From NCBI GenBank assembly GCA_001770205.1, contig MEQL01000013.1, positions 1-52,878 on the forward strand: a stretch of 52,878 nucleotides of DNA, read 5' to 3'. Each line of letters opens with the position of its first letter. Positions within the stretch are counted from its first letter, which is position 1. Source of the stretch: Bdellovibrionales bacterium RIFOXYD12_FULL_39_22. GTDB taxonomy: Bacteria > Bdellovibrionota > Bacteriovoracia > Bacteriovoracales > Bacteriovoracaceae. Below, piece after piece: positions 1 through 52,878 of this stretch. Position numbers and translations under genes: made by a program. The notes under the pieces are model-generated. The model saw nothing but the letters and a program-made list of their open reading frames with translations, ran no database searches and had not been told where the DNA came from.

Positions 1-54
1 CACGTTTTTTATCCACGTAAATATTAAATCATAATATTCATACGAGGCCAAGAT

Positions 55-402
55 CTATCTTAAGAATGAGCAGTTATTTTTTGACAGTCCCTTACTGATG
101 TTATCTTTAGTCATTGATGTTGAAACCCACAATTCCTTTTTAACTTTTTTAACTACGACCAGAGAAAGATATCTAAGCTTATTATTTTTCTTTGTTCGTA
201 ACTGGTAATACATTTCAACATCTTCCCTTGCCGTGCTTAAAATTACGGCATCGGGATCACTCAATGTTTTCGCAATAATTTCTTTTGTGATCTCTGGATG
301 TTTTTCTTGAATATGCGACCAGGCATCTGTGGCCAGCTTAACTTCATTTTGAGCATAATCTTTAAAATATCCATGGTCAATTATACGCCAATTTTGGCGC
401 AA
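55..402 (-). CDS. PBECR2/RelE-like small nuclease-toxin family protein (start uncertain)
   Basis: 115 aa with W-x-H-I-x-x-K-H-P-E...TL-x-DPD-x-V and a C-terminal VVVK...VST beta pattern typical of PBECR/DUF4258-like RNases; TTG start without a clear RBS. Confidence 0.5.
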   Translation of the reverse strand: MRQNWRIIDHGYFKDYAQNEVKLATDAWSHIQEKHPEITKEIIAKTLSDPDAVILSTAREDVEMYYQLRTKKNNKLRYLSLVVVKKVKKELWVSTSMTKDNISKGLSKNNCSFLR

Positions 403-484
403 TGTTAAAGGGCCTAGGATCGGGTGTTCAGTTAACTATTTAGTCGCTTCAAACTGAGTCATATGTTCGTTATTGTACCGTCAA

Positions 485-517
485 TTTCCATTGACAGTAG
501 TCATTTGGTAGTCACTG
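485..517. repeat. 33-bp direct repeat copy 1, containing two GTAGTCA motifs 11 bp apart (integrase arm-site-like)
   Basis: tttccattgacagtagtcatttggtagtcactg; matches 719-751 with 3 mismatches. Confidence 0.8.
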
Positions 518-533
518 ATTGACCAATCGAGAT

Positions 534-610
534 AGGCCCCCAGAAAACGGAGGCCTTTGCGTATCAAATAGCGGTGGGACCACAAGGACTTGAACCTTGG
601 ACCACTCGGT
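534..610 (-). repeat. att-like duplicate of the tRNA(CAT) 3' half plus its terminator
   Basis: ~77 bp near-identical to 1636-1711 with about 5 differences; the CCA end and terminator stem are degraded in this copy. Confidence 0.9.
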
Positions 611-718
611 AGCAATAATTTTGCTATTTTTAAGAGCGTAGAATCATTGTGTTTTATTATTAAGTGCATTGGGTTATACATTTTTGAGGTACTGGTGTGC
701 TCTATCCTTTTCGGTTTA

Positions 719-751
719 TTTCCATTGGCCGTAGTCATTGGGTAGTCACTG
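719..751. repeat. 33-bp direct repeat copy 2 (integrase arm-site-like)
   Basis: tttccattggccgtagtcattgggtagtcactg; see 485-517. Confidence 0.8.
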
Positions 752-845
752 TTTTTTGCAAGTATCGAGTAAGAAGTTGGCAATAGCAAAGCCCGATGGT
801 AAAAATGCCTGGTTGTGTAACTAAAAATTTTTAGGAGTTCTCACT

Positions 846-1115
846 ATGCCAGTCATCTCAATGTTTTATGGTTTAATTATTTCCATGTATTTTATGGACA
901 ACAAAAAACATAATTTACCACACATACATATAAAATATCAGGAACAAGAGGTGGTTGTTTCAATTCCAGATGGCAACATCATCGAAGGAAAAATAAAAGA
1001 AAGTAAAATGAAATTAGTACAGGCATGGATTGAAATTCACCAAGAAGAGTTAATGGCCGACTGGCAACTTGCAGTACAAGGCAATGAAATATTTAAAATT
1101 GATCCGTTAAAGTAG
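846..1115 (+). CDS. DUF4160 family protein (DhiT-like type II TA component)
   Basis: MPVISMFYGLII.MY...H.LPHIH..Y...WI..H.EELMA.W...IDPLK signature; AGGAG RBS. Confidence 0.9.
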   Translation: MPVISMFYGLIISMYFMDNKKHNLPHIHIKYQEQEVVVSIPDGNIIEGKIKESKMKLVQAWIEIHQEELMADWQLAVQGNEIFKIDPLK

Positions 1116-1125
1116 TGAGGAGAAT

Positions 1126-1368
1126 ATGATGAATCCACGAGTAAAAAAGGTAAGGCCAAATGATGATTTCACCATAGAGATTACTTTTGATAACGATGAA
1201 GTGAAAGTTTTTGATATGAAACCATATTTGGAGATTGGAGTTTTTAAAGAATTGAAAAATATAAGCGAGTTCAAAACGGTTAAGGTGTCGCTGGGTAGTA
1301 TACAATGGCGTAACGGACAAGACCTTTGCCCAGACACTCTTTACTTAGATAGCAAGAGAGCCGCATAA
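1126..1368 (+). CDS. DUF2442 family protein (DhiA-like TA partner)
   Basis: V..V.P.DD..I.I.F.N.E.K.FD.KPYL..GVF..L...F......I.W.NGQDLCPD.LY signature; GAGGAG RBS; follows DUF4160. Confidence 0.9.
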   Translation: MMNPRVKKVRPNDDFTIEITFDNDEVKVFDMKPYLEIGVFKELKNISEFKTVKVSLGSIQWRNGQDLCPDTLYLDSKRAA

Positions 1369-1501
1369 AAAAAACTAAGAAAAAAAATGAGTTGGATTAA
1401 GTCATTCTATTTAAGACAAGCTGAGTTGATGGCCGATTGTTATTACCACGAGGTTGAAGATTTATCGAAGTACTTTATTGGGAATGCCATACAGAGTGCA
1501 G

Positions 1502-1628
1502 GGCTTTTGCTACACGCTTCCTTCAGACATTGTTTCACAGCAATGCCCTTGCGTTTCACTAACCTTCACCTCTATCAGGTTGGTAGATGGATTTGCACCA
1601 TCCTAGTTATCTGCCATGCCCGGCGCAC
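1502..1628 (-). mobile_element. group IIC intron 5' fragment (domain I remnant, no RT ORF, no domain V)
   Basis: Minus strand reads GTGCGCCGGGCATGG...GGTGCAAATCC...AACGCAAGGGC...TCTGAAGGAAGC...GCAAA, the conserved class C 5' motifs; begins right after a terminator hairpin and U-tract. Confidence 0.8.
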
Positions 1629-1659
1629 AAAAGAAAGGCCCCCGGAAACGGGGGCCTTT
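1629..1659 (-). terminator. Rho-independent terminator downstream of the tRNA
   Basis: Perfect stem aaaggcccccg-gaaa-cgggggccttt followed by TTTCTTTT on the minus strand. Confidence 0.9.
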
Positions 1660-1672
1660 GCGTATCAAATAG

Positions 1673-1749
1673 TGGTGGGACCACAAGGACTTGAACCTTG
1701 GACCACCCGGTTATGAGCCGGGAGCTCTAACCAACTGAGCTATGATCCC
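1673..1749 (-). tRNA. tRNA with CAT anticodon, most likely tRNA-Ile2 (lysidine-modified)
   Basis: GGGATCATAGCTCAGTTGGTTAGAGCTCCCGGCTCATAACCGGGTGGTCCAAGGTTCAAGTCCTTGTGGTCCCACCA; full cloverleaf, G1:C72 pair (not initiator), CTCATAA loop, encoded CCA. Confidence 0.93.
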
Positions 1750-1864
1750 AAATAATATTGAATAATTGCTGAAGGATGTTATATCGTCATCTATTATTTT
1801 TGGCAAATATAAAATTAGCGGCCAACTCCTCCAGGGGCCATCGAAAATTAAGAGATAATTAATT

Positions 1865-2704
1865 ATGAAAACTTTAAATTTCACTAAATACTCTGCCATT
1901 GGAAATGACTTTATCCTAATAGACAATCGTTTTAATGCGGTTACTGTCCTAAATTCATTCAACCCATGGGTTGCTTATTTATGCGATCGCCGGCGAGGCA
2001 TTGGGGCAGATGGACTTTTATTATTGGAGAATTCTAACTCAACACCTTTTAAAATGCGCTACTTAAATGCTGACGGACAAGAAGTTTCTATGTGCGGTAA
2101 TGGTGCTCGCGCTATTTTACATTTTGCCAAAGAACTAGGAATTAATGCTAATCGTTTTGAAACGATGGACGGCATATATTTTGGCCAAGTGCTGGCCAGT
2201 AATTTAGTGCAACTTAAAATGGATCATATACGAGATATTTCGTTGATAAATCTGGATACTTTCACCGCCTTCGAGCGTCGTTTTTTTCTTAACACCGGGG
2301 TTCCTCACGTTGTTTTGCAATTAAAAGAGGGAGACAGCTTGGATAATTTTGATGTCCTAGCTCATGGAAAAAAAATCCGGCATGCCCCTATTTTCTCTGA
2401 CGGAACCAACGTTAACTTTGTTGAAAGAATGAAGGGATTAGCAAATGATGTCAAAATACGCACTTTTGAACGAGGAGTGGAGGGAGAAACCCTATCTTGT
2501 GGAACCGGAGCAGTGGCGGCGGCCTACGCCTGTGCTCAATGGTACAATATGCGCGAACAAATAACTTTTCACTTCCCCGGAGGAGAGCTTCTGGTGAAAT
2601 TTAACAGCGCTTTTTCTGAAGTGTTTTTAACCGGAGTGGTAGAAAAAATATTTGACGGACGAATTGATTTGCGTTTTCTAAATCAATCATCTGGCGTAAA
2701 CTAA
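1865..2704 (+). CDS. dapF: diaminopimelate epimerase
   Basis: FTKY..GNDF, GIGADG, NADG..MCGNG, TGVPH, GTNVNFV, RTFERGVEGETLSCGTG motifs. Confidence 0.97.
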   Translation: MKTLNFTKYSAIGNDFILIDNRFNAVTVLNSFNPWVAYLCDRRRGIGADGLLLLENSNSTPFKMRYLNADGQEVSMCGNGARAILHFAKELGINANRFETMDGIYFGQVLASNLVQLKMDHIRDISLINLDTFTAFERRFFLNTGVPHVVLQLKEGDSLDNFDVLAHGKKIRHAPIFSDGTNVNFVERMKGLANDVKIRTFERGVEGETLSCGTGAVAAAYACAQWYNMREQITFHFPGGELLVKFNSAFSEVFLTGVVEKIFDGRIDLRFLNQSSGVN

Positions 2705-2710
2705 CATTCT

Positions 2711-3130
2711 ATGTGCCACTTATTACATTACAGAATGCTTTTATTTTTTTCCGTTCTTTTTCTTTCTCAATCCGCCTTGGCAGGTATCCGTCTAAAAATT
2801 GAAGTAGCGCATAAAAAAGGAATCAACAAGAGTCTTTTTTTAGAGAGCGAACTGCACTCAATGGAAGAGCTATATAACAACGAGTCTGTAAGTTTAAAAT
2901 TTGAACATGGGATAACAATTATTGTTGGAGTGGAATTCGTAGAAAAAAATCCAACTGTGGCAGTTGTTGATTTTGTAAAACTCCATGTTAAAATTATTGG
3001 AAACCTGGGAGAACTTCTTCATGATTTTCCTGGAGATATTTTGGTTAATATAGGCGAGACAAAAAAATTAGAACACACCATAAAAGATCAAATGATTGAA
3101 ATATCCATAACCCCCATGACACAATTATGA
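2711..3130 (+). CDS. hypothetical exported protein
   Basis: N-terminal signal-like segment ending SALA; stop overlaps next ATG (ATGA). Confidence 0.7.
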   Translation: MCHLLHYRMLLFFSVLFLSQSALAGIRLKIEVAHKKGINKSLFLESELHSMEELYNNESVSLKFEHGITIIVGVEFVEKNPTVAVVDFVKLHVKIIGNLGELLHDFPGDILVNIGETKKLEHTIKDQMIEISITPMTQL

Positions 3131-3648
3131 CTATTCTAAGCTACAAAAATATCACGCCGTCCATTGGAAAAAATTGCTACATCGCACCGACGGCCACAAT
3201 AATTGGTGACATTATAATCGGAAATAATGTGAGCATATGGTTTAATGCCGTGGCCCGCGGAGATGTAGACGCTATCGAAATTGGCGATAATTGCAACGTC
3301 CAAGACTTGGCCATGTTGCACGTGTCTCAAGGCATTCCTTTAAAAATTGGCGCAAACGTAACCATCGGCCATGGCGCTATTTTACATAGCTGCTCCATTG
3401 ACGATTCAACTCTAATTGGAATGGGTGCTATTATTCTAGATGGGGCAGAAATTGGAAAAAATTCTTTAGTCGCCGCGGGGTCTGTAGTAACTCCGAGAAA
3501 AAAATTTCCACCCGGCCAGCTTATTGCCGGTTCTCCGGCCATTGCTGTTCGTGCCCTTTCTGAAGAAGAGAAAATGAAATATGGCATGCAATATTTAACT
3601 TATCTACAGCTAAAAGATGAGTATCTCGAATCAGAAAACAAAACGTAA
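3127..3648 (+). CDS. gamma-carbonic anhydrase family protein (YrdA/CaiE-like)
   Basis: Hexapeptide repeats; RGD, NVQD..LH, IGH.AILH, IGMGAI.LDG motifs. Confidence 0.93.
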   Translation: MTILSYKNITPSIGKNCYIAPTATIIGDIIIGNNVSIWFNAVARGDVDAIEIGDNCNVQDLAMLHVSQGIPLKIGANVTIGHGAILHSCSIDDSTLIGMGAIILDGAEIGKNSLVAAGSVVTPRKKFPPGQLIAGSPAIAVRALSEEEKMKYGMQYLTYLQLKDEYLESENKT

Positions 3649-4743
3649 AACAAGTGGAACTACTTCAACGGCAATCAGCACAATAATGACAATTTCCATC
3701 ATCTGATTTCGCTTTTCATTTATCTCATTTTGAAAAATAACGGAAATATCAGCTAGATTTTTTAGCTTTTTATCAACACTCTGCTGCCAATCTTGCACTC
3801 TGAATCGCTGAGTGGAAGCCCGAAAAATTTTAGCATAGAAAAAATCACCTATAATTTTAAGTGAATTTTCTATTCTCTCTATAATTTCACTCATGTCGAT
3901 ATAAATTAGCGAAGCTTCTTTGGCAAACTTACTATAATTAGCAGTAAAAACCGAAGGAGAATTTTGCTGTATTGATTTATATAAAACGTTCAGCTGACGA
4001 TCTAATTGGTCATCGTAGTAACGAAGTTCTAATAATTGGCAAAGAGCGAATTCGATAACATCTGCAATATCTTGCTTATCATCCTCGCTATAAACAAGCG
4101 CGCTACTCCAGTCAATAATAACGAAATCGTTATCACTATACTGATACACGCTGTCTCGGATATGATCTTTAACTTGATGTCCAAGCTTTAAATCTTGCTC
4201 TTGCAAGAGAAGTTGAAAAATATTTTCTTCGGCCAAAACATTTTCAATTTTTAGCGCAGGAATTTTTTTTGCATCTACAACAAAGATAAGATAATCTTCA
4301 AATTGATCCCAAATATTTATTCCCCGAATGGCCACTTTTAAGTCTTCTGATATTTCCCTGGCCTTCTCTAGGGTGTTGGCCGTTAACAATTGATCATCTT
4401 CGAGATAACGCGAAATTTTTTTTAATTCTTCGATAGAAATTGCGTCGCCAACCTGGATACGATAAGTAATTGAAAGGGCCCCGAAGCTCCATAATTTAGC
4501 AAAGGATTTGACAGGGTAAGTTTTATCAAAAATAGTAATAGTCCAATCGCCAAGCGAAATAACCAGTGGGGCCTCATTCATTACCATCTTACGATTGCTC
4601 TTGTTTAATTTAAAAGTTTGTGCAGAGTTTTTTTTCTCTAACATGGCGGTAGCAATTTTCAAATCGACGGCCCAGCCAATATCATAAATTCGATAATAAT
4701 GAATTTCACCAACAAATGAATTTAATGTCGTTTGGTTCGTCAT
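3631..4743 (-). CDS. uncharacterised DUF155/RMD1-like protein with a C-terminal membrane anchor
   Basis: 370 aa; LLELRYYD..LD, IGD.FYAK, C-terminal E..IIVLIA.E helix. Confidence 0.6.
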   Translation of the reverse strand: MTNQTTLNSFVGEIHYYRIYDIGWAVDLKIATAMLEKKNSAQTFKLNKSNRKMVMNEAPLVISLGDWTITIFDKTYPVKSFAKLWSFGALSITYRIQVGDAISIEELKKISRYLEDDQLLTANTLEKAREISEDLKVAIRGINIWDQFEDYLIFVVDAKKIPALKIENVLAEENIFQLLLQEQDLKLGHQVKDHIRDSVYQYSDNDFVIIDWSSALVYSEDDKQDIADVIEFALCQLLELRYYDDQLDRQLNVLYKSIQQNSPSVFTANYSKFAKEASLIYIDMSEIIERIENSLKIIGDFFYAKIFRASTQRFRVQDWQQSVDKKLKNLADISVIFQNEINEKRNQMMEIVIIVLIAVEVVPLVLRFVF

Positions 4744-5090
4744 TAGTAAATTTTACGAGCATTTACTGCCCGAGGGAATGCAGAAAATTATTCGCCTCTT
4801 GTATTCTCCGGTGTTATTTATTTTTATATGTTACGCCATATACGCGCTCATAGCGATTTACTCCAATGTTTTTTCTGGTGTTTTATTGTCGGATATAGTG
4901 GGTTGAGTGAATTGTTCTGAATTTATAATTATTAAAAATCTTGCCACAGTAATGCTCACGGGTTTGAATCTGTGGTGGAACTCCAAATAATCTCTGCGAC
5001 CCAAACAACTGATAAAAACTTGATCAACCATAAAAAATCTGAAACCATCAAATCACCCACAAAAACAGTAAAAACAGGACAAAAGAACAA

Positions 5091-5546
5091 ATGAAAAACA
5101 AATTCCCAACCACTCGCAGTAACTACAATTATATAATCAATCGCCGCTTTCAATTGGCCATGCTTTTATTTTTCATCTTAGTCTCGGCATCTATCACAGC
5201 GACCACCTATTTTTTCATCAATCTTCTCTTCTACAAGCTCGGCAAATATGGAGTTCAAGCTGGTTTTTCCGGAAGCGATCCTTACTTCGCACTGATAACA
5301 AGACAAAAAGCAATGGCAAATGCGTTTTTTGTCTACTTCTCCATTGGCTGTTTTATTATAGTTAACCTCCTTGGAATTGTGATTTCCCACCATATCGCCG
5401 GCCCAATTTATCGCCTTGGTAAAACTGTCGATGAGGCAATTACCTCCGGCAACTTCGAACACATTTCCTGGCGAAGTGGTGATTTTTTTCCCGAGCTGGC
5501 CGGAGTATATAATCGCTTGGTTGACTTTTTTAATCGGCCAAAATAG
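5091..5546 (+). CDS. two-TM membrane protein with a HAMP-like C-terminus
   Basis: Two hydrophobic helices then SH.IAGPIYRL...R.GDFF.ELA..N. Confidence 0.75.
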   Translation: MKNKFPTTRSNYNYIINRRFQLAMLLFFILVSASITATTYFFINLLFYKLGKYGVQAGFSGSDPYFALITRQKAMANAFFVYFSIGCFIIVNLLGIVISHHIAGPIYRLGKTVDEAITSGNFEHISWRSGDFFPELAGVYNRLVDFFNRPK

Positions 5547-5662
5547 TTGCATTGCATTCTCACAATGAATATGATGTAATAGCGATACTAATATAGTTAA
5601 TTATTAGATTCTAAATATGAATTTTACATAAATTAACGATTATCTAACGCAAGGAGAAAACG

Positions 5663-6175
5663 ATGATGTCTTTTAAAATGCTAATGGCCCCTACAATTAT
5701 TGCCCTCGCTCTTTCAATCGGAGGATGCGGATCCAACGAAAAAAAGGCCGAACCGGTCACTGATGTCGCTGTAACAGATCTTGGGGCAGCAGCGGAAACA
5801 ATAGAACTAAACGGTGACTCTGATTCTGGAAAAGCTGGTGGCCTACGAACTGTTTATTTTGACTACAACTCTGCAACTTTAACTGGCGCGACTAAAAGTA
5901 CTCTCGATGCAAACATCGAGTATCTAAAAGCAAATGACAAAGTTGAATTGCAAGTTGAGGGCCATTGCGATGAGCGTGGTGGTGTTCAGTACAACTTGGC
6001 GCTTGGTATGAAAAGAGCTAAAACAGTACAAGATTACATGGTAACCATGGGAATCACAAAAGCTCGTTTTGCCAAACCAATTTCTTTTGGAAAAGATCGC
6101 CCAATAGCTTTTGGACATGAAGAAGATTCGTGGTCGCAAAACAGAAGAGGAAATTTCGTTATTACTGCTAAGTAA
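5663..6175 (+). CDS. pal: peptidoglycan-associated lipoprotein (OmpA family)
   Basis: Lipobox IGGC; VYFDYNS, EGHCDERG..YNLALG..RA, SFGK, NRR motifs; AAGGAG RBS. Confidence 0.92.
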   Translation: MMSFKMLMAPTIIALALSIGGCGSNEKKAEPVTDVAVTDLGAAAETIELNGDSDSGKAGGLRTVYFDYNSATLTGATKSTLDANIEYLKANDKVELQVEGHCDERGGVQYNLALGMKRAKTVQDYMVTMGITKARFAKPISFGKDRPIAFGHEEDSWSQNRRGNFVITAK

Positions 6176-6540
6176 TGGAAAAAAAGATTTCTAATATGTT
6201 AAAAAAAATCCCGGCCTTTGACATAAAGCTTATTATGCTGACTGTCAGGTCGGGATTTTTTGTTTTACTGCTCCTAATCCAGAGCTGTGGCCTTATGACT
6301 ACCAGGCCTAAGCTTGAAATGAGCTTGGCCGCTTCGGCATTTATGGCCGCCAAGCAATCTAAGGCGCAAAATCTTTCTCCTGGCCTTTTTCGCAAGGCCG
6401 AGTTTTATTACTTGAAAGCTAAATCATCCTACCGCAGAAAATATTTTAACAAGGCCAAGCAATATGCTATTCTTTCAATGAAATTTTCTGAAAGGGCCGA
6501 ATTTATTTCTAAAAGAAAAACTGCCTTAGAAAATTTATAG
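6175..6540 (+). CDS. DUF4398-like helical lipoprotein
   Basis: Lipobox IQSC; A..AA....A....P.....AE.....A helical pattern; lies between pal and cpoB. Confidence 0.6.
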   Translation: MEKKISNMLKKIPAFDIKLIMLTVRSGFFVLLLLIQSCGLMTTRPKLEMSLAASAFMAAKQSKAQNLSPGLFRKAEFYYLKAKSSYRRKYFNKAKQYAILSMKFSERAEFISKRKTALENL

Positions 6541-6576
6541 TCGTACATATAGTTACATAGTTATATAGTTATAACG

Positions 6577-7341
6577 ATGGAGATGGTTGTGAACCTAACG
6601 GTGTTGTTGTTTTTCTTGTTCTTTTTTGGATGTAAGACGGCAGAAGAGATTCAGCGCGAGCAATTAGTTGATTCCTTGGCCGTGCAAATGGTGGAGTCTC
6701 AAAAAATTAATGCCGACTCATCAGTTAAATTGCAAAGTATTGAAGAACTGATCACCCAGCTACGCGGATCATTGGAACAAAGTAGTTATGCTCAACGAAC
6801 GGCAATGCAAACAGAAATTCAAAATATAAATGAAGATATAGTATTACTAAAAGAAGAAAACAAAACACTGCAAGATGCCCTTGAAGACCTAAAAAAAGAT
6901 CTCGTCGAACAAAAAAAATATATAACCCAAGTTTTAAATTCACTTAATAAAATTTCTGCTCCTCGGACATCCTCCTATGATCAGGCAATTGCTAATTATA
7001 AAAGTGGTAAATATAAAACTGCCAAAGGTGAAATTTTAGCACTCCTTGAAGACAAAAGTATCACTGGTGATCGCCTTGCCAGACTCTATCACAATCTGGG
7101 CATGATTGAGTATTTTCAAAAAAATTATCAAAATGCTCTTGTCTATTTCAGTAAACTTTTTACAGACTTCCCCAACGCTTCTTATAACTCCAATGGCCTT
7201 CTCTATCTTGGAAAATCATTTTTAGAATTGAATAAAAAAGAAGAGGCAGCACAAACCTTTAATGAACTCATGTCAAAATACCCAAAATCTGAATCTGCCC
7301 GGAAAGCAAAAGCTCTATTGGCGCAACATAATACCCAGTGA
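6577..7341 (+). CDS. cpoB: Tol-Pal associated CpoB/YbgF-like TPR lipoprotein
   Basis: Lipobox FFGC, coiled coil, C-terminal TPRs ending KYPKSESA..AK; pal neighbourhood. Confidence 0.75.
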   Translation: MEMVVNLTVLLFFLFFFGCKTAEEIQREQLVDSLAVQMVESQKINADSSVKLQSIEELITQLRGSLEQSSYAQRTAMQTEIQNINEDIVLLKEENKTLQDALEDLKKDLVEQKKYITQVLNSLNKISAPRTSSYDQAIANYKSGKYKTAKGEILALLEDKSITGDRLARLYHNLGMIEYFQKNYQNALVYFSKLFTDFPNASYNSNGLLYLGKSFLELNKKEEAAQTFNELMSKYPKSESARKAKALLAQHNTQ

Positions 7342-8660
7342 TGAATTATAAATTTTATATCTTTTTTATACTATCAATTACATCTTTAACCAGCTGCTCA
7401 AATTTTATTAATTTTATCGATGATGGCCACGTAGTATCAACTGCTCAATCTCCCCAAACCCTTTCGCTTATTTTCTCGCATAACATCAATGGCCAATTGC
7501 TCTCTTGTAATTGTGGAGAAAATGCCTTGGGCGGCATTGCACAGATTGCTGCTAAGTTTAATTTTATCCGCCAAAATAGTGACAAGGTACTCTATGTAGA
7601 TACGGGAGATGCACTTTTTTCATCACCGCAGATGAGTATGACATTTGAAAAATCTGCACTCTACTCTGCAGAAAATATTTTACAATCCTTTAAACTGTTA
7701 GGCCTAAATCTTTTTCTTCCTGGAGATAACGATTTCGCTGCAGGAACTTCCATTTTGGAAAAAATAGAAAAACAAACCAGTGCTCTGACAGTCATTTCTA
7801 ATTTGGCCAGTGACTCCAAAATTTTAAAACAAAATGTTGCCTGGCATAAATACGATTCAGGAGCTAGTCGAATCTATTTCATGGGCATTATCGAACCATC
7901 ACTTCTTACTTCAAGTAATCGCCATTTCCTCACCGACCCATTTTCTGCAATTGCTCAGGCCCTGCAACAAATCGAAAATGATGGATATGACGCAAAGAAC
8001 CCTTTCCAACGACTTATACTATTATCACATAGCGGAATCGACTTTGATAAAACGCTCCCTTTGCTTTTTCCTCAAATAGATTGGATTATTGGTGCCCATT
8101 CTCAGTCACACACAACAACTCCTCTTAAGATTGGAAATACCCAAATCGTACAAGTTTTATCCAAGGGACAACATCTCGGGGAAATTCAGATGAACCTCGC
8201 CAGTGGAAAAAATGATGATCACTTTATCACTCATGAAGTCCGTGAGGAACATGTTATAAAATATATTGATCATCCCATGATTGAATTTGAGCAACGCTAC
8301 AAGGAAAATATTACTAAAATTCAGAAAGAAGAAATCTTAAAAACGGCTCCCACTATTTCTTACATGGAAAAAATGAGTGAAGAAAATTTGAAAGAATGCC
8401 AAGACTGTCATCAAACACAGATAAGTTTTTGGCAAAAAAGTAAACATCGAAATCTTCCCAATTTATGTCTGGCCTGTCACCAGTTAGACGATGGCCACCC
8501 TTTTAACGTAAAAAACTCGCCCCAAGGGCCGGAGATTTTAGAAGAAAAATCATTAGAGCGCAAAAATAGATGTCTTAACTGTCATCCCAAAGATAGCGCT
8601 CTGCCTGATAAAAAATTTCAAGAACGACTGCACAAAGTGGCCTGTCCTTCTGCGAACTGA
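7338..8660 (+). CDS. UshA/5'-nucleotidase-fold lipoprotein with a CxC motif and a C-terminal triheme cytochrome c domain
   Basis: Lipobox LTSC; G.L.SCNC...LGG, DTGD, LSHSG, IIGAHS; CQDCH, CLACH, CLNCH. Confidence 0.75.
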   Translation: MMNYKFYIFFILSITSLTSCSNFINFIDDGHVVSTAQSPQTLSLIFSHNINGQLLSCNCGENALGGIAQIAAKFNFIRQNSDKVLYVDTGDALFSSPQMSMTFEKSALYSAENILQSFKLLGLNLFLPGDNDFAAGTSILEKIEKQTSALTVISNLASDSKILKQNVAWHKYDSGASRIYFMGIIEPSLLTSSNRHFLTDPFSAIAQALQQIENDGYDAKNPFQRLILLSHSGIDFDKTLPLLFPQIDWIIGAHSQSHTTTPLKIGNTQIVQVLSKGQHLGEIQMNLASGKNDDHFITHEVREEHVIKYIDHPMIEFEQRYKENITKIQKEEILKTAPTISYMEKMSEENLKECQDCHQTQISFWQKSKHRNLPNLCLACHQLDDGHPFNVKNSPQGPEILEEKSLERKNRCLNCHPKDSALPDKKFQERLHKVACPSAN

Positions 8661-8692
8661 CAACTTGATTGAAAAAGGTTATGGATGTTGCT

Positions 8693-9754
8693 ATGAAAGT
8701 CTTAGGAATTGAAACAAGTTGTGATGATACTTCCATTGCCATCATTGAGTACACTAATGACTCTAAGGCAAAAATTTTAGCACATCAGAGTTTTTCTCAG
8801 GAATTTATCTTACAAAAATGGGGAGGAGTTGTTCCTGAAATTGCCGCTCGCAATCATCTGGAAAAAATTGCTCCTCTTCTGGATAGCTCTTTTCAAAAAG
8901 CTTCGCTAACTCCTTCCGATCTTGATCTTATCGGTGTTACCACTCACCCCGGACTCTTAGGTCCACTACTAACTGGTATTAACGCTGCTAAAACGATTGC
9001 TATGCTACACGAAAAACCCATAGTGGCCATAAATCATTTACATGCGCATCTAGAGGCCATTTTTTTGGCCACGGAGATAAACTATCCATATCTGGGCATG
9101 CTAGTAAGTGGCGGCAATAGTCAGTTTTTCCTGGTAACGGCCAGTAATAATTTTCAGTTGCTGGGGGGAACGATTGATGATGCGGCCGGCGAGGCCTTTG
9201 ACAAGGGAGCAAAATTAATGGGGTTGGGCTATCCTGGTGGCCGAATCATTGATACCTTGGCACAAGCTGGAGATAGATCTAAATATAAATTTCCCATCGG
9301 ATTACAACATAGCAAAGAAATAAATCTAAGCTTCTCTGGAGTAAAAACGGCATTACGACTATTTTTAGAGAAAAATCCCAGCTTTGTTTTTTCAGGTGAT
9401 CCCAATAACATAGAACCATCACACATTTCACAAGATATAAAAGATCTTGCTGCTTCTTACCAAGAATCAATTATTGAGGCCTTGAAACTAAAATTAAAAA
9501 TTGCTTGCGATAAAATAACTGATTGGCGCCAACTACCAATAGTAGTTGGTGGGGGTGTTGCCTGCAACGGACGACTACGCTCTGTTCTTTCTAAAAATTT
9601 TTCTAATGTTCACTTTGTCCCTCCTGCATTTTGCACAGATAATGGAGCTATGATCGCTAACTATGCCTATCGCATTCGTCAACATGCACTACCAATGCCG
9701 ACATGCTTAGAGTTAGATGCCGGAGATGGGGCCAATCAAGAGTCATCGCCATGA
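8693..9754 (+). CDS. tsaD: tRNA N6-adenosine threonylcarbamoyltransferase
   Basis: LGIETSCDDT, GGVVPEIAARNH, HLHAH, VSGG, DDAAGEAFDK, GGVACN, CTDNGAMIA; alternative start at 8681. Confidence 0.97.
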   Translation: MKVLGIETSCDDTSIAIIEYTNDSKAKILAHQSFSQEFILQKWGGVVPEIAARNHLEKIAPLLDSSFQKASLTPSDLDLIGVTTHPGLLGPLLTGINAAKTIAMLHEKPIVAINHLHAHLEAIFLATEINYPYLGMLVSGGNSQFFLVTASNNFQLLGGTIDDAAGEAFDKGAKLMGLGYPGGRIIDTLAQAGDRSKYKFPIGLQHSKEINLSFSGVKTALRLFLEKNPSFVFSGDPNNIEPSHISQDIKDLAASYQESIIEALKLKLKIACDKITDWRQLPIVVGGGVACNGRLRSVLSKNFSNVHFVPPAFCTDNGAMIANYAYRIRQHALPMPTCLELDAGDGANQESSP

Positions 9755-10608
9755 GCTTTAAAAAAGATAAAATTTCTCGTTTCCCGCAAGCAAAAAAGGA
9801 ATTAGGCCAACACTTTCTTAATGACCAAAGCATAATTGTCAAAATCTGTGACAATTTTAAAAATGAGGCAGAAGCAATTATTGAAATCGGCCCAGGCCCG
9901 GGCGTTTTGACTGCTAAATTGGCCGCGCACTCTCTCCCTTTTTTTGTTGTAGAAAAAGATCACTCTTTTTCTGATCGCCTTTTGGAAATTATCTCCGATC
10001 GTCAAATTTTTTTTGCAGATGCCCTAGAACTAGATTTGGATAAATTGATTCAAAAAAATTTTAATGAGAATAATAAAATATGGCTGGTATCAAACCTCCC
10101 TTACAACGTAAGTGTCCCTCTTTTAATCAAATTCACAAAAATTAAGTCAATTAAATTTTTAACACTGATGTTTCAAAAAGAGGTTGCCGAAAAAATAGTT
10201 CCTACTCATTTTGCCCTTAAAAACTCTGCCGGTTCATTAAATATTCTTACAGAAAATTTTTTTGAAAAAAAAATTCTCTGTAAGGTTGCACCTGGATCCT
10301 TTATACCACCTCCTCAAGTGGAATCCGCTGTTATTAGTTTTACTAGAAAAGAATCGCCCCTCATCGCTTACGACGAATTTAATATGTTTGAAAATTTTTT
10401 ACGCAAACTTTTTGCCTTTAAGCGCAAGCAGCTTTTTTCTGTACTACGTAGCTTTTATCCATTAGAAAAGGTTGAGATGGCCTTGGTGCAAAATAGCATT
10501 GATAAAAAAGTTCGTGCCGAAACGTTGACATTCTCTCAAGTGACTGATCTATTTTTATCTATACGAAACATGATCAACTTAAAAGAAAGCGATAAAAGAG
10601 AAAAATAA
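9751..10608 (+). CDS. rsmA: 16S rRNA m6,2A dimethyltransferase KsgA
   Basis: KK.LGQHFL, EIGPGPG.LT, VSNLPYNV, MFQKEVA, F.PPP.VES; ATGA overlap with tsaD. Confidence 0.95.
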   Translation: MSFKKDKISRFPQAKKELGQHFLNDQSIIVKICDNFKNEAEAIIEIGPGPGVLTAKLAAHSLPFFVVEKDHSFSDRLLEIISDRQIFFADALELDLDKLIQKNFNENNKIWLVSNLPYNVSVPLLIKFTKIKSIKFLTLMFQKEVAEKIVPTHFALKNSAGSLNILTENFFEKKILCKVAPGSFIPPPQVESAVISFTRKESPLIAYDEFNMFENFLRKLFAFKRKQLFSVLRSFYPLEKVEMALVQNSIDKKVRAETLTFSQVTDLFLSIRNMINLKESDKREK

Positions 10609-10609
10609 A

Positions 10610-11059
10610 ATGGGAATTAAAATTATTAGCAAAAATAAGCGCGCCTCTTTTGACTACTTCCTTCACGATAAGTATGAGGCGGGAATAGTTTTGCGTGGCA
10701 CAGAGGTTAAAAGCTTACGGGCCGGCAAGGTATCATTATCGGAGTCCTTTATTTCTATCGATGCCAACTACGAAATTTGGATTGTTAATATGCTGATCTC
10801 TCATTATGAATTTGGAAATATAAATAATCATCAAGAAAGTCGTAAGCGAAAACTTCTTTTGAACAAACAGGAAATTGTTAAGATTGAACATACTATAAAA
10901 ACAGATGGAATGACGCTTGTCCCTTTGGCCATCTACTTCAAAAACTCTACGGTAAAAATTGAATTTGCGCTGGGTAAAGGGAAAAAACATTTTGATAAGC
11001 GCGCGGATAATGCCCAAAAAGATGTTAAGCGAAAAATCCAGCGCGGAGACTATGACTAG
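10610..11059 (+). CDS. smpB: SsrA-binding protein
   Basis: NKRA.FDY, EAGIVL.GTEVKSLR, RKRKLLL, GKGKK..DKR. Confidence 0.98.
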   Translation: MGIKIISKNKRASFDYFLHDKYEAGIVLRGTEVKSLRAGKVSLSESFISIDANYEIWIVNMLISHYEFGNINNHQESRKRKLLLNKQEIVKIEHTIKTDGMTLVPLAIYFKNSTVKIEFALGKGKKHFDKRADNAQKDVKRKIQRGDYD

Positions 11060-11071
11060 GAGACCTCCTTT

Positions 11072-11554
11072 ATGCAAAGTTTTTATGCGAAATTTTATGA
11101 AAAAGTTGGAGAGGAAAAATTCAAGCTCATCTCGATTTTTTTCTGCATATTTGGGGACGTCCTGGTTGCCAGTTATATTTATGGCCGCTTAAATAACTAT
11201 CCTGTTTTTGTTGAAATAATGAAAAAAATGATTGCTACTCGCGATCCTTCTTTTGATGTTGGCACTATCCCGGCCAATATAATGGCAGAGCAATTTCAAC
11301 TTATAATAAATGTATCGCTTACTATGTTGGCCAGTGCGGTTTTGTTTCATCTCGTCATGTACGCCTTCTATTACGCAAATAAATCTTTTGCTCGTGGATA
11401 TTTCAAACTTTTAATTTGGGTTGGTTCTGTTAGTTTTTTCTTCGCCGGAATATCTTTAATTTCTGACAATCCTTTGGCCTCTATTGGATTTATTGTTCAA
11501 TCTTTTTTCTATTCGTATAACATAATGGGAATTCGCTATTTCGCACAGAAATAA
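11072..11554 (+). CDS. hypothetical membrane protein (~4 TM)
   Basis: Several hydrophobic helices; AGGAG upstream. Confidence 0.7.
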   Translation: MQSFYAKFYEKVGEEKFKLISIFFCIFGDVLVASYIYGRLNNYPVFVEIMKKMIATRDPSFDVGTIPANIMAEQFQLIINVSLTMLASAVLFHLVMYAFYYANKSFARGYFKLLIWVGSVSFFFAGISLISDNPLASIGFIVQSFFYSYNIMGIRYFAQK

Positions 11555-11582
11555 TCATGGTTTCTGAAATGGACCAATTAAA

Positions 11583-12326
11583 TTAACGCCCAAGCAATCC
11601 TAATACCCCATTGATAAAGGCCAAAGGGTGAATTGCACAACCAGGAACATAAAGCACCGGCCTGATCTGTTCAAGGAAGCGACGATCTAGAGCATCTGAA
11701 TCTTTATAGAGTCCGCCAGTGATTGCACACGCCCCAACAGCAATAACAAATTTGGGATCCGGCATTCCTTCATAGGCCAACTCTAAGGCCTCGGCCATAT
11801 TTTCAGAAATAGGGCCACTAATAACTAGGCCATCCGCATGGCGAGGAGAGGCAACAAATTCAATTCCAAAGCGGCCCATATCGAAGTTAACGTTACCGGC
11901 GGCATTTAATTCCAATTCACAGCCGTTGCACCCTCCGGCGGAAACAGAGCGAAGCTTCAGGGAGCGGCCAAATATTTTTTTTATAGCATCATTAGCGCGT
12001 ACTTGAAGGCCTGTTATTTTTTCATCAACAATCAAACCCTCCAGTGAGTCTGAAGATATTTTATAATTTTCGCTGAAGCTAATTTTTTTCTGAGGACAAG
12101 CGGCCGCGCAATCATTACAAAAAACACAAAGTCCTAAATCCATTCGCAGTGGCCCTGTTGCAATAGCGCCACTAACCGGACAGGCCTCCATACAGACATT
12201 GCAAGTATTGGGGCAAGTAGTTGGAGAAAATTGTGGAAGGCCACGAAATCCTCGCGGCAAAGCGCCTTTTACATCTGGTACAAACTGTTTACCTTGTGAA
12301 ATTTTCACCCGAAGTGTTTTTAGCAT
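11583..12326 (-). CDS. Ehr/Hyf-type small subunit: NuoI-like 2x[4Fe-4S] domain fused to a NuoB/HyfI-like domain
   Basis: C..CNVCMEACP and CVFCNDCAAACP; GGCNGCELE, ASPRHADGL, GACA, VPGC. Confidence 0.9.
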   Translation of the reverse strand: MLKTLRVKISQGKQFVPDVKGALPRGFRGLPQFSPTTCPNTCNVCMEACPVSGAIATGPLRMDLGLCVFCNDCAAACPQKKISFSENYKISSDSLEGLIVDEKITGLQVRANDAIKKIFGRSLKLRSVSAGGCNGCELELNAAGNVNFDMGRFGIEFVASPRHADGLVISGPISENMAEALELAYEGMPDPKFVIAVGACAITGGLYKDSDALDRRFLEQIRPVLYVPGCAIHPLAFINGVLGLLGR

Positions 12327-12343
12327 TACATCCTCTTATAAAA

Positions 12344-13849
12344 TCACAAATCATTTCCACAGTAGGAAAGATCAAAACTTTTATTACAAATAGGAAAATC
12401 TGAAATCTCATTACCTCGCAAAGATTGCGCTAAAGCAAACCAATTGCGAATCGAAGGATCTTGTACCTTGTAGTGAGCAAGTTTTCCAGAAGGGCCGGTC
12501 TCGAGATAATGCATAACCTCACCTCTCCATCCTTCAATCAGTGAAATGGCATACGCATTACTCTGCGGCGCCTTTAATTCTATTTTTAATTGTAACTTCC
12601 AATCTTTTCTTTCCATTTCATCGAAAGCAGAATTAATCCAATACAAAGATTCATTAATTTCTCGAATACGTAAACAAGCGCGGGCCCAACAATCACCACT
12701 TTCTTCTATCATGGCAACAATTGGCAATTTATCATATGGCGCATTACTGCTGGCAAAATTTTGTCGCAAATCCAGCACTACACCTGACATACGTGCGGCC
12801 ATTCCTACTGCTCCAATATCTATGGCCACTTCCTTTGTAACCACACCTACTCCGCAAAAACGATTTGCCACTAGCTTTGAAGATAAAAATAGATCATTTA
12901 TTTTATCAATGTCTTGCTTAAAAGAAGAAAGAATTATCCTCACTTCGTCTATGAGTGATTTTGTTATAGGTGACCGAACCTCTCCCGGGCGCAACCATCC
13001 TCGACCAAAACGACTTCCTCCTAAGCGCATAGAGGTATTAATTATGGCCGTGCGCAAACGGCCATAGGTCGACCCGCCAGGCAAAAAAGCAATATCGGTG
13101 GAAAGGCCAGAAAGTCCGGCCAAATGCATGGCAATTCTTTCTAACTCCAAAGCAACTCCTCGCACTAACTCAATATCAGCAAGATCGACAATATTAGCAA
13201 CACAAAGATTTTCATAGGCACGACAATAGGCCCAAGTATGAGCAATCGAACTATCACCGGCAATGGTCTCAACAAGAGGTGCCAGTTTGGACATTTCTCC
13301 TCTTAAAAGAAGTGATTCAACATGACGATGTTGATATCCTAATTGAATTTCTAAATGGTGAACCATCTCTCCATAACACATAAAGCGAAAATGTCCTGGC
13401 TCAATTACGCCCGCATGAATGGGGCCAACCCCAACTTCATGAACCTCTTTGCCTTCTAACTTAAAAAAAGGATATTTTTCAAATTGGCCTAAATGGCCGG
13501 ACCCCTTGCGATTTGGATAACGAATTCCTCGCTTCGGCCAGGGATGCTCTTCCGGAGTGATTTTATATTGTTCACAAATTTCACGTTCAAAGCAATGAAA
13601 GGTGGAATATTTTTTTGTAAAAGATGGATAAGTGGAATCACGAGATTTTTTTACACGTAAAACTTGCAGTTTTCCATATCGATCATCTGCCAGTAGTGCG
13701 TTCAAAAAAATTTCTGGAAACCCATAGATCGGACTAGCAAAAAAGCTAACTAATCGCATCCCTCTGGTTAGCATTTCCTCTACTTGATGCTGAAAAACAG
13801 ACATATCCAAGGTGGTGATCTGACTTATCCTTCCAGACAGAATGCTCAT
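12344..13849 (-). CDS. Ehr-type large subunit (NuoC+NuoD/HyfG-like) lacking NiFe-binding motifs
   Basis: FERE, VGPIHAGVIEPGHFRF, LGYQHR, EGWRGE, DPS..NW; ETIAGDSSIAH in place of RxCGxC; C-terminus DFPICNKSFDLSYCGNDL; ATG at 13849 overlaps the upstream stop. Confidence 0.9.
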   Translation of the reverse strand: MSILSGRISQITTLDMSVFQHQVEEMLTRGMRLVSFFASPIYGFPEIFLNALLADDRYGKLQVLRVKKSRDSTYPSFTKKYSTFHCFEREICEQYKITPEEHPWPKRGIRYPNRKGSGHLGQFEKYPFFKLEGKEVHEVGVGPIHAGVIEPGHFRFMCYGEMVHHLEIQLGYQHRHVESLLLRGEMSKLAPLVETIAGDSSIAHTWAYCRAYENLCVANIVDLADIELVRGVALELERIAMHLAGLSGLSTDIAFLPGGSTYGRLRTAIINTSMRLGGSRFGRGWLRPGEVRSPITKSLIDEVRIILSSFKQDIDKINDLFLSSKLVANRFCGVGVVTKEVAIDIGAVGMAARMSGVVLDLRQNFASSNAPYDKLPIVAMIEESGDCWARACLRIREINESLYWINSAFDEMERKDWKLQLKIELKAPQSNAYAISLIEGWRGEVMHYLETGPSGKLAHYKVQDPSIRNWFALAQSLRGNEISDFPICNKSFDLSYCGNDL

Positions 13850-15312
13850 ACTCCGCCTCCAATAATAGTCGCAATTTTTTGCAACAACTCGTTGGCCCCG
13901 GCCGGAATATAAATACCCATGCTGATAAGCAGCAAAGTAAAGAAAATAATTGGCATTAAGGCGAAAAAAGATTCGGGGGCCGGCGACAATTCTTCTGGCG
14001 GATTTCCCCAAATCATTGGAAAAGTTGTGCGGCCAACTGCTACGAAAACTAATGTCATTAAAAATCCAAAAGAGGCAAACACTGCAAAATATCGTCCATC
14101 AATCATGCTCTTCATGATAAATAATTCTCCAAAAAAACTTCCAAAGGGAGCAAACCCCAACAGCGCAAAAACACCAATTAAAAATGCCCAACCAGTAACC
14201 GGCATGCGTTTAATTAATTTCTTTATTCCGCTCATCTCTTCGGTCTTATATATCGTAAAAATATTCCCGCAGGCCAAAAAGAGCATTGCTTTAACCAATG
14301 TATTACTAATTACATAAATCAATACTCCGTAAGCAGAATCCTTACCCAAACTTAGGCCTAATCCAATAGCGATAACCCCCGCATGATTTATAGACGCATA
14401 CGCAATAAGACGTTTGTAATGTTTTTCGGCAACAATATGCAAGAGTGAAATCAGAATCGAAACAAGTCCAACAGTAATTAAAAAATAACGAACGATAGGA
14501 GATTGCAATGGAGAAAAATATTGCATCACTCGGAAAATCATCACCATCACGACATTAAATTGTACTGCCGACAACATTACAGTGGTTGATTGGGGAGCGC
14601 GATCATAGGCCGCTGGAAGCCAGTTATACATAGGAGCAAGGCCTAACTTTGTTGATATCCCAAAAAATATTAGAACAAGGCCTAAATCTCTCCATGGTTG
14701 TTTTCCTAAAACAGATCCAATACCTGAGAGATCTGTAAAAAAGAAACTAACGCTCTCCATTCCTGGCCGAGCATGTAGGCCCTTGGCAAAACATAAAATT
14801 CCCAGCAATACCAGACCTAAGGCCACTAGTGAAAACATCAGATAGCGCCACGCCGCTTGCAATGATTCCTTGCTTTTTTCGTGAAAAATAAGCGGGGTTA
14901 TGGCCAAAGTGCTGGCCTCTAACAAAATTAGCATAAAAAGCAAATGATTGCTCAAAATAGCAAGTACGGAAATAGAAAAGAAAAAAAGTGTGCGCAAAAC
15001 CAGCTCATGAAGCTTTGTGGTCGTTAAATTATTAACAAGAACTCGATTGTGAATATAAAAGCTGGCCCCTACTAAAACACTAGTAACCAACGCTACAAAT
15101 AAACGGGAGATAGCGTCATCGAGAAATAAATTGTTTGCAAAAGGAATAACATTATCAATTGGATTTTGAAGAAGTATATATGTTGAAGTAACAAAAACCA
15201 AAACAGAAATGAACATAAAAATAATTGAAGAATGAAGTGTGCTTTTTTTCCCTAAGAGTAAAATTAAAAAAATTCCAACGAGTGGAATTGCTGCGCTAAT
15301 AATCGGATCCAT
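13846..15312 (-). CDS. hyfF: hydrogenase-4 HyfF-like proton-translocating antiporter subunit
   Basis: Multi-TM; EAS.L, AAWRY, TKLGLAPM..WLP.AY..AP, KRLIAYASI.H.G, PFGSF.GE. Confidence 0.82.
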   Translation of the reverse strand: MDPIISAAIPLVGIFLILLLGKKSTLHSSIIFMFISVLVFVTSTYILLQNPIDNVIPFANNLFLDDAISRLFVALVTSVLVGASFYIHNRVLVNNLTTTKLHELVLRTLFFFSISVLAILSNHLLFMLILLEASTLAITPLIFHEKSKESLQAAWRYLMFSLVALGLVLLGILCFAKGLHARPGMESVSFFFTDLSGIGSVLGKQPWRDLGLVLIFFGISTKLGLAPMYNWLPAAYDRAPQSTTVMLSAVQFNVVMVMIFRVMQYFSPLQSPIVRYFLITVGLVSILISLLHIVAEKHYKRLIAYASINHAGVIAIGLGLSLGKDSAYGVLIYVISNTLVKAMLFLACGNIFTIYKTEEMSGIKKLIKRMPVTGWAFLIGVFALLGFAPFGSFFGELFIMKSMIDGRYFAVFASFGFLMTLVFVAVGRTTFPMIWGNPPEELSPAPESFFALMPIIFFTLLLISMGIYIPAGANELLQKIATIIGGGV

Positions 15313-15910
15313 GCAACTCCTTGATTGAGGCAAATTCCGCCAAAAACTTCCAGAAGAGAGTAATTGTCCATAAGAAAACTACCGCAAATCCAATTTGAAT
15401 AAAAAACGCCTCCTGATGTTTACTAAATGCTTCCAAAAGAATAATCCCGGCCTCAAAAATTAAAATGCCAATAATCTGCCCAACGATAGAGCGTTGATTG
15501 GCCAAGATATAAATTCCAAGTAAAATGGAAGCAGTGGCCGTTCCAAAAAAACCTGCTTGTTGAAAACGCTGTGGGTAAATTACTTGCCCACACCAATATC
15601 CGACGACAATAATAGAAATGGCCAACGTCCAGCTTACTAAATTCGCTGGAATTACATCAAACTCCGCTTTAAAGTTAAATTTTTTTAACAACCAAATCGT
15701 GCCCAGAGGCGCGGCCAAGGAGCGCACTAAAACGAGATCGACAAATTGTACTTGAGAGGAGATTGTTTCAATCCCCTCAAAGCTAAATAGAATAGTCGCA
15801 GAAATAAAAAACTGTACTGCCAAGGTTATAAAGGCCAACCTCCAGGAAGAAATGAAGATCAACATAAACATAGCAATTATGTAACTTCCTAGCAGATAAT
15901 TCATACTCAT
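15296..15910 (-). CDS. hyfE: HyfE-like membrane subunit
   Basis: ~6-7 TM; Q.IG.L.FE.GI motif; position between hyfC and hyfF. Confidence 0.65.
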   Translation of the reverse strand: MSMNYLLGSYIIAMFMLIFISSWRLAFITLAVQFFISATILFSFEGIETISSQVQFVDLVLVRSLAAPLGTIWLLKKFNFKAEFDVIPANLVSWTLAISIIVVGYWCGQVIYPQRFQQAGFFGTATASILLGIYILANQRSIVGQIIGILIFEAGIILLEAFSKHQEAFFIQIGFAVVFLWTITLFWKFLAEFASIKELHGSDY

Positions 15911-16866
15911 ATCATCCCCGCCTTTCCTAAAGATGCCAGTAACATTGCTATTAATCCGGCAAGTACGGCCATCAGAGCATAGGCCGGAATAAATCTCATT
16001 TTAAAGCGTGGAACCCAAGACTCAATTAGTCCAATAAGGATAGATATTGCCACAATAATAAGAAGAGAAGTTATCCAGGAAAAATAAAATAGTGTCCCTC
16101 CAATTTTTCCATTTTGGAGAAGAAATGGATTTAAAAGTGCAGCAATTAGGCCGGCCAAGGATACTAACTTTAGCGCCGAGCCATACTGGATCATGGCCAA
16201 TTCTGGCCCGCTTGTATCTAAAATCATTACCTCATGAATCATAGTTAATTCTAAATGGGTGTTTGGATCATCTACAGGAACTCGTGCCGCCTCAATTTGT
16301 AAAAGAATAAATAAAGAGAAAAATAATAAAAACTTTATTATCCAAATTAAAAGGCCACTTGCTTGTACAACCACTAAACTTTCAAACGAGCTGTTGCCTG
16401 AAATAATCCCTAAGGTGCCAATGGAAAAAAAAAGGGCAGGTTCAATATAAGCAGAATAAGTTGCTTCCCTTCCGGCCCCCATCCCCTCGAAAGAGCTCCC
16501 GGTATCTAGGGCCGCTAAAATTATAAATATTCGACCTAATCCTAAAAGATAGACAAAATAGACAAAGTCATATTTAAAAGAGATAGGGGCCACTCCGGGA
16601 ACAATTGGAGATAGTAGGGATGCCAGCAAGGCCGTTGCTAAAATTATGGCCGGTGCTAATTGGAAAATCCAAGAACTGTTTTCGCTATATACCGACCTTT
16701 TTTTTAACAAACGATATAGATCAAAAAAAGATTGATTTAAATTAGGGCCTTTGCGGCCGGACCAAATAGATTTAACTCGATTAATTATTCCAATTACAAA
16801 AATTGGACAAATGATAAGTATGAGCAGATGAATAGTTGTATTTATGGCCCACGATACATTAATCAT
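15907..16866 (-). CDS. hyfC: HyfC/NuoH-like membrane subunit
   Basis: GRKGP...Q...DL.RLL.K, LDTGSSFEGMGA.RE, EAARVPVDDPNTHLELTMIHEVM; ATGA overlap with the hyfB stop. Confidence 0.88.
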   Translation of the reverse strand: MINVSWAINTTIHLLILIICPIFVIGIINRVKSIWSGRKGPNLNQSFFDLYRLLKKRSVYSENSSWIFQLAPAIILATALLASLLSPIVPGVAPISFKYDFVYFVYLLGLGRIFIILAALDTGSSFEGMGAGREATYSAYIEPALFFSIGTLGIISGNSSFESLVVVQASGLLIWIIKFLLFFSLFILLQIEAARVPVDDPNTHLELTMIHEVMILDTSGPELAMIQYGSALKLVSLAGLIAALLNPFLLQNGKIGGTLFYFSWITSLLIIVAISILIGLIESWVPRFKMRFIPAYALMAVLAGLIAMLLASLGKAGMI

Positions 16867-18863
16867 TTTGCCACCACCCAAATACCCAGAATAATCAAGG
16901 TAAGCAATCCCACGGCCAATCCATATCTGGAATCATCCGCAACTTTATAGATCCACTTGGTAACAATTTCATCACCTTCATTCAAAATATGAAAAATTCT
17001 TCGCTCCACCACATCTGGATAGTTTGTCTGTAAAAATCCATTCTCAGGAAAAGGGCCATGTGGTAATTTTTTTTTGAATACCATTTGCAAGAGGCGAGGA
17101 CGAAAGATAGAGAGAAACTGATCAGAGAAGGAAGAACCACTATATTGCATACGCGAATTAATTGCAGTATATCCACATCCCCAAGTAACGTGTCGGCGAT
17201 GGCCCTTGGATAATAAAATTTTTCGCAACATAAAAATTACAAAAACTAATGAGATCAATCCCAAATTGATTGCTCCTAACGGCATAATTAGTTTATGCAT
17301 CTGGGATTTTATTGCCAATGCAGAGGAAATTCCTGCCAATTTTAAAAATTGTTCTACTACCGACAGTAACAAAGTAATTCCCGCGAATGGAACTAGGCCC
17401 AAAATGATTATAAAAATTGCATGAATCATCATTGGAAATCTCATAGAAAAGGGAGCTTCTCCTGTACACTCTACACTACTGTCTCGGCCTGTACCTAAAA
17501 AAGATAGGCCAAAAATTCTAGCAATTGAAAACAAAGAAGTAGCACCAACTAATGCTAAAATGGTGGCCACAATAATAAAAACAGTGAAGGCCTCCACCGT
17601 TGGAATCATTCCTTTTGGCGCCATTCCACTTAACAATCCACTATAGATAATAAATTCACTGACCAAACCATTTAGAGGTGGTAGCGCAGCAATGGCAATC
17701 CCGCCAAGGAAAAAGAAAAAACTACTCTGGGGCATTTTCTTTATTAGTCCACCCAATCTATCCATATCAACTGTGTGACACATTCTATAAACTGCCCCTG
17801 CGGCGTAAAAAAGGAGACATTTGAAAGCGGCGTGGTTTAGTAAGTGCAAAGTTGCCCCAATAAACCCGAGAGCGATAAGTGTTGGTTGATGCCAAGAGAG
17901 GCCCAAATATCCAAGACCTATCCCTATTCCAACAATTCCATAATTTTCAGTGGAAGAGTAACCCAAAACTCGTTTAATATCTCGCTGTGTTACCGTGTAA
18001 AGAACTCCCATTAACGCAGAGATAGTGGAAAAAATCAAAATAGTCCACCCAATCCATTCATCTGGAATTCCTAATAATAGGGTAAACCTTAAAATGCCAT
18101 AGATTCCTACATTGTTTTTAACACCAGACATTTGTGCTGAAATATGTGCGGGGGCCACTGCATGAGCACGAGGCAACCAGGTGTGCAACGGAAAATATGC
18201 AGACTTCAGGCCGAAAGAAGTCAAAAGCAAAATAACGGTGGCATTTCGCAAAAAAACATCAGACTTTAAAAACTTATCGTACATGGGAAAATCAAAAGAG
18301 TTAGTGGCACTATGAAGAATCATTAAAGCTGCAATTAAAAAAATTAAACTTATATGTGATGCCACTAAATAATTAAAACCAGCGAAACGAATCTTCTGAT
18401 TTTTATAATCAAAAATAACTGCCAACCAAGTTGCCAAAGTGGCAATTTCCCAGCCAAGTAAAAACACCAGAGAATTTTCTACTGCATAAATTAGAATATA
18501 AGATAGCGCCAACATATTAAGTAGAGCGAAATGAACACCGATTCTTCGTTTGTCAAATGAAGGCGCTAAATATCCTAAAGCGTAAATTGTTCCCAACAAG
18601 TTCATTGGCAACGAAAAAAGCAAAAAGAAAGCTCCCAGCGCATCAACTTTTATCCCAATGCGATCGATGGGAAAACTCCACTGAAATTCACCAACAATTG
18701 AAGGCGCGCCAGTTAAAATAGGAATAGTCGCCAACAAGATGGCAACGACAGCAACTATTTGAGTCATAATAGTTGCCCAAGCACGCTGGCGATTGCCAGG
18801 GACAAAAAGTGCCAGGGCCACCCCAGTAGTAAGCGAGATAATTGCTACAAAAATGTACAACAT
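16863..18863 (-). CDS. hyfB: HyfB/NuoL-like proton-translocating subunit
   Basis: FLLGWE, FGLKS..FPLHTWLPRAH..AP, KR.L.YSSTEN.G, LPPLNG.VSE, TWGCGY...SRMQY. Confidence 0.88.
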   Translation of the reverse strand: MLYIFVAIISLTTGVALALFVPGNRQRAWATIMTQIVAVVAILLATIPILTGAPSIVGEFQWSFPIDRIGIKVDALGAFFLLFSLPMNLLGTIYALGYLAPSFDKRRIGVHFALLNMLALSYILIYAVENSLVFLLGWEIATLATWLAVIFDYKNQKIRFAGFNYLVASHISLIFLIAALMILHSATNSFDFPMYDKFLKSDVFLRNATVILLLTSFGLKSAYFPLHTWLPRAHAVAPAHISAQMSGVKNNVGIYGILRFTLLLGIPDEWIGWTILIFSTISALMGVLYTVTQRDIKRVLGYSSTENYGIVGIGIGLGYLGLSWHQPTLIALGFIGATLHLLNHAAFKCLLFYAAGAVYRMCHTVDMDRLGGLIKKMPQSSFFFFLGGIAIAALPPLNGLVSEFIIYSGLLSGMAPKGMIPTVEAFTVFIIVATILALVGATSLFSIARIFGLSFLGTGRDSSVECTGEAPFSMRFPMMIHAIFIIILGLVPFAGITLLLSVVEQFLKLAGISSALAIKSQMHKLIMPLGAINLGLISLVFVIFMLRKILLSKGHRRHVTWGCGYTAINSRMQYSGSSFSDQFLSIFRPRLLQMVFKKKLPHGPFPENGFLQTNYPDVVERRIFHILNEGDEIVTKWIYKVADDSRYGLAVGLLTLIILGIWVVAK

Positions 18864-18966
18864 GAAAATTGATGCTAGACCTCCGCATTAGAGATTGCAA
18901 CTGAAAATTTATTTGAAGGTATTGGCAATCTAAAAAAAATGGCAAAGCTAAATAACGCGTGTTAAC

Positions 18967-21336
18967 ATGCCCATACTTTATATGCCAGATAAAATCACTA
19001 ACTTTTACGAACGAAAAGGGGAAAAGAAAAAACTTTTCTCGGGCCTCTATTCTCGAGCAATTTTTTTTACCGTCATTGGAGGAGGCTGTCTTCTTGGGGC
19101 CATACTAACTCAGTCAAACATTGTCCTAAATAATACTGTAGAACGCCTACTACAAGAACGCATTAATTTGGCCCGTACCACCGGGAATTATGTCGAGAAA
19201 GTAATATCTCATGACCTCTCGCAATTGGCCCCAAACTTGAAAAAACCTATAAGCACTATTTTTCAAGAAGGACATTTTATTTTGGATAATGACTTTAAAA
19301 TATTGGAATCAACTTCTGAGCGCGATGCCAATGAAATTCTGCAACATCCAGAGATGATTGCGGCCCTCCAACAAACACAGATTAGCAAGGCCACCACTAG
19401 TTCTATTCTTTTTAGAATCTCCGTTGGTAACCGGCCAGTGATAGTAATTGTTAAACCGGCACTATCCTCACATGGAAAAATTTTAACCTACATTTGCGGA
19501 ATATTAAATCCTGCCGCAAACAACTTACTTTTGCCCTTTGAAAATATGGGAGAGAAATCAACCAGTGTTCTTCAATTAGTAGACAACTCTGGAACCGTTA
19601 TCGCCTCCACTAACCCAAATAAGTTATTTGAACGCACTGACCACGAAAATCTTCTGAGAAAGGCCATCGATAATCATCAAGTTGTGTCGGGAAGATGTCA
19701 TGGATGTCATGAACAAGAAAATAAAGAAGATGTAAATTCTATCTCATCTTCTATGTCAAACTCTAGTTCTAATGATAAAAAGCTGGAAGTTTTGGCCTTT
19801 TCTCCGCTACCATCAATCAATTTAGGGATGGCCGTGCGACAACCGGAGCGTGATGCTCTTGAACTTGCTTTTATTTTGCGCTGGCGACTAGTTTGGCTCG
19901 GAGGGGCCTTTATCGCTCTTTTTTTAATTTTTACCGGTCTCTCTGTTAATAGTGTGGTGGCCCCAATTGTAAAACTTACGACGGCAGTTCAAAATTTAGA
20001 AACAGAAAATCCTAATCGACCACTACCGATACTGGGCAAAGATGAAGTAGGTCAACTGGCCCGCGCACTCGATCGCTGGCGTGCACAACTTAGTCAATCG
20101 CAGGCAGCACTCAAGGAGGAGATGGTTACTACTAAGCATCATCTCGACACTCTACAACAAATTGCTATGTTAGGTTTAGAAACATCATCCCCTGCAGAAA
20201 TTTTACATATCGGCCTAAAAAAACTATTAGACTGCTCCGGGTTGTCTTTGGGAGCAATTTGGGTTGATTGCGATGGCCAATTATTTAAAAGCTACGAAAA
20301 ATTAAGCGAAAAAAAGGCATCATGCATTCTCAAAGATAAGGCGCGATTAATGGATCATGTCGACTCATATGAAAATCGCTCACCATTGGGGGGGGCCATT
20401 CAAATACAGTCCTTCGATCAATCTGAAAACAATATGCCGCACTGCTGTCCGGAACAAAAAAGTATTATTATTTGCAAATTAACTGGTACCGCTGGAATAA
20501 ATGTTACCTGCCTATTATCTGACACCGAAAAAACGCTTACTCATATTTCTCATCAAAAATTACAGGCAATTTTGCAGCAGATTGTCATCAGCGTTGCATA
20601 TCAATTATTAAAATCAGAGATTAACAAAAGACATAAGCAAAGTAGAAATTTTTTAGAAAAGGTATTGGCCGGACAAGAGGATGAACGCCTGCGTGTTGCC
20701 CGTGAGCTACATGACACTTTGGCACAAGATCTGGCCGCTCATCGTCTTAAGATTGAGCGACTTTCCTCTCCTAAATATATGGATGATCCTACACTTTTGA
20801 AAAAATCGCTGAGAGATCTGGAAGAAAATAGTAGTGCGATGCTGATTGGCCTTCGTAAAATTTTACTCGATCTCCGTCCTTCGGTTTTAGATGAAATGGG
20901 ATTTTTACCAGCACTACAGTGGTATTTGGAACGCCTGGAGCAAGACCATGGAGTTGTTAGCAAATTTCAGATTGAAGGATCTGGACACAAACTAAGTCAT
21001 GATTTACAAATTTCTCTTTTTAGAATTTTTCAAGAAGCCCTAAACAACGTTGCTCAGCATGCAAATGCTAGCAAGCTTGAGGTGCTGGTCAAACATCTTC
21101 CCGCCTCCATCGAGTTAACTATTACTGATAACGGAATTGGATTTAACCCTGAAGAATTGGCCAATTTACCTATAAACACTGCCGGACGAGGATTGGGAGT
21201 TTTGGGGATGAAAGAGCGCTCCGAATTACTCAAAGCAAGTTTTTTGATCGAATCAGCCCCAGGCCGAGGAACTTCAATTATAATTAATGCACCTCTCGAC
21301 AGTGGCGACTCTCTGGAGAAATACCATCATGGATAA
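18967..21336 (+). CDS. NarX/HisKA_3-type sensor histidine kinase with a periplasmic Cache-like domain bearing CxxCH, plus HAMP
   Basis: TM1, periplasmic region with CHGCH (19696-19710), TM2, HAMP (DEVGQLA), QEDER.RVARELHD, FRIFQEALNNV..HA, DNGIGF, GLG..GM.ER. Confidence 0.93.
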   Translation: MPILYMPDKITNFYERKGEKKKLFSGLYSRAIFFTVIGGGCLLGAILTQSNIVLNNTVERLLQERINLARTTGNYVEKVISHDLSQLAPNLKKPISTIFQEGHFILDNDFKILESTSERDANEILQHPEMIAALQQTQISKATTSSILFRISVGNRPVIVIVKPALSSHGKILTYICGILNPAANNLLLPFENMGEKSTSVLQLVDNSGTVIASTNPNKLFERTDHENLLRKAIDNHQVVSGRCHGCHEQENKEDVNSISSSMSNSSSNDKKLEVLAFSPLPSINLGMAVRQPERDALELAFILRWRLVWLGGAFIALFLIFTGLSVNSVVAPIVKLTTAVQNLETENPNRPLPILGKDEVGQLARALDRWRAQLSQSQAALKEEMVTTKHHLDTLQQIAMLGLETSSPAEILHIGLKKLLDCSGLSLGAIWVDCDGQLFKSYEKLSEKKASCILKDKARLMDHVDSYENRSPLGGAIQIQSFDQSENNMPHCCPEQKSIIICKLTGTAGINVTCLLSDTEKTLTHISHQKLQAILQQIVISVAYQLLKSEINKRHKQSRNFLEKVLAGQEDERLRVARELHDTLAQDLAAHRLKIERLSSPKYMDDPTLLKKSLRDLEENSSAMLIGLRKILLDLRPSVLDEMGFLPALQWYLERLEQDHGVVSKFQIEGSGHKLSHDLQISLFRIFQEALNNVAQHANASKLEVLVKHLPASIELTITDNGIGFNPEELANLPINTAGRGLGVLGMKERSELLKASFLIESAPGRGTSIIINAPLDSGDSLEKYHHG

Positions 21337-22018
21337 TAATAAAAACCGAGCAAGAATAGTTTTAGTTGATGATCATACCGTTTTGCGCGTCGGCCTTAAG
21401 TCATTTCTAGAGGAACAACAAATCTTCCCTCTAGACGTGGTGGCCGAGGGTTCTTCTGGAAAAGAGGCCGTCTTGCTAGTGGAAAAGCACAACCCCGATT
21501 TACTTTTGCTAGATCTCTCTATGCCAGAAATGGGTGGCCATGAGGCAACTATCGAAATTAGAAAGAACAACCGCCTGATAAAGATATTAATCCTTACTCA
21601 ATATAACGAATCAATCTATTTAAAACGATTACTGGAAGCTGGAGCGAATGGATATATTTTAAAATCTGCCAGGGGTGAAGAGCTGGTATCTGCAATACGT
21701 TCAGTAATCAGCGGAGGAACCTACATCGACCCCACTATGGCCAGCTCTATTTTGGCCAACAAATTTTCCGCCAATCTTGCGGCCACTACGGGAGTGTCAG
21801 ATGAAGAGCTATACGCAAAATTGACGGCCCGAGAGCAACAGGTTTTAAAATTTATAGCAGATGGATTATCCAATAAAGAAATCGCTGATAAGTTGGATGT
21901 CGCGGTTAAAACGGCAATGGTTCACCGAGCAAACTTAATGGATAAACTTAATATCAAAAATCGTTCTAAGTTAATTCAATTTGCCATTCGCGTTGGAGTT
22001 TTAAATATTGATAAATAG
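21329..22018 (+). CDS. NarL/LuxR-family response regulator
   Basis: VDDH..LR.GL, LDLSMP, GA.GYILK, LT.RE..VL..IA.G.SNKEIA..HR.NLM.KL. Confidence 0.96.
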   Translation: MDNNKNRARIVLVDDHTVLRVGLKSFLEEQQIFPLDVVAEGSSGKEAVLLVEKHNPDLLLLDLSMPEMGGHEATIEIRKNNRLIKILILTQYNESIYLKRLLEAGANGYILKSARGEELVSAIRSVISGGTYIDPTMASSILANKFSANLAATTGVSDEELYAKLTAREQQVLKFIADGLSNKEIADKLDVAVKTAMVHRANLMDKLNIKNRSKLIQFAIRVGVLNIDK

Positions 22019-22034
22019 CGTAGGCCCAAACGGT

Positions 22035-24662
22035 CTATTTCAATATCTCCTTAATTTTTTCTGCCAAGCTTGCCATGGTAAACGGTTTAAGTAAAAAAGG
22101 AATTGTAGCATCTGTTAGTCCCTTGCTGGCCATCACCTCTACGGGAAATCCGGAGATAAAAAGCGTTTTTAGGGCCGGTTTTTTGCTAAGTAGAATTTTT
22201 TGCAAATCAATTCCGTTAATCCCTGGCATTACAACATCACTTACCAGCAAATCAATTTGATTTTTTTCTCTAGAAAATATCTCTATGGCCTCTTCTGTAG
22301 ATGAAGAAGTAAGTACGGTGTATCCAATTTTTTCCAGCATTGTAACAATCAGTTTGCGAAGAGGTTGCTCATCTTCCACCACCAAAATTGTACCTTGGCC
22401 GAATAAAGTTGGGTTAAATTTTTTTTCTATGAAAATAGTAGCTTGTTCATCAATATGTTGCGGAAAATAAATTGAAAAAATCGTACCTTTGCCAAGTTCA
22501 CTGCTGACCAAGATATGGCCATTATTTTGCTTCACAATACCATAAACCGTGGCAAGTCCCAGACCTGTCCCTTTACCAACTTCTTTGGTTGTAAAAAAAG
22601 GTTCAAAAATATGTTTCATCGTGCCGGCATCTATTCCCATTCCACTATCTTCGGCCTGCAAAAGAACATATTTACCAGGAGTAATTTCTGGATGTTCCAT
22701 AAAAAAAGTAGAATCGCCTTGGAAATTTTTTGTTGTAAAAATCATTCTTCCGCCATTTGTCATAGCATCTCTAGCATTGGCGGCCAGATTTAAAATAATT
22801 TGATCAATTTGTGCAGGGTCTAACATTACCGGCCCAATATGAGGAGCAAGATTTAATTCTAACAAAATATCTTCTCCCATCAATCGCGAAACCATTTTTT
22901 GCGCATCACTAATGACATGATTTATGTCTAACACTTTTGGTGTAATTAGCTGCTTGCGAGAAAAGGCCAAAAGTTGCCGAGCAATATCTCGTGAATGCAA
23001 CGCCGCTTTTTCTATCGCCAAAAGTCCATTGAGTTGTTCTTCTTCTTTGCATTCATCTTTAATTAATTCTGTATAGCCTAAAATTATACTCAACATGTTG
23101 TTAAAATCATGCGCAACTCCTCCGGCCAAACGTCCGACAACTTCCATTTTTTGCGCCTGTGCAAGCTGTTCTTGCAATTTCCTATTTTCCTCTTCTCCCT
23201 TTTTGCGCCCACTGATATCTCGAATAAAAACGGCCAGTCGGCCATCCCTAATTTTTCGATATTGAATGCTGACCTCCACTGGAAAAATCGTTCCATCTTT
23301 TCGGCGATGAGCACTTTCAAAACGATCATCACCTCCTGCAAATATTTTTTTAACACGTGCCGCTATCTCTTCCGGACACTCCAATGCTTCCAGATTCATA
23401 ACTTTCAGGGATAGAAGTTCACTTTTATTGTATCCACTCATTTTGCAATAAGTCTCATTAACCTCGTTAATTTTACCTTCGGAACCAACACCCCAAAAAC
23501 CGTCCATGGATGTTTCAATCAACTGATGATGCCATTCTCCACTACGAAGCAAATCTGCTTCGGCATTTTTTAATTTAGTAATGTTAGCAGATAGATCGGA
23601 TACCATTTTATCAAAATCAGGTGCCATCGCCGCAAGCTCTTCTACTTTTATCACTCCGGTTAGTCTGATACTGAAATCACCTTGGCCTACTTTAATAAAG
23701 GCCTCACGCAAAATTTCAACTGGCCTTAAAATAAAATGTCTGCCGATATACCACAAAACAGTCAGTACAAAAAAAAGTGCCGTCAACTGAAATAACACTT
23801 TGGACATTAGTCTCTTTATGGCACTAATCTTTGGAGTATCGTAGGGAATACCCACTCGAATAAAAAGATATGGGGCCTCTCCCGGCGATTTGGAAAGTTT
23901 TACGGAGGCCCTAATTCGCAAAATACCGTCCAGCGCAGCTCCTACGTCCACATATTCTTCCGGGCCATCCAACATCGTTTGTATTTCACTAACTGGAAAT
24001 TTTGTCCCAATATATTTCTCTGGATCTAGATAGCGAAAAAGAACGATCCCCTGATGATCGATAATGACAAAAGAGGCCTTGGCAGGAAGCTCTGCCTTTT
24101 CAAAATGATGCTTAAAATATGTCAAGTCTAAGGCAATGGCCACACAGCCTACAGTTTTTCCAATAGCGTTTTTAATTGGGTAACCAAAATTTAAACTTGG
24201 TTTTCCGCTAGTTTTTCCAACTACAAATTCCCCCACCACAAACTCTCCAGTCTTCATAACTTCTTTAAAAAAATTTCTATCCGCCAAGGAGACATGCTTG
24301 CCGCCCAGGGGAATACCGGAGGCCCAGACATCTCCTTTCTGATCAAGCAAAACTACATTGGCAAAAATGGGATTATTAGAACGAAAATCTGCAAGTAAAA
24401 CATTCATACTATCCGCATTTTGTTTTTGCACATCTGGCAATAAAGAAAACGTTTTTCCCTGGAAACGAACAATCCCAACTAATAAATTAACTTCTGACGC
24501 AATCTGAGACGCTAGCTTACCCGCCAGTCTTTTGGTTTGCTCTATATCATTTTCAAAATCACTTATTGCTTGGTGAACGATGATTGCAAGCGAGAAACCT
24601 GTAAGCAGTAATACAATATAAATTATAATTCCTCGCAACGAAGAGGATAACTTCCTTATCAT
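22035..24662 (-). CDS. hybrid sensor kinase (dCache-HAMP-PAS-HisKA-HATPase-REC)
   Basis: DR.FF dCache motif; [47 protein letters not shown]-terminal receiver SDVVMP. Confidence 0.95.
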
Positions 24663-24963
24663 GAAAAGACTCCTTAGGAGCTAAAAAATTTCTGATATCT
24701 TAAATAGTGATTTTGTATTAAATAGTCGCATGTTTAAAACAAAAGGGCCAAACGCCAACAAATACAGAATAGTTTTCCTCGCCACTCAAATAGTATACTT
24801 TTTTAATGTGTCTTCACCAATAGGCCATATTCTTTTTGTCGGCAAGTTTTTCCGCAAAATAGCATTTGTTTTTTTTTCAACCGTGGGGGATAATTCTGCT
24901 CATATAATGAGTGAAAAGAAGCACACTCGTTCATTGTCTTAACCAATCTGCAAAGGAGAATAT

Positions 24964-25971
24964 ATGTCCAAACACCTTTCAACTTTTTTTAGCTTTATTT
25001 TGTCGTTTGTTCTGACGACTCAATCAATTGTCTATGCGGGAGAAGAGGGAGAAATTAAAACACCCAACTTTTTAAAAAGTATTGTTGATGATTACAACAA
25101 AAATCTGACTGCTGAGGCCATAGTCGCCAAATTTTCCAAACAAGATACCAAGCTAGGCCAAGAGATGCACACCTTTTTAGAACAGCAAAAAATCACGGCC
25201 CTGCCACCGATAAAATACAATGACGGTGAAATGATGTTTTCATGGGGAGGAGTTGAGACCTATTTTTCAGTTGAAAAAATAGATATTGATTCAGTAACAT
25301 TTAAAATAAACGGCCTGGATATAAAAATATTGCATACCGAGTCCTCTCCAGGAATACTTTTTGAAAAATTAAAAAATCAATTTCCCGAAAGTAAAAGTTC
25401 AGTGATGCGACTATTTGATTTTCTAATTCCAAATGCCGCTGCTAACCCTTTGTTTATACTTATTTTGGCAGCGATTATAGTTTTTGCTGCGTTTGCTGAA
25501 CGCGCGATTGTAGGAATTACCTGTGGCACCTCTGATCTTTTCGCCCCACGCCTCATGTCTTTTCATCAAATGCTCTGCCCAGTAAACTACGTATCTGTTT
25601 CTCCGACAGTCTTGGCCCAAATAAATAAAATGAAAAGCGATGAACTTGCTAAGTTTAACACTAATGCGAATTTTTTATTAGAAAAAGCATCTACAATATA
25701 TTCTGATCATTGCACAAAACCGCCGACTGGGATATGTGCTGCAACTGAAACGCGAAAGCAGCAACTACAGGAATTTTGCAATACCATAAAAAATGTACGG
25801 ACTTGTATTACCGATTATCATGCATTCGGCATAAAGACGGAAATCACAAAGATGGGAGAAGTCACTACTCCCGATAATAGCGTTTTTGGCGACGATAATA
25901 AACGTGAGCCAAAAAATGTTGAGCGATACCCCAGAGATGATGGAGAGATTCCACGCACGAAGAAAAAATAG
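24964..25971 (+). CDS. hypothetical exported/membrane protein with a Cys-containing C-terminal half
   Basis: Signal peptide (VYA), internal hydrophobic segment, six Cys downstream; AAGGAG RBS. Confidence 0.75.
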   Translation: MSKHLSTFFSFILSFVLTTQSIVYAGEEGEIKTPNFLKSIVDDYNKNLTAEAIVAKFSKQDTKLGQEMHTFLEQQKITALPPIKYNDGEMMFSWGGVETYFSVEKIDIDSVTFKINGLDIKILHTESSPGILFEKLKNQFPESKSSVMRLFDFLIPNAAANPLFILILAAIIVFAAFAERAIVGITCGTSDLFAPRLMSFHQMLCPVNYVSVSPTVLAQINKMKSDELAKFNTNANFLLEKASTIYSDHCTKPPTGICAATETRKQQLQEFCNTIKNVRTCITDYHAFGIKTEITKMGEVTTPDNSVFGDDNKREPKNVERYPRDDGEIPRTKKK

Positions 25972-25974
25972 CTA

Positions 25975-26508
25975 TCACTTGCGAATAATCCCATGCAAAA
26001 TTTTGCTGGACACTTCGTTTGAGAAATTAGTTATTGCGATAATTGATGGGCCGGCGTAATTACTTCCTCCGCCGGCATCTTTATGTGTAATTTTTTTTAT
26101 CTTGCCTGGACATATCTGGCCGTTTTCATGTTTATTTTGCTTGTTTTGCTTATCTTTTTCCTCTAGGCAATCAACTATCCCCTTCATCTCCTTCGGATAT
26201 GAACTTATATCATTCCCAATCCAAACAACCTCATCATTGTTGGCAATAGCGGAAAGCTTTAACCAAAAAAAACTTTCCGCATGGCGCTTAATAAATAGCT
26301 TATCCGGAGGCCAACCAACTACATTGGGCAAATAGGTGAAGCGAAAGTGCAAGCGAGCAATTGCCTCACTGATATTTGTCTTCTCTATTAATTGCCAAAC
26401 ATCTGCGGAATGCTCTCGGATCAAAAAACGATCCAGAGAGCCTATCGCAAAAATTAAAAAGGCCGTCCAAAAAATTAGGATTGCTCTATGCTTCAAGTGA
26501 TCCCCCAC
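25975..26508 (-). CDS. hypothetical protein with an N-terminal TM anchor
   Basis: 177 aa ORF overlapping the 3' end of the upstream peptidase gene. Confidence 0.6.
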   Translation of the reverse strand: MGDHLKHRAILIFWTAFLIFAIGSLDRFLIREHSADVWQLIEKTNISEAIARLHFRFTYLPNVVGWPPDKLFIKRHAESFFWLKLSAIANNDEVVWIGNDISSYPKEMKGIVDCLEEKDKQNKQNKHENGQICPGKIKKITHKDAGGGSNYAGPSIIAITNFSNEVSSKILHGIIRK

Positions 26509-27605
26509 ATTATGATTAATAAAAAAATAACAACCATTACTGGAATAAATGGATCTTTATTGAAACGATTATTCTTCAAATGCAAAAGTTCATTGACTCT
26601 GTTTTTAGTAGTATAAATTTGTTCACGCCGGGCCAACTCCTCTGCTCCCACCAAAACCTCTCCTGCTACTCGTTCCACCTCTCCCTGCATTTTAATCAAG
26701 GCAGAGGCCAATGCCATGGGATTTTTTGTTGCTTCGCTTGCCAGATAATCACAGGCCGATTCTCTTACCTCTATAATGTCGCGAAAAATTGCTAACGTGA
26801 ATGGATTAAATGGTTGAAGAGCACGCATTGACCATATTAGGAGTGTACGAAGATTATCACCATAGATCACATGGGCCACTTCATGTGCCACCGTGGCCAT
26901 TACTTCTTCCTCATCCAAAGTATCAATAAGTGCGCTAGAGAGATAAATTTTATGATGAAAAATACCTTTTAGTAGAGCAAACTGCTCTCGATCTTCTACT
27001 TTAAATATTTCCACTTTTTTATAACGAGGAATTTTGTAATTAGATTTTTCTAGTCCTTGCAAAACTGCCTTTAAAATTAACTCCAATTTATCATCTCGTT
27101 TTGCTGCACTTGTATCCAAATGTTGGCCACCACCTCGTCTGCCTAAAATAATAAATTCCTGAAAAACAAATATAAAGGTGCTTCCGGCCAATATGGCCAT
27201 AAGTACTAACCACCAATAACTAGTTTCCCAGATAGCACTATTCCACAACTTAAGTCGGATCATTTGATAGGGCATCTGCACAGCAAAATCGCTTCCTGAA
27301 ACCACTAAAAGAGTCTTTATAATTATGACCACCACGGGAAAAACAACAATATATTCAAGGGATTTTGCCACTATTACCGGAGAAAGTGGACGCAGCAGGC
27401 GAATAACCATCTTAAACCAAAAATAGGCAACACCCACTTGCAGGGTATTCATCAAAAGAATTTCGAAAAAAATGATTCTTCCCATAGTTCTGACCGAAAA
27501 GATGATTATACACAAAAAACTAAGAGCAACTAAGTACTTTTTCCTAGATTCATAAGTACTCAGCCTAATATAGTTTGAATAAGAAAGATGCGATACTGGA
27601 TACAA
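26493..27605 (-). CDS. M56/M48 (BlaR1/HtpX-like) membrane zinc metallopeptidase; start may be further downstream
   Basis: N-terminal TMs; L.EEE..A..AHEVAH..GDN; RE..CD..A...P.ALASALIK. Confidence 0.85.
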   Translation of the reverse strand: MYPVSHLSYSNYIRLSTYESRKKYLVALSFLCIIIFSVRTMGRIIFFEILLMNTLQVGVAYFWFKMVIRLLRPLSPVIVAKSLEYIVVFPVVVIIIKTLLVVSGSDFAVQMPYQMIRLKLWNSAIWETSYWWLVLMAILAGSTFIFVFQEFIILGRRGGGQHLDTSAAKRDDKLELILKAVLQGLEKSNYKIPRYKKVEIFKVEDREQFALLKGIFHHKIYLSSALIDTLDEEEVMATVAHEVAHVIYGDNLRTLLIWSMRALQPFNPFTLAIFRDIIEVRESACDYLASEATKNPMALASALIKMQGEVERVAGEVLVGAEELARREQIYTTKNRVNELLHLKNNRFNKDPFIPVMVVIFLLIIMWGIT

Positions 27606-27654
27606 GAAACAAAGCGAGCATGCGTGCTCAAAGAATCTAACCCGGAGAGTAATT

Positions 27655-28095
27655 ATGAAAAAGTATCAAGCAAATGACGTAGTAAGTTATGGAGTATATG
27701 CTTCTATCAACGCCTTGGACATAAAATTTATCAGCGCAGACGGAGAAAGCTTAGGTGGAAAAGAACAAGCCAGTTATTTTAAAATTCCCACCGCCCTAAT
27801 GGTAATTGCCGCCCCACTCATTGGCGGTGCGTTTGTCCTTTTCTTCCCCTTTATGATTATCTTGATGGTTTGCACAGTACCGCTATACTATTTTATAAGA
27901 TTAATTACTGTAAATGCCGGCTCTGCTTCCGAAATGGTGGTTAAAAATGTGGGACACTTTACCTGGGAACCAATGACGGCATATTTGAATAAACGCAAAA
28001 ATCTAGGTAATGTACCAGAGGGCAAAATACGCAAAACTCCTGAAGAATTAAAGGATCTAGAAAAAGAAATTGCTGAACGTAGAAATAAAAAATAG
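27655..28095 (+). CDS. small membrane protein heading the cytochrome operon
   Basis: Soluble N-terminal domain, hydrophobic hairpin (APLIGGAFVLFFPF), charged C-terminal helix; GGAG RBS. Confidence 0.8.
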   Translation: MKKYQANDVVSYGVYASINALDIKFISADGESLGGKEQASYFKIPTALMVIAAPLIGGAFVLFFPFMIILMVCTVPLYYFIRLITVNAGSASEMVVKNVGHFTWEPMTAYLNKRKNLGNVPEGKIRKTPEELKDLEKEIAERRNKK

Positions 28096-28129
28096 GAAGC
28101 TGGATCATAGAAAGATCAAATATTACATA

Positions 28130-29134
28130 ATGAAACTGCTGTTATCGATTTTTATCTCTTCCTTTACTCTCTCCCTAATGGGAGAGAGTTCTGTTTTAAA
28201 TGACTCTTGTCGTAATTGTCATTTACCACAAGATAACACTTTTCACTCCTCCGCCCATGGGCCCAAATTACTATGCACCGATTGCCACAATGATTATGGC
28301 GGATTTCCCCATGAGAAGCGCCATTTTGAAAACAAACGTCAATACTCCCTGGATAAAGTCAAAACCTGTCAGCGCTGTCACTACTCTCACTACACCCGCG
28401 CACTGGATAGCGTTCACTATGTACAATTGAAGGCCGGAAACCTAGATGCTGCGATGTGTACCGATTGTCATGGACACCATGATATAAAACGGCCGGGGGC
28501 CACGCGCACTGACATCACGAAACGCTGCGCGAAATGCCACGACGATATTGACAAGGTCTATCGCCAGTCCATTCACGGCAGTGCTATGGCCAATGAAAAC
28601 AATCAAGACGTTCCGGTTTGTACAGATTGTCATACCTCTCACGAAATAAAAGAACACAATGACAGCTCTTTTCACATCAATGCTTATAAAACCTGTGGGC
28701 GATGCCACGGTGATCAAGAAAAGATGGAACGATATGGCCTCAATACTAACATTTTAACCTCCTACTTGGATGATTTTCATGGGGCCTCTAATCGTATTTA
28801 TTCCCAGCAAAAACAGCACTCCGAGAAATTAATTGCCGCCTGTTATGATTGCCACGGAGTACATGATATAAAATCAAAAAAAGAATCACAAACTCACGAA
28901 GAAGCACGGGCCAAAATTGTACAGATGTGTAAAAAATGTCACCTGAACGCTACTCCCTCTTTCTCCAACGCCTGGCTATCACACTATCCCCCAACACTAA
29001 AATCTGCTCCCTTGGTTTGGCTAGTTAAATGGTTTTATAGAATAATGATTCCGCTGGCCATCATTGGATTAATTTTGCACATTCTCTTACACATTTGGCG
29101 AGCATCTAGTCGCGGAGATCGCCTAAAAAAGTAA
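28130..29134 (+). CDS. nonaheme cytochrome c with a C-terminal TM helix
   Basis: Signal peptide; 9 CxxCH (CRNCH, CTDCH, CQRCH, CTDCH, CAKCH, CTDCH, CGRCH, CYDCH, CKKCH); C-terminal helix ILHILLH. Confidence 0.93.
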   Translation: MKLLLSIFISSFTLSLMGESSVLNDSCRNCHLPQDNTFHSSAHGPKLLCTDCHNDYGGFPHEKRHFENKRQYSLDKVKTCQRCHYSHYTRALDSVHYVQLKAGNLDAAMCTDCHGHHDIKRPGATRTDITKRCAKCHDDIDKVYRQSIHGSAMANENNQDVPVCTDCHTSHEIKEHNDSSFHINAYKTCGRCHGDQEKMERYGLNTNILTSYLDDFHGASNRIYSQQKQHSEKLIAACYDCHGVHDIKSKKESQTHEEARAKIVQMCKKCHLNATPSFSNAWLSHYPPTLKSAPLVWLVKWFYRIMIPLAIIGLILHILLHIWRASSRGDRLKK

Positions 29135-29158
29135 TATTCAAACAGACAGGACAAATTT

Positions 29159-29872
29159 ATGCACGGCCCTAAAATAATTCATGACGAGAACGGTAAAATA
29201 TTCATCGAACGTTTTTCTCTAATTCGCCGAATTGAACATATCCTTATAATTTTGGCCTTCCTTATTTTGGCCATTACCGGTATGCCACAAAAATTTTATG
29301 AAACTGCCTGGCTCGGTGATCTCATGGATCTAATTGGTGGATTAGATCGCGCTCGGACCATTCATCACTTAACAGGAATTTTATTTTCCATCCAGCTAAT
29401 GCTACACCTGCTTTATATTGTTATAGGTATTGCTCTCAAAAAAATCTCGCTCTCTTTGCTTCCACGTATGCAAGATTGGCGCGATCTATCTTCTAGTATA
29501 AAATATTATTTTGGATATAAAAAAACTCCTCCGCAATACGACACCTTCGATTACAAACAAAAATTTGAATATGTCAGTATTCTTTCTGCTGCAATTATAA
29601 TGTCAATCTCCGGAATAGTGCTACTTGCCCCAGTTTTTGCGACTACGTTTTTTAGCGGACAAATAGTCCCGGCAGCTCGCATCGCTCACTCTAACGAAGC
29701 ACTCCTGGCAATTTTACTCATTCTCATTTGGCACATCTATGGAGCACATTTCGCGCCAGAAACCTTTCCAATGGATAAAACTATTTTTACTGGCCTTATA
29801 AATAAAGATGACTTAAAGGCAAAACATCCATTAGAATATAACCGTCTCTTTCCCGAAGATAAAAAAAACTAA
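29159..29872 (+). CDS. FdnI/HydC-type diheme cytochrome b subunit
   Basis: RFS...RIEH, ITG.PQKF, IHH..G, H, Y.QKFEY, AHS.EA.LA, WHIY. Confidence 0.9.
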   Translation: MHGPKIIHDENGKIFIERFSLIRRIEHILIILAFLILAITGMPQKFYETAWLGDLMDLIGGLDRARTIHHLTGILFSIQLMLHLLYIVIGIALKKISLSLLPRMQDWRDLSSSIKYYFGYKKTPPQYDTFDYKQKFEYVSILSAAIIMSISGIVLLAPVFATTFFSGQIVPAARIAHSNEALLAILLILIWHIYGAHFAPETFPMDKTIFTGLINKDDLKAKHPLEYNRLFPEDKKN

Positions 29873-29882
29873 GGAATACACC

Positions 29883-30560
29883 ATGCAAAAAAAATTTCTA
29901 TTTTTACTAATAGTAATCTTTCTGTTTGCCAATTGGGGACTGGCCTTTAACACCCATCATCCTATTAATATGCCAATGCCGAAGGATAGTAAATTGCCAA
30001 CCAAAAATGGAAAATTTTGGTGCACCACTTGTCATATTGGCCATTCACCTAATGGAAAAACTGCCAAAACAGCGCAAGATAAAAAAGGCAATCCGGCCGG
30101 ATTGCGCATGCCCTACAATGAGTTGTGCCTTACCTGTCATACGGCCGCTGGTAACAATGATAAAAATCACATCAATGTTAAAATTAATAAAATGGCCAAA
30201 GATGCTCCTGATATTGCAGTAGAAACTTGTGCTAGTTGCCATAGCATGCATTTTGCAAAACAAGGACTAACTCTCTATGTTGAGTCTAATCTTTGTATGA
30301 ATTGTCACACCGAAAAACGCAAACAAATGCATAAGCCGATGCCGATGATGGCCGCCCTGGCCAGTACAAAAAAAATACGCCTAGAAAATGAGCAAGTGGC
30401 CTGTCAAACTTGTCACTCTCCTCATAATGAGCAAATCTCCAAACACTACTTGCGCGAGAAAAAAGATGATCTTTTACAATTTTGCTCTACCTGCCATGGA
30501 GAAGGAACGATCACAATTTTCGACAACTACCATAAAAAACTAAGTAAAAAAAATAAGTAA
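29883..30560 (+). CDS. periplasmic hexaheme cytochrome c (cytochrome c3-like)
   Basis: Signal peptide; CTTCH, CLTCH, CASCH, CMNCH, CQTCH, CSTCH. Confidence 0.92.
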   Translation: MQKKFLFLLIVIFLFANWGLAFNTHHPINMPMPKDSKLPTKNGKFWCTTCHIGHSPNGKTAKTAQDKKGNPAGLRMPYNELCLTCHTAAGNNDKNHINVKINKMAKDAPDIAVETCASCHSMHFAKQGLTLYVESNLCMNCHTEKRKQMHKPMPMMAALASTKKIRLENEQVACQTCHSPHNEQISKHYLREKKDDLLQFCSTCHGEGTITIFDNYHKKLSKKNK

Positions 30561-30578
30561 TAACCAGAGAGTACTGAC

Positions 30579-31859
30579 ATGATTATTTTTCGCCTCCTTT
30601 TTATTTTCTTAATAATGACGACAATTAGCATGTCCGTCGACGCAAAAGAGATCGACAAAACTTTTGCTAACCACCCCAAATTTCCCAACTTGCAAAAATC
30701 TTTTAATTCTCACAATGAAGTAATGAAAGCATGTGTTACCTGTCACAATGAATCCGGGGGCCACATTCAAGAAGTGTTGCACTGGGTATGGAAGTGTGAT
30801 GCCAACAACACGCGGGTACAGATAGAAGGCGAAGACATGAGTGGGGATTGTATTGATTGTCACAGCGATTTTCAAAGTTATTCCCAAACACACACTCCAC
30901 CAGCAAATAAAACGCTAAAAGCTGACTGCCTTATCTGTCACGATACTAGCGACAATTATGCTAAGCACATAAAAGGCCACAGTAAAAAAGAACCACCGCT
31001 TCCTGCCGAATTAATGAAAAAAATTGGAAATGGAATTGGATATCCAACCAGAAATACCTGCGGCTACTGTCACTTCGCAGAAGAGCATACCATATTCAAT
31101 GATTTGAATAATTCCTTCATTGCTCCCGACAAAACTATCGATGTGCACATGGATCAGTCTGGAATAAATTTTCAATGCAGTATGTGTCATTCAACTTTTA
31201 AACATACTCTATCTGATAACTGTGAAACGACCTCTTTAGAACATAAGCGCGAGTTAAAAATAAGAGGTGATGGCGATAGCGACATCGGAATGGATTTTGC
31301 TTCTTGTGAATCATGCCACTCTCAAAACCCCCACAAAAGTGATCAAAAACTTAATGACCATACTGATATCGTGGCCTGCCAAACCTGTCATATAACCGAC
31401 AAAAGAACACCCGGCCCCATCGAATATCACTGGTACAGCGGCGTAACCATTCCTGAAAAATATAATGATTTACCTGATGGAACCCTCTTGCGACTGCGCA
31501 ATACTCCTCTCGGAAGAAAAACGGCCGGAGCGCGACTCTTTCCATTTCGCGCGACTAAAGAAGAATCAACTTCGGCCGAAGATAAACAAAAACATATCTC
31601 TGCCACCAAAACTTACTGGCCAATTAATCATGGAGTATCTCCCAAAGAGCAAGCACTGGCCTGTGTGGACTGTCATAAAAACGGCCCAACCATATTGGCC
31701 GCTTTGGAATCATCTATTCGGCCATATATTCTCGGTAACTATGAAGGCCCAATGGATTTACTGGCCTATTTGGGAATTTTTCTCACAATGATGGGCGTTT
31801 CTATTCATGGTGGAATCCGCTTAACCTCCTCAATTTTTAGAAAAATGAAAAGGAAATAA
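30579..31859 (+). CDS. octaheme tetrathionate reductase (Otr)-family cytochrome c, membrane anchored, divergent
   Basis: 8 CxxCH; HW.W, DCLICHD, P.R..CG.CHF, DVHM, LNDH...VACQTCHI, WPINHGVSPKEQAL.C.DCH; C-terminal TM ending HGG.R. Confidence 0.82.
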   Translation: MIIFRLLFIFLIMTTISMSVDAKEIDKTFANHPKFPNLQKSFNSHNEVMKACVTCHNESGGHIQEVLHWVWKCDANNTRVQIEGEDMSGDCIDCHSDFQSYSQTHTPPANKTLKADCLICHDTSDNYAKHIKGHSKKEPPLPAELMKKIGNGIGYPTRNTCGYCHFAEEHTIFNDLNNSFIAPDKTIDVHMDQSGINFQCSMCHSTFKHTLSDNCETTSLEHKRELKIRGDGDSDIGMDFASCESCHSQNPHKSDQKLNDHTDIVACQTCHITDKRTPGPIEYHWYSGVTIPEKYNDLPDGTLLRLRNTPLGRKTAGARLFPFRATKEESTSAEDKQKHISATKTYWPINHGVSPKEQALACVDCHKNGPTILAALESSIRPYILGNYEGPMDLLAYLGIFLTMMGVSIHGGIRLTSSIFRKMKRK

Positions 31860-31861
31860 AT

Positions 31862-32563
31862 ATGAAAACCATCGTAATCTATAAGGGCTTCGAGCGATTT
31901 TGGCACTGGAGTCAAACTACCCTCATCTCGCTTTTAATTATCAGCGGTTTTGAAATACATGGAACTTATTCAATTTTAGGCTTTACGACTACCGTTACTT
32001 TGCACAATTTTTTAGCGTGGCTGCTAATGATTCTTATTCTTTTTGCTATTTTCTGGCATTTCACCACGGGTGAATGGAAGCAATATATTCCCACAACCGA
32101 AAAATTATTAGCGGTAATGCGCTACTACATTTTGGGAATCTTTAAAGGAGAGCACCACCCGGCAGACAAGTCTGTTAACTCCAAATTAAATCCTATGCAA
32201 CGTCTTGCCTATCTGCAATTAAAACTTTTTCTTATTCCACTACAAATATTCAGTGGAGTTTTGTATTATTATTACAACAACTGGAGCGATATTAACTATT
32301 TCCTTAACCACTTTCTCGCAATGTTTGCCAGCGAATATACCGAAATAAATTTTTTCTATTACTTAACGCTTGAGCGCATTGCTATAATTCATGCCGCCTG
32401 CGCCTATGCGCTGGCCATGTTTATAGTGATCCATGTTTATCTAACGACTACCGGCCACACGGTTTGGGCACACATTCAATCAATGATTACTGGCCTTGAA
32501 GAAGTTCCTGATGATCATGATAAAAATGAGCATGGACACGGACACGGGCATGACGGACACTAA
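31862..32563 (+). CDS. thiosulfate reductase PhsC/YdhU-like cytochrome b with a His-rich tail
   Basis: Y..FERFWHW.Q, GFEIHG, FWHFTTGEWKQY, NP.QRLAY, HVYLTTTG, SMITG.E; ends HGHGHGHDGH. Confidence 0.9.
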   Translation: MKTIVIYKGFERFWHWSQTTLISLLIISGFEIHGTYSILGFTTTVTLHNFLAWLLMILILFAIFWHFTTGEWKQYIPTTEKLLAVMRYYILGIFKGEHHPADKSVNSKLNPMQRLAYLQLKLFLIPLQIFSGVLYYYYNNWSDINYFLNHFLAMFASEYTEINFFYYLTLERIAIIHAACAYALAMFIVIHVYLTTTGHTVWAHIQSMITGLEEVPDDHDKNEHGHGHGHDGH

Positions 32564-32565
32564 AG

Positions 32566-33402
32566 ATGAATGGTAAAATAACTATTCTGGCCGAAAACTA
32601 CGCGCTACATACCCCTTACGCAGAAGATGGCATCTGCATGCTTATTGCTGTCGATAATAAATTCTATCTCTTCGACACCGGATTCACCGGCGAATGCGCT
32701 CTAAAAAATATCGAGGTTATGCAGATAAAAATACCGCAACTTGCAGGGATTATTCTGTCACATGGACATAATGATCATACCGGAGGAATTGCCTCCATTA
32801 TTACACGCTTTGGCCCCTGTCCAATCTATGCTCATCCAAACATATTTAATAAAACTTTTTCTGTCAGAGGAAAAAACAAAGAGTACATTGGAATTCCTTT
32901 TGAGCGCGACTATCTAGAAAAAAAACTTAAAATCCCTTTTCACTTCTCGCGGGATTTTACACAAATCGATAAAAATATCTATATGACTGGCACGATCCCG
33001 ATGGCCAATAAATATGAAAAAATCCCTCGCCATTTTAAGATTAGTAATGGCAGTGACAATATTGATGATTTTATTGAAGACACCTTTGAAGACGATAACG
33101 CCGTAGTTATCTCTGATCCCAAAGGTCTAACTGTTTTACTGGGGTGCGCACATCGCGGAGTAATAAACAGCTTAGAATATGTTCAGCAAAAACTTCCACA
33201 TAAAAAAATTCATACCGTTATTGGCGGAACTCATCTTAAAGAGGCCGGGGAAGAACACTTTGAATTTGTAGTGGATTATCTAAAAAAACTAGAGCTAGAC
33301 ACCTTTGCCCCTGGCCATTGCACCGGCATTAATAATATTTTTAAGTTACAAAATATCTTTGGTACCTGCTTGCATCCGGCCTTTTGCGGAGAAAAATTTT
33401 AG
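32566..33402 (+). CDS. MBL-fold metallo-hydrolase (COG1237-like)
   Basis: LFDTG, SHGHNDHTGG, DD, GCAH.G..N, GGTHL, PGHCTG. Confidence 0.9.
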   Translation: MNGKITILAENYALHTPYAEDGICMLIAVDNKFYLFDTGFTGECALKNIEVMQIKIPQLAGIILSHGHNDHTGGIASIITRFGPCPIYAHPNIFNKTFSVRGKNKEYIGIPFERDYLEKKLKIPFHFSRDFTQIDKNIYMTGTIPMANKYEKIPRHFKISNGSDNIDDFIEDTFEDDNAVVISDPKGLTVLLGCAHRGVINSLEYVQQKLPHKKIHTVIGGTHLKEAGEEHFEFVVDYLKKLELDTFAPGHCTGINNIFKLQNIFGTCLHPAFCGEKF

Positions 33403-33495
33403 GTAATTTTTACATTTTCTTAACAATTTTAGATTAATTTATCATTAAATCTAGTATAGTAAAGATGCTTAATTATATCCGCTCCGGAGCTTGCA

Positions 33496-34821
33496 ATGAC
33501 CACCAAACGACCGCTGCTACTATCGCCCTTATTATTTCTTCCTTTGATTATGCTGCAGCTGACTGCTTTTTTATCCTGCGGTAATGGCAAGGCCAACAAG
33601 CAAGACAAGGCCCAAAATCACTCTCCCATTAAAAATGAGACGGAACTGAGGTGCCAAAATTCCGATGAAGAGTGTCGCTCAAATATTGCCGTGATTTTAA
33701 ATGGAAAAAGCAATATTTTTTGCACAGGAATTTTAGTAGACTACTCAATGGTTATGGCCAATGGCCGTTGCCTACAATCAGTCGTTGGAAGAAATTTTTC
33801 TTCGGTGGCCGTCTATCTGCGAGAGTATGGGCCACTTTCTCAGACAGTGAAAAGATCTATCTCTAAAATTGAGTACATAGAAAACGCCAACGGCGACAGT
33901 TTTGCCCAAATAACGCTGGATGCTTCTGTTAGTTCAACACCTACCCCGATTATGACTCCACAAACTCAACGGTTTCGTTTGGCCAAATTATTTATCGCCA
34001 AACTTGACACTAGCAAAAATGTTCAACTCTCCTCCCTAAATTGCTCTATTGATCCTATAACTAGTAGCAGCGGAGTACGCGATAATAATCCAATTTTTTC
34101 CCCTCATTTTGCCATATCCGGAGAAGAGTGTAATGTGGGCAATGTTCCGGCCGGAACGCCTGTTGTTATTGAGGAGCGACTTATTGGCTTTATCCGCAAC
34201 ACTCGGGAAACGGGACCTCAAAGCAACAAACTGATCGTCCAAAATATCTTCTGCATAAACTCTCCTATTGAGTGTAGTATCGATGATAATGATGACGATG
34301 ATAATCCGCTTCCCTCTACTGTTACTGCTGAACAAATTGAATCCTTCATAAAAGATAGTGTAAAATTAAAAGAGATGATTCTGTCCTGGAAAAAACGCAA
34401 CGGTGAAAAATATTTCACCTGGAAACTACAACTACTTAACACTAATTACTCAGAAAAAATGTTCTTTTCGGCACTGCCAGAATGTGTAGAAGATTCTCCT
34501 AGTCTAACTGGCCGCTTTGTTTCTTTCCCTTGGATTTTTCGACTGCCTACTTATGGATCAATAAATGTCACCCTGCCTCTTTGGAGCGTTAATATTTCTA
34601 TTGATAACGCTGGCAAACTTTTTATGAACACCACTCCGATTACTCGAACGGCCTCAGACACATTTATTTTTAAACCTAGTCAATTAAGTCGTAAAGGCCA
34701 TACTCCGGTCACCATAAAGACCAACCCCATAATTAATGTTGATGCCCAAAGTTTTGAGAAAATAGAAATTGAAAGACTGAATAAATGCCCTAGTGAGGAA
34801 GAGGATCCTTGGGGAGAGTAA
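33496..34821 (+). CDS. lipoprotein with a degenerate trypsin-like domain
   Basis: Lipobox FLSC; FCTG.LV....V.ANGRCL (His position is Arg); GNVPAGTPV in place of GDSGGP. Confidence 0.6.
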   Translation: MTTKRPLLLSPLLFLPLIMLQLTAFLSCGNGKANKQDKAQNHSPIKNETELRCQNSDEECRSNIAVILNGKSNIFCTGILVDYSMVMANGRCLQSVVGRNFSSVAVYLREYGPLSQTVKRSISKIEYIENANGDSFAQITLDASVSSTPTPIMTPQTQRFRLAKLFIAKLDTSKNVQLSSLNCSIDPITSSSGVRDNNPIFSPHFAISGEECNVGNVPAGTPVVIEERLIGFIRNTRETGPQSNKLIVQNIFCINSPIECSIDDNDDDDNPLPSTVTAEQIESFIKDSVKLKEMILSWKKRNGEKYFTWKLQLLNTNYSEKMFFSALPECVEDSPSLTGRFVSFPWIFRLPTYGSINVTLPLWSVNISIDNAGKLFMNTTPITRTASDTFIFKPSQLSRKGHTPVTIKTNPIINVDAQSFEKIEIERLNKCPSEEEDPWGE

Positions 34822-35761
34822 TCTCTTTTTTCAAACAACCGGCCAGGCAAGTTTCACTACACTTTTTTAAATCACAAGGCTCACAGTGAATGATCACATT
34901 AGATAGCGGGAAGTGTCTCTTAATAAAGGCCGTCACCTCTTCTGTAATTTCATGAGCATTGGCAATTGTTATTGCAGAGTCTACCTGAATATGAAAATCA
35001 ATAAAGCGCTCAGCTCCTGACTTTCTCGTGCGCAAACGGTGAAAACCTTTTATCTTTGGCGCAAATTCTTTGACACTTTTTTTTATCCACTCAACTTCTT
35101 CGTCCGGAAGACTTGCGTCTAATAAATCTTTTACTGATTTTACTGTTAATTCATATGCCGCATGGATAATTAGAAGTGCCACGATAATTGCTGCGATGGG
35201 ATCAATAATGGCCAAGTTGGCCTGCGGAAAAAAGTAAGGTCCAAGAGTAATAATCAACATTGCGGCCATTACTCCGACAGAGGTGTAAACATCAGTCAAC
35301 AGATGCCAAGCATCGGCCTCCAGCGCAATAGAATCACTTTTTTTTGCTACCTTGAATAATTTAGCAGAGACTATAAAATTAAAAACTGCGGAAATGGCCA
35401 TTATTCCCACCCCCCAACCGGCCTGCTCTATCATCGAGGGATGCATAAGTTTTAAAATTGCCTCATAGATAATCCAACCAGCGGCCAAGAAAATTAATAG
35501 CGCCTCAAGAGAACCCGATAAATTTTCTAATTTCCCATGGCCATAATGGTGATCGGCATCGGAAGGCCGGCCAGAGCCTCTAACTGCCAGAAGTGCTATC
35601 ACGGAAGCAAGCAAATCAACGGCCGAATGAATCGCCTCAGAAATTACGGAAACCGATCCAATAAGTGTTCCCACCATTAATTTTAAAATTACTAAAATGG
35701 TATTCGATATAACGGATAATTTGGCAACCGAAACCTTCTCTACTTGTAGCTCTGTGCTCAT
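34790..35761 (-). CDS. cation diffusion facilitator (FieF/MamB-like) transporter
   Basis: SEAIHS.VD, H.YGHGKLE, ADAWHLLTD, DP.AA, H.LRTRKSG, AH, IIHCEP; Cys-rich tail. Confidence 0.93.
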   Translation of the reverse strand: MSTELQVEKVSVAKLSVISNTILVILKLMVGTLIGSVSVISEAIHSAVDLLASVIALLAVRGSGRPSDADHHYGHGKLENLSGSLEALLIFLAAGWIIYEAILKLMHPSMIEQAGWGVGIMAISAVFNFIVSAKLFKVAKKSDSIALEADAWHLLTDVYTSVGVMAAMLIITLGPYFFPQANLAIIDPIAAIIVALLIIHAAYELTVKSVKDLLDASLPDEEVEWIKKSVKEFAPKIKGFHRLRTRKSGAERFIDFHIQVDSAITIANAHEITEEVTAFIKRHFPLSNVIIHCEPCDLKKCSETCLAGCLKKEITLPKDPLPH

Positions 35762-35781
35762 CTCTCTTACCCTTCTTTTTC

Positions 35782-36600
35782 TCAAATCAATATTAGTTTT
35801 TTCTCAAGCTCGAAAATTGGCCAAATCTGCCACTGATTTACCTTAGTGCTAAAAAAATTAAACTCAGAAGTTTTTTCAATTTTCTCATTAGCAACCTTGT
35901 CGGGAAGATAAAGGCCATTTTTTATTAGAACATTTTTTATCTGATTGGCAACATTGGGGCCTGGCGAAATAGTTTTAAGGTGCAGATAACTCTCAATGTA
36001 GTTATCTATTAGTGGATAGTGCGTACATCCCAAAATCGCATGCGTATATTTTTTCCCATTCTTATTTGCATAGATCAGATCAAGCTGATCATTTATTTTT
36101 TGACGAATTCCACCATTATCCCCATTATAGAAAAGATGTTCTATGCAGGAGGCCAACTCTGGAAACATCACATGATCAATCTTGTTCTCCGAATCTAATC
36201 TTTTTTTCAAATCACGAAAACGCTGCGACTCACCTGTTACTTTAGTAGTTAGTACAACCAAAGAAGCATTTTTATCGAGGGCGCCTTCTTTATTTAAAAT
36301 ATTCAAATAAGGCTCCACGCCCACAAATGGAATATCAGGAAAGCGCTCTCGTAGACTATTAATACTAATTGCGGTTGCCGTATTACAGGCCACCACGATC
36401 ATTTGCGCCCCCAATTCCAATAATCGTTCACTATTTTTCACTGACCGATCAACTACCACTTCATCACTTTTTGTCCCGTAAGGCGCGTAGGCATCATCTG
36501 CAATATAATAAATTTCCAGCGCCGGAAGCAGCTCAATAAGGGAGCGAAGAATTGTAAATCCCCCCACTCCAGAATCAAAAAGGCCAATTTTAAATCTCAT
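35782..36600 (-). CDS. murI: glutamate racemase
   Basis: FDSGVGG, PYGTKS, VACNTATA, LGCTHYP. Confidence 0.96.
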   Translation of the reverse strand: MRFKIGLFDSGVGGFTILRSLIELLPALEIYYIADDAYAPYGTKSDEVVVDRSVKNSERLLELGAQMIVVACNTATAISINSLRERFPDIPFVGVEPYLNILNKEGALDKNASLVVLTTKVTGESQRFRDLKKRLDSENKIDHVMFPELASCIEHLFYNGDNGGIRQKINDQLDLIYANKNGKKYTHAILGCTHYPLIDNYIESYLHLKTISPGPNVANQIKNVLIKNGLYLPDKVANEKIEKTSEFNFFSTKVNQWQIWPIFELEKKLILI

Positions 36601-36705
36601 CTTTAACAGGTAATACCAAACAACTTAATTATTCAAGTAAAGAATCCGCAGATATTAATTTTTAAGATGCTATTTTGCTCTATTTTTGCTTAAATTATCA
36701 CCATA

Positions 36706-39513
36706 ATGAACAATATAAAATTCGCCTGGATAACCTCTAGCAAAACTTTTAAAGTCTATCTTGAACATAACGAGCAGATTAACTTTAATGATTTGGCCAT
36801 ATTCAATCACAAAGGCCAAAAAATCTCACACTGGCAATGCCAACAACGAGAGAATATTTTACTGCTTGAATTTCCTGAAGAAGCATCTCTTGATTTAAAT
36901 GAAACCTATCGCATGGCCCTAGGAGATCAAAGTTGCTATGCCTATTTAACTTTAGATTTAATCAATCAGCATTTTTACTACCCAGGGCCGCTAGGTCAAA
37001 TTTGGCAATCAACAGATCTTCAATCTCCCGTAGAATTTATTATTTGGGCCCCTACGGCCAGCGCAGTTGAAATCCATTTTTTTGCCAAAGATGACCCCGA
37101 AAAATTTCTCCAGGCCCGTCCATTAAAAAAACAGGCGCGAGGTGCTTGGTCAATTTTAATTAATCCTCAAGCTTTGGGCGTTGATTCCTTGCTAGGCCAT
37201 TTTTATCTTTATCGAGTTACTTCCCATGGTAACACCAACTATGTTTTTGATCCCTACGCCAAATCTATTCATCCTATTGCCGCACGTCTGGCCACAGATA
37301 AGCAACGCCTCGTGCCCAAAATGGCAATTTTAAATATCGAATCTCTTTTAGACGAAATGGGCCCCCTGCCGTCGCTGGCCAACAGTGACATTATGAAAAA
37401 TAGAAATGATTTTATTGCTTACGAACTACATGTCCGCGATTTTACCATTGCTCCGACTCTTTCGCTTGATGCTAAAATCAAGGGAACCTACCTGGGAGTT
37501 TTAGAAAAACTTGATCACTTGAAAGCTCTAGGCATAACCCATCTGCAATTTATGCCTTTGCATATTTGCTGTACCGTAGATGAAACCAATCGCTCTCTGC
37601 AAGATGAAAAAATTCCTTCGTCCCTAGTGAACTATAACTGGGGTTATGATGTTTTTAATTTTTTTGTTCCTTCTGGTTGGTTGACCTCTGATCCATTCAA
37701 TCCAACTATTCGTATAAAAGAGTTACGACAAATGACTGCGGCCATCACTGCGCAAAAACTGGGATTAATTTTAGATGTAGTCTTTAATCACACTTACAGT
37801 TTTGATTATTTTGAACAACTGGCCCCCGGCTGTTATATCCGTCGCGAAGAAAATGGTACTATTTCAAAAACTACTGGTGCTGGAGAAACCATTGAATCTC
37901 GCTCACTAATGGCCCGACGAATGATTATTGACTCTTTAAAATACTATGTTGCCAATTTTGGATTTAATGGTTTTCGCTTTGATCTGATGAGTTTTCTTGA
38001 TCATCAAACCATGTTAGAAATTCGCCAAGCATTAGGGCCAGATATCATTTTATATGGGGAAGGTTGGGATCTTACTGATTTACCGGCTCATCTTGCCACC
38101 ACTAAAACCAATCTTCCTGCGGCCTGCGACGTTGGCGTTTTTAATGATTCCGCTCGTGACTCCGTGGCCGGCTCCCCAACCATTCAGGGTTTTGTCCATG
38201 GAGGATTTGCCACTGGCGCAAAGGTAAAAAGTTCCATTGTTGGTGGCATTAAAGATTACCCTGTAGATCATAATAAAGATGGATTAATGGATGTTTTTAT
38301 CGATAAAAATAAGCAGCATGCTTTTGCTAATCATCCAACCGACACTATTAATTATCTCAGTATTCATGACGGGCACACTCTTTTGGATAAAATTAATCTA
38401 TCTTACAAATCCGAAAAACATAGCAAAGAACGCGTACAAAAATTGGCCTTGGCCATTTTACTCACTTCTCAGGGGAAAATTGTTTTAGAAGGAGGAATAG
38501 AAATCGGACGTACTAAACCACTTGCCCCCAACGATCCAACGAGTAATCGCGCACACACTTCTGATCGGGTAATTGCCGACGATGGTGCTACTTATTTTCA
38601 TGAAAACTCTTATCGCTCGCCAGATATAACAAATATGTTTCGCTGGGAACGATCTGAACGTTTTACCAATCTTCGCAAATATATCAGTGGACTAATTTCG
38701 CTACGACGAAAATTTTCCTGCTTTCATTTTTCCTCCACTCAGGAGATCATCGATAATCTTCGCTTCGTCTCTGATTACATTCCTAATTCTCGATATTTCG
38801 ATCTCTCTACTAGCGGGCGATACAATAACTGGCCAGAAGTTCCTGGCCTTACTATCGAATTTATAAATGGTATCCCGGGCAAGCGCTCTTACATGGTAGG
38901 GGGCATTCATCCACCTGATGATGCAACAAAAAATCCAACCAAGAATGATTTTTTCGTGGATTTTGATGCTAGTGGCCGAGGCCAAATTACTTTCACTAAG
39001 GCACATATTGAGAAATTTTCTATTGGTAGCTGGGGGGCCGTTGATGATCTAAAATTTAAATTAGTCGATACCGCCGGTAAGTGGGATTATGTCTCTGCTC
39101 ACTACAGCGATTATGGAAGCAATACCATTTTGCCACAGTCGATAAGCAAAGCAACTAACAAGGCGACAATTAATTTGGCCTTTAAGGATTGTGTGGCCGG
39201 TGAAGAAAATTCAGAACATCCGACATTTATTGCTTTTGTCGTAAATAACATTGACTACATTGATCCGATTGACAAGAGAGAAGGGGATGCTCCTTCTTAT
39301 AGTTATCAAAAGTTTTTAGTCATACATAATGCCTCGGAAAACAAAACAAACTTTAAATTTCCAGAGATTTTAAACTATAAAGTTCACGATATTCTGGTCG
39401 ATGATGCGGAGGCGGGCCTTGTCCCGCTGGCCAAGAGTCACTCCGTGCGAATCCATCCACCACACATTATTGTAGATGGTAAGGCCTGTGCAGTTATTGG
39501 GTTAATCGCGTAA
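36706..39513 (+). CDS. type I pullulanase-like GH13 enzyme
   Basis: WAPTA, DPYAKS, YELHVRDFT, YNWGYD, DVVFNH, GFRFDLM, YGEGW, HD, HENSY.SPD. Confidence 0.9.
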   Translation: MNNIKFAWITSSKTFKVYLEHNEQINFNDLAIFNHKGQKISHWQCQQRENILLLEFPEEASLDLNETYRMALGDQSCYAYLTLDLINQHFYYPGPLGQIWQSTDLQSPVEFIIWAPTASAVEIHFFAKDDPEKFLQARPLKKQARGAWSILINPQALGVDSLLGHFYLYRVTSHGNTNYVFDPYAKSIHPIAARLATDKQRLVPKMAILNIESLLDEMGPLPSLANSDIMKNRNDFIAYELHVRDFTIAPTLSLDAKIKGTYLGVLEKLDHLKALGITHLQFMPLHICCTVDETNRSLQDEKIPSSLVNYNWGYDVFNFFVPSGWLTSDPFNPTIRIKELRQMTAAITAQKLGLILDVVFNHTYSFDYFEQLAPGCYIRREENGTISKTTGAGETIESRSLMARRMIIDSLKYYVANFGFNGFRFDLMSFLDHQTMLEIRQALGPDIILYGEGWDLTDLPAHLATTKTNLPAACDVGVFNDSARDSVAGSPTIQGFVHGGFATGAKVKSSIVGGIKDYPVDHNKDGLMDVFIDKNKQHAFANHPTDTINYLSIHDGHTLLDKINLSYKSEKHSKERVQKLALAILLTSQGKIVLEGGIEIGRTKPLAPNDPTSNRAHTSDRVIADDGATYFHENSYRSPDITNMFRWERSERFTNLRKYISGLISLRRKFSCFHFSSTQEIIDNLRFVSDYIPNSRYFDLSTSGRYNNWPEVPGLTIEFINGIPGKRSYMVGGIHPPDDATKNPTKNDFFVDFDASGRGQITFTKAHIEKFSIGSWGAVDDLKFKLVDTAGKWDYVSAHYSDYGSNTILPQSISKATNKATINLAFKDCVAGEENSEHPTFIAFVVNNIDYIDPIDKREGDAPSYSYQKFLVIHNASENKTNFKFPEILNYKVHDILVDDAEAGLVPLAKSHSVRIHPPHIIVDGKACAVIGLIA

Positions 39514-39608
39514 TTATTACAATGTGACCATTACTAGCTTTGTCGCACGGCGTCAGTGTGATATACTTCTCATGTGTAATCTTGAAATCAACTCTCCGAG
39601 GAGGACAT

Positions 39609-40067
39609 ATGAAAAATTTTAAAAAAACAATTTTTTTATCGTTAATTACTATTTTTATTGCCTATCCGGCCATGGCAGCTAAAGCATTAGTGTGCACGCC
39701 TGATTCTGATAACAACATGCTCGATAAAATCATCCTTTCAAAAAATATGGATCAAGGTTTTGTCGGACATCTAAATGTAGATATCTTGTTAAAAGATGGA
39801 AAAGAATTGAAAACAATTATGGATGCTCACACCGACATATCAAAGTGGGATAAAGGAATATACCGCGGAGGAATCTCGGCAAACATCGGTAGTCAGGAAA
39901 TAGATGGAAGTACTTTTCTTTCTATTGGAAATGTCGAGGAAGGCCGTGCCCATTTTTCAATCACTCTTAAGGCCCAATATATGGAAACCTATGGAATTTT
40001 CCCTCAAAAGGCACTAGTTGATTTTTACACTGAGGGATATTGTTCTTTCGCTACTATTGAAGAATGA
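39609..40067 (+). CDS. hypothetical exported protein
   Basis: GAGGAG RBS; signal peptide ending AMA. Confidence 0.75.
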   Translation: MKNFKKTIFLSLITIFIAYPAMAAKALVCTPDSDNNMLDKIILSKNMDQGFVGHLNVDILLKDGKELKTIMDAHTDISKWDKGIYRGGISANIGSQEIDGSTFLSIGNVEEGRAHFSITLKAQYMETYGIFPQKALVDFYTEGYCSFATIEE

Positions 40068-40145
40068 ATTTAATTAAAACCCAAATTTACCAAAACTTTA
40101 CATCGCTCTGACAATCATCCATTGCTATTTTCTTAAAGTAGCGCA

Positions 40146-41141
40146 ATGGATAAATCCCAAAACAGACAATTTGTTATTAAATATATTAGCGCTTTATATT
40201 TTATAATATCGCTTGGCCTGCACTTGCTGTTACTTATTTCGATTAATAGTACAAAAGGGCCCAAACAAGTAAAATCATCTCACTCACCTAATAAGAAAAT
40301 TTTTGAGATCATCCCAGAAATGCCACCGGCCTCCACCAGTACTAATCTAGCAAAGTTAACGACAAAACCAAATACCGCAACCGCTGGTAAAAAAAAAATT
40401 TCACTGGCAGACCTGCAAGTGGATACAATGATTGCACATCACTCATCCCGGAACCCGAAAGAAAATGTTCGTGATAATGATAATGATAATGATAATAATA
40501 ACGACAGTAACAGTTATGGCGCGAATAAAAATTATGCTGTTTTTAAACAGCAAAGTGTTTCTATAACATCTCAAATCTATCAAGCAATTTTGGAAAAACT
40601 AGATTATCCACAAGAGTTGGTAGATAGAAATATTCAGGGAATTGTAAAAGTTAAATTTTTTTTTGGAGGCAATGGAGAAGGATATCTGGAGAAATTTAGT
40701 ACTTTTGATGGCAATTCAAACTATCTGAAGGTGGCCGTAGCGCGTACTTTAAGAGTGGCGCTATATAATTCAGACGCTAAGCTAAAACAAAGATTGAGTC
40801 AAATTACACGGCCATTGGAATTTACCGGGATTTTTAATTTTCAGATTTCTACCACAAAGGAAATCCATTTCACCAACGAAGTATCAGATAGTACTTTTTT
40901 CTTTTATAAGTGGGTATATGGAGGAGATCGACCAATTGATCTTGCTAATAAAGTTATCTTAACTGCGGCCCAAATAGAAAAAATCGGAGTTAATTTGATT
41001 GATCTATTTTTGTGGGGAAGAAAAAAACTATTTAAAACTGAATATGAAAAAGTTGATGAAATGCAAGAAAAATGGAAACTGGAAAAATATAAAAATGATC
41101 CAATCTGGGAAAAAACAGTAACAGATCAAGCGAGAAACTAG
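40146..41141 (+). CDS. TonB-like protein (N-terminal TM, low-complexity linker, TonB_C-like domain)
   Basis: SL.LH.LLL anchor; L.YP......IQG.V.VKF; DN repeat linker. Confidence 0.6.
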   Translation: MDKSQNRQFVIKYISALYFIISLGLHLLLLISINSTKGPKQVKSSHSPNKKIFEIIPEMPPASTSTNLAKLTTKPNTATAGKKKISLADLQVDTMIAHHSSRNPKENVRDNDNDNDNNNDSNSYGANKNYAVFKQQSVSITSQIYQAILEKLDYPQELVDRNIQGIVKVKFFFGGNGEGYLEKFSTFDGNSNYLKVAVARTLRVALYNSDAKLKQRLSQITRPLEFTGIFNFQISTTKEIHFTNEVSDSTFFFYKWVYGGDRPIDLANKVILTAAQIEKIGVNLIDLFLWGRKKLFKTEYEKVDEMQEKWKLEKYKNDPIWEKTVTDQARN

Positions 41142-41162
41142 AATAAATGTTCAATCTTAATA

Positions 41163-42149
41163 TTAAATACTATCTAATCCAGAAATATAAAGAGGAAATG
41201 AATTAATGTTCGTCATACCACTTCTGCGCTCCCCCCAAAGCGACTGTAAGAGAGATACCGGATCACTTTGGCCCGTAACAGCAATTGATTGCAACTGAAT
41301 AAAGTGAGTAAAAAAGTCACCATTTCCTAAGCGACAAATTCCACTATATAAAGATTGTACGGGAACCCCATTATATTTAAAATAATTTTCAGGAATCCAG
41401 AGTTTGTACTGGGCCAGTTCTGCGAGTATTTTTTGCTCATAACCACAAGCGCAGACAAGTTCATGGATTACTTCTTTTAAATCAGCACCTTTGTTGGCCA
41501 CAAAATAACTGAGTAATTTATTATTGCTTTTGTATAGATAAAAATCTGCAGAACTAATCCATTTCAAGGCCTCCCAGTCACTATCATTTCGATGAATGGC
41601 AAAGCATTTTCCTTCAATATTATCAAGATAAAGCTTCTTCATTGCAATAAAATCTTCTGGCCTAACTTCTGCCAACTTCTGCCTGATAAACATTGTCCCA
41701 GTATAGTGAGATATCTGATCTATTCCAGTTTGATGTATAACGCCCGTTTGAAAAAAATCGAATTTACGATAAAGTTGATCCTGATCACTCCATAGGAAAA
41801 AAAACAACACCTCTTTTTCATACTTACTAATTACATAATTAAAAAGATTTTTAAACAATCCTCGTCCTTGATATTTTTCATCTACCGCAATCCCGCCAAT
41901 AAATGCCACCGGAAAAAAATTATCCCTCAATGACATTTGTCTTATAATAACGCCGATATGGGCCAAAATTCTTTGGTCTGTTTTATCAATAATAATAAAA
42001 TTATGAGATTGATTTTCTTTCCTCATTAGAAGATAAAAGTCGACGTCAAAATGCTGGCCTGCTGGATAATTGAAATTTTTCTCAATAAGTGCCAAGGCCG
42101 CACCATAGTATTCTGGATTGCGTTCAAGCGTAGATATAATTTGGTCCAT
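41163..42149 (-). CDS. GNAT family N-acetyltransferase (Eis-like)
   Basis: IGGIAVDEKYQGRGL motif A; LWS...LYRKF.F; C-terminal G.DSI. Confidence 0.85.
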   Translation of the reverse strand: MDQIISTLERNPEYYGAALALIEKNFNYPAGQHFDVDFYLLMRKENQSHNFIIIDKTDQRILAHIGVIIRQMSLRDNFFPVAFIGGIAVDEKYQGRGLFKNLFNYVISKYEKEVLFFFLWSDQDQLYRKFDFFQTGVIHQTGIDQISHYTGTMFIRQKLAEVRPEDFIAMKKLYLDNIEGKCFAIHRNDSDWEALKWISSADFYLYKSNNKLLSYFVANKGADLKEVIHELVCACGYEQKILAELAQYKLWIPENYFKYNGVPVQSLYSGICRLGNGDFFTHFIQLQSIAVTGQSDPVSLLQSLWGERRSGMTNINSFPLYISGLDSI

Positions 42150-42279
42150 AATTTATTATTTCACAGTTTAATAATTTTGGCGGAATTTTTTTCCTACCCG
42201 AAAAAAACCATTAAAAACAACTAACTGGCCACTGTTCTCATCTTTTTTATAAAAAAAAATAGTGGTCTCAACAAATGAG

Positions 42280-42306
42280 TAAAAAACTTTTGAATAAGTT
42301 CGATAT
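42280..42306 (+). promoter_or_regulatory. putative sigma-28 (FliA) promoter of flagellin 1
   Basis: TAAA-N15-TTCGATAT, close to the consensus TAAA-N15-GCCGATAA, ~90 nt upstream of the ATG. Confidence 0.65.
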
Positions 42307-42320
42307 GTGTATTGAAGAAA

Positions 42321-42395
42321 TTTAGCGGGAGTTGGACCTGCTAAACTTCTCTGACAAGAAGGAGTCTTGTCAGGCCCAAAATCAAGGAGGATTTT
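42321..42395 (+). promoter_or_regulatory. three GGA-loop hairpins (CsrA/RsmA-type sites) in the flagellin 1 leader
   Basis: tttagcggg-AGTTGGA-cctgctaaa; ctgacaaga-AGGAG-tcttgtcag; aaaatc-AAGGAG-gatttt (SD in the loop). Confidence 0.7.
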
Positions 42396-42396
42396 T

Positions 42397-43245
42397 ATGG
42401 GACTACGAATCAACACCAACGTTGCATCGTTGAACGCTCAAAGAAATTTGGGAAAAACACGACTTGCAATGGACCAAACTCTGGAAAAATTGTCGTCTGG
42501 CCAGAGGATTAATCGCGCAGGAGACGACGCCGCAGGCCTTGCCATTTCGGAAAACTTAAAGGCGCAAATCCGAGGATTAGATCAAGCAGAAAGAAATGCC
42601 CAAGACGGTATCTCTTTAGTGCAGATCGCTGAAGGTGCGCTATCAGAAGTATCGAATATTTTAATTCGTCTTCGTGAATTATCCGTACAGGCCGCTTCAG
42701 ATACTATCGGATCAACCGAACGAAAGTTTTTAAATGTTGAGTTTGAGCAGCTGACATCAGAGATTGATCGAATAGCAAACTCTACTGAATTTAACCGCGT
42801 TCCGCTGTTGGATGGAACTGGTGCCGTATTTGACATCCAAATTGGTACTCGCAACGATCCAATAACTGACCGATTGACATTTGATGCTTCCAGCGCTGAC
42901 GTCAACGTCGCAGCGCTAGGATTAAATTTAGCATCCGTTGCAGATAAGATTTCTTCACAAAACTCTTTGTCTGCAATTGATCAAGCAATTATCTCTGTTT
43001 CTGGAATTAGAGCAGACTTTGGTGCTCTACAAAACAGACTACAGTCTACCATTAACAACATTAACGTAAGCAAAGAGAACCTTGCTTCTGCAAACTCACG
43101 AGTAAGAGATGCGGACATCGCCAAGGAGACTGCCGATTTAACCAAGAACAACATCTTGGTACAAGCAGGTACCTCGGTTTTGGCGCAGGCAAATGCCTAC
43201 TCGAAGAATGCTTTGCAGCTTATTGGCTCAGCTTCTCAAGTTTAA
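42397..43245 (+). CDS. fliC: flagellin (short, D0/D1 type)
   Basis: MGLRINTNVASL.AQR.L, LSSG.RINRA.DDAAGLAISE, RA.FGA.QNRL, SR.RDAD.A.E, QAG.SVLAQAN. Confidence 0.98.
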   Translation: MGLRINTNVASLNAQRNLGKTRLAMDQTLEKLSSGQRINRAGDDAAGLAISENLKAQIRGLDQAERNAQDGISLVQIAEGALSEVSNILIRLRELSVQAASDTIGSTERKFLNVEFEQLTSEIDRIANSTEFNRVPLLDGTGAVFDIQIGTRNDPITDRLTFDASSADVNVAALGLNLASVADKISSQNSLSAIDQAIISVSGIRADFGALQNRLQSTINNINVSKENLASANSRVRDADIAKETADLTKNNILVQAGTSVLAQANAYSKNALQLIGSASQV

Positions 43246-43465
43246 GATTAATGTTTGGAACTGGGAGGATTGTATGGATTTTAATAGTGAGTAAGAGAAG
43301 ATCTGGTGGCCGCATATCCTGCAAGATTCGGTCATCATAATCTCGATAATGAAAGATATGTTTGTATTAGAAAAGAAGAGCAAGAAAGAAGTACCCAATT
43401 AGTATTGGTACAGTTTTTAGGACAGGACAATTTTAATACTAACTTTAGAACAGTATGTTCGCTTT

Positions 43466-43500
43466 TTACAGGAGGTAATTTTTATGTATAACGGGAGTTA
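43466..43500 (+). promoter_or_regulatory. two GGA-loop mini-hairpins (CsrA-type) in the flagellin 2 leader
   Basis: ttac-AGGAG-gtaa and taac-GGGA-gtta (the latter is the SD). Confidence 0.55.
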
Positions 43501-43503
43501 AAT

Positions 43504-44337
43504 ATGGGATTAAGAATAAATACAAACGTTGCTTCGCTTGCAGCACAACGTTCTTTAGGAAATACTACCAACACCTTAAATGATAGCTTAAGAAAGTTGT
43601 CATCAGGTGAACGAGTAACTAGAAGTGGGGACGATGCAGCAGGTTTAGCAATAAGTGAAAACTTGAAGGCGCAAATTAGAGGATTAAAACAAGCAGGGAG
43701 AAATGCGGGTGACGCAATTTCCTTGATACAAACGGCAGAGGGAGGGCTAAGTGAGATTTCAAACATCATTATCAGATTGCGAGAACTCTCAGTGCAAGCT
43801 GCCTCTGATACCGTTGGACAGACTGAACGCGGATTTTCCGATATTGAGTTTCAGCAACTCAAAGAAGAACTCGATCGAATCGCCAGATCGTCTGAGTTCA
43901 ACGGGATTAAGCTGTTGGATGGAACCAGTGGACTTTTGGAGTTCCAAGTTGGGGTACGCAATGATCCAGTATTGGATAGGTTGCGATATGACGGAACCTT
44001 CACTGATGCTACAATGGCAACCCTCGGATTATCAGCCGAAACGGTCTCCTCTAAGGAAGCCGCGCAAATTTCGCTTAAGAAGTTGGATGATGCCTTGGTG
44101 CAAGTCAACGGGGTGCGGGCCAATTTGGGAGCAATCCAAAATCGGCTCACTTCGACGGTCAACACTCTTGGCATTAGCGATGAAAACCTCAATGCAGCAA
44201 ACTCGCGAATCAGGGATGTGGATGTTGCAGCTGAGACAGCGGAATTGGCGAGAAAAAATATCCTGATTCAAGCTGGAACCTCGGTTTTGTCTCAGGCAAA
44301 CCAGTTTCCGAGCATAGCTTTGAAGTTGATTGGGTAA
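43504..44337 (+). CDS. fliC: flagellin (short, D0/D1 type), paralog 2
   Basis: Same conserved termini as paralog 1; 277 aa. Confidence 0.98.
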   Translation: MGLRINTNVASLAAQRSLGNTTNTLNDSLRKLSSGERVTRSGDDAAGLAISENLKAQIRGLKQAGRNAGDAISLIQTAEGGLSEISNIIIRLRELSVQAASDTVGQTERGFSDIEFQQLKEELDRIARSSEFNGIKLLDGTSGLLEFQVGVRNDPVLDRLRYDGTFTDATMATLGLSAETVSSKEAAQISLKKLDDALVQVNGVRANLGAIQNRLTSTVNTLGISDENLNAANSRIRDVDVAAETAELARKNILIQAGTSVLSQANQFPSIALKLIG

Positions 44338-44361
44338 CTGCTTTCTTTTCTTTCTTATCTG

Positions 44362-44397
44362 AGTGCCTTTGTCTTGAATAAGACAAAGGCACTTTTT
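44362..44397 (+). terminator. Rho-independent terminator after flagellin 2
   Basis: 14-bp perfect stem agtgcctttgtctt-gaat-aagacaaaggcact followed by TTTT. Confidence 0.9.
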
Positions 44398-44440
44398 ATA
44401 TTTATATTTTTAAGATATTGCGAGTATAATTTCTAAATTA

Positions 44441-45415
44441 ATGGTTACACGAAAAAAAACTATATTGATTTTCGGCATTACTTCTTTTGTAGGATCTAAC
44501 CTGGCCGAGTTTTTAAAAAAAGATTTCCGCGTTGTTGGAACGTATTTTTCAAATAAAATAACCATCCCAGAAATAATGACTATTCCTTGTGATGTTTTAT
44601 CAAAGGAAGAGGTACAACTGGCAGTGTTTGCCATTAAACCGGACATTGTAATATATGCTGTCGGACTTTCTTCACTTACTGATGCCAATATTGGAGGAAG
44701 TTTATCTGACAAACTAAACACTCTTGGGCTATTTAATGTTGCCGAATATGGCCAACGCTTTAAAAGTAAAATTTGTTATATCTCCTCAGGCTATGTTTTT
44801 GGTGGTGAAAACAAATACTATCTAGAAATGGATATCCCCGATGCCACCACTGTTTATGGTAAAACTAAGGCATCTGCCGAATTTTATATTCAAAAAAACT
44901 CACTCGATTATTTGCTCTTTCGCTGTAGTGCTTTATATGGACGGGGGATCAATTCTTTTTCCATGACTTCCTTTGAAATTTTGCAAAAAAAAATAAGTGA
45001 AAACAAAAACAGTGCTTGTGACAACTATGTTCACACCGGATTTTTAGATATTTACTTTCTGGCAATGGCGATTAAGCTTTGTATCGATAACAACATCTCC
45101 AATCGCCTAATGCAGGTAAGTTCTCGCGATATTAAAACTTTTTTTGAATTTGCCCAGCTTTATTGTAAAATTTTTGGCGCCCCCGAAGAGTTGATCAGCA
45201 AAGGGCGATGGCCTTTTCCTCATGTTGCCTCTGCCACCAGCACCTATACAGGCGGAGACTCTTACTACCAATTGGATGTCTCTAACATTGAAGGAATTTT
45301 AAATATCAGCATGCCAACAGTCGAGGAGTCTCTCAAGTTTACCAGTAAAAGGTTTAATGGCGAGAGCATCGATATTAAAAAAACCCAAACAAGTAACGTA
45401 ATTAAATTCATCTAG
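44441..45415 (+). CDS. RmlD-like extended SDR (sugar-nucleotide reductase family)
   Basis: ILIFG.TSFVG, ISS.YVFGG, P....YGKTK..AE. Confidence 0.85.
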   Translation: MVTRKKTILIFGITSFVGSNLAEFLKKDFRVVGTYFSNKITIPEIMTIPCDVLSKEEVQLAVFAIKPDIVIYAVGLSSLTDANIGGSLSDKLNTLGLFNVAEYGQRFKSKICYISSGYVFGGENKYYLEMDIPDATTVYGKTKASAEFYIQKNSLDYLLFRCSALYGRGINSFSMTSFEILQKKISENKNSACDNYVHTGFLDIYFLAMAIKLCIDNNISNRLMQVSSRDIKTFFEFAQLYCKIFGAPEELISKGRWPFPHVASATSTYTGGDSYYQLDVSNIEGILNISMPTVEESLKFTSKRFNGESIDIKKTQTSNVIKFI

Positions 45416-45449
45416 CGAGTTGATAAAAATTCCGGCATAATTAATATTT

Positions 45450-46220
45450 ATGGGTGTTAAATTTTATAATTTTAAACTAACCGAGGATTATGCAAAAGTA
45501 AGGCAACTTTTTTGGTGGCCATTTTTCCTAATAATCGTCGCGTTGTTCTTTGAAATAGTTGGTGGCCACGTCTCTCTTTGGCCTGCCTTTTTGAAATTTA
45601 TTATTATACTCGCCATCTATCGTTCTTTTTATATTACGTTGCGAGAACTTTTTTATACTTTTTGGAGCTTCAACTTTTTTGTAACACTGTATTGTATAAT
45701 TGGCCTATTTCAAAGCCTTTTTGTATTTAAGTCCGCTGCCATTTTTTACCTATATTTAACTACTCTCCCCTTTTTAGGTTTGCAGATTTATGTTTTAACC
45801 TCTCCAATATATTATCCACGTGTTCGCTGGTGGGAATATGATTTTCGCTATCGTTACGATCTCAAGGTTAAGGTAAGATTTTCCGGCAAAGAATATGATG
45901 GCCGTTTAACTGACTTAAGGCGTAGTGCTGGATGTGTGATTCTTTTTGATCAATTCGATGCGGGACATATCATCGAACTAGAAGTCGTTGGGAAAATAAT
46001 GAATTTTAATCTTAAGGCAGAAATAGTTAGCAAGCGAGAATACACCGTCGGTCGCGGACTAACCTATGGCGTAAAATTTCATTTTGATAATCCGTCCATG
46101 CGCAAAGACTTCGCACACTTTACTCGCTACTGGAAGACAGAAAGTTTACTTCGTTCAAAAATGAAGTTTAGAGAAATTCGCGAGGTTTCTGCCCCTCCTT
46201 CTCAAAAGGCATCTTTGTGA
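45450..46220 (+). CDS. membrane protein with a C-terminal PilZ domain
   Basis: ~4 TM then PR.RWWE...RY, G...DL....GC, YGVKF. Confidence 0.72.
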   Translation: MGVKFYNFKLTEDYAKVRQLFWWPFFLIIVALFFEIVGGHVSLWPAFLKFIIILAIYRSFYITLRELFYTFWSFNFFVTLYCIIGLFQSLFVFKSAAIFYLYLTTLPFLGLQIYVLTSPIYYPRVRWWEYDFRYRYDLKVKVRFSGKEYDGRLTDLRRSAGCVILFDQFDAGHIIELEVVGKIMNFNLKAEIVSKREYTVGRGLTYGVKFHFDNPSMRKDFAHFTRYWKTESLLRSKMKFREIREVSAPPSQKASL

Positions 46221-46711
46221 ATTTCTCAGATCATTTATGGCATATGGCCATCGCTCTTGAGTCGGCAGAGCAAGCATATAAAAATTTTGAAGTTCCAGTT
46301 GGTGCAATTCTTGTCGGAGCAGATGGAAAAGAAATCGTGCGATCATCAAATTTAAAGGAGATGGCCAACGACCCTTGCGGCCATGCCGAAATTCTAGTTA
46401 TTCGTCAAGCGGCCAACTTGCTAAATAACTGGAGACTAATCGGAACTACACTTTATGTAACATTGGAGCCATGTCCGATGTGCTTGGCGGCCATGGTTCA
46501 GGCCCGTATCTCTCAACTTGTTTTTGGCGCTTATGATCTAAAGGGAGGGGCATTAAGCCTCGGCCACAATCTTCATAACGACAAAAGACTAAACCATCAA
46601 TTTAATGTAATCGGCGGCATTCGGCACTATGAATGCTCTAGAATACTTTCTACTTTTTTTCGGGAGAATAGAGAAAGGCACAAAAAAAACATGCCCAAAT
46701 CTCAGCAATAA
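46217..46711 (+). CDS. tadA: tRNA adenosine(34) deaminase
   Basis: EVPVGA, DP.GHAEI, NWRL, LYVTLEPCPMC, FGAYD.KGG, L..FF. Confidence 0.93.
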   Translation: MNFSDHLWHMAIALESAEQAYKNFEVPVGAILVGADGKEIVRSSNLKEMANDPCGHAEILVIRQAANLLNNWRLIGTTLYVTLEPCPMCLAAMVQARISQLVFGAYDLKGGALSLGHNLHNDKRLNHQFNVIGGIRHYECSRILSTFFRENRERHKKNMPKSQQ

Positions 46712-47032
46712 CTACCAATACCACCAATTACAATCCAATCTGGCACGTGCGCGCACAAAAGGATCGTAATAATTGCTGTAAAGGTACATATAGCGATATG
46801 TACCAGGATAAAGCACTTGATTATACATAAATACAAATGCCTGCCAACCACGGGCAGTGATGGCATCTGCTCGGCCAGAACAAATAATTGGGCGATCCCA
46901 TGGATTGTATATTGAGCAAGTAACATCAAGTCGATTTATGCTGCAGTATGATTCTGGTGAAAAAGCAAAAACTGTAAAAGGGATTATCCCTATGAAAATA
47001 GCCATTAAAAAAGCAAACAGATATTTCTTCAT
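46712..47032 (-). CDS. small exported protein with four Cys
   Basis: GGAGGGAG RBS, signal peptide ending VFA; abuts the tadA stop. Confidence 0.8.
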   Translation of the reverse strand: MKKYLFAFLMAIFIGIIPFTVFAFSPESYCSINRLDVTCSIYNPWDRPIICSGRADAITARGWQAFVFMYNQVLYPGTYRYMYLYSNYYDPFVRARARLDCNWWYW

Positions 47033-47185
47033 TTTCTCCCTCCTCTTAATCCTCTTAAATGCTGTGGTTTTTCTAATAATAAAAAATTACACGCTATATA
47101 ATCAAAAAGCGAGCCCTAAGTTTTATTGGTTGCTTTTTAACTAGCTTTTTGCTTTAATTTGTCAAAAATTATCGATGTTCTTTGC

Positions 47186-47275
47186 GGAGAATTGGCCGAG
47201 TGGTTGAAGGCGCACGCTTGGAAAGCGTGTAACGGGGAAACTCGTTCGTGGGTTCGAATCCCATGTTCTCCGCCA
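47186..47275 (+). tRNA. tRNA-Ser (GGA)
   Basis: GGAGAATTGGCCGAGTGG...CACGC-TTGGAAA-GCGTG, long variable arm, GGTTCGAATCC, G discriminator, CCA. Confidence 0.97.
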
Positions 47276-47328
47276 TTTTTAATCCAACTATTTATTAAGA
47301 TTGAATTTTTTCTCAAAAAATTTTTGAG

Positions 47329-47427
47329 CTGTCTGGTTCTGTCTGGTTCGTCTCGTCAAACAGATGTCTCCGACACAATGAAACCAAAGAAAGCTGTCTG
47401 GTCAAACCAGACAGCTTGACCAGACAA
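47329..47427. repeat. five (C)TGTCTGGT motifs (3 direct, 2 inverted): integrase arm-type sites, including a 12-bp palindrome
   Basis: 47329-37, 47339-47, 47394-402 direct; 47406-14, 47419-27 inverted; aagctgtctggt-caa-accagacagctt at 47391-47417. Confidence 0.8.
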
Positions 47428-47435
47428 CTGCAAAA

Positions 47436-48695
47436 TCATTGATCACTAGACGGTGATGGCACCAACGTTAGTCGTCTAACGTTGTTTTCATCTTGCGGAT
47501 TTTCTCCGCTCAATGTTGCCATAAAGCGCTCAACATCATTTACCGCCTTTCTATTTGCCTCGCTAGGCATAGCTGCGTAATGCTGAACCATCTTAATGTC
47601 CTTGTGTCCAGTGACGGCCTGTGCCGCATCTAAGCTTCCCGTCACTTTGCGCGTAATGGTTCCCATCGAGTGGCGCATGATGTGAGTTGCGCTATACTCT
47701 GGAAACAATCCGGCCTTTTTCAAAGCATGGTTAAACTGATATTGTATCCGACGATACACGAGAGGTTCTCCCTGCTCATCTCTAAAAACAAATCCACTCG
47801 TTCTCTTCCCGATGCTTCGTTGCAAAATCTCGAATAATCGATCATTCATGGAAACAAATCGAATCTTTCCGTTTTTTGGCATAGACTTTAGGTAGTCAAA
47901 CTTCTTGGTAGATCTCGCCCACACCGCAACATTTTTAACAGTAATGATACGCTCTTTAAAATTAACGCTCTCAACTTGCAGGCCAGCCACTTCTCCAACT
48001 CGTCCGGCCATGTAAAACTGAGTTTCGGCAAAGTCACGCCACTCTTGTGGCAACTCCTTAAAAAAGGCTAGAACTTCTTCTGGGCGCATCTTTTTATTCC
48101 TATGAGGAAGTGGTTTGATTTGCCCAATAGTCCGATGACGCTTCAAAACAGGGTTAATAAAAAACGAGTCGTAGTTTTCACGATACCAATTGAAGATGGC
48201 CTTCAAGTATTTCAACACGCTATCAAAATTATGACGGCGCTTATGATTTTTGATAACATCTTCTCTGTGCCTGGCCATGAAGTCATCAAGTAGTGTTGCG
48301 TTGATATCGACCATTTTATAATCAAACAACGGCCGAAAAAAATCCACTACTGCCATATAAGTATTTCTCGTCGATTTTTCCAGTGCGTTAATGTGCAGCT
48401 CTTTGTAAAGCTCCCACACATCACGAAAATAGTATCCAAGGTCTTCACCATTTTTTCTAGTTGTCCTTTTAATTGCCAACTGTTCAAGGATACCCTCTTT
48501 GCAGATGTTTTTCACGACCGTTTCTGGAATTGATGGATGAAAATTGGCCTGCCAGGTGATAGCGTCCCGAAGATTGTCAAACTTCTTGGAGTACTCCTTG
48601 TTGTCGATATACTTGATGGCCAAGTACCTTCCATTTAACAAGTCTTTTTTTATTCCTTTGTATTGTGTTAGTTTTTTGTAACGATGGTCTTTCAT
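47436..48695 (-). CDS. tyrosine recombinase / integrase
   Basis: GR.GEV.GL, PKNGK.R, H.MRHS, GH.DI.M..HY catalytic set intact; ATG overlaps the upstream stop. Confidence 0.96.
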   Translation of the reverse strand: MKDHRYKKLTQYKGIKKDLLNGRYLAIKYIDNKEYSKKFDNLRDAITWQANFHPSIPETVVKNICKEGILEQLAIKRTTRKNGEDLGYYFRDVWELYKELHINALEKSTRNTYMAVVDFFRPLFDYKMVDINATLLDDFMARHREDVIKNHKRRHNFDSVLKYLKAIFNWYRENYDSFFINPVLKRHRTIGQIKPLPHRNKKMRPEEVLAFFKELPQEWRDFAETQFYMAGRVGEVAGLQVESVNFKERIITVKNVAVWARSTKKFDYLKSMPKNGKIRFVSMNDRLFEILQRSIGKRTSGFVFRDEQGEPLVYRRIQYQFNHALKKAGLFPEYSATHIMRHSMGTITRKVTGSLDAAQAVTGHKDIKMVQHYAAMPSEANRKAVNDVERFMATLSGENPQDENNVRRLTLVPSPSSDQ

Positions 48696-48952
48696 ACTTT
48701 TCCTCCTCCCAAGATCCAATTAAGGATCTCTCTTGGAACAAAAAATAAAATCCCACCTATTTTCCTTTTCGGAATCTTCTCATCTGAAGCAAGGTTGTAG
48801 ATGTGCCCTACTGAACACTTCAAAAACTTTGCTACGTCTTCTGCTCGCCATATTTGTTTGTTAAAGAGCTGTCCATTATCTTGCGACTCGGACGACTCAC
48901 TATATCGCGAAGCACATACTTTGTAATCTAGTTCTAAAATATTTTCACTCAT
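48692..48952 (-). CDS. excisionase-like HTH (HTH_17/MerR-type) protein
   Basis: W...DVA.FL..S...IY.L....KIP..KIGG...F....I..WI. Confidence 0.85.
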   Translation of the reverse strand: MSENILELDYKVCASRYSESSESQDNGQLFNKQIWRAEDVAKFLKCSVGHIYNLASDEKIPKRKIGGILFFVPREILNWILGGGKV

Positions 48953-49157
48953 AAATAAACTCCCCAAAAAATTGCTCTCCTTACTAATCTCACCACTGCT
49001 CCTGAATAAAATTGAATCTGTCGATTTATAATTTGCTTAGAGAGAACACAAAAACATCATGGCATGACTTAAATACAACCCCGGTGTCCTACAATAATCT
49101 TAGCCTCTCTTCGATATAAAACATCATATCCTCACTCCTCTTTTTCTCTCTCCCCAT

Positions 49158-49397
49158 TCAAATTATTAAATCTCTTCTAATCCATAACATTATCTCCTTT
49201 GGAATTTCTTCCACTCTTCCCCGGCCCAAATCACCACTAAAACCTGGCAATAGGTAAGCAACTTCTTGACCATACCCATCCAACTTGGTGGGAGGGGGAT
49301 GGTCAAGAATTGCGAGCCGATAATTGCCGAAAATAATTGGTGAAGATTGGCCGGGGGAATTTAATATAATCCAAGAGTGGCCAAAGAGTGGACACAC
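49158..49397 (-). CDS. hypothetical protein (uncertain)
   Basis: 79 aa ORF co-oriented within the element; GTG start, no recognisable motif. Confidence 0.3.
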   Translation of the reverse strand: MCPLFGHSWIILNSPGQSSPIIFGNYRLAILDHPPPTKLDGYGQEVAYLLPGFSGDLGRGRVEEIPKEIMLWIRRDLII

Positions 49398-49410
49398 ATT
49401 GGAACGTTAC

Positions 49411-50115
49411 TTAAATCTTAAATAAATCACTGAACGATTTTTCTTTTTGCTTATAAAAACCAACTGCCTTACTCAAATCGCATTCCGTAGTCGATAACGT
49501 ATTATCGTAAACAATCACAATTTTTTCCTGCACCTTATCGCTTGATTCTTGCAAAACTTCGCAATAGGTGTCATAGAGCCCACGCTTGTTGGTGAAGTAG
49601 ATGCAGTACTTAGAAGAGTAGCTGTCAGTACCATTATAAAATTTTCCGCTTATGCGCGACCTGCTTTTCTGAGTCAGCTCAACCTCAATGTCTAGCTCCA
49701 CTGACTTGTCATTTGACAACCAAAATATTTTTGCATCAGGGTTGTAATGCTTAGAATATCCCTCATAGAAAATTGTGCAGTCAGTAAATTTTCCAGTGGC
49801 GATCATCGCACGCAGCACCACACCCATCGTCAAATCGTGCATCACACATGCGTCCGTTAACTCATGACCTAAGGCCAACCCTGACCACTTGACTCCCTTG
49901 TTGGTAAGGAAGATGTGCTTGGTCTGGTTGCCGACAAAGGCACTCTTGATGAGACAGGCCGTCTCCAGCTTTCTAAGTTTTTTTAGAAAGTTGTTGTAGG
50001 TGAGCTTGTCACTCAACATATCAAACAGCGTTTTGCAATCCAAAATTCTCCACTGTGCAATGTGGTTTAGGATGTCGACATAAACACCCTCCGGAGCAAA
50101 ATAGCACTTCCTCAT
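49411..50115 (-). CDS. replication-relaxation family protein (wHTH + PD-(D/E)xK fold)
   Basis: L.KLE...LI, LT.KG, HD, PDA, IEVELTQKS..R...K; ATG at 50115 overlaps the upstream TGA (alternative GTG at 50163). Confidence 0.78.
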   Translation of the reverse strand: MRKCYFAPEGVYVDILNHIAQWRILDCKTLFDMLSDKLTYNNFLKKLRKLETACLIKSAFVGNQTKHIFLTNKGVKWSGLALGHELTDACVMHDLTMGVVLRAMIATGKFTDCTIFYEGYSKHYNPDAKIFWLSNDKSVELDIEVELTQKSRSRISGKFYNGTDSYSSKYCIYFTNKRGLYDTYCEVLQESSDKVQEKIVIVYDNTLSTTECDLSKAVGFYKQKEKSFSDLFKI

Positions 50116-50297
50116 ATAACACCAATCCTTTGGGATAGAGTGAGCTGAACTAACAAGACGCACCTATCCCCTAAAATCTCCTCTGGAAGGCGAGGAGGGC
50201 CTCTTGAATGTTTTTTGGCTGCGGCCAGACAACTATATGGCCGCCACCAGAATTTTCTTTTAATGCTGGATAAAATTTTTAAGTAAATCGTGCTCAT
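50112..50297 (-). CDS. 61-aa basic hypothetical protein
   Basis: AAGGAG RBS; MSTIYLKILSSIKRKFWWRP...; ATGA overlaps at both ends. Confidence 0.55.
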   Translation of the reverse strand: MSTIYLKILSSIKRKFWWRPYSCLAAAKKHSRGPPRLPEEILGDRCVLLVQLTLSQRIGVI

Positions 50298-50419
50298 AGA
50301 TGACTCCTTTTTGTGGCAAAATATTTTTGCCCTCTCATTAAGGGGAAAATGGCCAGGGGTTTTGTAGATAATTGTCTGAAACTCCAGCAATTCAACTTTT
50401 TTTTGCTCTGATTTTTCAT
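50294..50419 (-). CDS. 41-aa repeat-encoded micro-ORF, copy 1
   Basis: GGAGG RBS; MKNQSKKKLNCWSFRQLSTKPLAIFPLMRGQKYFATKRSHL; ATGA overlaps at both ends (my own translation, below the ORF-track cutoff). Confidence 0.5.
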   Translation of the reverse strand: MKNQSKKKLNCWSFRQLSTKPLAIFPLMRGQKYFATKRSHL

Positions 50420-50610
50420 ATTAAATTTCCTCCGAAAAATTGTGTTAAAATTTTTTCTCCTCTCACTAATGGGATAGCGCCTGGGTGTTTTATAGATAAT
50501 TGTTTGAAACTCCAGTAGTTCAACTTTTTTCTGATCTTTTTTTTCATGTTAAACTTCCTCCGAAAAATTGTGTTAAATTTTTTTCTCCTCTCATTAATGG
50601 GATAGCGCCT
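50324..50610. repeat. imperfect tandem repeat, 128-bp period, ~2.2 copies
   Basis: tagataattgt at 50365 and 50493; cctccgaaaaattgtgttaaa at 50429 and 50557; cctctca(c/t)taa..gg three times. Confidence 0.92.
50416..50547 (-). CDS. 43-aa repeat-encoded micro-ORF, copy 2
   Basis: GGAGG RBS; MKKKIRKKLNYWSFKQLSIKHPGAIPLVRGEKILTQFFGGNLI; ATGA overlaps at both ends. Confidence 0.5.
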   Translation of the reverse strand: MKKKIRKKLNYWSFKQLSIKHPGAIPLVRGEKILTQFFGGNLI

Positions 50611-51243
50611 ACCTGTTTTGAATTTAACCTATTGATAATTTTGAAAATGCGGTTAGATTTTAGTTTATCTATTCCAGTTTTTTCGACACGGTGAAAGCAT
50701 TGTTATATTTCATCAGCGCATATGCTTGCTTTGAGAATAAATGTTGCTCTCATTAGTTTTAGTACCCATTATTGCGAAAATCTCACGGCCCAAATTTAAA
50801 AAAATGCAAATATCCAATGATTCTAAGAGGAAGTAATAGAAAATAGTTTTATGAATTGATCGCCGCGGGGCCAATTTCAAGGCCCAAAGCGGCGCAGTTA
50901 CGAGATTATAAGAAGTTAAACCTGCACAATTCTTTTACAGAGTATGTAATTGTGGACATGAAAATATTTTTTCCAGGAATCGGCTTCGATTCGCATGCTA
51001 CACTCAGAAACATAGACGATTTATGAGTGTGTTTTGAATATCGAAAAACATCAGTTCTGGGACAATATCGGATAATAGATTTTGCGCGGAAAAGCGAACT
51101 TTTCTGAGTAAGGTCACGAAAACTGAGAAATAATGGGTATTGCCCAGATTTTTAATATTAGGTTTATGAATTTGAATATAGAGGTATTATGGTAGTGTCT
51201 AACAGGAGTTCAAAAATTTCTTAGATAGACAGCTTCCGGGAGT

Positions 51244-52095
51244 ATGAAAATGCGTGTAAGTATCTTGCTACTAGCAATGCTAACAATTAATAATGGCTTT
51301 GGCGCAACACGTGAGCTTGATTTTGCAAAACAGATGATGATTGCTTATGTAACAAATGCTTCGTCTAGCATTGATTTCATAAACAAATTTCCCGAGGTTA
51401 ATGAAACGGTTTCTAAGTTCAGAGCTGCAATTAACGAAGATCTAAATATTTTAACAGTTGATTGTCCAGCAGGAAAAATTGCTTTTGTAAACAACGACGA
51501 TTCAATATCGTACAACAAGGAAGGAAAACTGCAAATTCATATTTGTAGAGAAACGCTCAAAACTTCCGCTGAGGAAATTGCACAAACATTGATTCATGAA
51601 TTGATACATTTAATCGACCATGATCCAGAGGAAGAATCAACAACAAAAAAAGAGTTGCTTATTGTCTATTTCGGTGGTGGTGCTCCAAGCCTCAGCTATA
51701 TGCAAGATTTTCCGATCAACGAAGTAAGTATCGAAGAGGTTTTAGATACTGAAGAGTATCGTTGGCTCAAAATAATTGGGATTGATACAACGGATGATTT
51801 TTTGATCGCTCTGGCCCGCAGTTATGCAATAACTGGTTACTCGAAGAGAATTCAAAAAATACTTTCAAGTTTTGGTTCTCGAAAAAATATTGTCCTTAAT
51901 TTCCAAGATAATCTTGGCCAAACACCAATAATGCTTGCAATTCGTGAGGGGAATATTGATTGCGTAAAGGTTCTTCTTGAGAATGGTGCGAAGTTAGATT
52001 TGAAATCAAACAGTGGAGAAACAGCGCTTGGAATCGCTAAAAAATACCAGAGATCTGAATCTCTAAAGCTTCTAGAGCGTTATACTACTTTTTAA
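51244..52095 (+). CDS. exported protein with an HExxH zincin-like domain and C-terminal ankyrin repeats
   Basis: Signal peptide; QTLIHELIH...EE; D..GQTPIMLA..EG...CVKVLLENGA, GETAL.IA. Confidence 0.8.
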   Translation: MKMRVSILLLAMLTINNGFGATRELDFAKQMMIAYVTNASSSIDFINKFPEVNETVSKFRAAINEDLNILTVDCPAGKIAFVNNDDSISYNKEGKLQIHICRETLKTSAEEIAQTLIHELIHLIDHDPEEESTTKKELLIVYFGGGAPSLSYMQDFPINEVSIEEVLDTEEYRWLKIIGIDTTDDFLIALARSYAITGYSKRIQKILSSFGSRKNIVLNFQDNLGQTPIMLAIREGNIDCVKVLLENGAKLDLKSNSGETALGIAKKYQRSESLKLLERYTTF

Positions 52096-52144
52096 ACCAC
52101 TAGGAATATGAGCAGTCAAATAATATAATCGCAAGGAAAAAATG

Positions 52145-52167
52145 AAAAGGGCCGCTTGGCCCTTTTT
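52145..52167. terminator. bidirectional Rho-independent terminator
   Basis: aaaagggcc-gctt-ggcccttttt between convergent genes. Confidence 0.82.
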
Positions 52168-52213
52168 GTTATTGGATGAGTTTAAACACACCGATTAATG
52201 AGTCTACTCCGAA

Positions 52214-52585
52214 CTATGCCACTGCGAGCAGTAACTCATCATAATTTGATTTTAGTTCTTGGGCCGTGCCTCGTGTATTAGAAATTTCTTTTATCGAAAT
52301 TAACCCAATTTCCTTGAGTAAAATAACGTCACGATGAACGGCGCGAAACTCTCTATCTAATAATTTGGCCAGGGCCGAAATGGATTTTGGGTGGAGGTCA
52401 CGAATGGCCCTCCATACCTCCAATCTTTTATCGGTCAAAACTTTTCTGACGGCAGCTAGAGATTCAAAGGTGGTATTTTTTGAAAACTTTTGGCGTTTAT
52501 GTTTTTTGTCAAAATCTTTGGCCGCTTTTAATAAGTCATCGTTGGCCTGTTTTTTATCAAGTATTTCGATTTTCATTGTTTTCAT
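52214..52585 (-). CDS. HVO_A0114-like wHTH DNA-binding protein (putative antitoxin)
   Basis: FES....KVLT.KRLE....I....P.SI..LA..L.R....VH.DV..L...GLI; GGAGG RBS. Confidence 0.85.
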   Translation of the reverse strand: MKTMKIEILDKKQANDDLLKAAKDFDKKHKRQKFSKNTTFESLAAVRKVLTDKRLEVWRAIRDLHPKSISALAKLLDREFRAVHRDVILLKEIGLISIKEISNTRGTAQELKSNYDELLLAVA

Positions 52586-52790
52586 ATTTTATTACCTCCG
52601 TATTCTCTAATTTCAAAAAATCTGAAATTAAGGTTTCTGCGTCTTTAAAGTTATACCTGGACTCATTTCCCTCGGAATCATGACGATGATGTCCTTTGGG
52701 AAAGTGGTTATCAAAGAGAACTAAAACTCTTCCAGTAATTGGATTTGCTAATATCAACCTGTATTTTATCCCGTCTGGATATTTACTAGT
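52557..52790 (-). CDS. DUF6516 (TumE-like) putative toxin; 5' end unresolved
   Basis: SKYPDGIKYRL.......VL.FDNH.PKGHHRH....E..Y.F.....L..DF; the frame stays open to the window end without an ATG. Confidence 0.75.
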   Translation of the reverse strand, partial: TSKYPDGIKYRLILANPITGRVLVLFDNHFPKGHHRHDSEGNESRYNFKDAETLISDFLKLENTEVIKYENNENRNT

Positions 52791-52878
52791 AATACCAATT
52801 ATGTAAAATAAAAGTGGGCCAAATGTACTAAGTTTGCTAAATTTTTCGGATGGAAAATTTAAAAGATTTAGTAAAAAA

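What the first reader, a model, noticed from the sequence alone, without database searches (positions are those of the whole stretch)
11583..33402. ~22-kb anaerobic-type energy block: Ni-free Ehr complex, heme-bearing sensor and 23-heme quinol-linked operon
Seen: between housekeeping genes lie a proton-translocating Ehr complex, a divergent NarX/NarL pair with a periplasmic CxxCH, a hybrid kinase, an M56 peptidase and an operon with 9+6+8 heme motifs and two b-type cytochromes. Known: Ehr substrates are unknown, and such cytochromes typify anaerobic Desulfobacterota/Myxococcota. Inference: a co-regulated respiratory module (cytoplasmic donor to Ehr to quinone to periplasmic multiheme acceptors) in a lineage best known for aerobic predators. 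This is the best candidate here for an undescribed system, but co-location alone does not prove coupling.
Basis: inference. Interest (0 to 1): 0.8.

Follow-up and report, generated by a model that had tools for sequence, protein, structure and literature searches.

The report
Heme-sensing kinase wired to cytochrome operon
The 22-kb block is not one respiratory chain: it joins an independent Ehr cassette to a conserved unit in which a sensor kinase with a likely covalently bound heme appears to control a membrane cytochrome complex.

Summary
The proposed single chain from Ehr to quinone to cytochromes is not supported. In a 400-genome sample of the phylum, Ehr occurs in 14 genomes as a self-contained six-gene cassette. 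None of the 13 Ehr loci fetched has the kinase or the cytochromes nearby.

The conserved unit is HK-RR, then M48 peptidase-hyp177 on the opposite strand, then hyp146, the nonaheme c9 and cytochrome b (cytb1).
- The kinase sensor and c9 occur in exactly the same 8 of 400 genomes.
- Gene order is kept in at least 5 lineages and, judging by accession spacing, in a Myxococcota-labelled MAG.
- An inverted-repeat operator (CTAGG-N8-CCTAG) lies upstream of hyp146. It is unique in the 3.95-Mb genome and absent from the Ehr promoter.
- One relative is a natural fusion of a cytb1 ortholog to the kinase.

The sensor is a dCache fold with the signature DH-x17-CHxCH. This family has hundreds of clusters, is distinct from sCache_heme, and I found no paper describing it.

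c6-c8-cytb2 is a second module, a short Otr-family variant without the Lys-ligand segment, appended to the same operon here.

The parts
11583..12326 (-). EhrS: N-terminal NuoI-like 2x[4Fe-4S] domain fused to a NuoB-like small subunit. The four cluster cysteines are retained.
   Evidence: Pfam Oxidored_q6 at 3e-26 plus Fer4 hits; NCBIfam NuoB/NuoI; sequence
12344..13849 (-). EhrL: NuoC/NuoD-like large subunit without Ni-Fe cysteines
   Evidence: Pfam Complex1_49kDa at 2.6e-34. The motifs AGD[ST] and DFP[IL]CNKSF are conserved in 14 of 14 orthologs. The Atlas gene call starts at the Met at 13849.
13846..15333 (-). EhrD: Mrp/NuoN/HyfF-like antiporter subunit
   Evidence: Proton_antipo_M at 1e-38; HyfF at 1e-58, below cut-off
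15296..15910 (-). EhrC: 7-TM membrane protein, weakly HyfE-like
   Evidence: NCBIfam PRK11492 at 4e-4; hydropathy
15907..16881 (-). EhrB: NuoH-like
   Evidence: Pfam NADHdh at 1.3e-31
16863..18863 (-). EhrA: NuoL/HyfB-like antiporter subunit
   Evidence: Proton_antipo_M at 3.6e-48; HyfB at 2e-125, below cut-off
18967..21336 (+). Sensor kinase: TM1, periplasmic dCache domain with a probable covalently bound heme c (CHGCH at residues 244-248, nt 19696-19710), TM2, then HAMP, HisKA_3 and HATPase
21287..22018 (+). NarL/FixJ-family response regulator (REC+GerE); likely start at 21329
   Evidence: Pfam and NCBIfam. It lies next to the kinase in all 6 GTDB kinase loci whose contig extends past the kinase gene and in 5 of the 7 further metagenome loci, the other two being cut inside or just after the kinase.
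22035..24662 (-). Hybrid kinase (dCache_1, HAMP, PAS, HisKA, HATPase, REC). This is a local insertion and not part of the conserved unit.
   Evidence: It is absent from this position in the other loci.
24964..25971 (+). Hypothetical protein of 335 aa (signal peptide plus 1 TM). A local insertion.
   Evidence: No family hit. No homolog in the other loci.
25975..26508 (-). hyp177: conserved small protein with an N-terminal TM helix, downstream of the peptidase
   Evidence: tblastn hits in G269, G222, G312, G124, G304, G379, L067 and L071. No family or Atlas match.
26493..27605 (-). M48-family (BlaR1/M56-like) membrane zinc peptidase with HEVAH motif; likely start at 27485
   Evidence: Pfam M48 at 1.9e-8, over cut-off. 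Conserved in the module. The operator lies inside the long ORF call.
27530..27547 (+). Conserved operator CTAAGTACTTTTTCCTAG (inverted repeat CTAGG-N8-CCTAG), followed by a third half-site-like TAAGTACTC. It lies 108 bp upstream of the hyp146 ATG.
   Evidence: The only match in the window (0.05 expected). The only site with <=2 mismatches in the 3.95-Mb genome. Found at the same place in G269, G222, G312 and L067, and nowhere else in 938 kb of loci.
27655..28095 (+). hyp146: conserved small membrane protein, first gene of the cytochrome operon
   Evidence: Alignment A5 of 8 sequences, with no conserved Cys or His. It precedes c9 in the other module loci and precedes c6 in G276.
28130..29134 (+). 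c9: periplasmic nonaheme cytochrome c with a C-terminal TM helix carrying His
   Evidence: 9 CxxCH. The family has 3632 hits. 112 of 119 homologs have a C-terminal TM helix with His.
29159..29872 (+). cytb1: 4-TM FdnI-like dihaem cytochrome b, partner of c9
   Evidence: Pfam Ni_hydr_CYTB; TIGR01583 at 1e-20, below cut-off. Invariant His at 27, 69, 83, 177, 192 and 223. Its ortholog is fused to the kinase in P0229.
29883..30560 (+). c6: soluble periplasmic hexaheme cytochrome c
   Evidence: 6 CxxCH and a signal peptide only. Conserved upstream of c8 in G276.
30579..31859 (+). c8: short variant of the Otr (octaheme tetrathionate reductase) family with a C-terminal TM helix carrying His
   Evidence: 1SP3 at E 2e-44. 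TIGR04315 scores 192.8 against a cut-off of 375. Alignment.
31862..32563 (+). cytb2: PhsC-like cytochrome b, partner of c8
   Evidence: Pfam at 5e-25; PRK15006 at 1e-22, below cut-off. 61% identical to the gene after c8 in G276. Fused Otr-family/cytochrome b forms exist: P0282 and P0289.
32566..33402 (+). MBL-fold hydrolase, last gene of the tightly packed operon (2-bp gap after cytb2). Specific to this genome.
   Evidence: Pfam Lactamase_B at 1.5e-11. Not found in G276.

Best explanation
The block is three separately inherited units placed side by side.

**Unit 1: Ehr.** This is a self-contained six-gene Ehr cassette. It is a Ni-free, complex-I/group-4-hydrogenase-like ion-translocating oxidoreductase, and its substrate is unknown.

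**Unit 2: the sensor-cytochrome module.** This conserved module has three parts:
- a two-component system whose kinase has a periplasmic dCache domain with a covalently bound c-type heme (signature DH-x17-CHxCH), paired with a NarL-type regulator;
- a divergent M48 peptidase/hyp177 pair;
- the operon hyp146-c9-cytb1.

c9 and cytb1 are built like CbcBA, FdnHI and hydrogenase/HydC. A periplasmic multiheme subunit is anchored by a C-terminal helix carrying His, next to a 4-helix dihaem cytochrome b. The most likely function is a (mena)quinol:periplasmic-cytochrome oxidoreductase.

The proposed mechanism (inferred) has three steps:
1. The sensor heme reports the redox poise of this complex or of the periplasmic cytochrome pool, possibly by direct contact with cytb1.
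2. The kinase phosphorylates the regulator.
3. The regulator binds the CTAGG-N8-CCTAG operator in the M48/hyp146 divergent promoter and sets transcription of the cytochrome operon.

**Unit 3: c6-c8-cytb2(-MBL).** This second quinol-linked module is found on its own in a family relative. In this genome it is appended to the same operon and so probably falls under the same control. c8 is a shortened Otr-family octaheme that lacks the segment holding the Lys ligand in canonical members. It may therefore transfer electrons rather than act as a canonical Otr-type reductase.

**Shown:** gene content, conservation, co-occurrence, the operator, the fusion and the fold.
**Inferred:** heme attachment, the signal sensed, the regulator-operator pairing, and the direction of electron flow.
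For: **Phyletic pattern.** The sensor domain (E<=1e-5) and c9 (E<=1e-40) are found in the same 8 of 400 sampled phylum genomes: G124, G222, G269, G278, G304, G312, G379 and G384. No genome has only one of the two.

**Gene order.**
- HK-RR-(hyp177, M48 on the opposite strand)-hyp146-c9-cytb1 is complete in G269, G312, G124, L067 and L071. In G222 it is complete except that no cytb1 was found.
- G304 and G379 show it up to their contig ends.
- NCBI accessions for the kinase and c9 are 5 apart in a Bdellovibrionales MAG (OFZ17265 and OFZ17260) and in a Myxococcota-labelled MAG (MFZ4577793 and MFZ4577798).

**Operator.** It is the only site with <=2 mismatches in the 3.95-Mb genome.

**Fusion.** P0229 (910 aa) has an N-terminus 39% identical to cytb1 (E 5e-57) and unrelated to cytb2 (E 0.23). 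This is followed by a dCache domain with CHECH, then HAMP and HisKA_3. The 910-aa form occurs in 5 of 6 cluster members, on several assemblies.

**Sensor.**
- CxxCH is invariant in 6 of 6 and 7 of 7 aligned relatives.
- Among the 149 best cluster representatives examined, 139 match the full domain. Of those, 126 have CxxCH, 124 have CHxCH, and 110 have DH exactly 19 residues upstream.
- The AF2 model (pLDDT 80) matches dCache structures at E of about 1e-9.

**Subunit architecture.** c9 and c8 each end in a TM helix with His, and 112 of 119 c9 homologs do so. cytb1 has 4 TM helices and 6 invariant His. This is the design described for CbcBA (passages).

**Ehr independence.**

**c6-c8-cytb2 as a separate module.** G276 carries hyp146-like, c6, c8 and cytb2 without c9, cytb1, the kinase or Ehr.
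Against: - No expression or biochemical data exist. No RNA run was listed.
- Heme attachment is inferred only from the motif and the periplasmic location.
- No experiment ties the operator to this regulator. It is weaker in L071 (4 mismatches) and was not found at <=2 mismatches in G124.
- G222 shows no cytb1 after c9.
- The fusion is a single 90%-identity cluster, and I could not determine its taxon.
- Seven of the 8 co-occurring genomes belong to one family, so the perfect phyletic match rests on few independent events: 3 families including the window's own, plus one Myxococcota-labelled MAG.
- Five of the 8 module genomes also have Ehr. In G124 and G278 contig ends prevent me from excluding adjacency. 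Some functional link to Ehr is therefore not ruled out.
- I did not test homology of c9/cytb1 to CbcL or CbcBA, because no session sequence of either was available.
Confidence: 0.65

Rival explanations
1. Ehr, the heme kinase pair and the 23-heme operon form one co-regulated chain: cytoplasmic donor to Ehr to quinone to periplasmic multiheme acceptors.
For: - In this genome ehrA and the kinase are divergent neighbours 103 bp apart.
- Five of 8 genomes with the kinase/c9 module also carry Ehr, against 9 of 392 without it.
- The closest EhrL, kinase and c9 relatives all lie in the same other family, f14.
Against: - None of the 13 fetched Ehr loci has any module gene in its flanks. Eight have at least 11 kb beyond ehrA. 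One of the 14 (G255) was not fetched.
- No kinase locus has Ehr within 6-15 kb upstream.
- The operator is absent from the ehrA-kinase intergenic region and from the rest of the genome.
- Nine Ehr genomes lack the module and 3 module genomes lack Ehr.
- Ehr has no conserved flanking partner.
Confidence: 0.1
2. The sensor heme binds a small ligand (NO, nitrite, O2 or sulfide), as in sCache_heme NO sensors. The operon encodes the quinol-linked reductase or detoxifier for that compound, with c8 as the catalytic subunit.
For: - sCache_heme signalling proteins act as NO sensors (abstract of 10.64898/2026.02.01.703092).
- c8 is an Otr-family homolog (1SP3, E 2e-44). From recall, Otr reduces tetrathionate, nitrite and hydroxylamine.
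- The genome encodes NrfA and a 780-aa COX1-family ORF of qNor-like size.
Against: - The conserved partner of the kinase is c9/cytb1, not c8. The c8 query found only partial canonical Otr-family hits (31-36% identity) in 4 of the 8 module genomes and none in the other 4. Its only full-length ortholog (G276) lies in a genome where neither the kinase sensor nor c9 was found.
- The c8 subfamily lacks the 'LGK[KR]..N.FC' segment that holds the active-site Lys in canonical members (the role of the Lys is recalled).
- The fusion of the kinase to cytb1 points to a link with electron transfer.
Confidence: 0.2
3. The co-location carries no functional meaning. The block is a patchwork at a synteny breakpoint, and the kinase/regulator pair controls something else.
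For: - The left-flank synteny (TsaD-KsgA-SmpB-h160) ends exactly at the block in 7 family relatives, and the right flank is not conserved.
- This genome has local insertions, the hybrid kinase and hyp335.
Against: The kinase-to-cytb1 unit is conserved in order, phyletic pattern, operator and fusion.
Confidence: 0.05

Closest known systems
Ehr (energy-converting hydrogenase-related) complexes
   Same: Subunit set like group-4 [NiFe]-hydrogenase and complex I, with Mrp-type antiporter subunits. The large subunit lacks the Ni-Fe ligands. Substrate unknown (definition from passages of PMC6349859).
   Different: - No formate dehydrogenase or other donor module is adjacent.
- EhrS carries a fused 2x[4Fe-4S] domain.
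- The gene names EhrA-S follow my recalled nomenclature for Geobacter (Coppi 2005), which I did not check here.
CbcBA and CbcL of Geobacter sulfurreducens (bc-type quinol:cytochrome oxidoreductases)
   Same: - A periplasmic multiheme c subunit with a C-terminal TM helix carrying His, next to a dihaem cytochrome b, as in CbcBA.
- Nine hemes and an FdnI/HydC-like b domain, as in CbcL.
- A dedicated regulator encoded alongside, as with BccR for cbcBA (passages).
   Different: - c9/cytb1 is split, whereas CbcL is fused with six TM helices.
- It has nine hemes, not the seven of CbcA.
- Its regulator is a heme-sensing HisKA_3/NarL pair, not a sigma-54 activator.
- Sequence homology to either protein was not tested.
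sCache_heme (DUF3365/Tll0287; GSU0582, GSU0935) heme-c Cache sensors
   Same: A periplasmic Cache-type sensor with a covalent-heme CXXCH motif placed between strands beta3 and beta4 of a Cache module (against the passages).
   Different: - The sensor here is a double Cache (dCache_1-like) with the motif in the membrane-proximal module.
- It gives no PF11845 match. hhalign gives 1% probability, with only the 10-residue motif aligned.
- It has its own signature, DH-x17-CHxCH, with an invariant extra His.
NarX/NarQ-NarL nitrate/nitrite two-component systems
   Same: HAMP-HisKA_3-HATPase kinase core and a REC+GerE regulator. The operator half-site resembles a NarL heptamer (recalled).
   Different: - The sensor is a heme dCache, not the four-helix P-box nitrate sensor.
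- NCBIfam NarX and NarQ scores (76 and 93 bits) are far below their cut-offs (578 and 553).
Octaheme tetrathionate reductase Otr (Shewanella, PDB 1SP3) and the TIGR04315 family
   Same: Eight CxxCH motifs in the same order. E 2e-44 to 1SP3. Most family members found also end in a TM helix with His, and some are fused to a cytb2-like cytochrome b.
   Different: - c8 and its two close relatives are about 100 residues shorter, with the deletion between hemes 7 and 8.
- They lack the conserved 'LGK[KR]..N.FC' segment.
- The score is 192.8 against the family cut-off of 375.

Membership tests
Ehr complex | Set of subunits like group-4 hydrogenase and complex I (large, small, NuoH-like, Mrp antiporter-like) | tested here: met
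   Pfam and NCBIfam hits for all except EhrC, which is weakly HyfE-like. The six-gene order is conserved in relatives.
Ehr complex | The large subunit lacks the conserved Ni-Fe-binding cysteines | tested here: met
   No CxxC in the mature protein. AGD[ST] and DFP[IL]CNKSF occupy the two motif positions in 14 of 14 orthologs.
NarX/NarQ sensor kinases | Periplasmic four-helix P-box nitrate/nitrite sensor | tested here: not met
   The model has a dCache fold. NarX and NarQ NCBIfam scores are far below cut-off and cover only the kinase core.
NarL/FixJ response regulators | REC domain plus GerE/LuxR helix-turn-helix | tested here: met
   Response_reg at 3e-26 and GerE at 5e-20
dCache_1 (PF02743) | Double Cache fold. 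Pfam gathering score 45. | tested here: inconclusive
   The window protein scores 16.5 bits (E 0.006), below the cut-off. Among the 50 family representatives scanned, scores range from undetected (E>1e-5) or below the cut-off up to 85.7 bits, several being over it. Foldseek top hits are dCache sensor domains at E of about 1e-9.
sCache_heme (DUF3365/Tll0287, PF11845) | Match to PF11845 | tested here: not met
   No hit at E<=10. A genome-wide PF11845 search finds three other genes, not this one. hhalign probability is 1%.
sCache_heme (DUF3365/Tll0287, PF11845) | CXXCH on a short helix inserted between beta3 and beta4 of a Cache module | tested here: met
   In the AF2 model, strand 196-200 is followed by CHGCH at 200-204 on helix 203-207, a loop, and then strand 230-236. 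This is a model only.
Covalent heme c binding | Heme attached to the CxxCH in the periplasm | not testable with these tools
   The motif is conserved in 126 of 139 representatives and lies between TM1 and TM2. This needs a heme stain or mass spectrometry.
CbcL (Geobacter) | A single polypeptide: nine-heme c domain fused to a six-TM dihaem b domain | tested here: not met
   Two genes: c9 (9 CxxCH plus 1 TM) and cytb1 (4 TM). None of the 120 best c9 homologs carries PF01292.
CbcBA-type bc complex | Multiheme c subunit with a C-terminal TM helix carrying His, plus a separate 4-TM dihaem cytochrome b | tested here: met
   against the description. Sequence homology to CbcA and CbcB was not tested.
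Otr / TIGR04315 octaheme family | Score over the curated cut-off of 375 | tested here: not met
   192.8 bits, matching residues 30-285 only
Otr / TIGR04315 octaheme family | Conserved Lys-bearing segment between hemes 1 and 2 (the active-site heme ligand; its role is recalled) | tested here: not met
   'LGK[KR]..N.FC' is present in the 12 canonical sequences aligned and absent in c8, P0275 and P0276.
BlaR1/M56 peptidase | Pfam PF05569 over its cut-off of 31 | tested here: not met
   27.8 bits. M48 (PF01435) scores 34.8 against a cut-off of 20.3.

The most novel reading that the evidence does not exclude
A previously undescribed family of double-Cache sensor kinases carries a covalently bound c-type heme (signature DH-x17-CHxCH). 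It is built into a quinol:cytochrome c oxidoreductase. It is encoded beside the c9/cytochrome b complex, shares that complex's phyletic pattern, and in some organisms is fused to the cytochrome b. On this reading the kinase reads electron flux or redox poise directly from the respiratory complex it regulates. It would be a second, independent case of heme c in the Cache superfamily.
Probability: 0.4. Interest if true: 0.75.

Novelty: new variant of a known kind. Interest (0 to 1): 0.58.

Why it matters
**A possible new sensor class.** A 2026 preprint presents sCache_heme as the first Cache domain with a covalent cofactor. The kinase here suggests a second class: a double Cache with no detectable sequence relation to the first. 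It has hundreds of 50%-identity clusters in MAGs labelled Bdellovibrionota, Myxococcota and Chloroflexota.

**A concrete regulatory hypothesis.** Its tight genetic link and occasional fusion to a CbcBA/CbcL-like complex suggest how cells that respire with multiheme cytochromes could sense the redox state of their own electron-transfer chain. How Geobacter-type bc complexes are switched with potential is still an open question.

**A testable regulon.** The work gives a defined kinase, regulator, operator and target operon.

**Ehr.** The result removes a tempting but unsupported link between Ehr and these cytochromes. The Ehr substrate remains unknown.

Tried and rejected
- **Complex prediction.** Kinase residues 20-385 with cytb1 gave no verdict (score 0.00 in two runs; controls were not run).
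- **The look-up of sequencing runs.** For RNA over 26000-33400, none was listed.
- **Island test.** No tRNA or tmRNA lies at the block edges. Left-flank synteny is conserved in 7 family relatives, but the right-flank genes were not within about 13 kb of it. A single 22-kb insertion could be neither shown nor excluded. GC content is flat across the block.
- **Conserved partner of Ehr.** Only a small ORF in 4 of 14 genomes and generic kinases turned up.
- **hyp177.** No Pfam, NCBIfam or Atlas lead.
- **hyp146.** Only a weak DUF4014 hit and no conserved Cys or His.
- **First Ehr literature search.** It was swamped by unrelated 'EHR' papers.
- **Promoter and terminator scans.** Promoter-like sites were not above shuffled expectation (48 against 42.4±7.0). 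Terminator-like sites were more numerous than in shuffles (23 against 12.4±3.6), but I drew no operon boundaries from them.

Full report
**Observation.**
- Six minus-strand genes at 11583-18863 encode a complex-I/group-4-hydrogenase-like set. These are NuoB with a fused 2x[4Fe-4S] domain, NuoC/D, two Mrp-type antiporter subunits, a NuoH-like subunit and a HyfE-like membrane protein.
- The large subunit has no Ni-Fe cysteine pairs. 'ETIAGDSS..H' and 'DFPICNKSF' occupy the two motif positions. The same replacements occur in all 14 orthologs I aligned. That meets the published definition of Ehr (passages of PMC6349859).
- The divergent kinase at 18967-21336 has one CHGCH between its two transmembrane helices, followed by HAMP, HisKA_3 and HATPase. 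It is followed by a REC+GerE regulator.
- The cytochrome genes carry 9, 6 and 8 CxxCH motifs and are interleaved with two Ni_hydr_CYTB cytochromes b.
- The peptidase passes the Pfam cut-off for M48 and misses it for M56.

**Genome context.** The genome is rich in cytochromes.
- It has 27 ORFs with three or more CxxCH and 200 motifs in total.
- It encodes NrfA, two [NiFe]-hydrogenase large subunits and a single 780-aa COX1-family ORF.
- It has four NuoD-like genes, none with Ni-Fe motifs.

The block is therefore not an anaerobic island in an otherwise aerobic genome. Sources label the closest homologs of c9 and of the kinase Bdellovibrionales or Bdellovibrionota. It is not direct proof for this genome.

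**Is Ehr part of the unit?**
- In a 400-genome sample of the phylum, EhrL orthologs (E<=1e-50) occur in 14 genomes. Only 2 of 100 are in the window's own family, and the closest (54-63% identity) lie in other families.
- I fetched 13 of the 14 loci; G255 was left out. The Ehr genes are clustered in all of them, some cut by contig ends and one (G315) in a different order. None has a hit to the kinase, regulator, c9, cytb1, c6, c8 or cytb2. Eight of the loci extend at least 11 kb beyond ehrA.
- No flanking gene is conserved next to Ehr.

Ehr therefore behaves as an independent cassette.

**What does travel together?**
- The kinase's sensor domain has homologs in 8 of the 400 genomes.
- c9 orthologs (E<=1e-40) occur in exactly the same 8 genomes. 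No genome has one without the other.
- Around the kinase, the order HK-RR, then hyp177 and the M48 peptidase on the opposite strand, then hyp146-c9-cytb1, is complete in G269, G312 and G124 (the last with a 5-kb insert). It is also complete in metagenome contigs L067 and L071. G222 has the same order but no cytb1.
- G304 and G379 show the order up to their contig ends. In G278 and G384 the kinase sits at a contig end.
- NCBI accession numbers of the kinase and c9 are five apart in a Bdellovibrionales MAG and in a Myxococcota-labelled MAG. That is the spacing expected for this order.
- In the window, a hybrid kinase and a hypothetical gene are inserted after the regulator, and c6-c8-cytb2-MBL is appended after cytb1.

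**A shared operator.**
- The M48/hyp146 intergenic regions of G269, G222, G312 and L067 contain CTAGGTACTTTTTCCTAG. This is a 5-bp inverted repeat with an 8-bp spacer, followed by a third half-site.
- The window has it with one mismatch at 27530-27547. This is the only match in the window, where 0.05 is expected.
- It is the only site with up to two mismatches in the 3.95-Mb genome.
- In 938 kb of fetched loci, such sites occur only at this position, in the orientation of hyp146.
- It lies inside the long ORF call for the peptidase. The peptidase's true start is therefore probably the Met at 27485.
- The ehrA-kinase intergenic region has no such site.

Pairing this operator with the adjacent NarL-type regulator is an inference.

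**The sensor.**
- CxxCH is invariant among close relatives.
- An AlphaFold model (pLDDT 80, pTM 0.77) has a double-Cache fold. Its top Foldseek hits are dCache sensor domains at E of about 1e-9. The motif sits just after beta3 of the membrane-proximal module, on a short helix before a disordered loop and beta4.
- A profile search of 1.84 billion cluster representatives finds 599 hits at E<=1e-3 and 83 at E<=1e-30.
- Of the 149 best hits examined, 139 match the full domain. Of those, 126 have CxxCH, 124 have CHxCH, and 110 have DH exactly 19 residues upstream.
- I scanned 50 of these with Pfam. Most are HAMP-(GAF)-HisKA_3-HATPase, and some have HisKA instead.
- Named members come from MAGs labelled Myxococcota, Chloroflexota and Dehalococcoidia.

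**Relation to the known heme Cache family.** The known family is sCache_heme (DUF3365/Tll0287, GSU0582). A 2026 preprint presents it as the first Cache domain with a covalent cofactor (abstract, section 7 and passages).
- The window's sensor gives no PF11845 hit.
- The genome has three true PF11845 proteins elsewhere.
- hhalign against one of them aligns only the 10-residue motif, at 1% probability.
- Full-text searches for dCache + heme + CXXCH and for related term sets found no description of this family. Subscription papers and supplements were not searched.

**A natural fusion.** P0229 (910 aa) begins with a cytochrome b that is 39% identical over its whole length to cytb1 (E 5e-57) and unrelated to cytb2 (E 0.23). 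It continues into the dCache domain (with CHECH), HAMP and HisKA_3. Five of the six members of its 90% cluster are 910 aa long and come from several assemblies. The fusion joins precisely the two proteins that the neighbourhood links. It favours a physical or electron-transfer connection.

**The cytochrome complexes.**
- c9 belongs to a large family of about 360-aa proteins, with 3632 hits at E<=1e-5, named only 'cytochrome c3 family'.
- Among the 119 best homologs, 77 have nine motifs and 112 end in a TM helix containing His.
- cytb1 has four TM helices and six invariant His.
- This is the design described for CbcBA, where the c subunit's C-terminal helix supplies a b-heme ligand. CbcL fuses a nine-heme domain to a dihaem b (passages). 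Function as a quinol:periplasmic-cytochrome oxidoreductase follows by analogy. Homology to CbcL or CbcBA was not tested.

**c8 and its module.**
- c8 is homologous to Otr (1SP3, E 2e-44) but scores 192.8 against the TIGR04315 cut-off of 375.
- Only two close relatives turned up (45% and 40% identity). The next hits are canonical proteins of about 530 aa at up to 35% identity.
- In an alignment of 15 sequences, the three short forms lack about 100 residues between hemes 7 and 8. They also lack the 'LGK[KR]..N.FC' segment. From recall, its Lys is the active-site heme ligand of Otr.
- Canonical members also end in a TM helix with His, and two are fused to a cytb2-like cytochrome b.
- In G276, a family relative in which the Ehr, kinase-sensor and c9 queries found nothing at their thresholds, hyp146-like, c6, c8 and cytb2 form their own cluster.

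c6-c8-cytb2 is thus a separate module that this genome has placed in the same operon. Intergenic gaps there are 2-24 bp.

**Verdict.** It is the heme-dCache two-component system with the c9/cytochrome b complex, not an Ehr-to-cytochrome chain.

A residual genome-level association with Ehr exists: 5 of 8 module genomes against 9 of 392 others. Seven of the eight belong to one family, and adjacency cannot be excluded in G124 and G278 because their contigs end.

Two attempts gave nothing usable. The complex prediction returned no verdict, and no RNA run was listed.

Noticed in passing
window 7338-8660 (+): A 440-aa ORF with 3 CxxCH lies just upstream of TsaD. Homologs occupy the same position in family relatives G021 and G007. 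It appears to be a syntenic, family-level cytochrome unrelated to the block.
   Followed up: partly
window 9395-9469 (-): ARAGORN calls a tRNA-Lys inside the TsaD coding region (8669-9754). This is probably a false positive.
   Followed up: no
window 47186-48719: A tRNA-Ser(GGA) lies immediately next to a phage-type integrase gene (47436-48719, minus strand). This looks like the edge of an integrated element at the right end of the window.
   Followed up: no
window 28166-28189 (+): A 10-bp-stem hairpin followed by a T-rich tail sits inside the signal-peptide codons of c9, just after hyp146 ends. It could be an attenuator between hyp146 and c9, or it could be chance.
   Followed up: no
window 27615-27630: The palindrome GAGCATGCGTGCTC lies in the 5' leader of hyp146, between the operator and the start codon.
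   Followed up: no
L049 10059-11813 (G269); L053 795-2336 (G222); L067 1071-2630: A fused 5-heme c/cytochrome b protein of 513-584 aa (CbcL/MtrH-like architecture) and a hybrid kinase lie upstream of the heme kinase in three lineages. Split and fused bc-type modules therefore sit side by side.
   Followed up: partly
L057 1874-3720 (G312): After c9-cytb1, G312 carries a 7-heme cytochrome and a cytb2-like cytochrome b. This parallels the extra multiheme/cytochrome b module appended in the window.
   Followed up: no
G000 C45:3644-4366 (+) and C10, C12: Besides Ehr, the genome has three more NuoD-like genes: a 589-aa NuoCD, a 398-aa NuoD and a divergent 542-aa NuoCD-like protein. None has Ni-Fe cysteines. 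The C45 complex was not characterised.
   Followed up: partly
kinase residue 245 (window 19699-19701): The His directly after the first Cys of the motif (C-H-x-C-H) is present in 124 of the 126 family members that have the motif. Its role is unexplained. It could be a second axial ligand, a swapped-dimer ligand or a metal site.
   Followed up: partly
G124, G210, G315, G384 Ehr loci: A small ORF of about 145-210 aa lies next to the Ehr cluster, on the ehrA side in G124, G210 and G384, in 4 of the 14 Ehr genomes compared (13 fetched loci plus the window). It is absent from the window and was not identified.
   Followed up: no

Follow-up and report, generated by a model that had tools for sequence, protein, structure and literature searches.

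The closest described counterparts of the protein at the centre of this locus are relaxases of the MOBC type, such as TraX of pAD1 and MobC of CloDF13 (Pfam Replic_Relax, PF13814), in which a winged helix is combined with a PD-(D/E)xK domain. TraX, the prototype of the family, reportedly has a winged helix at its N-terminus and binds five direct repeats that lie 70-120 bp from nic (PMC12857230), and one account of MOBC systems has the mating-pore operon on one side of their oriT and the relaxase gene on the other (bioRxiv 10.64898/2026.01.13.699239). A DEE motif is reported for the family (PMC6736028), and relaxases of the PF13814 type have been equated with MobC in a survey that also describes the streptococcal IME_Class_8 elements, with serine integrases, a gene order of relaxase, excisionase and integrase, and a VirD4-type coupling protein just upstream of the relaxase (Coluzzi 2017, PMC5357655). 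The locus considered here is part of a stretch of 52,878 nucleotides from Bdellovibrionales bacterium RIFOXYD12_FULL_39_22, hereafter the window, and it matches these systems in several respects. The window protein has the same winged helix and PD-(D/E)xK arrangement with an invariant D..E.E..K set, its relatives are linked to genes for VirD4/TraG-type coupling proteins just as MOBC relaxases are, and direct repeats adjoin the relaxase gene. Unlike the short binding repeats of MOBC systems, however, the repeats of the window are 128-bp units that include an SD and an ATG. The window also shares the gene order of IME_Class_8, and its protein's relatives share the upstream coupling protein, but its integrase is a tyrosine integrase and it has no coupling protein of its own. 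Moreover, five of six extended relative loci also contain T4SS-like genes, so that, unlike IME_Class_8, they look like ICEs.

Other known systems bear on the array of repeats rather than on the relaxase. Some mobilizable islands have promoters that answer the activators of their helper, as SGI1 does with AcaCD and the MGIs with SetCD. The window resembles them in that a putative hitch-hiker bears copies of a cis element that also heads conjugation loci of the same genome, and differs in that the shared element includes an RBS and start codon and is repeated in tandem. Leader peptides and translationally coupled uORFs, as found in attenuation and uORF systems, likewise place short ORFs with their own SD before a gene, with stop/start overlaps between them. 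The window has all of these features, but its peptide and frame are not kept in the sister locus, and it shows neither a stalling motif nor an alternative RNA pairing. Iteron origins consist of short, multi-copy repeats, and the combination of an initiator with several short direct repeats is not present in the window. The reading that we favor, with a probability of about one half, is that the array represents a duplicated non-coding regulatory leader of the relaxase gene and not a peptide factory.

The gene downstream of the array (49411..50115, minus strand) encodes 234 aa from its ATG. Residues 1-82 align with winged helices of the MarR/HxlR/TubR type at Z scores of 10-11.7 (VIA-align), the profile of the protein matches TubR at E 6e-4, and the predicted structure (AF2 pLDDT 88.6) returns the nucleases FokI, PaqCI, EcoT38I and MspJI from Foldseek with probabilities of 0.87-1.0, along with MarR/PadR/TubR. 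In a wide VIA-align search the winged helix filled the match list, so that this search is uninformative on the nuclease domain. Residues H93, D94, D127, E144, E146, K150 and Y184 are invariant in 26 sequences, and the protein combines an N-terminal winged-helix domain with a PD-(D/E)xK catalytic domain whose metal ligands are acidic. Judged from its sequence and predicted structure, it is probably a distant relaxase of the MOBC/Replic_Relax type. A first-pass annotation of this DNA had called the gene "replication-relaxation"; a relaxase-type protein it does appear to encode, but one only distantly related to Replic_Relax. The name has no direct Pfam hit behind it: the window protein does not match PF13814 even at E 10, nor in a genome-wide search for the family. 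Among its relatives, 6 of 26 aligned sequences match PF13814 at E<=1 (best 2.2e-4), and of 35 representatives sampled from those found with the family profile, three pass the curated cut-off of 25.3 bits (26.4, 30.0 and 31.9 bits) and one falls below it. The family profile itself finds 1065 cluster representatives at E<=1e-3, and 103 of the 237 genomes of the host's bacterial family carry such a relaxase. MOBC-like relaxases with a winged helix and a PD-(D/E)xK domain thus form a large branch, most of which escapes Pfam.

These relaxases are tightly tied to the gene for the coupling protein. In 26 of 34 homologous loci an ORF for a coupling protein terminates no more than 30 nt from the start of the relaxase gene, with fragments in three more, and in most of the loci with a coupling protein the upstream frame runs 1-7 nt beyond that start. 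Two example coupling proteins carry the Pfam domains TraG-D_C, TrwB_AAD_bind and T4SS-DNA_transf, and in two representatives coupling protein and relaxase are fused into a single protein. The gene order in five of six extended loci is T4SS-like genes, coupling protein, relaxase, SSB-like, excisionase and integrase. The fold of the relaxase and its genomic company are established by these findings. The linkage to coupling-protein and T4SS genes holds for the family and not for the window, in which such genes are absent from 47.2 to 52.9 kb.

What the window does contain is a small mobile element next to a tRNA-Ser (GGA) gene at 47186..47275 on the plus strand (ARAGORN; Rfam tRNA, 53.7 bits), which is the likely integration target. 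Five copies of CTGTCTGGT, three direct and two inverted, lie at 47329..47427 between the tRNA and the integrase gene and are candidate recombinase-binding sites; a pattern search gave four exact matches and one with a single mismatch there, the remaining 6 of its 11 hits being one-mismatch matches scattered in the window. The tyrosine integrase (427 aa; 47436..48719, minus strand) matches Pfam Phage_integrase at E 9e-20, and it is preceded by a gene for an excisionase-like HTH protein of 91 aa (48692..48967, minus strand; Pfam HTH_17 at E 1e-6, TIGR01764 excise weakly), homologues of which adjoin integrases in related loci. From 47276 to the end of the window there are thus an integrase, an excisionase and a relaxase with no T4SS or coupling-protein gene, which is the gene content expected of an integrative mobilizable element. 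On this gene content the element is a stripped-down relative of the ICEs, apparently a minimal derivative in which the relaxase, excisionase and integrase alone have been kept. Searches for attR found no repeat of the 3' half of the tRNA or of its flank (at least 11 nt) near 51041 or rightwards to the contig end at 52878, and the CTGTCTGGT cluster is confined to the integrase side. The six frames of the region upstream of the relaxase gave nothing significant when searched with profiles for the coupling protein and for the regulator gene discussed below. An origin from an ICE by internal deletion is accordingly an idea without direct trace in that region, which weighs against the leader reading. 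The contigs of four sequencing runs, searched for copy-number or excision variants, gave only the same sequence and its paralogues, and none of the listed runs containing this DNA is recorded as an RNA run. One contig present in two runs departs from the window at 47283 into sequence that could not be located in the genome, and no empty site can therefore be inferred.

Between 48000 and 52878, Tandem Repeats Finder detects a single array, at 50319-50610 (period 128, 2.3 copies, 85% matches, score 426), and a separate repeat search returned identical units together with three copies of a 53-nt sub-block at 128-nt spacing. Read on the minus strand, unit 1 (50292..50419, core at 50331-50345) contains a micro-ORF of 41 aa at 50294-50419, unit 2 (50420..50547, core at 50459-50473) contains one of 43 aa at 50416-50547, and a partial unit 3 (50548..50627, core at 50587-50601; ...GAIPLMRGEKNLTQFFGGSLT) supplies a further SD and a terminal ATGA. 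Both micro-ORFs begin with ATG, and GGAGG stands 9 nt 5' of both ATGs. They are followed by an ORF of 61 aa from its ATG (50112..50297, minus strand), which has AAGGAG 6 nt 5' of its start, a stop that overlaps the relaxase ATG, and GC-rich hairpins, as read from the sequence, at 50221-50245 and 50178-50197. ATGA stop/start overlaps at 50544-47, 50416-19, 50294-97 and 50112-15 link these frames into the 234-aa gene. The first-pass annotation had described the tandem repeat, the two micro-ORFs, the partial third copy with three core occurrences and the four overlaps, and on all of these points, including the coordinates of the overlaps, our analysis agrees with it. The four junctions and the strong SDs are all intact in the window, and one unit has two stop-free sense frames, which shuffled sequences rarely give; these observations count against the leader reading.

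While the repeat itself is far beyond chance, its open frames are only mildly so: among 20,000 shuffles of a single unit, at least one sense frame was free of stops in 6% (mononucleotide) to 19% (first-order Markov), and two or more of the six frames were in ~2-8%. Nothing sets the peptide frame apart within the array: a second sense frame is also without stops in both full units, and on the opposite strand the array is covered by ORFs (32, 48 and 64 aa) that overlap. Duplication of such a unit with a period of 128 nt (3n+2) automatically gives rise to a chain of short ORFs with ATGA junctions.

Comparison with the rest of the genome indicates where the unit is likely to have come from. Each unit includes an element of ~60 nt made up of the core CCCATTAATGAGAGG (CCCATTA(A/G)TGAGAGG), an A/T tract, GGAGG and ATG. 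With at most one mismatch, the core occurs seven times in 3.95 Mb: three times in the window, twice on contig C19, and once each on contigs C18 and C27. Six of the seven sites have it 21-25 nt upstream of GGAGG or AGGAG and an ATG. Conservation within the array is highest in the cores and SD segments, which match C18 and C27 at 76-97%, the core segment of C27 being 97% identical over 34 nt. On both of these contigs the stop of a Sigma70_r4 gene overlaps the core, and a conserved gene of 55 aa follows. Further along the C27 locus come TrbC/VirB2, VirB4-like, CagX and TrbI, then a coupling protein, a protein of 262 aa and a large serine recombinase. An hhalign comparison of the 262-aa protein with the relaxase profile (E 6e-5) brings the HD, PDA and ExE..K motifs into register, and the core lies ~9 kb upstream of this relaxase-like gene. 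In other genera, homologues of the regulator gene are followed by related junctions that share this layout. These matches show the core to be common, at the level of sequence, to the array and to conjugation loci. Because the ~60-nt element heads conjugation loci elsewhere in the genome, the SD and ATG of the unit are probably inherited from a genuine gene start.

The non-coding DNA on either side of the array is constrained at the nucleotide level. A related element on C19 is homologous to the window between sharp limits at 49160 and 51041, and it carries the only sister array known; that a single array from the same genome is available for comparison is a further point that counts against the leader reading. 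A search of metagenomes yielded two loci whose sequences are identical to C13 and C19. Between the two elements the flanking non-coding blocks share 88-90% of their positions, compared with 67% at the third codon positions of the relaxase gene. They are thus more conserved than those positions, which points to cis-acting DNA. One block lies 3' of the relaxase gene (49160..49410, 89% identical, with a 22-nt inverted repeat at 49263-49309). A 79-aa ORF within it was considered as a gene and rejected, its C19 counterpart having two stops. The other block lies upstream of the array (50700..50901, 90% identical, with a GC-rich hairpin at ~50861-50895), and part of it (50742-50894) is also present on C45 and C49. 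The shared module is closed by a 140-bp element (50902..51041) with copies of 83-90% identity on five contigs (C19, C50, C49, C36 and C31). The relaxase is under strong purifying selection relative to C19 (dN/dS 0.11, dS 0.82). For the 61-aa ORF, by comparison, dN/dS is 0.84 with a dS of only 0.15, and its region is 89% identical in nucleotides to C19. The nucleotide match to C18 covers only the first ~25 nt of this ORF, and BLASTP of its product against the 55-aa gene of C27 gave zero alignments. The most fitting interpretation of its region is as leader DNA or other conserved non-coding sequence.

If the array is indeed a duplicated leader, we suspect that control DNA derived from the head of conjugation operons has been placed before the relaxase gene of a small mobile element. 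A conserved non-coding region of ~0.9 kb, with the tandem duplication at its centre, occupies the place upstream of the relaxase where most relatives have coupling-protein and secretion genes. The ~60-nt element, which at conjugation loci stands between the gene for a sigma-70-region-4 regulator and the first small gene, may serve as a control region for transcription and translation. The relaxase would thereby come under the same signals as the transfer genes of the helper, and a hitch-hiker with no machine of its own would be expressed when the helper is active. Extra copies of the unit may add or tune such control sites. The ATGs of the units may well be used by ribosomes, and the final frame before the relaxase could help to bring these to the relaxase start, much as the coupling-protein gene may do in relatives, while the peptide sequences themselves would be without function. 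The short cis element offers a concrete candidate site both for the ties between hitch-hikers and helpers and for the binding of MOBC-type relaxases.

The main rival to this interpretation holds that the cores are binding sites for the relaxase within an oriT, with the winged helix binding the repeats and the nuclease nicking at a distance, perhaps in the hairpins at 50221-50245 or 50178-50197 or in the inverted repeat at 49263-49309. The precedent of pAD1 TraX, with its N-terminal winged helix and five direct repeats 70-120 bp from nic (as described in PMC12857230), speaks for this reading, as does the location attributed to the MOBC oriT between mating-pore operon and relaxase gene (bioRxiv 10.64898/2026.01.13.699239). 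The array is directly upstream of the relaxase gene, with three cores in the window and two on C19, and the adjoining hairpin-bearing DNA is constrained at the nucleotide level. We nevertheless think an oriT function of the cores unlikely. Their fixed distance of 21-25 nt to an SD and ATG in six of seven sites is a better fit to expression control, two to three units of 128 bp do not resemble the five direct repeats of pAD1, and the C27 core is ~9 kb from the relaxase-like gene there. The proteins of the two loci are also remote (E 6e-5), although the core segment is 97% identical.

It is likewise unlikely, in our estimation, that the array is merely a functionless by-product of neutral tandem duplication in an element that is decaying, although several observations would fit such a history. 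Within the module, conservation is lowest in the repeat region (78% identity to C19 with 150 gap columns), and copy number differs between the two elements, with 2.3 units in the window and about 1.5, or one unit fewer, on C19. The integrase of the C19 element is split, C49 retains only a truncated relaxase remnant, and a 128-bp array was found in 0 of 34 homologous relaxase loci when Tandem Repeats Finder was run on these loci and the window. Against neutrality, the cores and SD segments are the parts of the array that are best kept and match C18 and C27 at 76-97%. Furthermore, with the relaxase under strong purifying selection and the array flanks conserved at 88-90%, the module as a whole is not decaying.

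A more elaborate form of the leader interpretation can also be imagined, in which the hitch-hiker captured the operator-plus-RBS segment that heads the transfer locus of a helper ICE and amplified it in tandem as a graded sensor. The cores would be bound by Sigma70_r4 proteins or by the relaxase, ribosomes would be handed down the ATGA chain to a weakly initiated relaxase gene, and copy number would set the strength with which relaxase synthesis responds to activation of the helper. We regard this complete scheme as improbable.

The first-pass annotation had proposed that the units encode an expandable array of basic micro-peptides, or form a leader-peptide relay controlling replication or excision of the element; in a relay, ribosomes would terminate and restart at each ATGA and so control translation of the relaxase. 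Such a system would have been striking, and it can draw on the strong SDs, the ATGs and the four intact overlaps, on the overlap of an upstream stop with the relaxase start that is a habit of the family, and on the fact that C19 retains one micro-ORF with SD and ATG as well as a frame ending on the relaxase ATGA. The peptides, however, do not behave as conserved products. Between units 2 and 1 there are 24 differences in 105 nt, which fall on codon positions 1, 2 and 3 without bias (7, 10 and 7), and in the peptide frame they amount to 3 synonymous versus 17 non-synonymous codon changes; units 3 and 2 differ by 0 synonymous and 5 non-synonymous changes. Amino-acid identity between units 2 and 1 is 18/35 in the peptide frame, whereas another sense frame is better kept at 24/34. 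Frameshifts and stops in homologous repeats were among the observations named in advance as telling against the peptides, and the C19 array contains both: two 1-nt indels shift the frame, and the micro-ORF ends after 20 codons with a stop at codon 21. The SD and ATG of the 61-aa ORF are absent there, and the chain is broken, the micro-ORF stop lying ~100 nt short of any relaxase-reaching frame with its own SD. A tblastn search with the peptides, a check that the annotation had suggested, covered 39 loci and the whole genome and recovered them only on C13 and C19, while C18 and C27 gave no more than fragments of the core. Among 5.8 billion proteins the 43-aa peptide has no relative except itself, and the small proteins have no meaningful match in Pfam or NCBIfam. 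These comparisons show micro-ORFs with no sign of protein-level constraint. Adding the dN/dS of 0.84 for the 61-aa ORF and an account of the SD and ATG by descent from a real gene start, we consider functional peptides or a relay very improbable; the evidence points instead to something ordinary, a relaxase gene whose control region has undergone tandem duplication. The term "expandable" suits the DNA, whose copy number differs between the two sister elements. The annotation's other suggestion, that the repeats are DNA sites, fits much better with a core that heads conjugation loci and with the non-coding conservation, except in its iteron version. That the units are iterons of a replication origin with the 234-aa protein as initiator is hardly credible, for although direct repeats adjoin the gene of a DNA-binding protein and the Pfam name "Replication-relaxation" hints at a role in replication, the protein is a nuclease-type relaxase whose relatives are accompanied by coupling proteins and T4SS genes, a search of 72,556 plasmid records found no homologue of it, and 2.3 units of 128 bp are unlike the short multi-copy repeats of iteron origins.

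Signals in the leader DNA itself were also sought, and the outcome weighs against the leader reading. No promoter stands out, with 9 promoter-like sites against 6.6 +/- 2.5 expected, and neither promoter nor terminator counts rise above those of shuffled sequences or include anything compelling. The 601-nt leader shows no unusual RNA stability (z 0.04), and no consensus RNA structure emerged across 13 junctions. Rfam has no family for the array, and the tRNA alone passes its thresholds. A sub-threshold match to PK-repBA (E 0.026; 24.9 bits against a cut-off of 45 bits) falls at 49261-49338.

The best-supported reading of the array is that its micro-ORFs are by-products, and that the array itself would be a tandem duplication of a cis-acting leader. 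That the DNA carries a tandem repeat with an SD and an ATG in every unit is real: Tandem Repeats Finder reports a single array within 48000-52878 (50319-50610; period 128, 2.3 copies, 85% matches, score 426), and a second repeat search recovered the same units, with a 53-nt sub-block in three copies 128 nt apart. On the minus strand, micro-ORFs of 43 aa (50416-50547) and 41 aa (50294-50419) lead into a 61-aa ORF (50112-50297, from its ATG) and the 234-aa gene (49411-50115, from its ATG), and the ends of these ORFs place all four ATGA stop/start overlaps where the first-pass annotation had put them. GGAGG lies 9 nt ahead of each unit ATG, and AAGGAG 6 nt ahead of the 61-aa ORF start. Because 128 is of the form 3n+2, a unit without stops between its ATG and the following unit's ATGA yields such a chain whenever it is duplicated. 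The open frames of the units are only mildly unusual, since at least one stop-free sense frame appears in 6-19% of 20,000 shuffles of one unit. Both full units have a second sense frame that is likewise stop-free, and on the plus strand the array holds three overlapping ORFs (32, 48 and 64 aa).

Allowing at most one mismatch, a search for the core CCCATTAATGAGAGG returned seven sites in 3.95 Mb, of which three lie in the window, two on contig C19 and one each on C18 and C27, all of the same genome. At 6/7 sites the core stands 21-25 nt ahead of GGAGG or AGGAG followed by ATG. On both C18 and C27 it overlaps the stop codon of a gene for a 156-164-aa Sigma70_r4 protein and is followed by a conserved 55-aa gene, whose product has the motif WRRWEY in both, and then by a second Sigma70_r4 gene. 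C27 continues with TrbC/VirB2, a VirB4-like ATPase, CagX, TrbI, a coupling protein, a 262-aa protein and a large serine recombinase; the 262-aa protein matches the relaxase profile (E 6e-5), with HD, PDA and ExE..K motifs in register. The array matches the C27 locus at 97% of nucleotides over 34 nt and the C18 locus at 76% over 93 nt. Regulator-gene homologues occur in 16/237 genomes, several of them followed by a related junction in the same order (core, A/T tract, SD, start codon), which in one genus is a long inverted repeat extending into the SD. From this layout and these matches, each unit inherited its SD and ATG from an authentic gene start, one that stands at the head of conjugation loci. 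The cis element common to the array and those loci is one of two main points of interest here.

As a control region, the leader would make expression of the relaxase follow the cues that turn on the transfer genes of a helper. We give this role about an even chance (roughly 0.5), favoring it because the spacing from core to SD and start codon is fixed and because the core is placed at the heads of conjugation loci. A promoter scan gave no clear promoter, the array region has no Rfam family, the RNA stability of the leader is not unusual, and no consensus RNA structure was found. The main rival holds that the cores could be relaxase-binding repeats of an oriT. It has a precedent in TraX of pAD1, which is described as carrying a winged helix at its N-terminus and as binding at five direct repeats that lie 70-120 bp from nic (PMC12857230, PMC6736028); according to a preprint (bioRxiv 10.64898/2026.01.13.699239), oriT in MOBC systems is kept in the interval that separates the mating-pore operon from the relaxase gene. 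We consider this rival rather unlikely.

A control region is also to be weighed against neutral duplication. The sole sister module in the genome lies on C19 and matches 49160-51041 at ~84%, with identity of 39-46% past 49160 and past 51041. Conservation within the module is lowest in the array (78% identity, 150 gap columns), a point in favor of neutral duplication, which we nevertheless hold to be rather unlikely. Around it, identity is 89% in the 61-aa ORF region, 90% at 50700-50901, 88% in a 140-bp element at 50902-51041 and 89% at 49160-49410, as against 67% at relaxase third codon positions; the non-coding DNA flanking the array is thus constrained as DNA or RNA. GC-rich hairpins are present in the conserved blocks (50221-50245, 50178-50197 and ~50861-50895), and the block downstream of the relaxase gene contains a 22-nt inverted repeat (49263-49309; 86% complementary, 3-nt loop). 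Contig depth, when summed, is raised over that same stretch, and in two sequencing runs there are other contigs with breaks at 49285 and 49317, so this piece is common to other community sequences. Contigs of the four examined runs showed no copy-number or excision variant, and none of the listed runs containing this stretch is recorded as RNA.

The headline proposal of the first-pass annotation, a functional micro-peptide array or relay, is very probably wrong, as the C19 sister has frameshifts and an early stop, the outcome named beforehand as refuting it. In this single sister comparison, the alignment gives C19 exactly one unit fewer and two 1-nt indels inside its units, a micro-ORF stops after 20 codons (MKKQSIKKLNCWNFRQLQRN*), and the counterpart of the 61-aa ORF has neither SD nor ATG. 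The units themselves look no more like coding sequence: unit 2 differs from unit 1 at 24 positions over the first 105 nt (77% identity), distributed 7/10/7 over codon positions 1/2/3 of the proposed frame, with 3 synonymous and 17 non-synonymous codon changes and 18/35 peptide residues identical, and the alternative open sense frame is better kept (24/34). Unit 3 against unit 2 adds 0 synonymous and 5 non-synonymous changes. When the peptides were run by tblastn against the whole genome and 39 loci, hits were confined to C13 (the window), C19 and, as short fragments of the core, C18 and C27; among 5.8 billion proteins the 43-aa peptide matched only itself, and the 61-aa ORF matched itself plus a 47-aa form from which 14 residues are deleted in frame. 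Between C13 and C19, dN/dS is 0.11 for the 234-aa gene (dS 0.82) and 0.84 for the 61-aa ORF (dS just 0.15), and the C19 counterpart of a 79-aa ORF lying downstream of the relaxase gene is interrupted by two stops. A peptide or relay function is accordingly very improbable, and that the units are iterons is more improbable still.

The 234-aa protein can be read as a putative distant MOBC-like relaxase, a likeness rather than demonstrated family membership. The AlphaFold model from a 26-homologue alignment (mean pLDDT 88.6) matched in Foldseek the nucleases FokI, PaqCI, EcoT38I and MspJI and the winged helices MarR/PadR/TubR; VIA-align aligned residues 1-82 with MarR-type winged helices (Z 10-11.7), and the family profile matched TubR in the PDB at the sequence level. 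H93, D94, D127, E144, E146, K150 and Y184 are invariant in the alignment. These matches and residues suggest the reading because reviews describe MOBC relaxases as PD-(D/E)XK enzymes with a DEE motif (PMC12857230, PMC6736028). The original label of a replication-relaxation gene holds for some relatives, with Replic_Relax matches in 6/26 at E<=1 (best 2.2e-4); the window protein itself matched nothing in Pfam or NCBIfam, and a genome-wide PF13814 search found nothing. Coluzzi et al. (PMC5357655) treat PF13814 as equivalent to MobC-type relaxases. The family profile finds 1065 representatives at E<=1e-3, and 3/35 sampled from those it found pass the curated Replic_Relax cut-off; this large relaxase branch, mostly missed by Pfam, is the other main point of interest.

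Relaxase homologues occur in 103/237 genomes of the bacterial family, six in this genome, and in none of 72,556 plasmid records. At 26/34 homologous loci the end of a coupling-protein-like frame lies no more than 30 nt from the relaxase start, which that frame usually overlaps (full coupling-protein genes are ~460-530 aa, and some frames are cut by the edge of the 1.4-kb region examined), and three further loci have fragments. Two examples scanned against Pfam gave TraG-D_C, TrwB_AAD_bind and T4SS-DNA_transf. The order in 5/6 extended loci is T4SS-like membrane genes, coupling protein, relaxase, a ~130-aa gene, SSB-like, excisionase and integrase, and two representatives, P0063 (724 aa) and P0106 (627 aa), are coupling-protein::relaxase fusions. 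In both, a TraG/VirD4-type coupling protein is joined to a C-terminal winged-helix/PD-(D/E)xK relaxase domain.

The object in the window is a minimal integrative element of a known kind, with a MOBC-like relaxase and a duplicated leader. It comprises tRNA-Ser, five CTGTCTGGT repeats, a tyrosine integrase, an HTH_17 excisionase and the relaxase, with no coupling-protein or T4SS gene; its far end was looked for and not found. The repeats (three direct, two inverted; 47329-47427) lie between the tRNA-Ser and integrase genes and nowhere else in the element, and are likely candidate recombinase-binding sites. Possibly the element arose from an integrative conjugative element by a deletion that extended from the first small gene as far as the 3' end of the coupling-protein gene; a search for a direct trace of internal deletion found none. 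At L022, a locus in genome G109, the coupling protein 5' of the relaxase is reduced to a 122-aa C-terminal fragment adjoining a 24-nt tandem repeat (1.9 copies), another reduced derivative of the same element type. The C27 stretch at ~9.6-24 kb (loci L077 and L078) is a compact conjugative element, with a 202-aa gene between the 262-aa and large serine recombinase genes.

The C19 element has a different excisionase from that of the window, and its integrase is split into 130-aa and 202-aa ORFs with no tRNA nearby (locus L041, 4823-6059), so that this copy may have lost the ability to excise. P0001, a relaxase on a 4477-nt contig, equals the window copy in its N-terminal part and the C19 copy in its C-terminal part, and may be a recombinant or an assembly chimera. 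Beside it lies P0005, the 47-aa version of the 61-aa ORF; the 14 missing residues include one arm of the 50221-50245 hairpin.

The 140-bp element has a sharp outer boundary at 51041 and 83-90% identical copies on C19, C50, C49, C36 and C31; on C50, C36 and C31 it has no relaxase gene close by and adjoins small secreted-protein or toxin-antitoxin-like genes. A ~95-bp element (51069-51170) just upstream of the ankyrin gene has copies of 76-87% identity on at least 15 further contigs, often two or more on one contig, and may represent either a repeat dispersed through intergenic DNA or a promoter region that these loci share. The ankyrin gene (51244-52095) encodes a 283-aa secreted-looking protein in which Pfam finds ankyrin repeats at the C-terminus and, weakly, a SprT/M76-like HExxH region; the protein looks effector-like. 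The gene pair at 52214-52877 is truncated where the window ends and probably forms a toxin-antitoxin module (HVO_A0114, E 6.5e-20; toxin TumE, E 1.4e-7). The terminal ~90 bases (52788-52878) recur at the ends of C42, C49, C28, C33, C57, C47 and C51, probably because the assembly breaks there at the edge of a multi-copy element.
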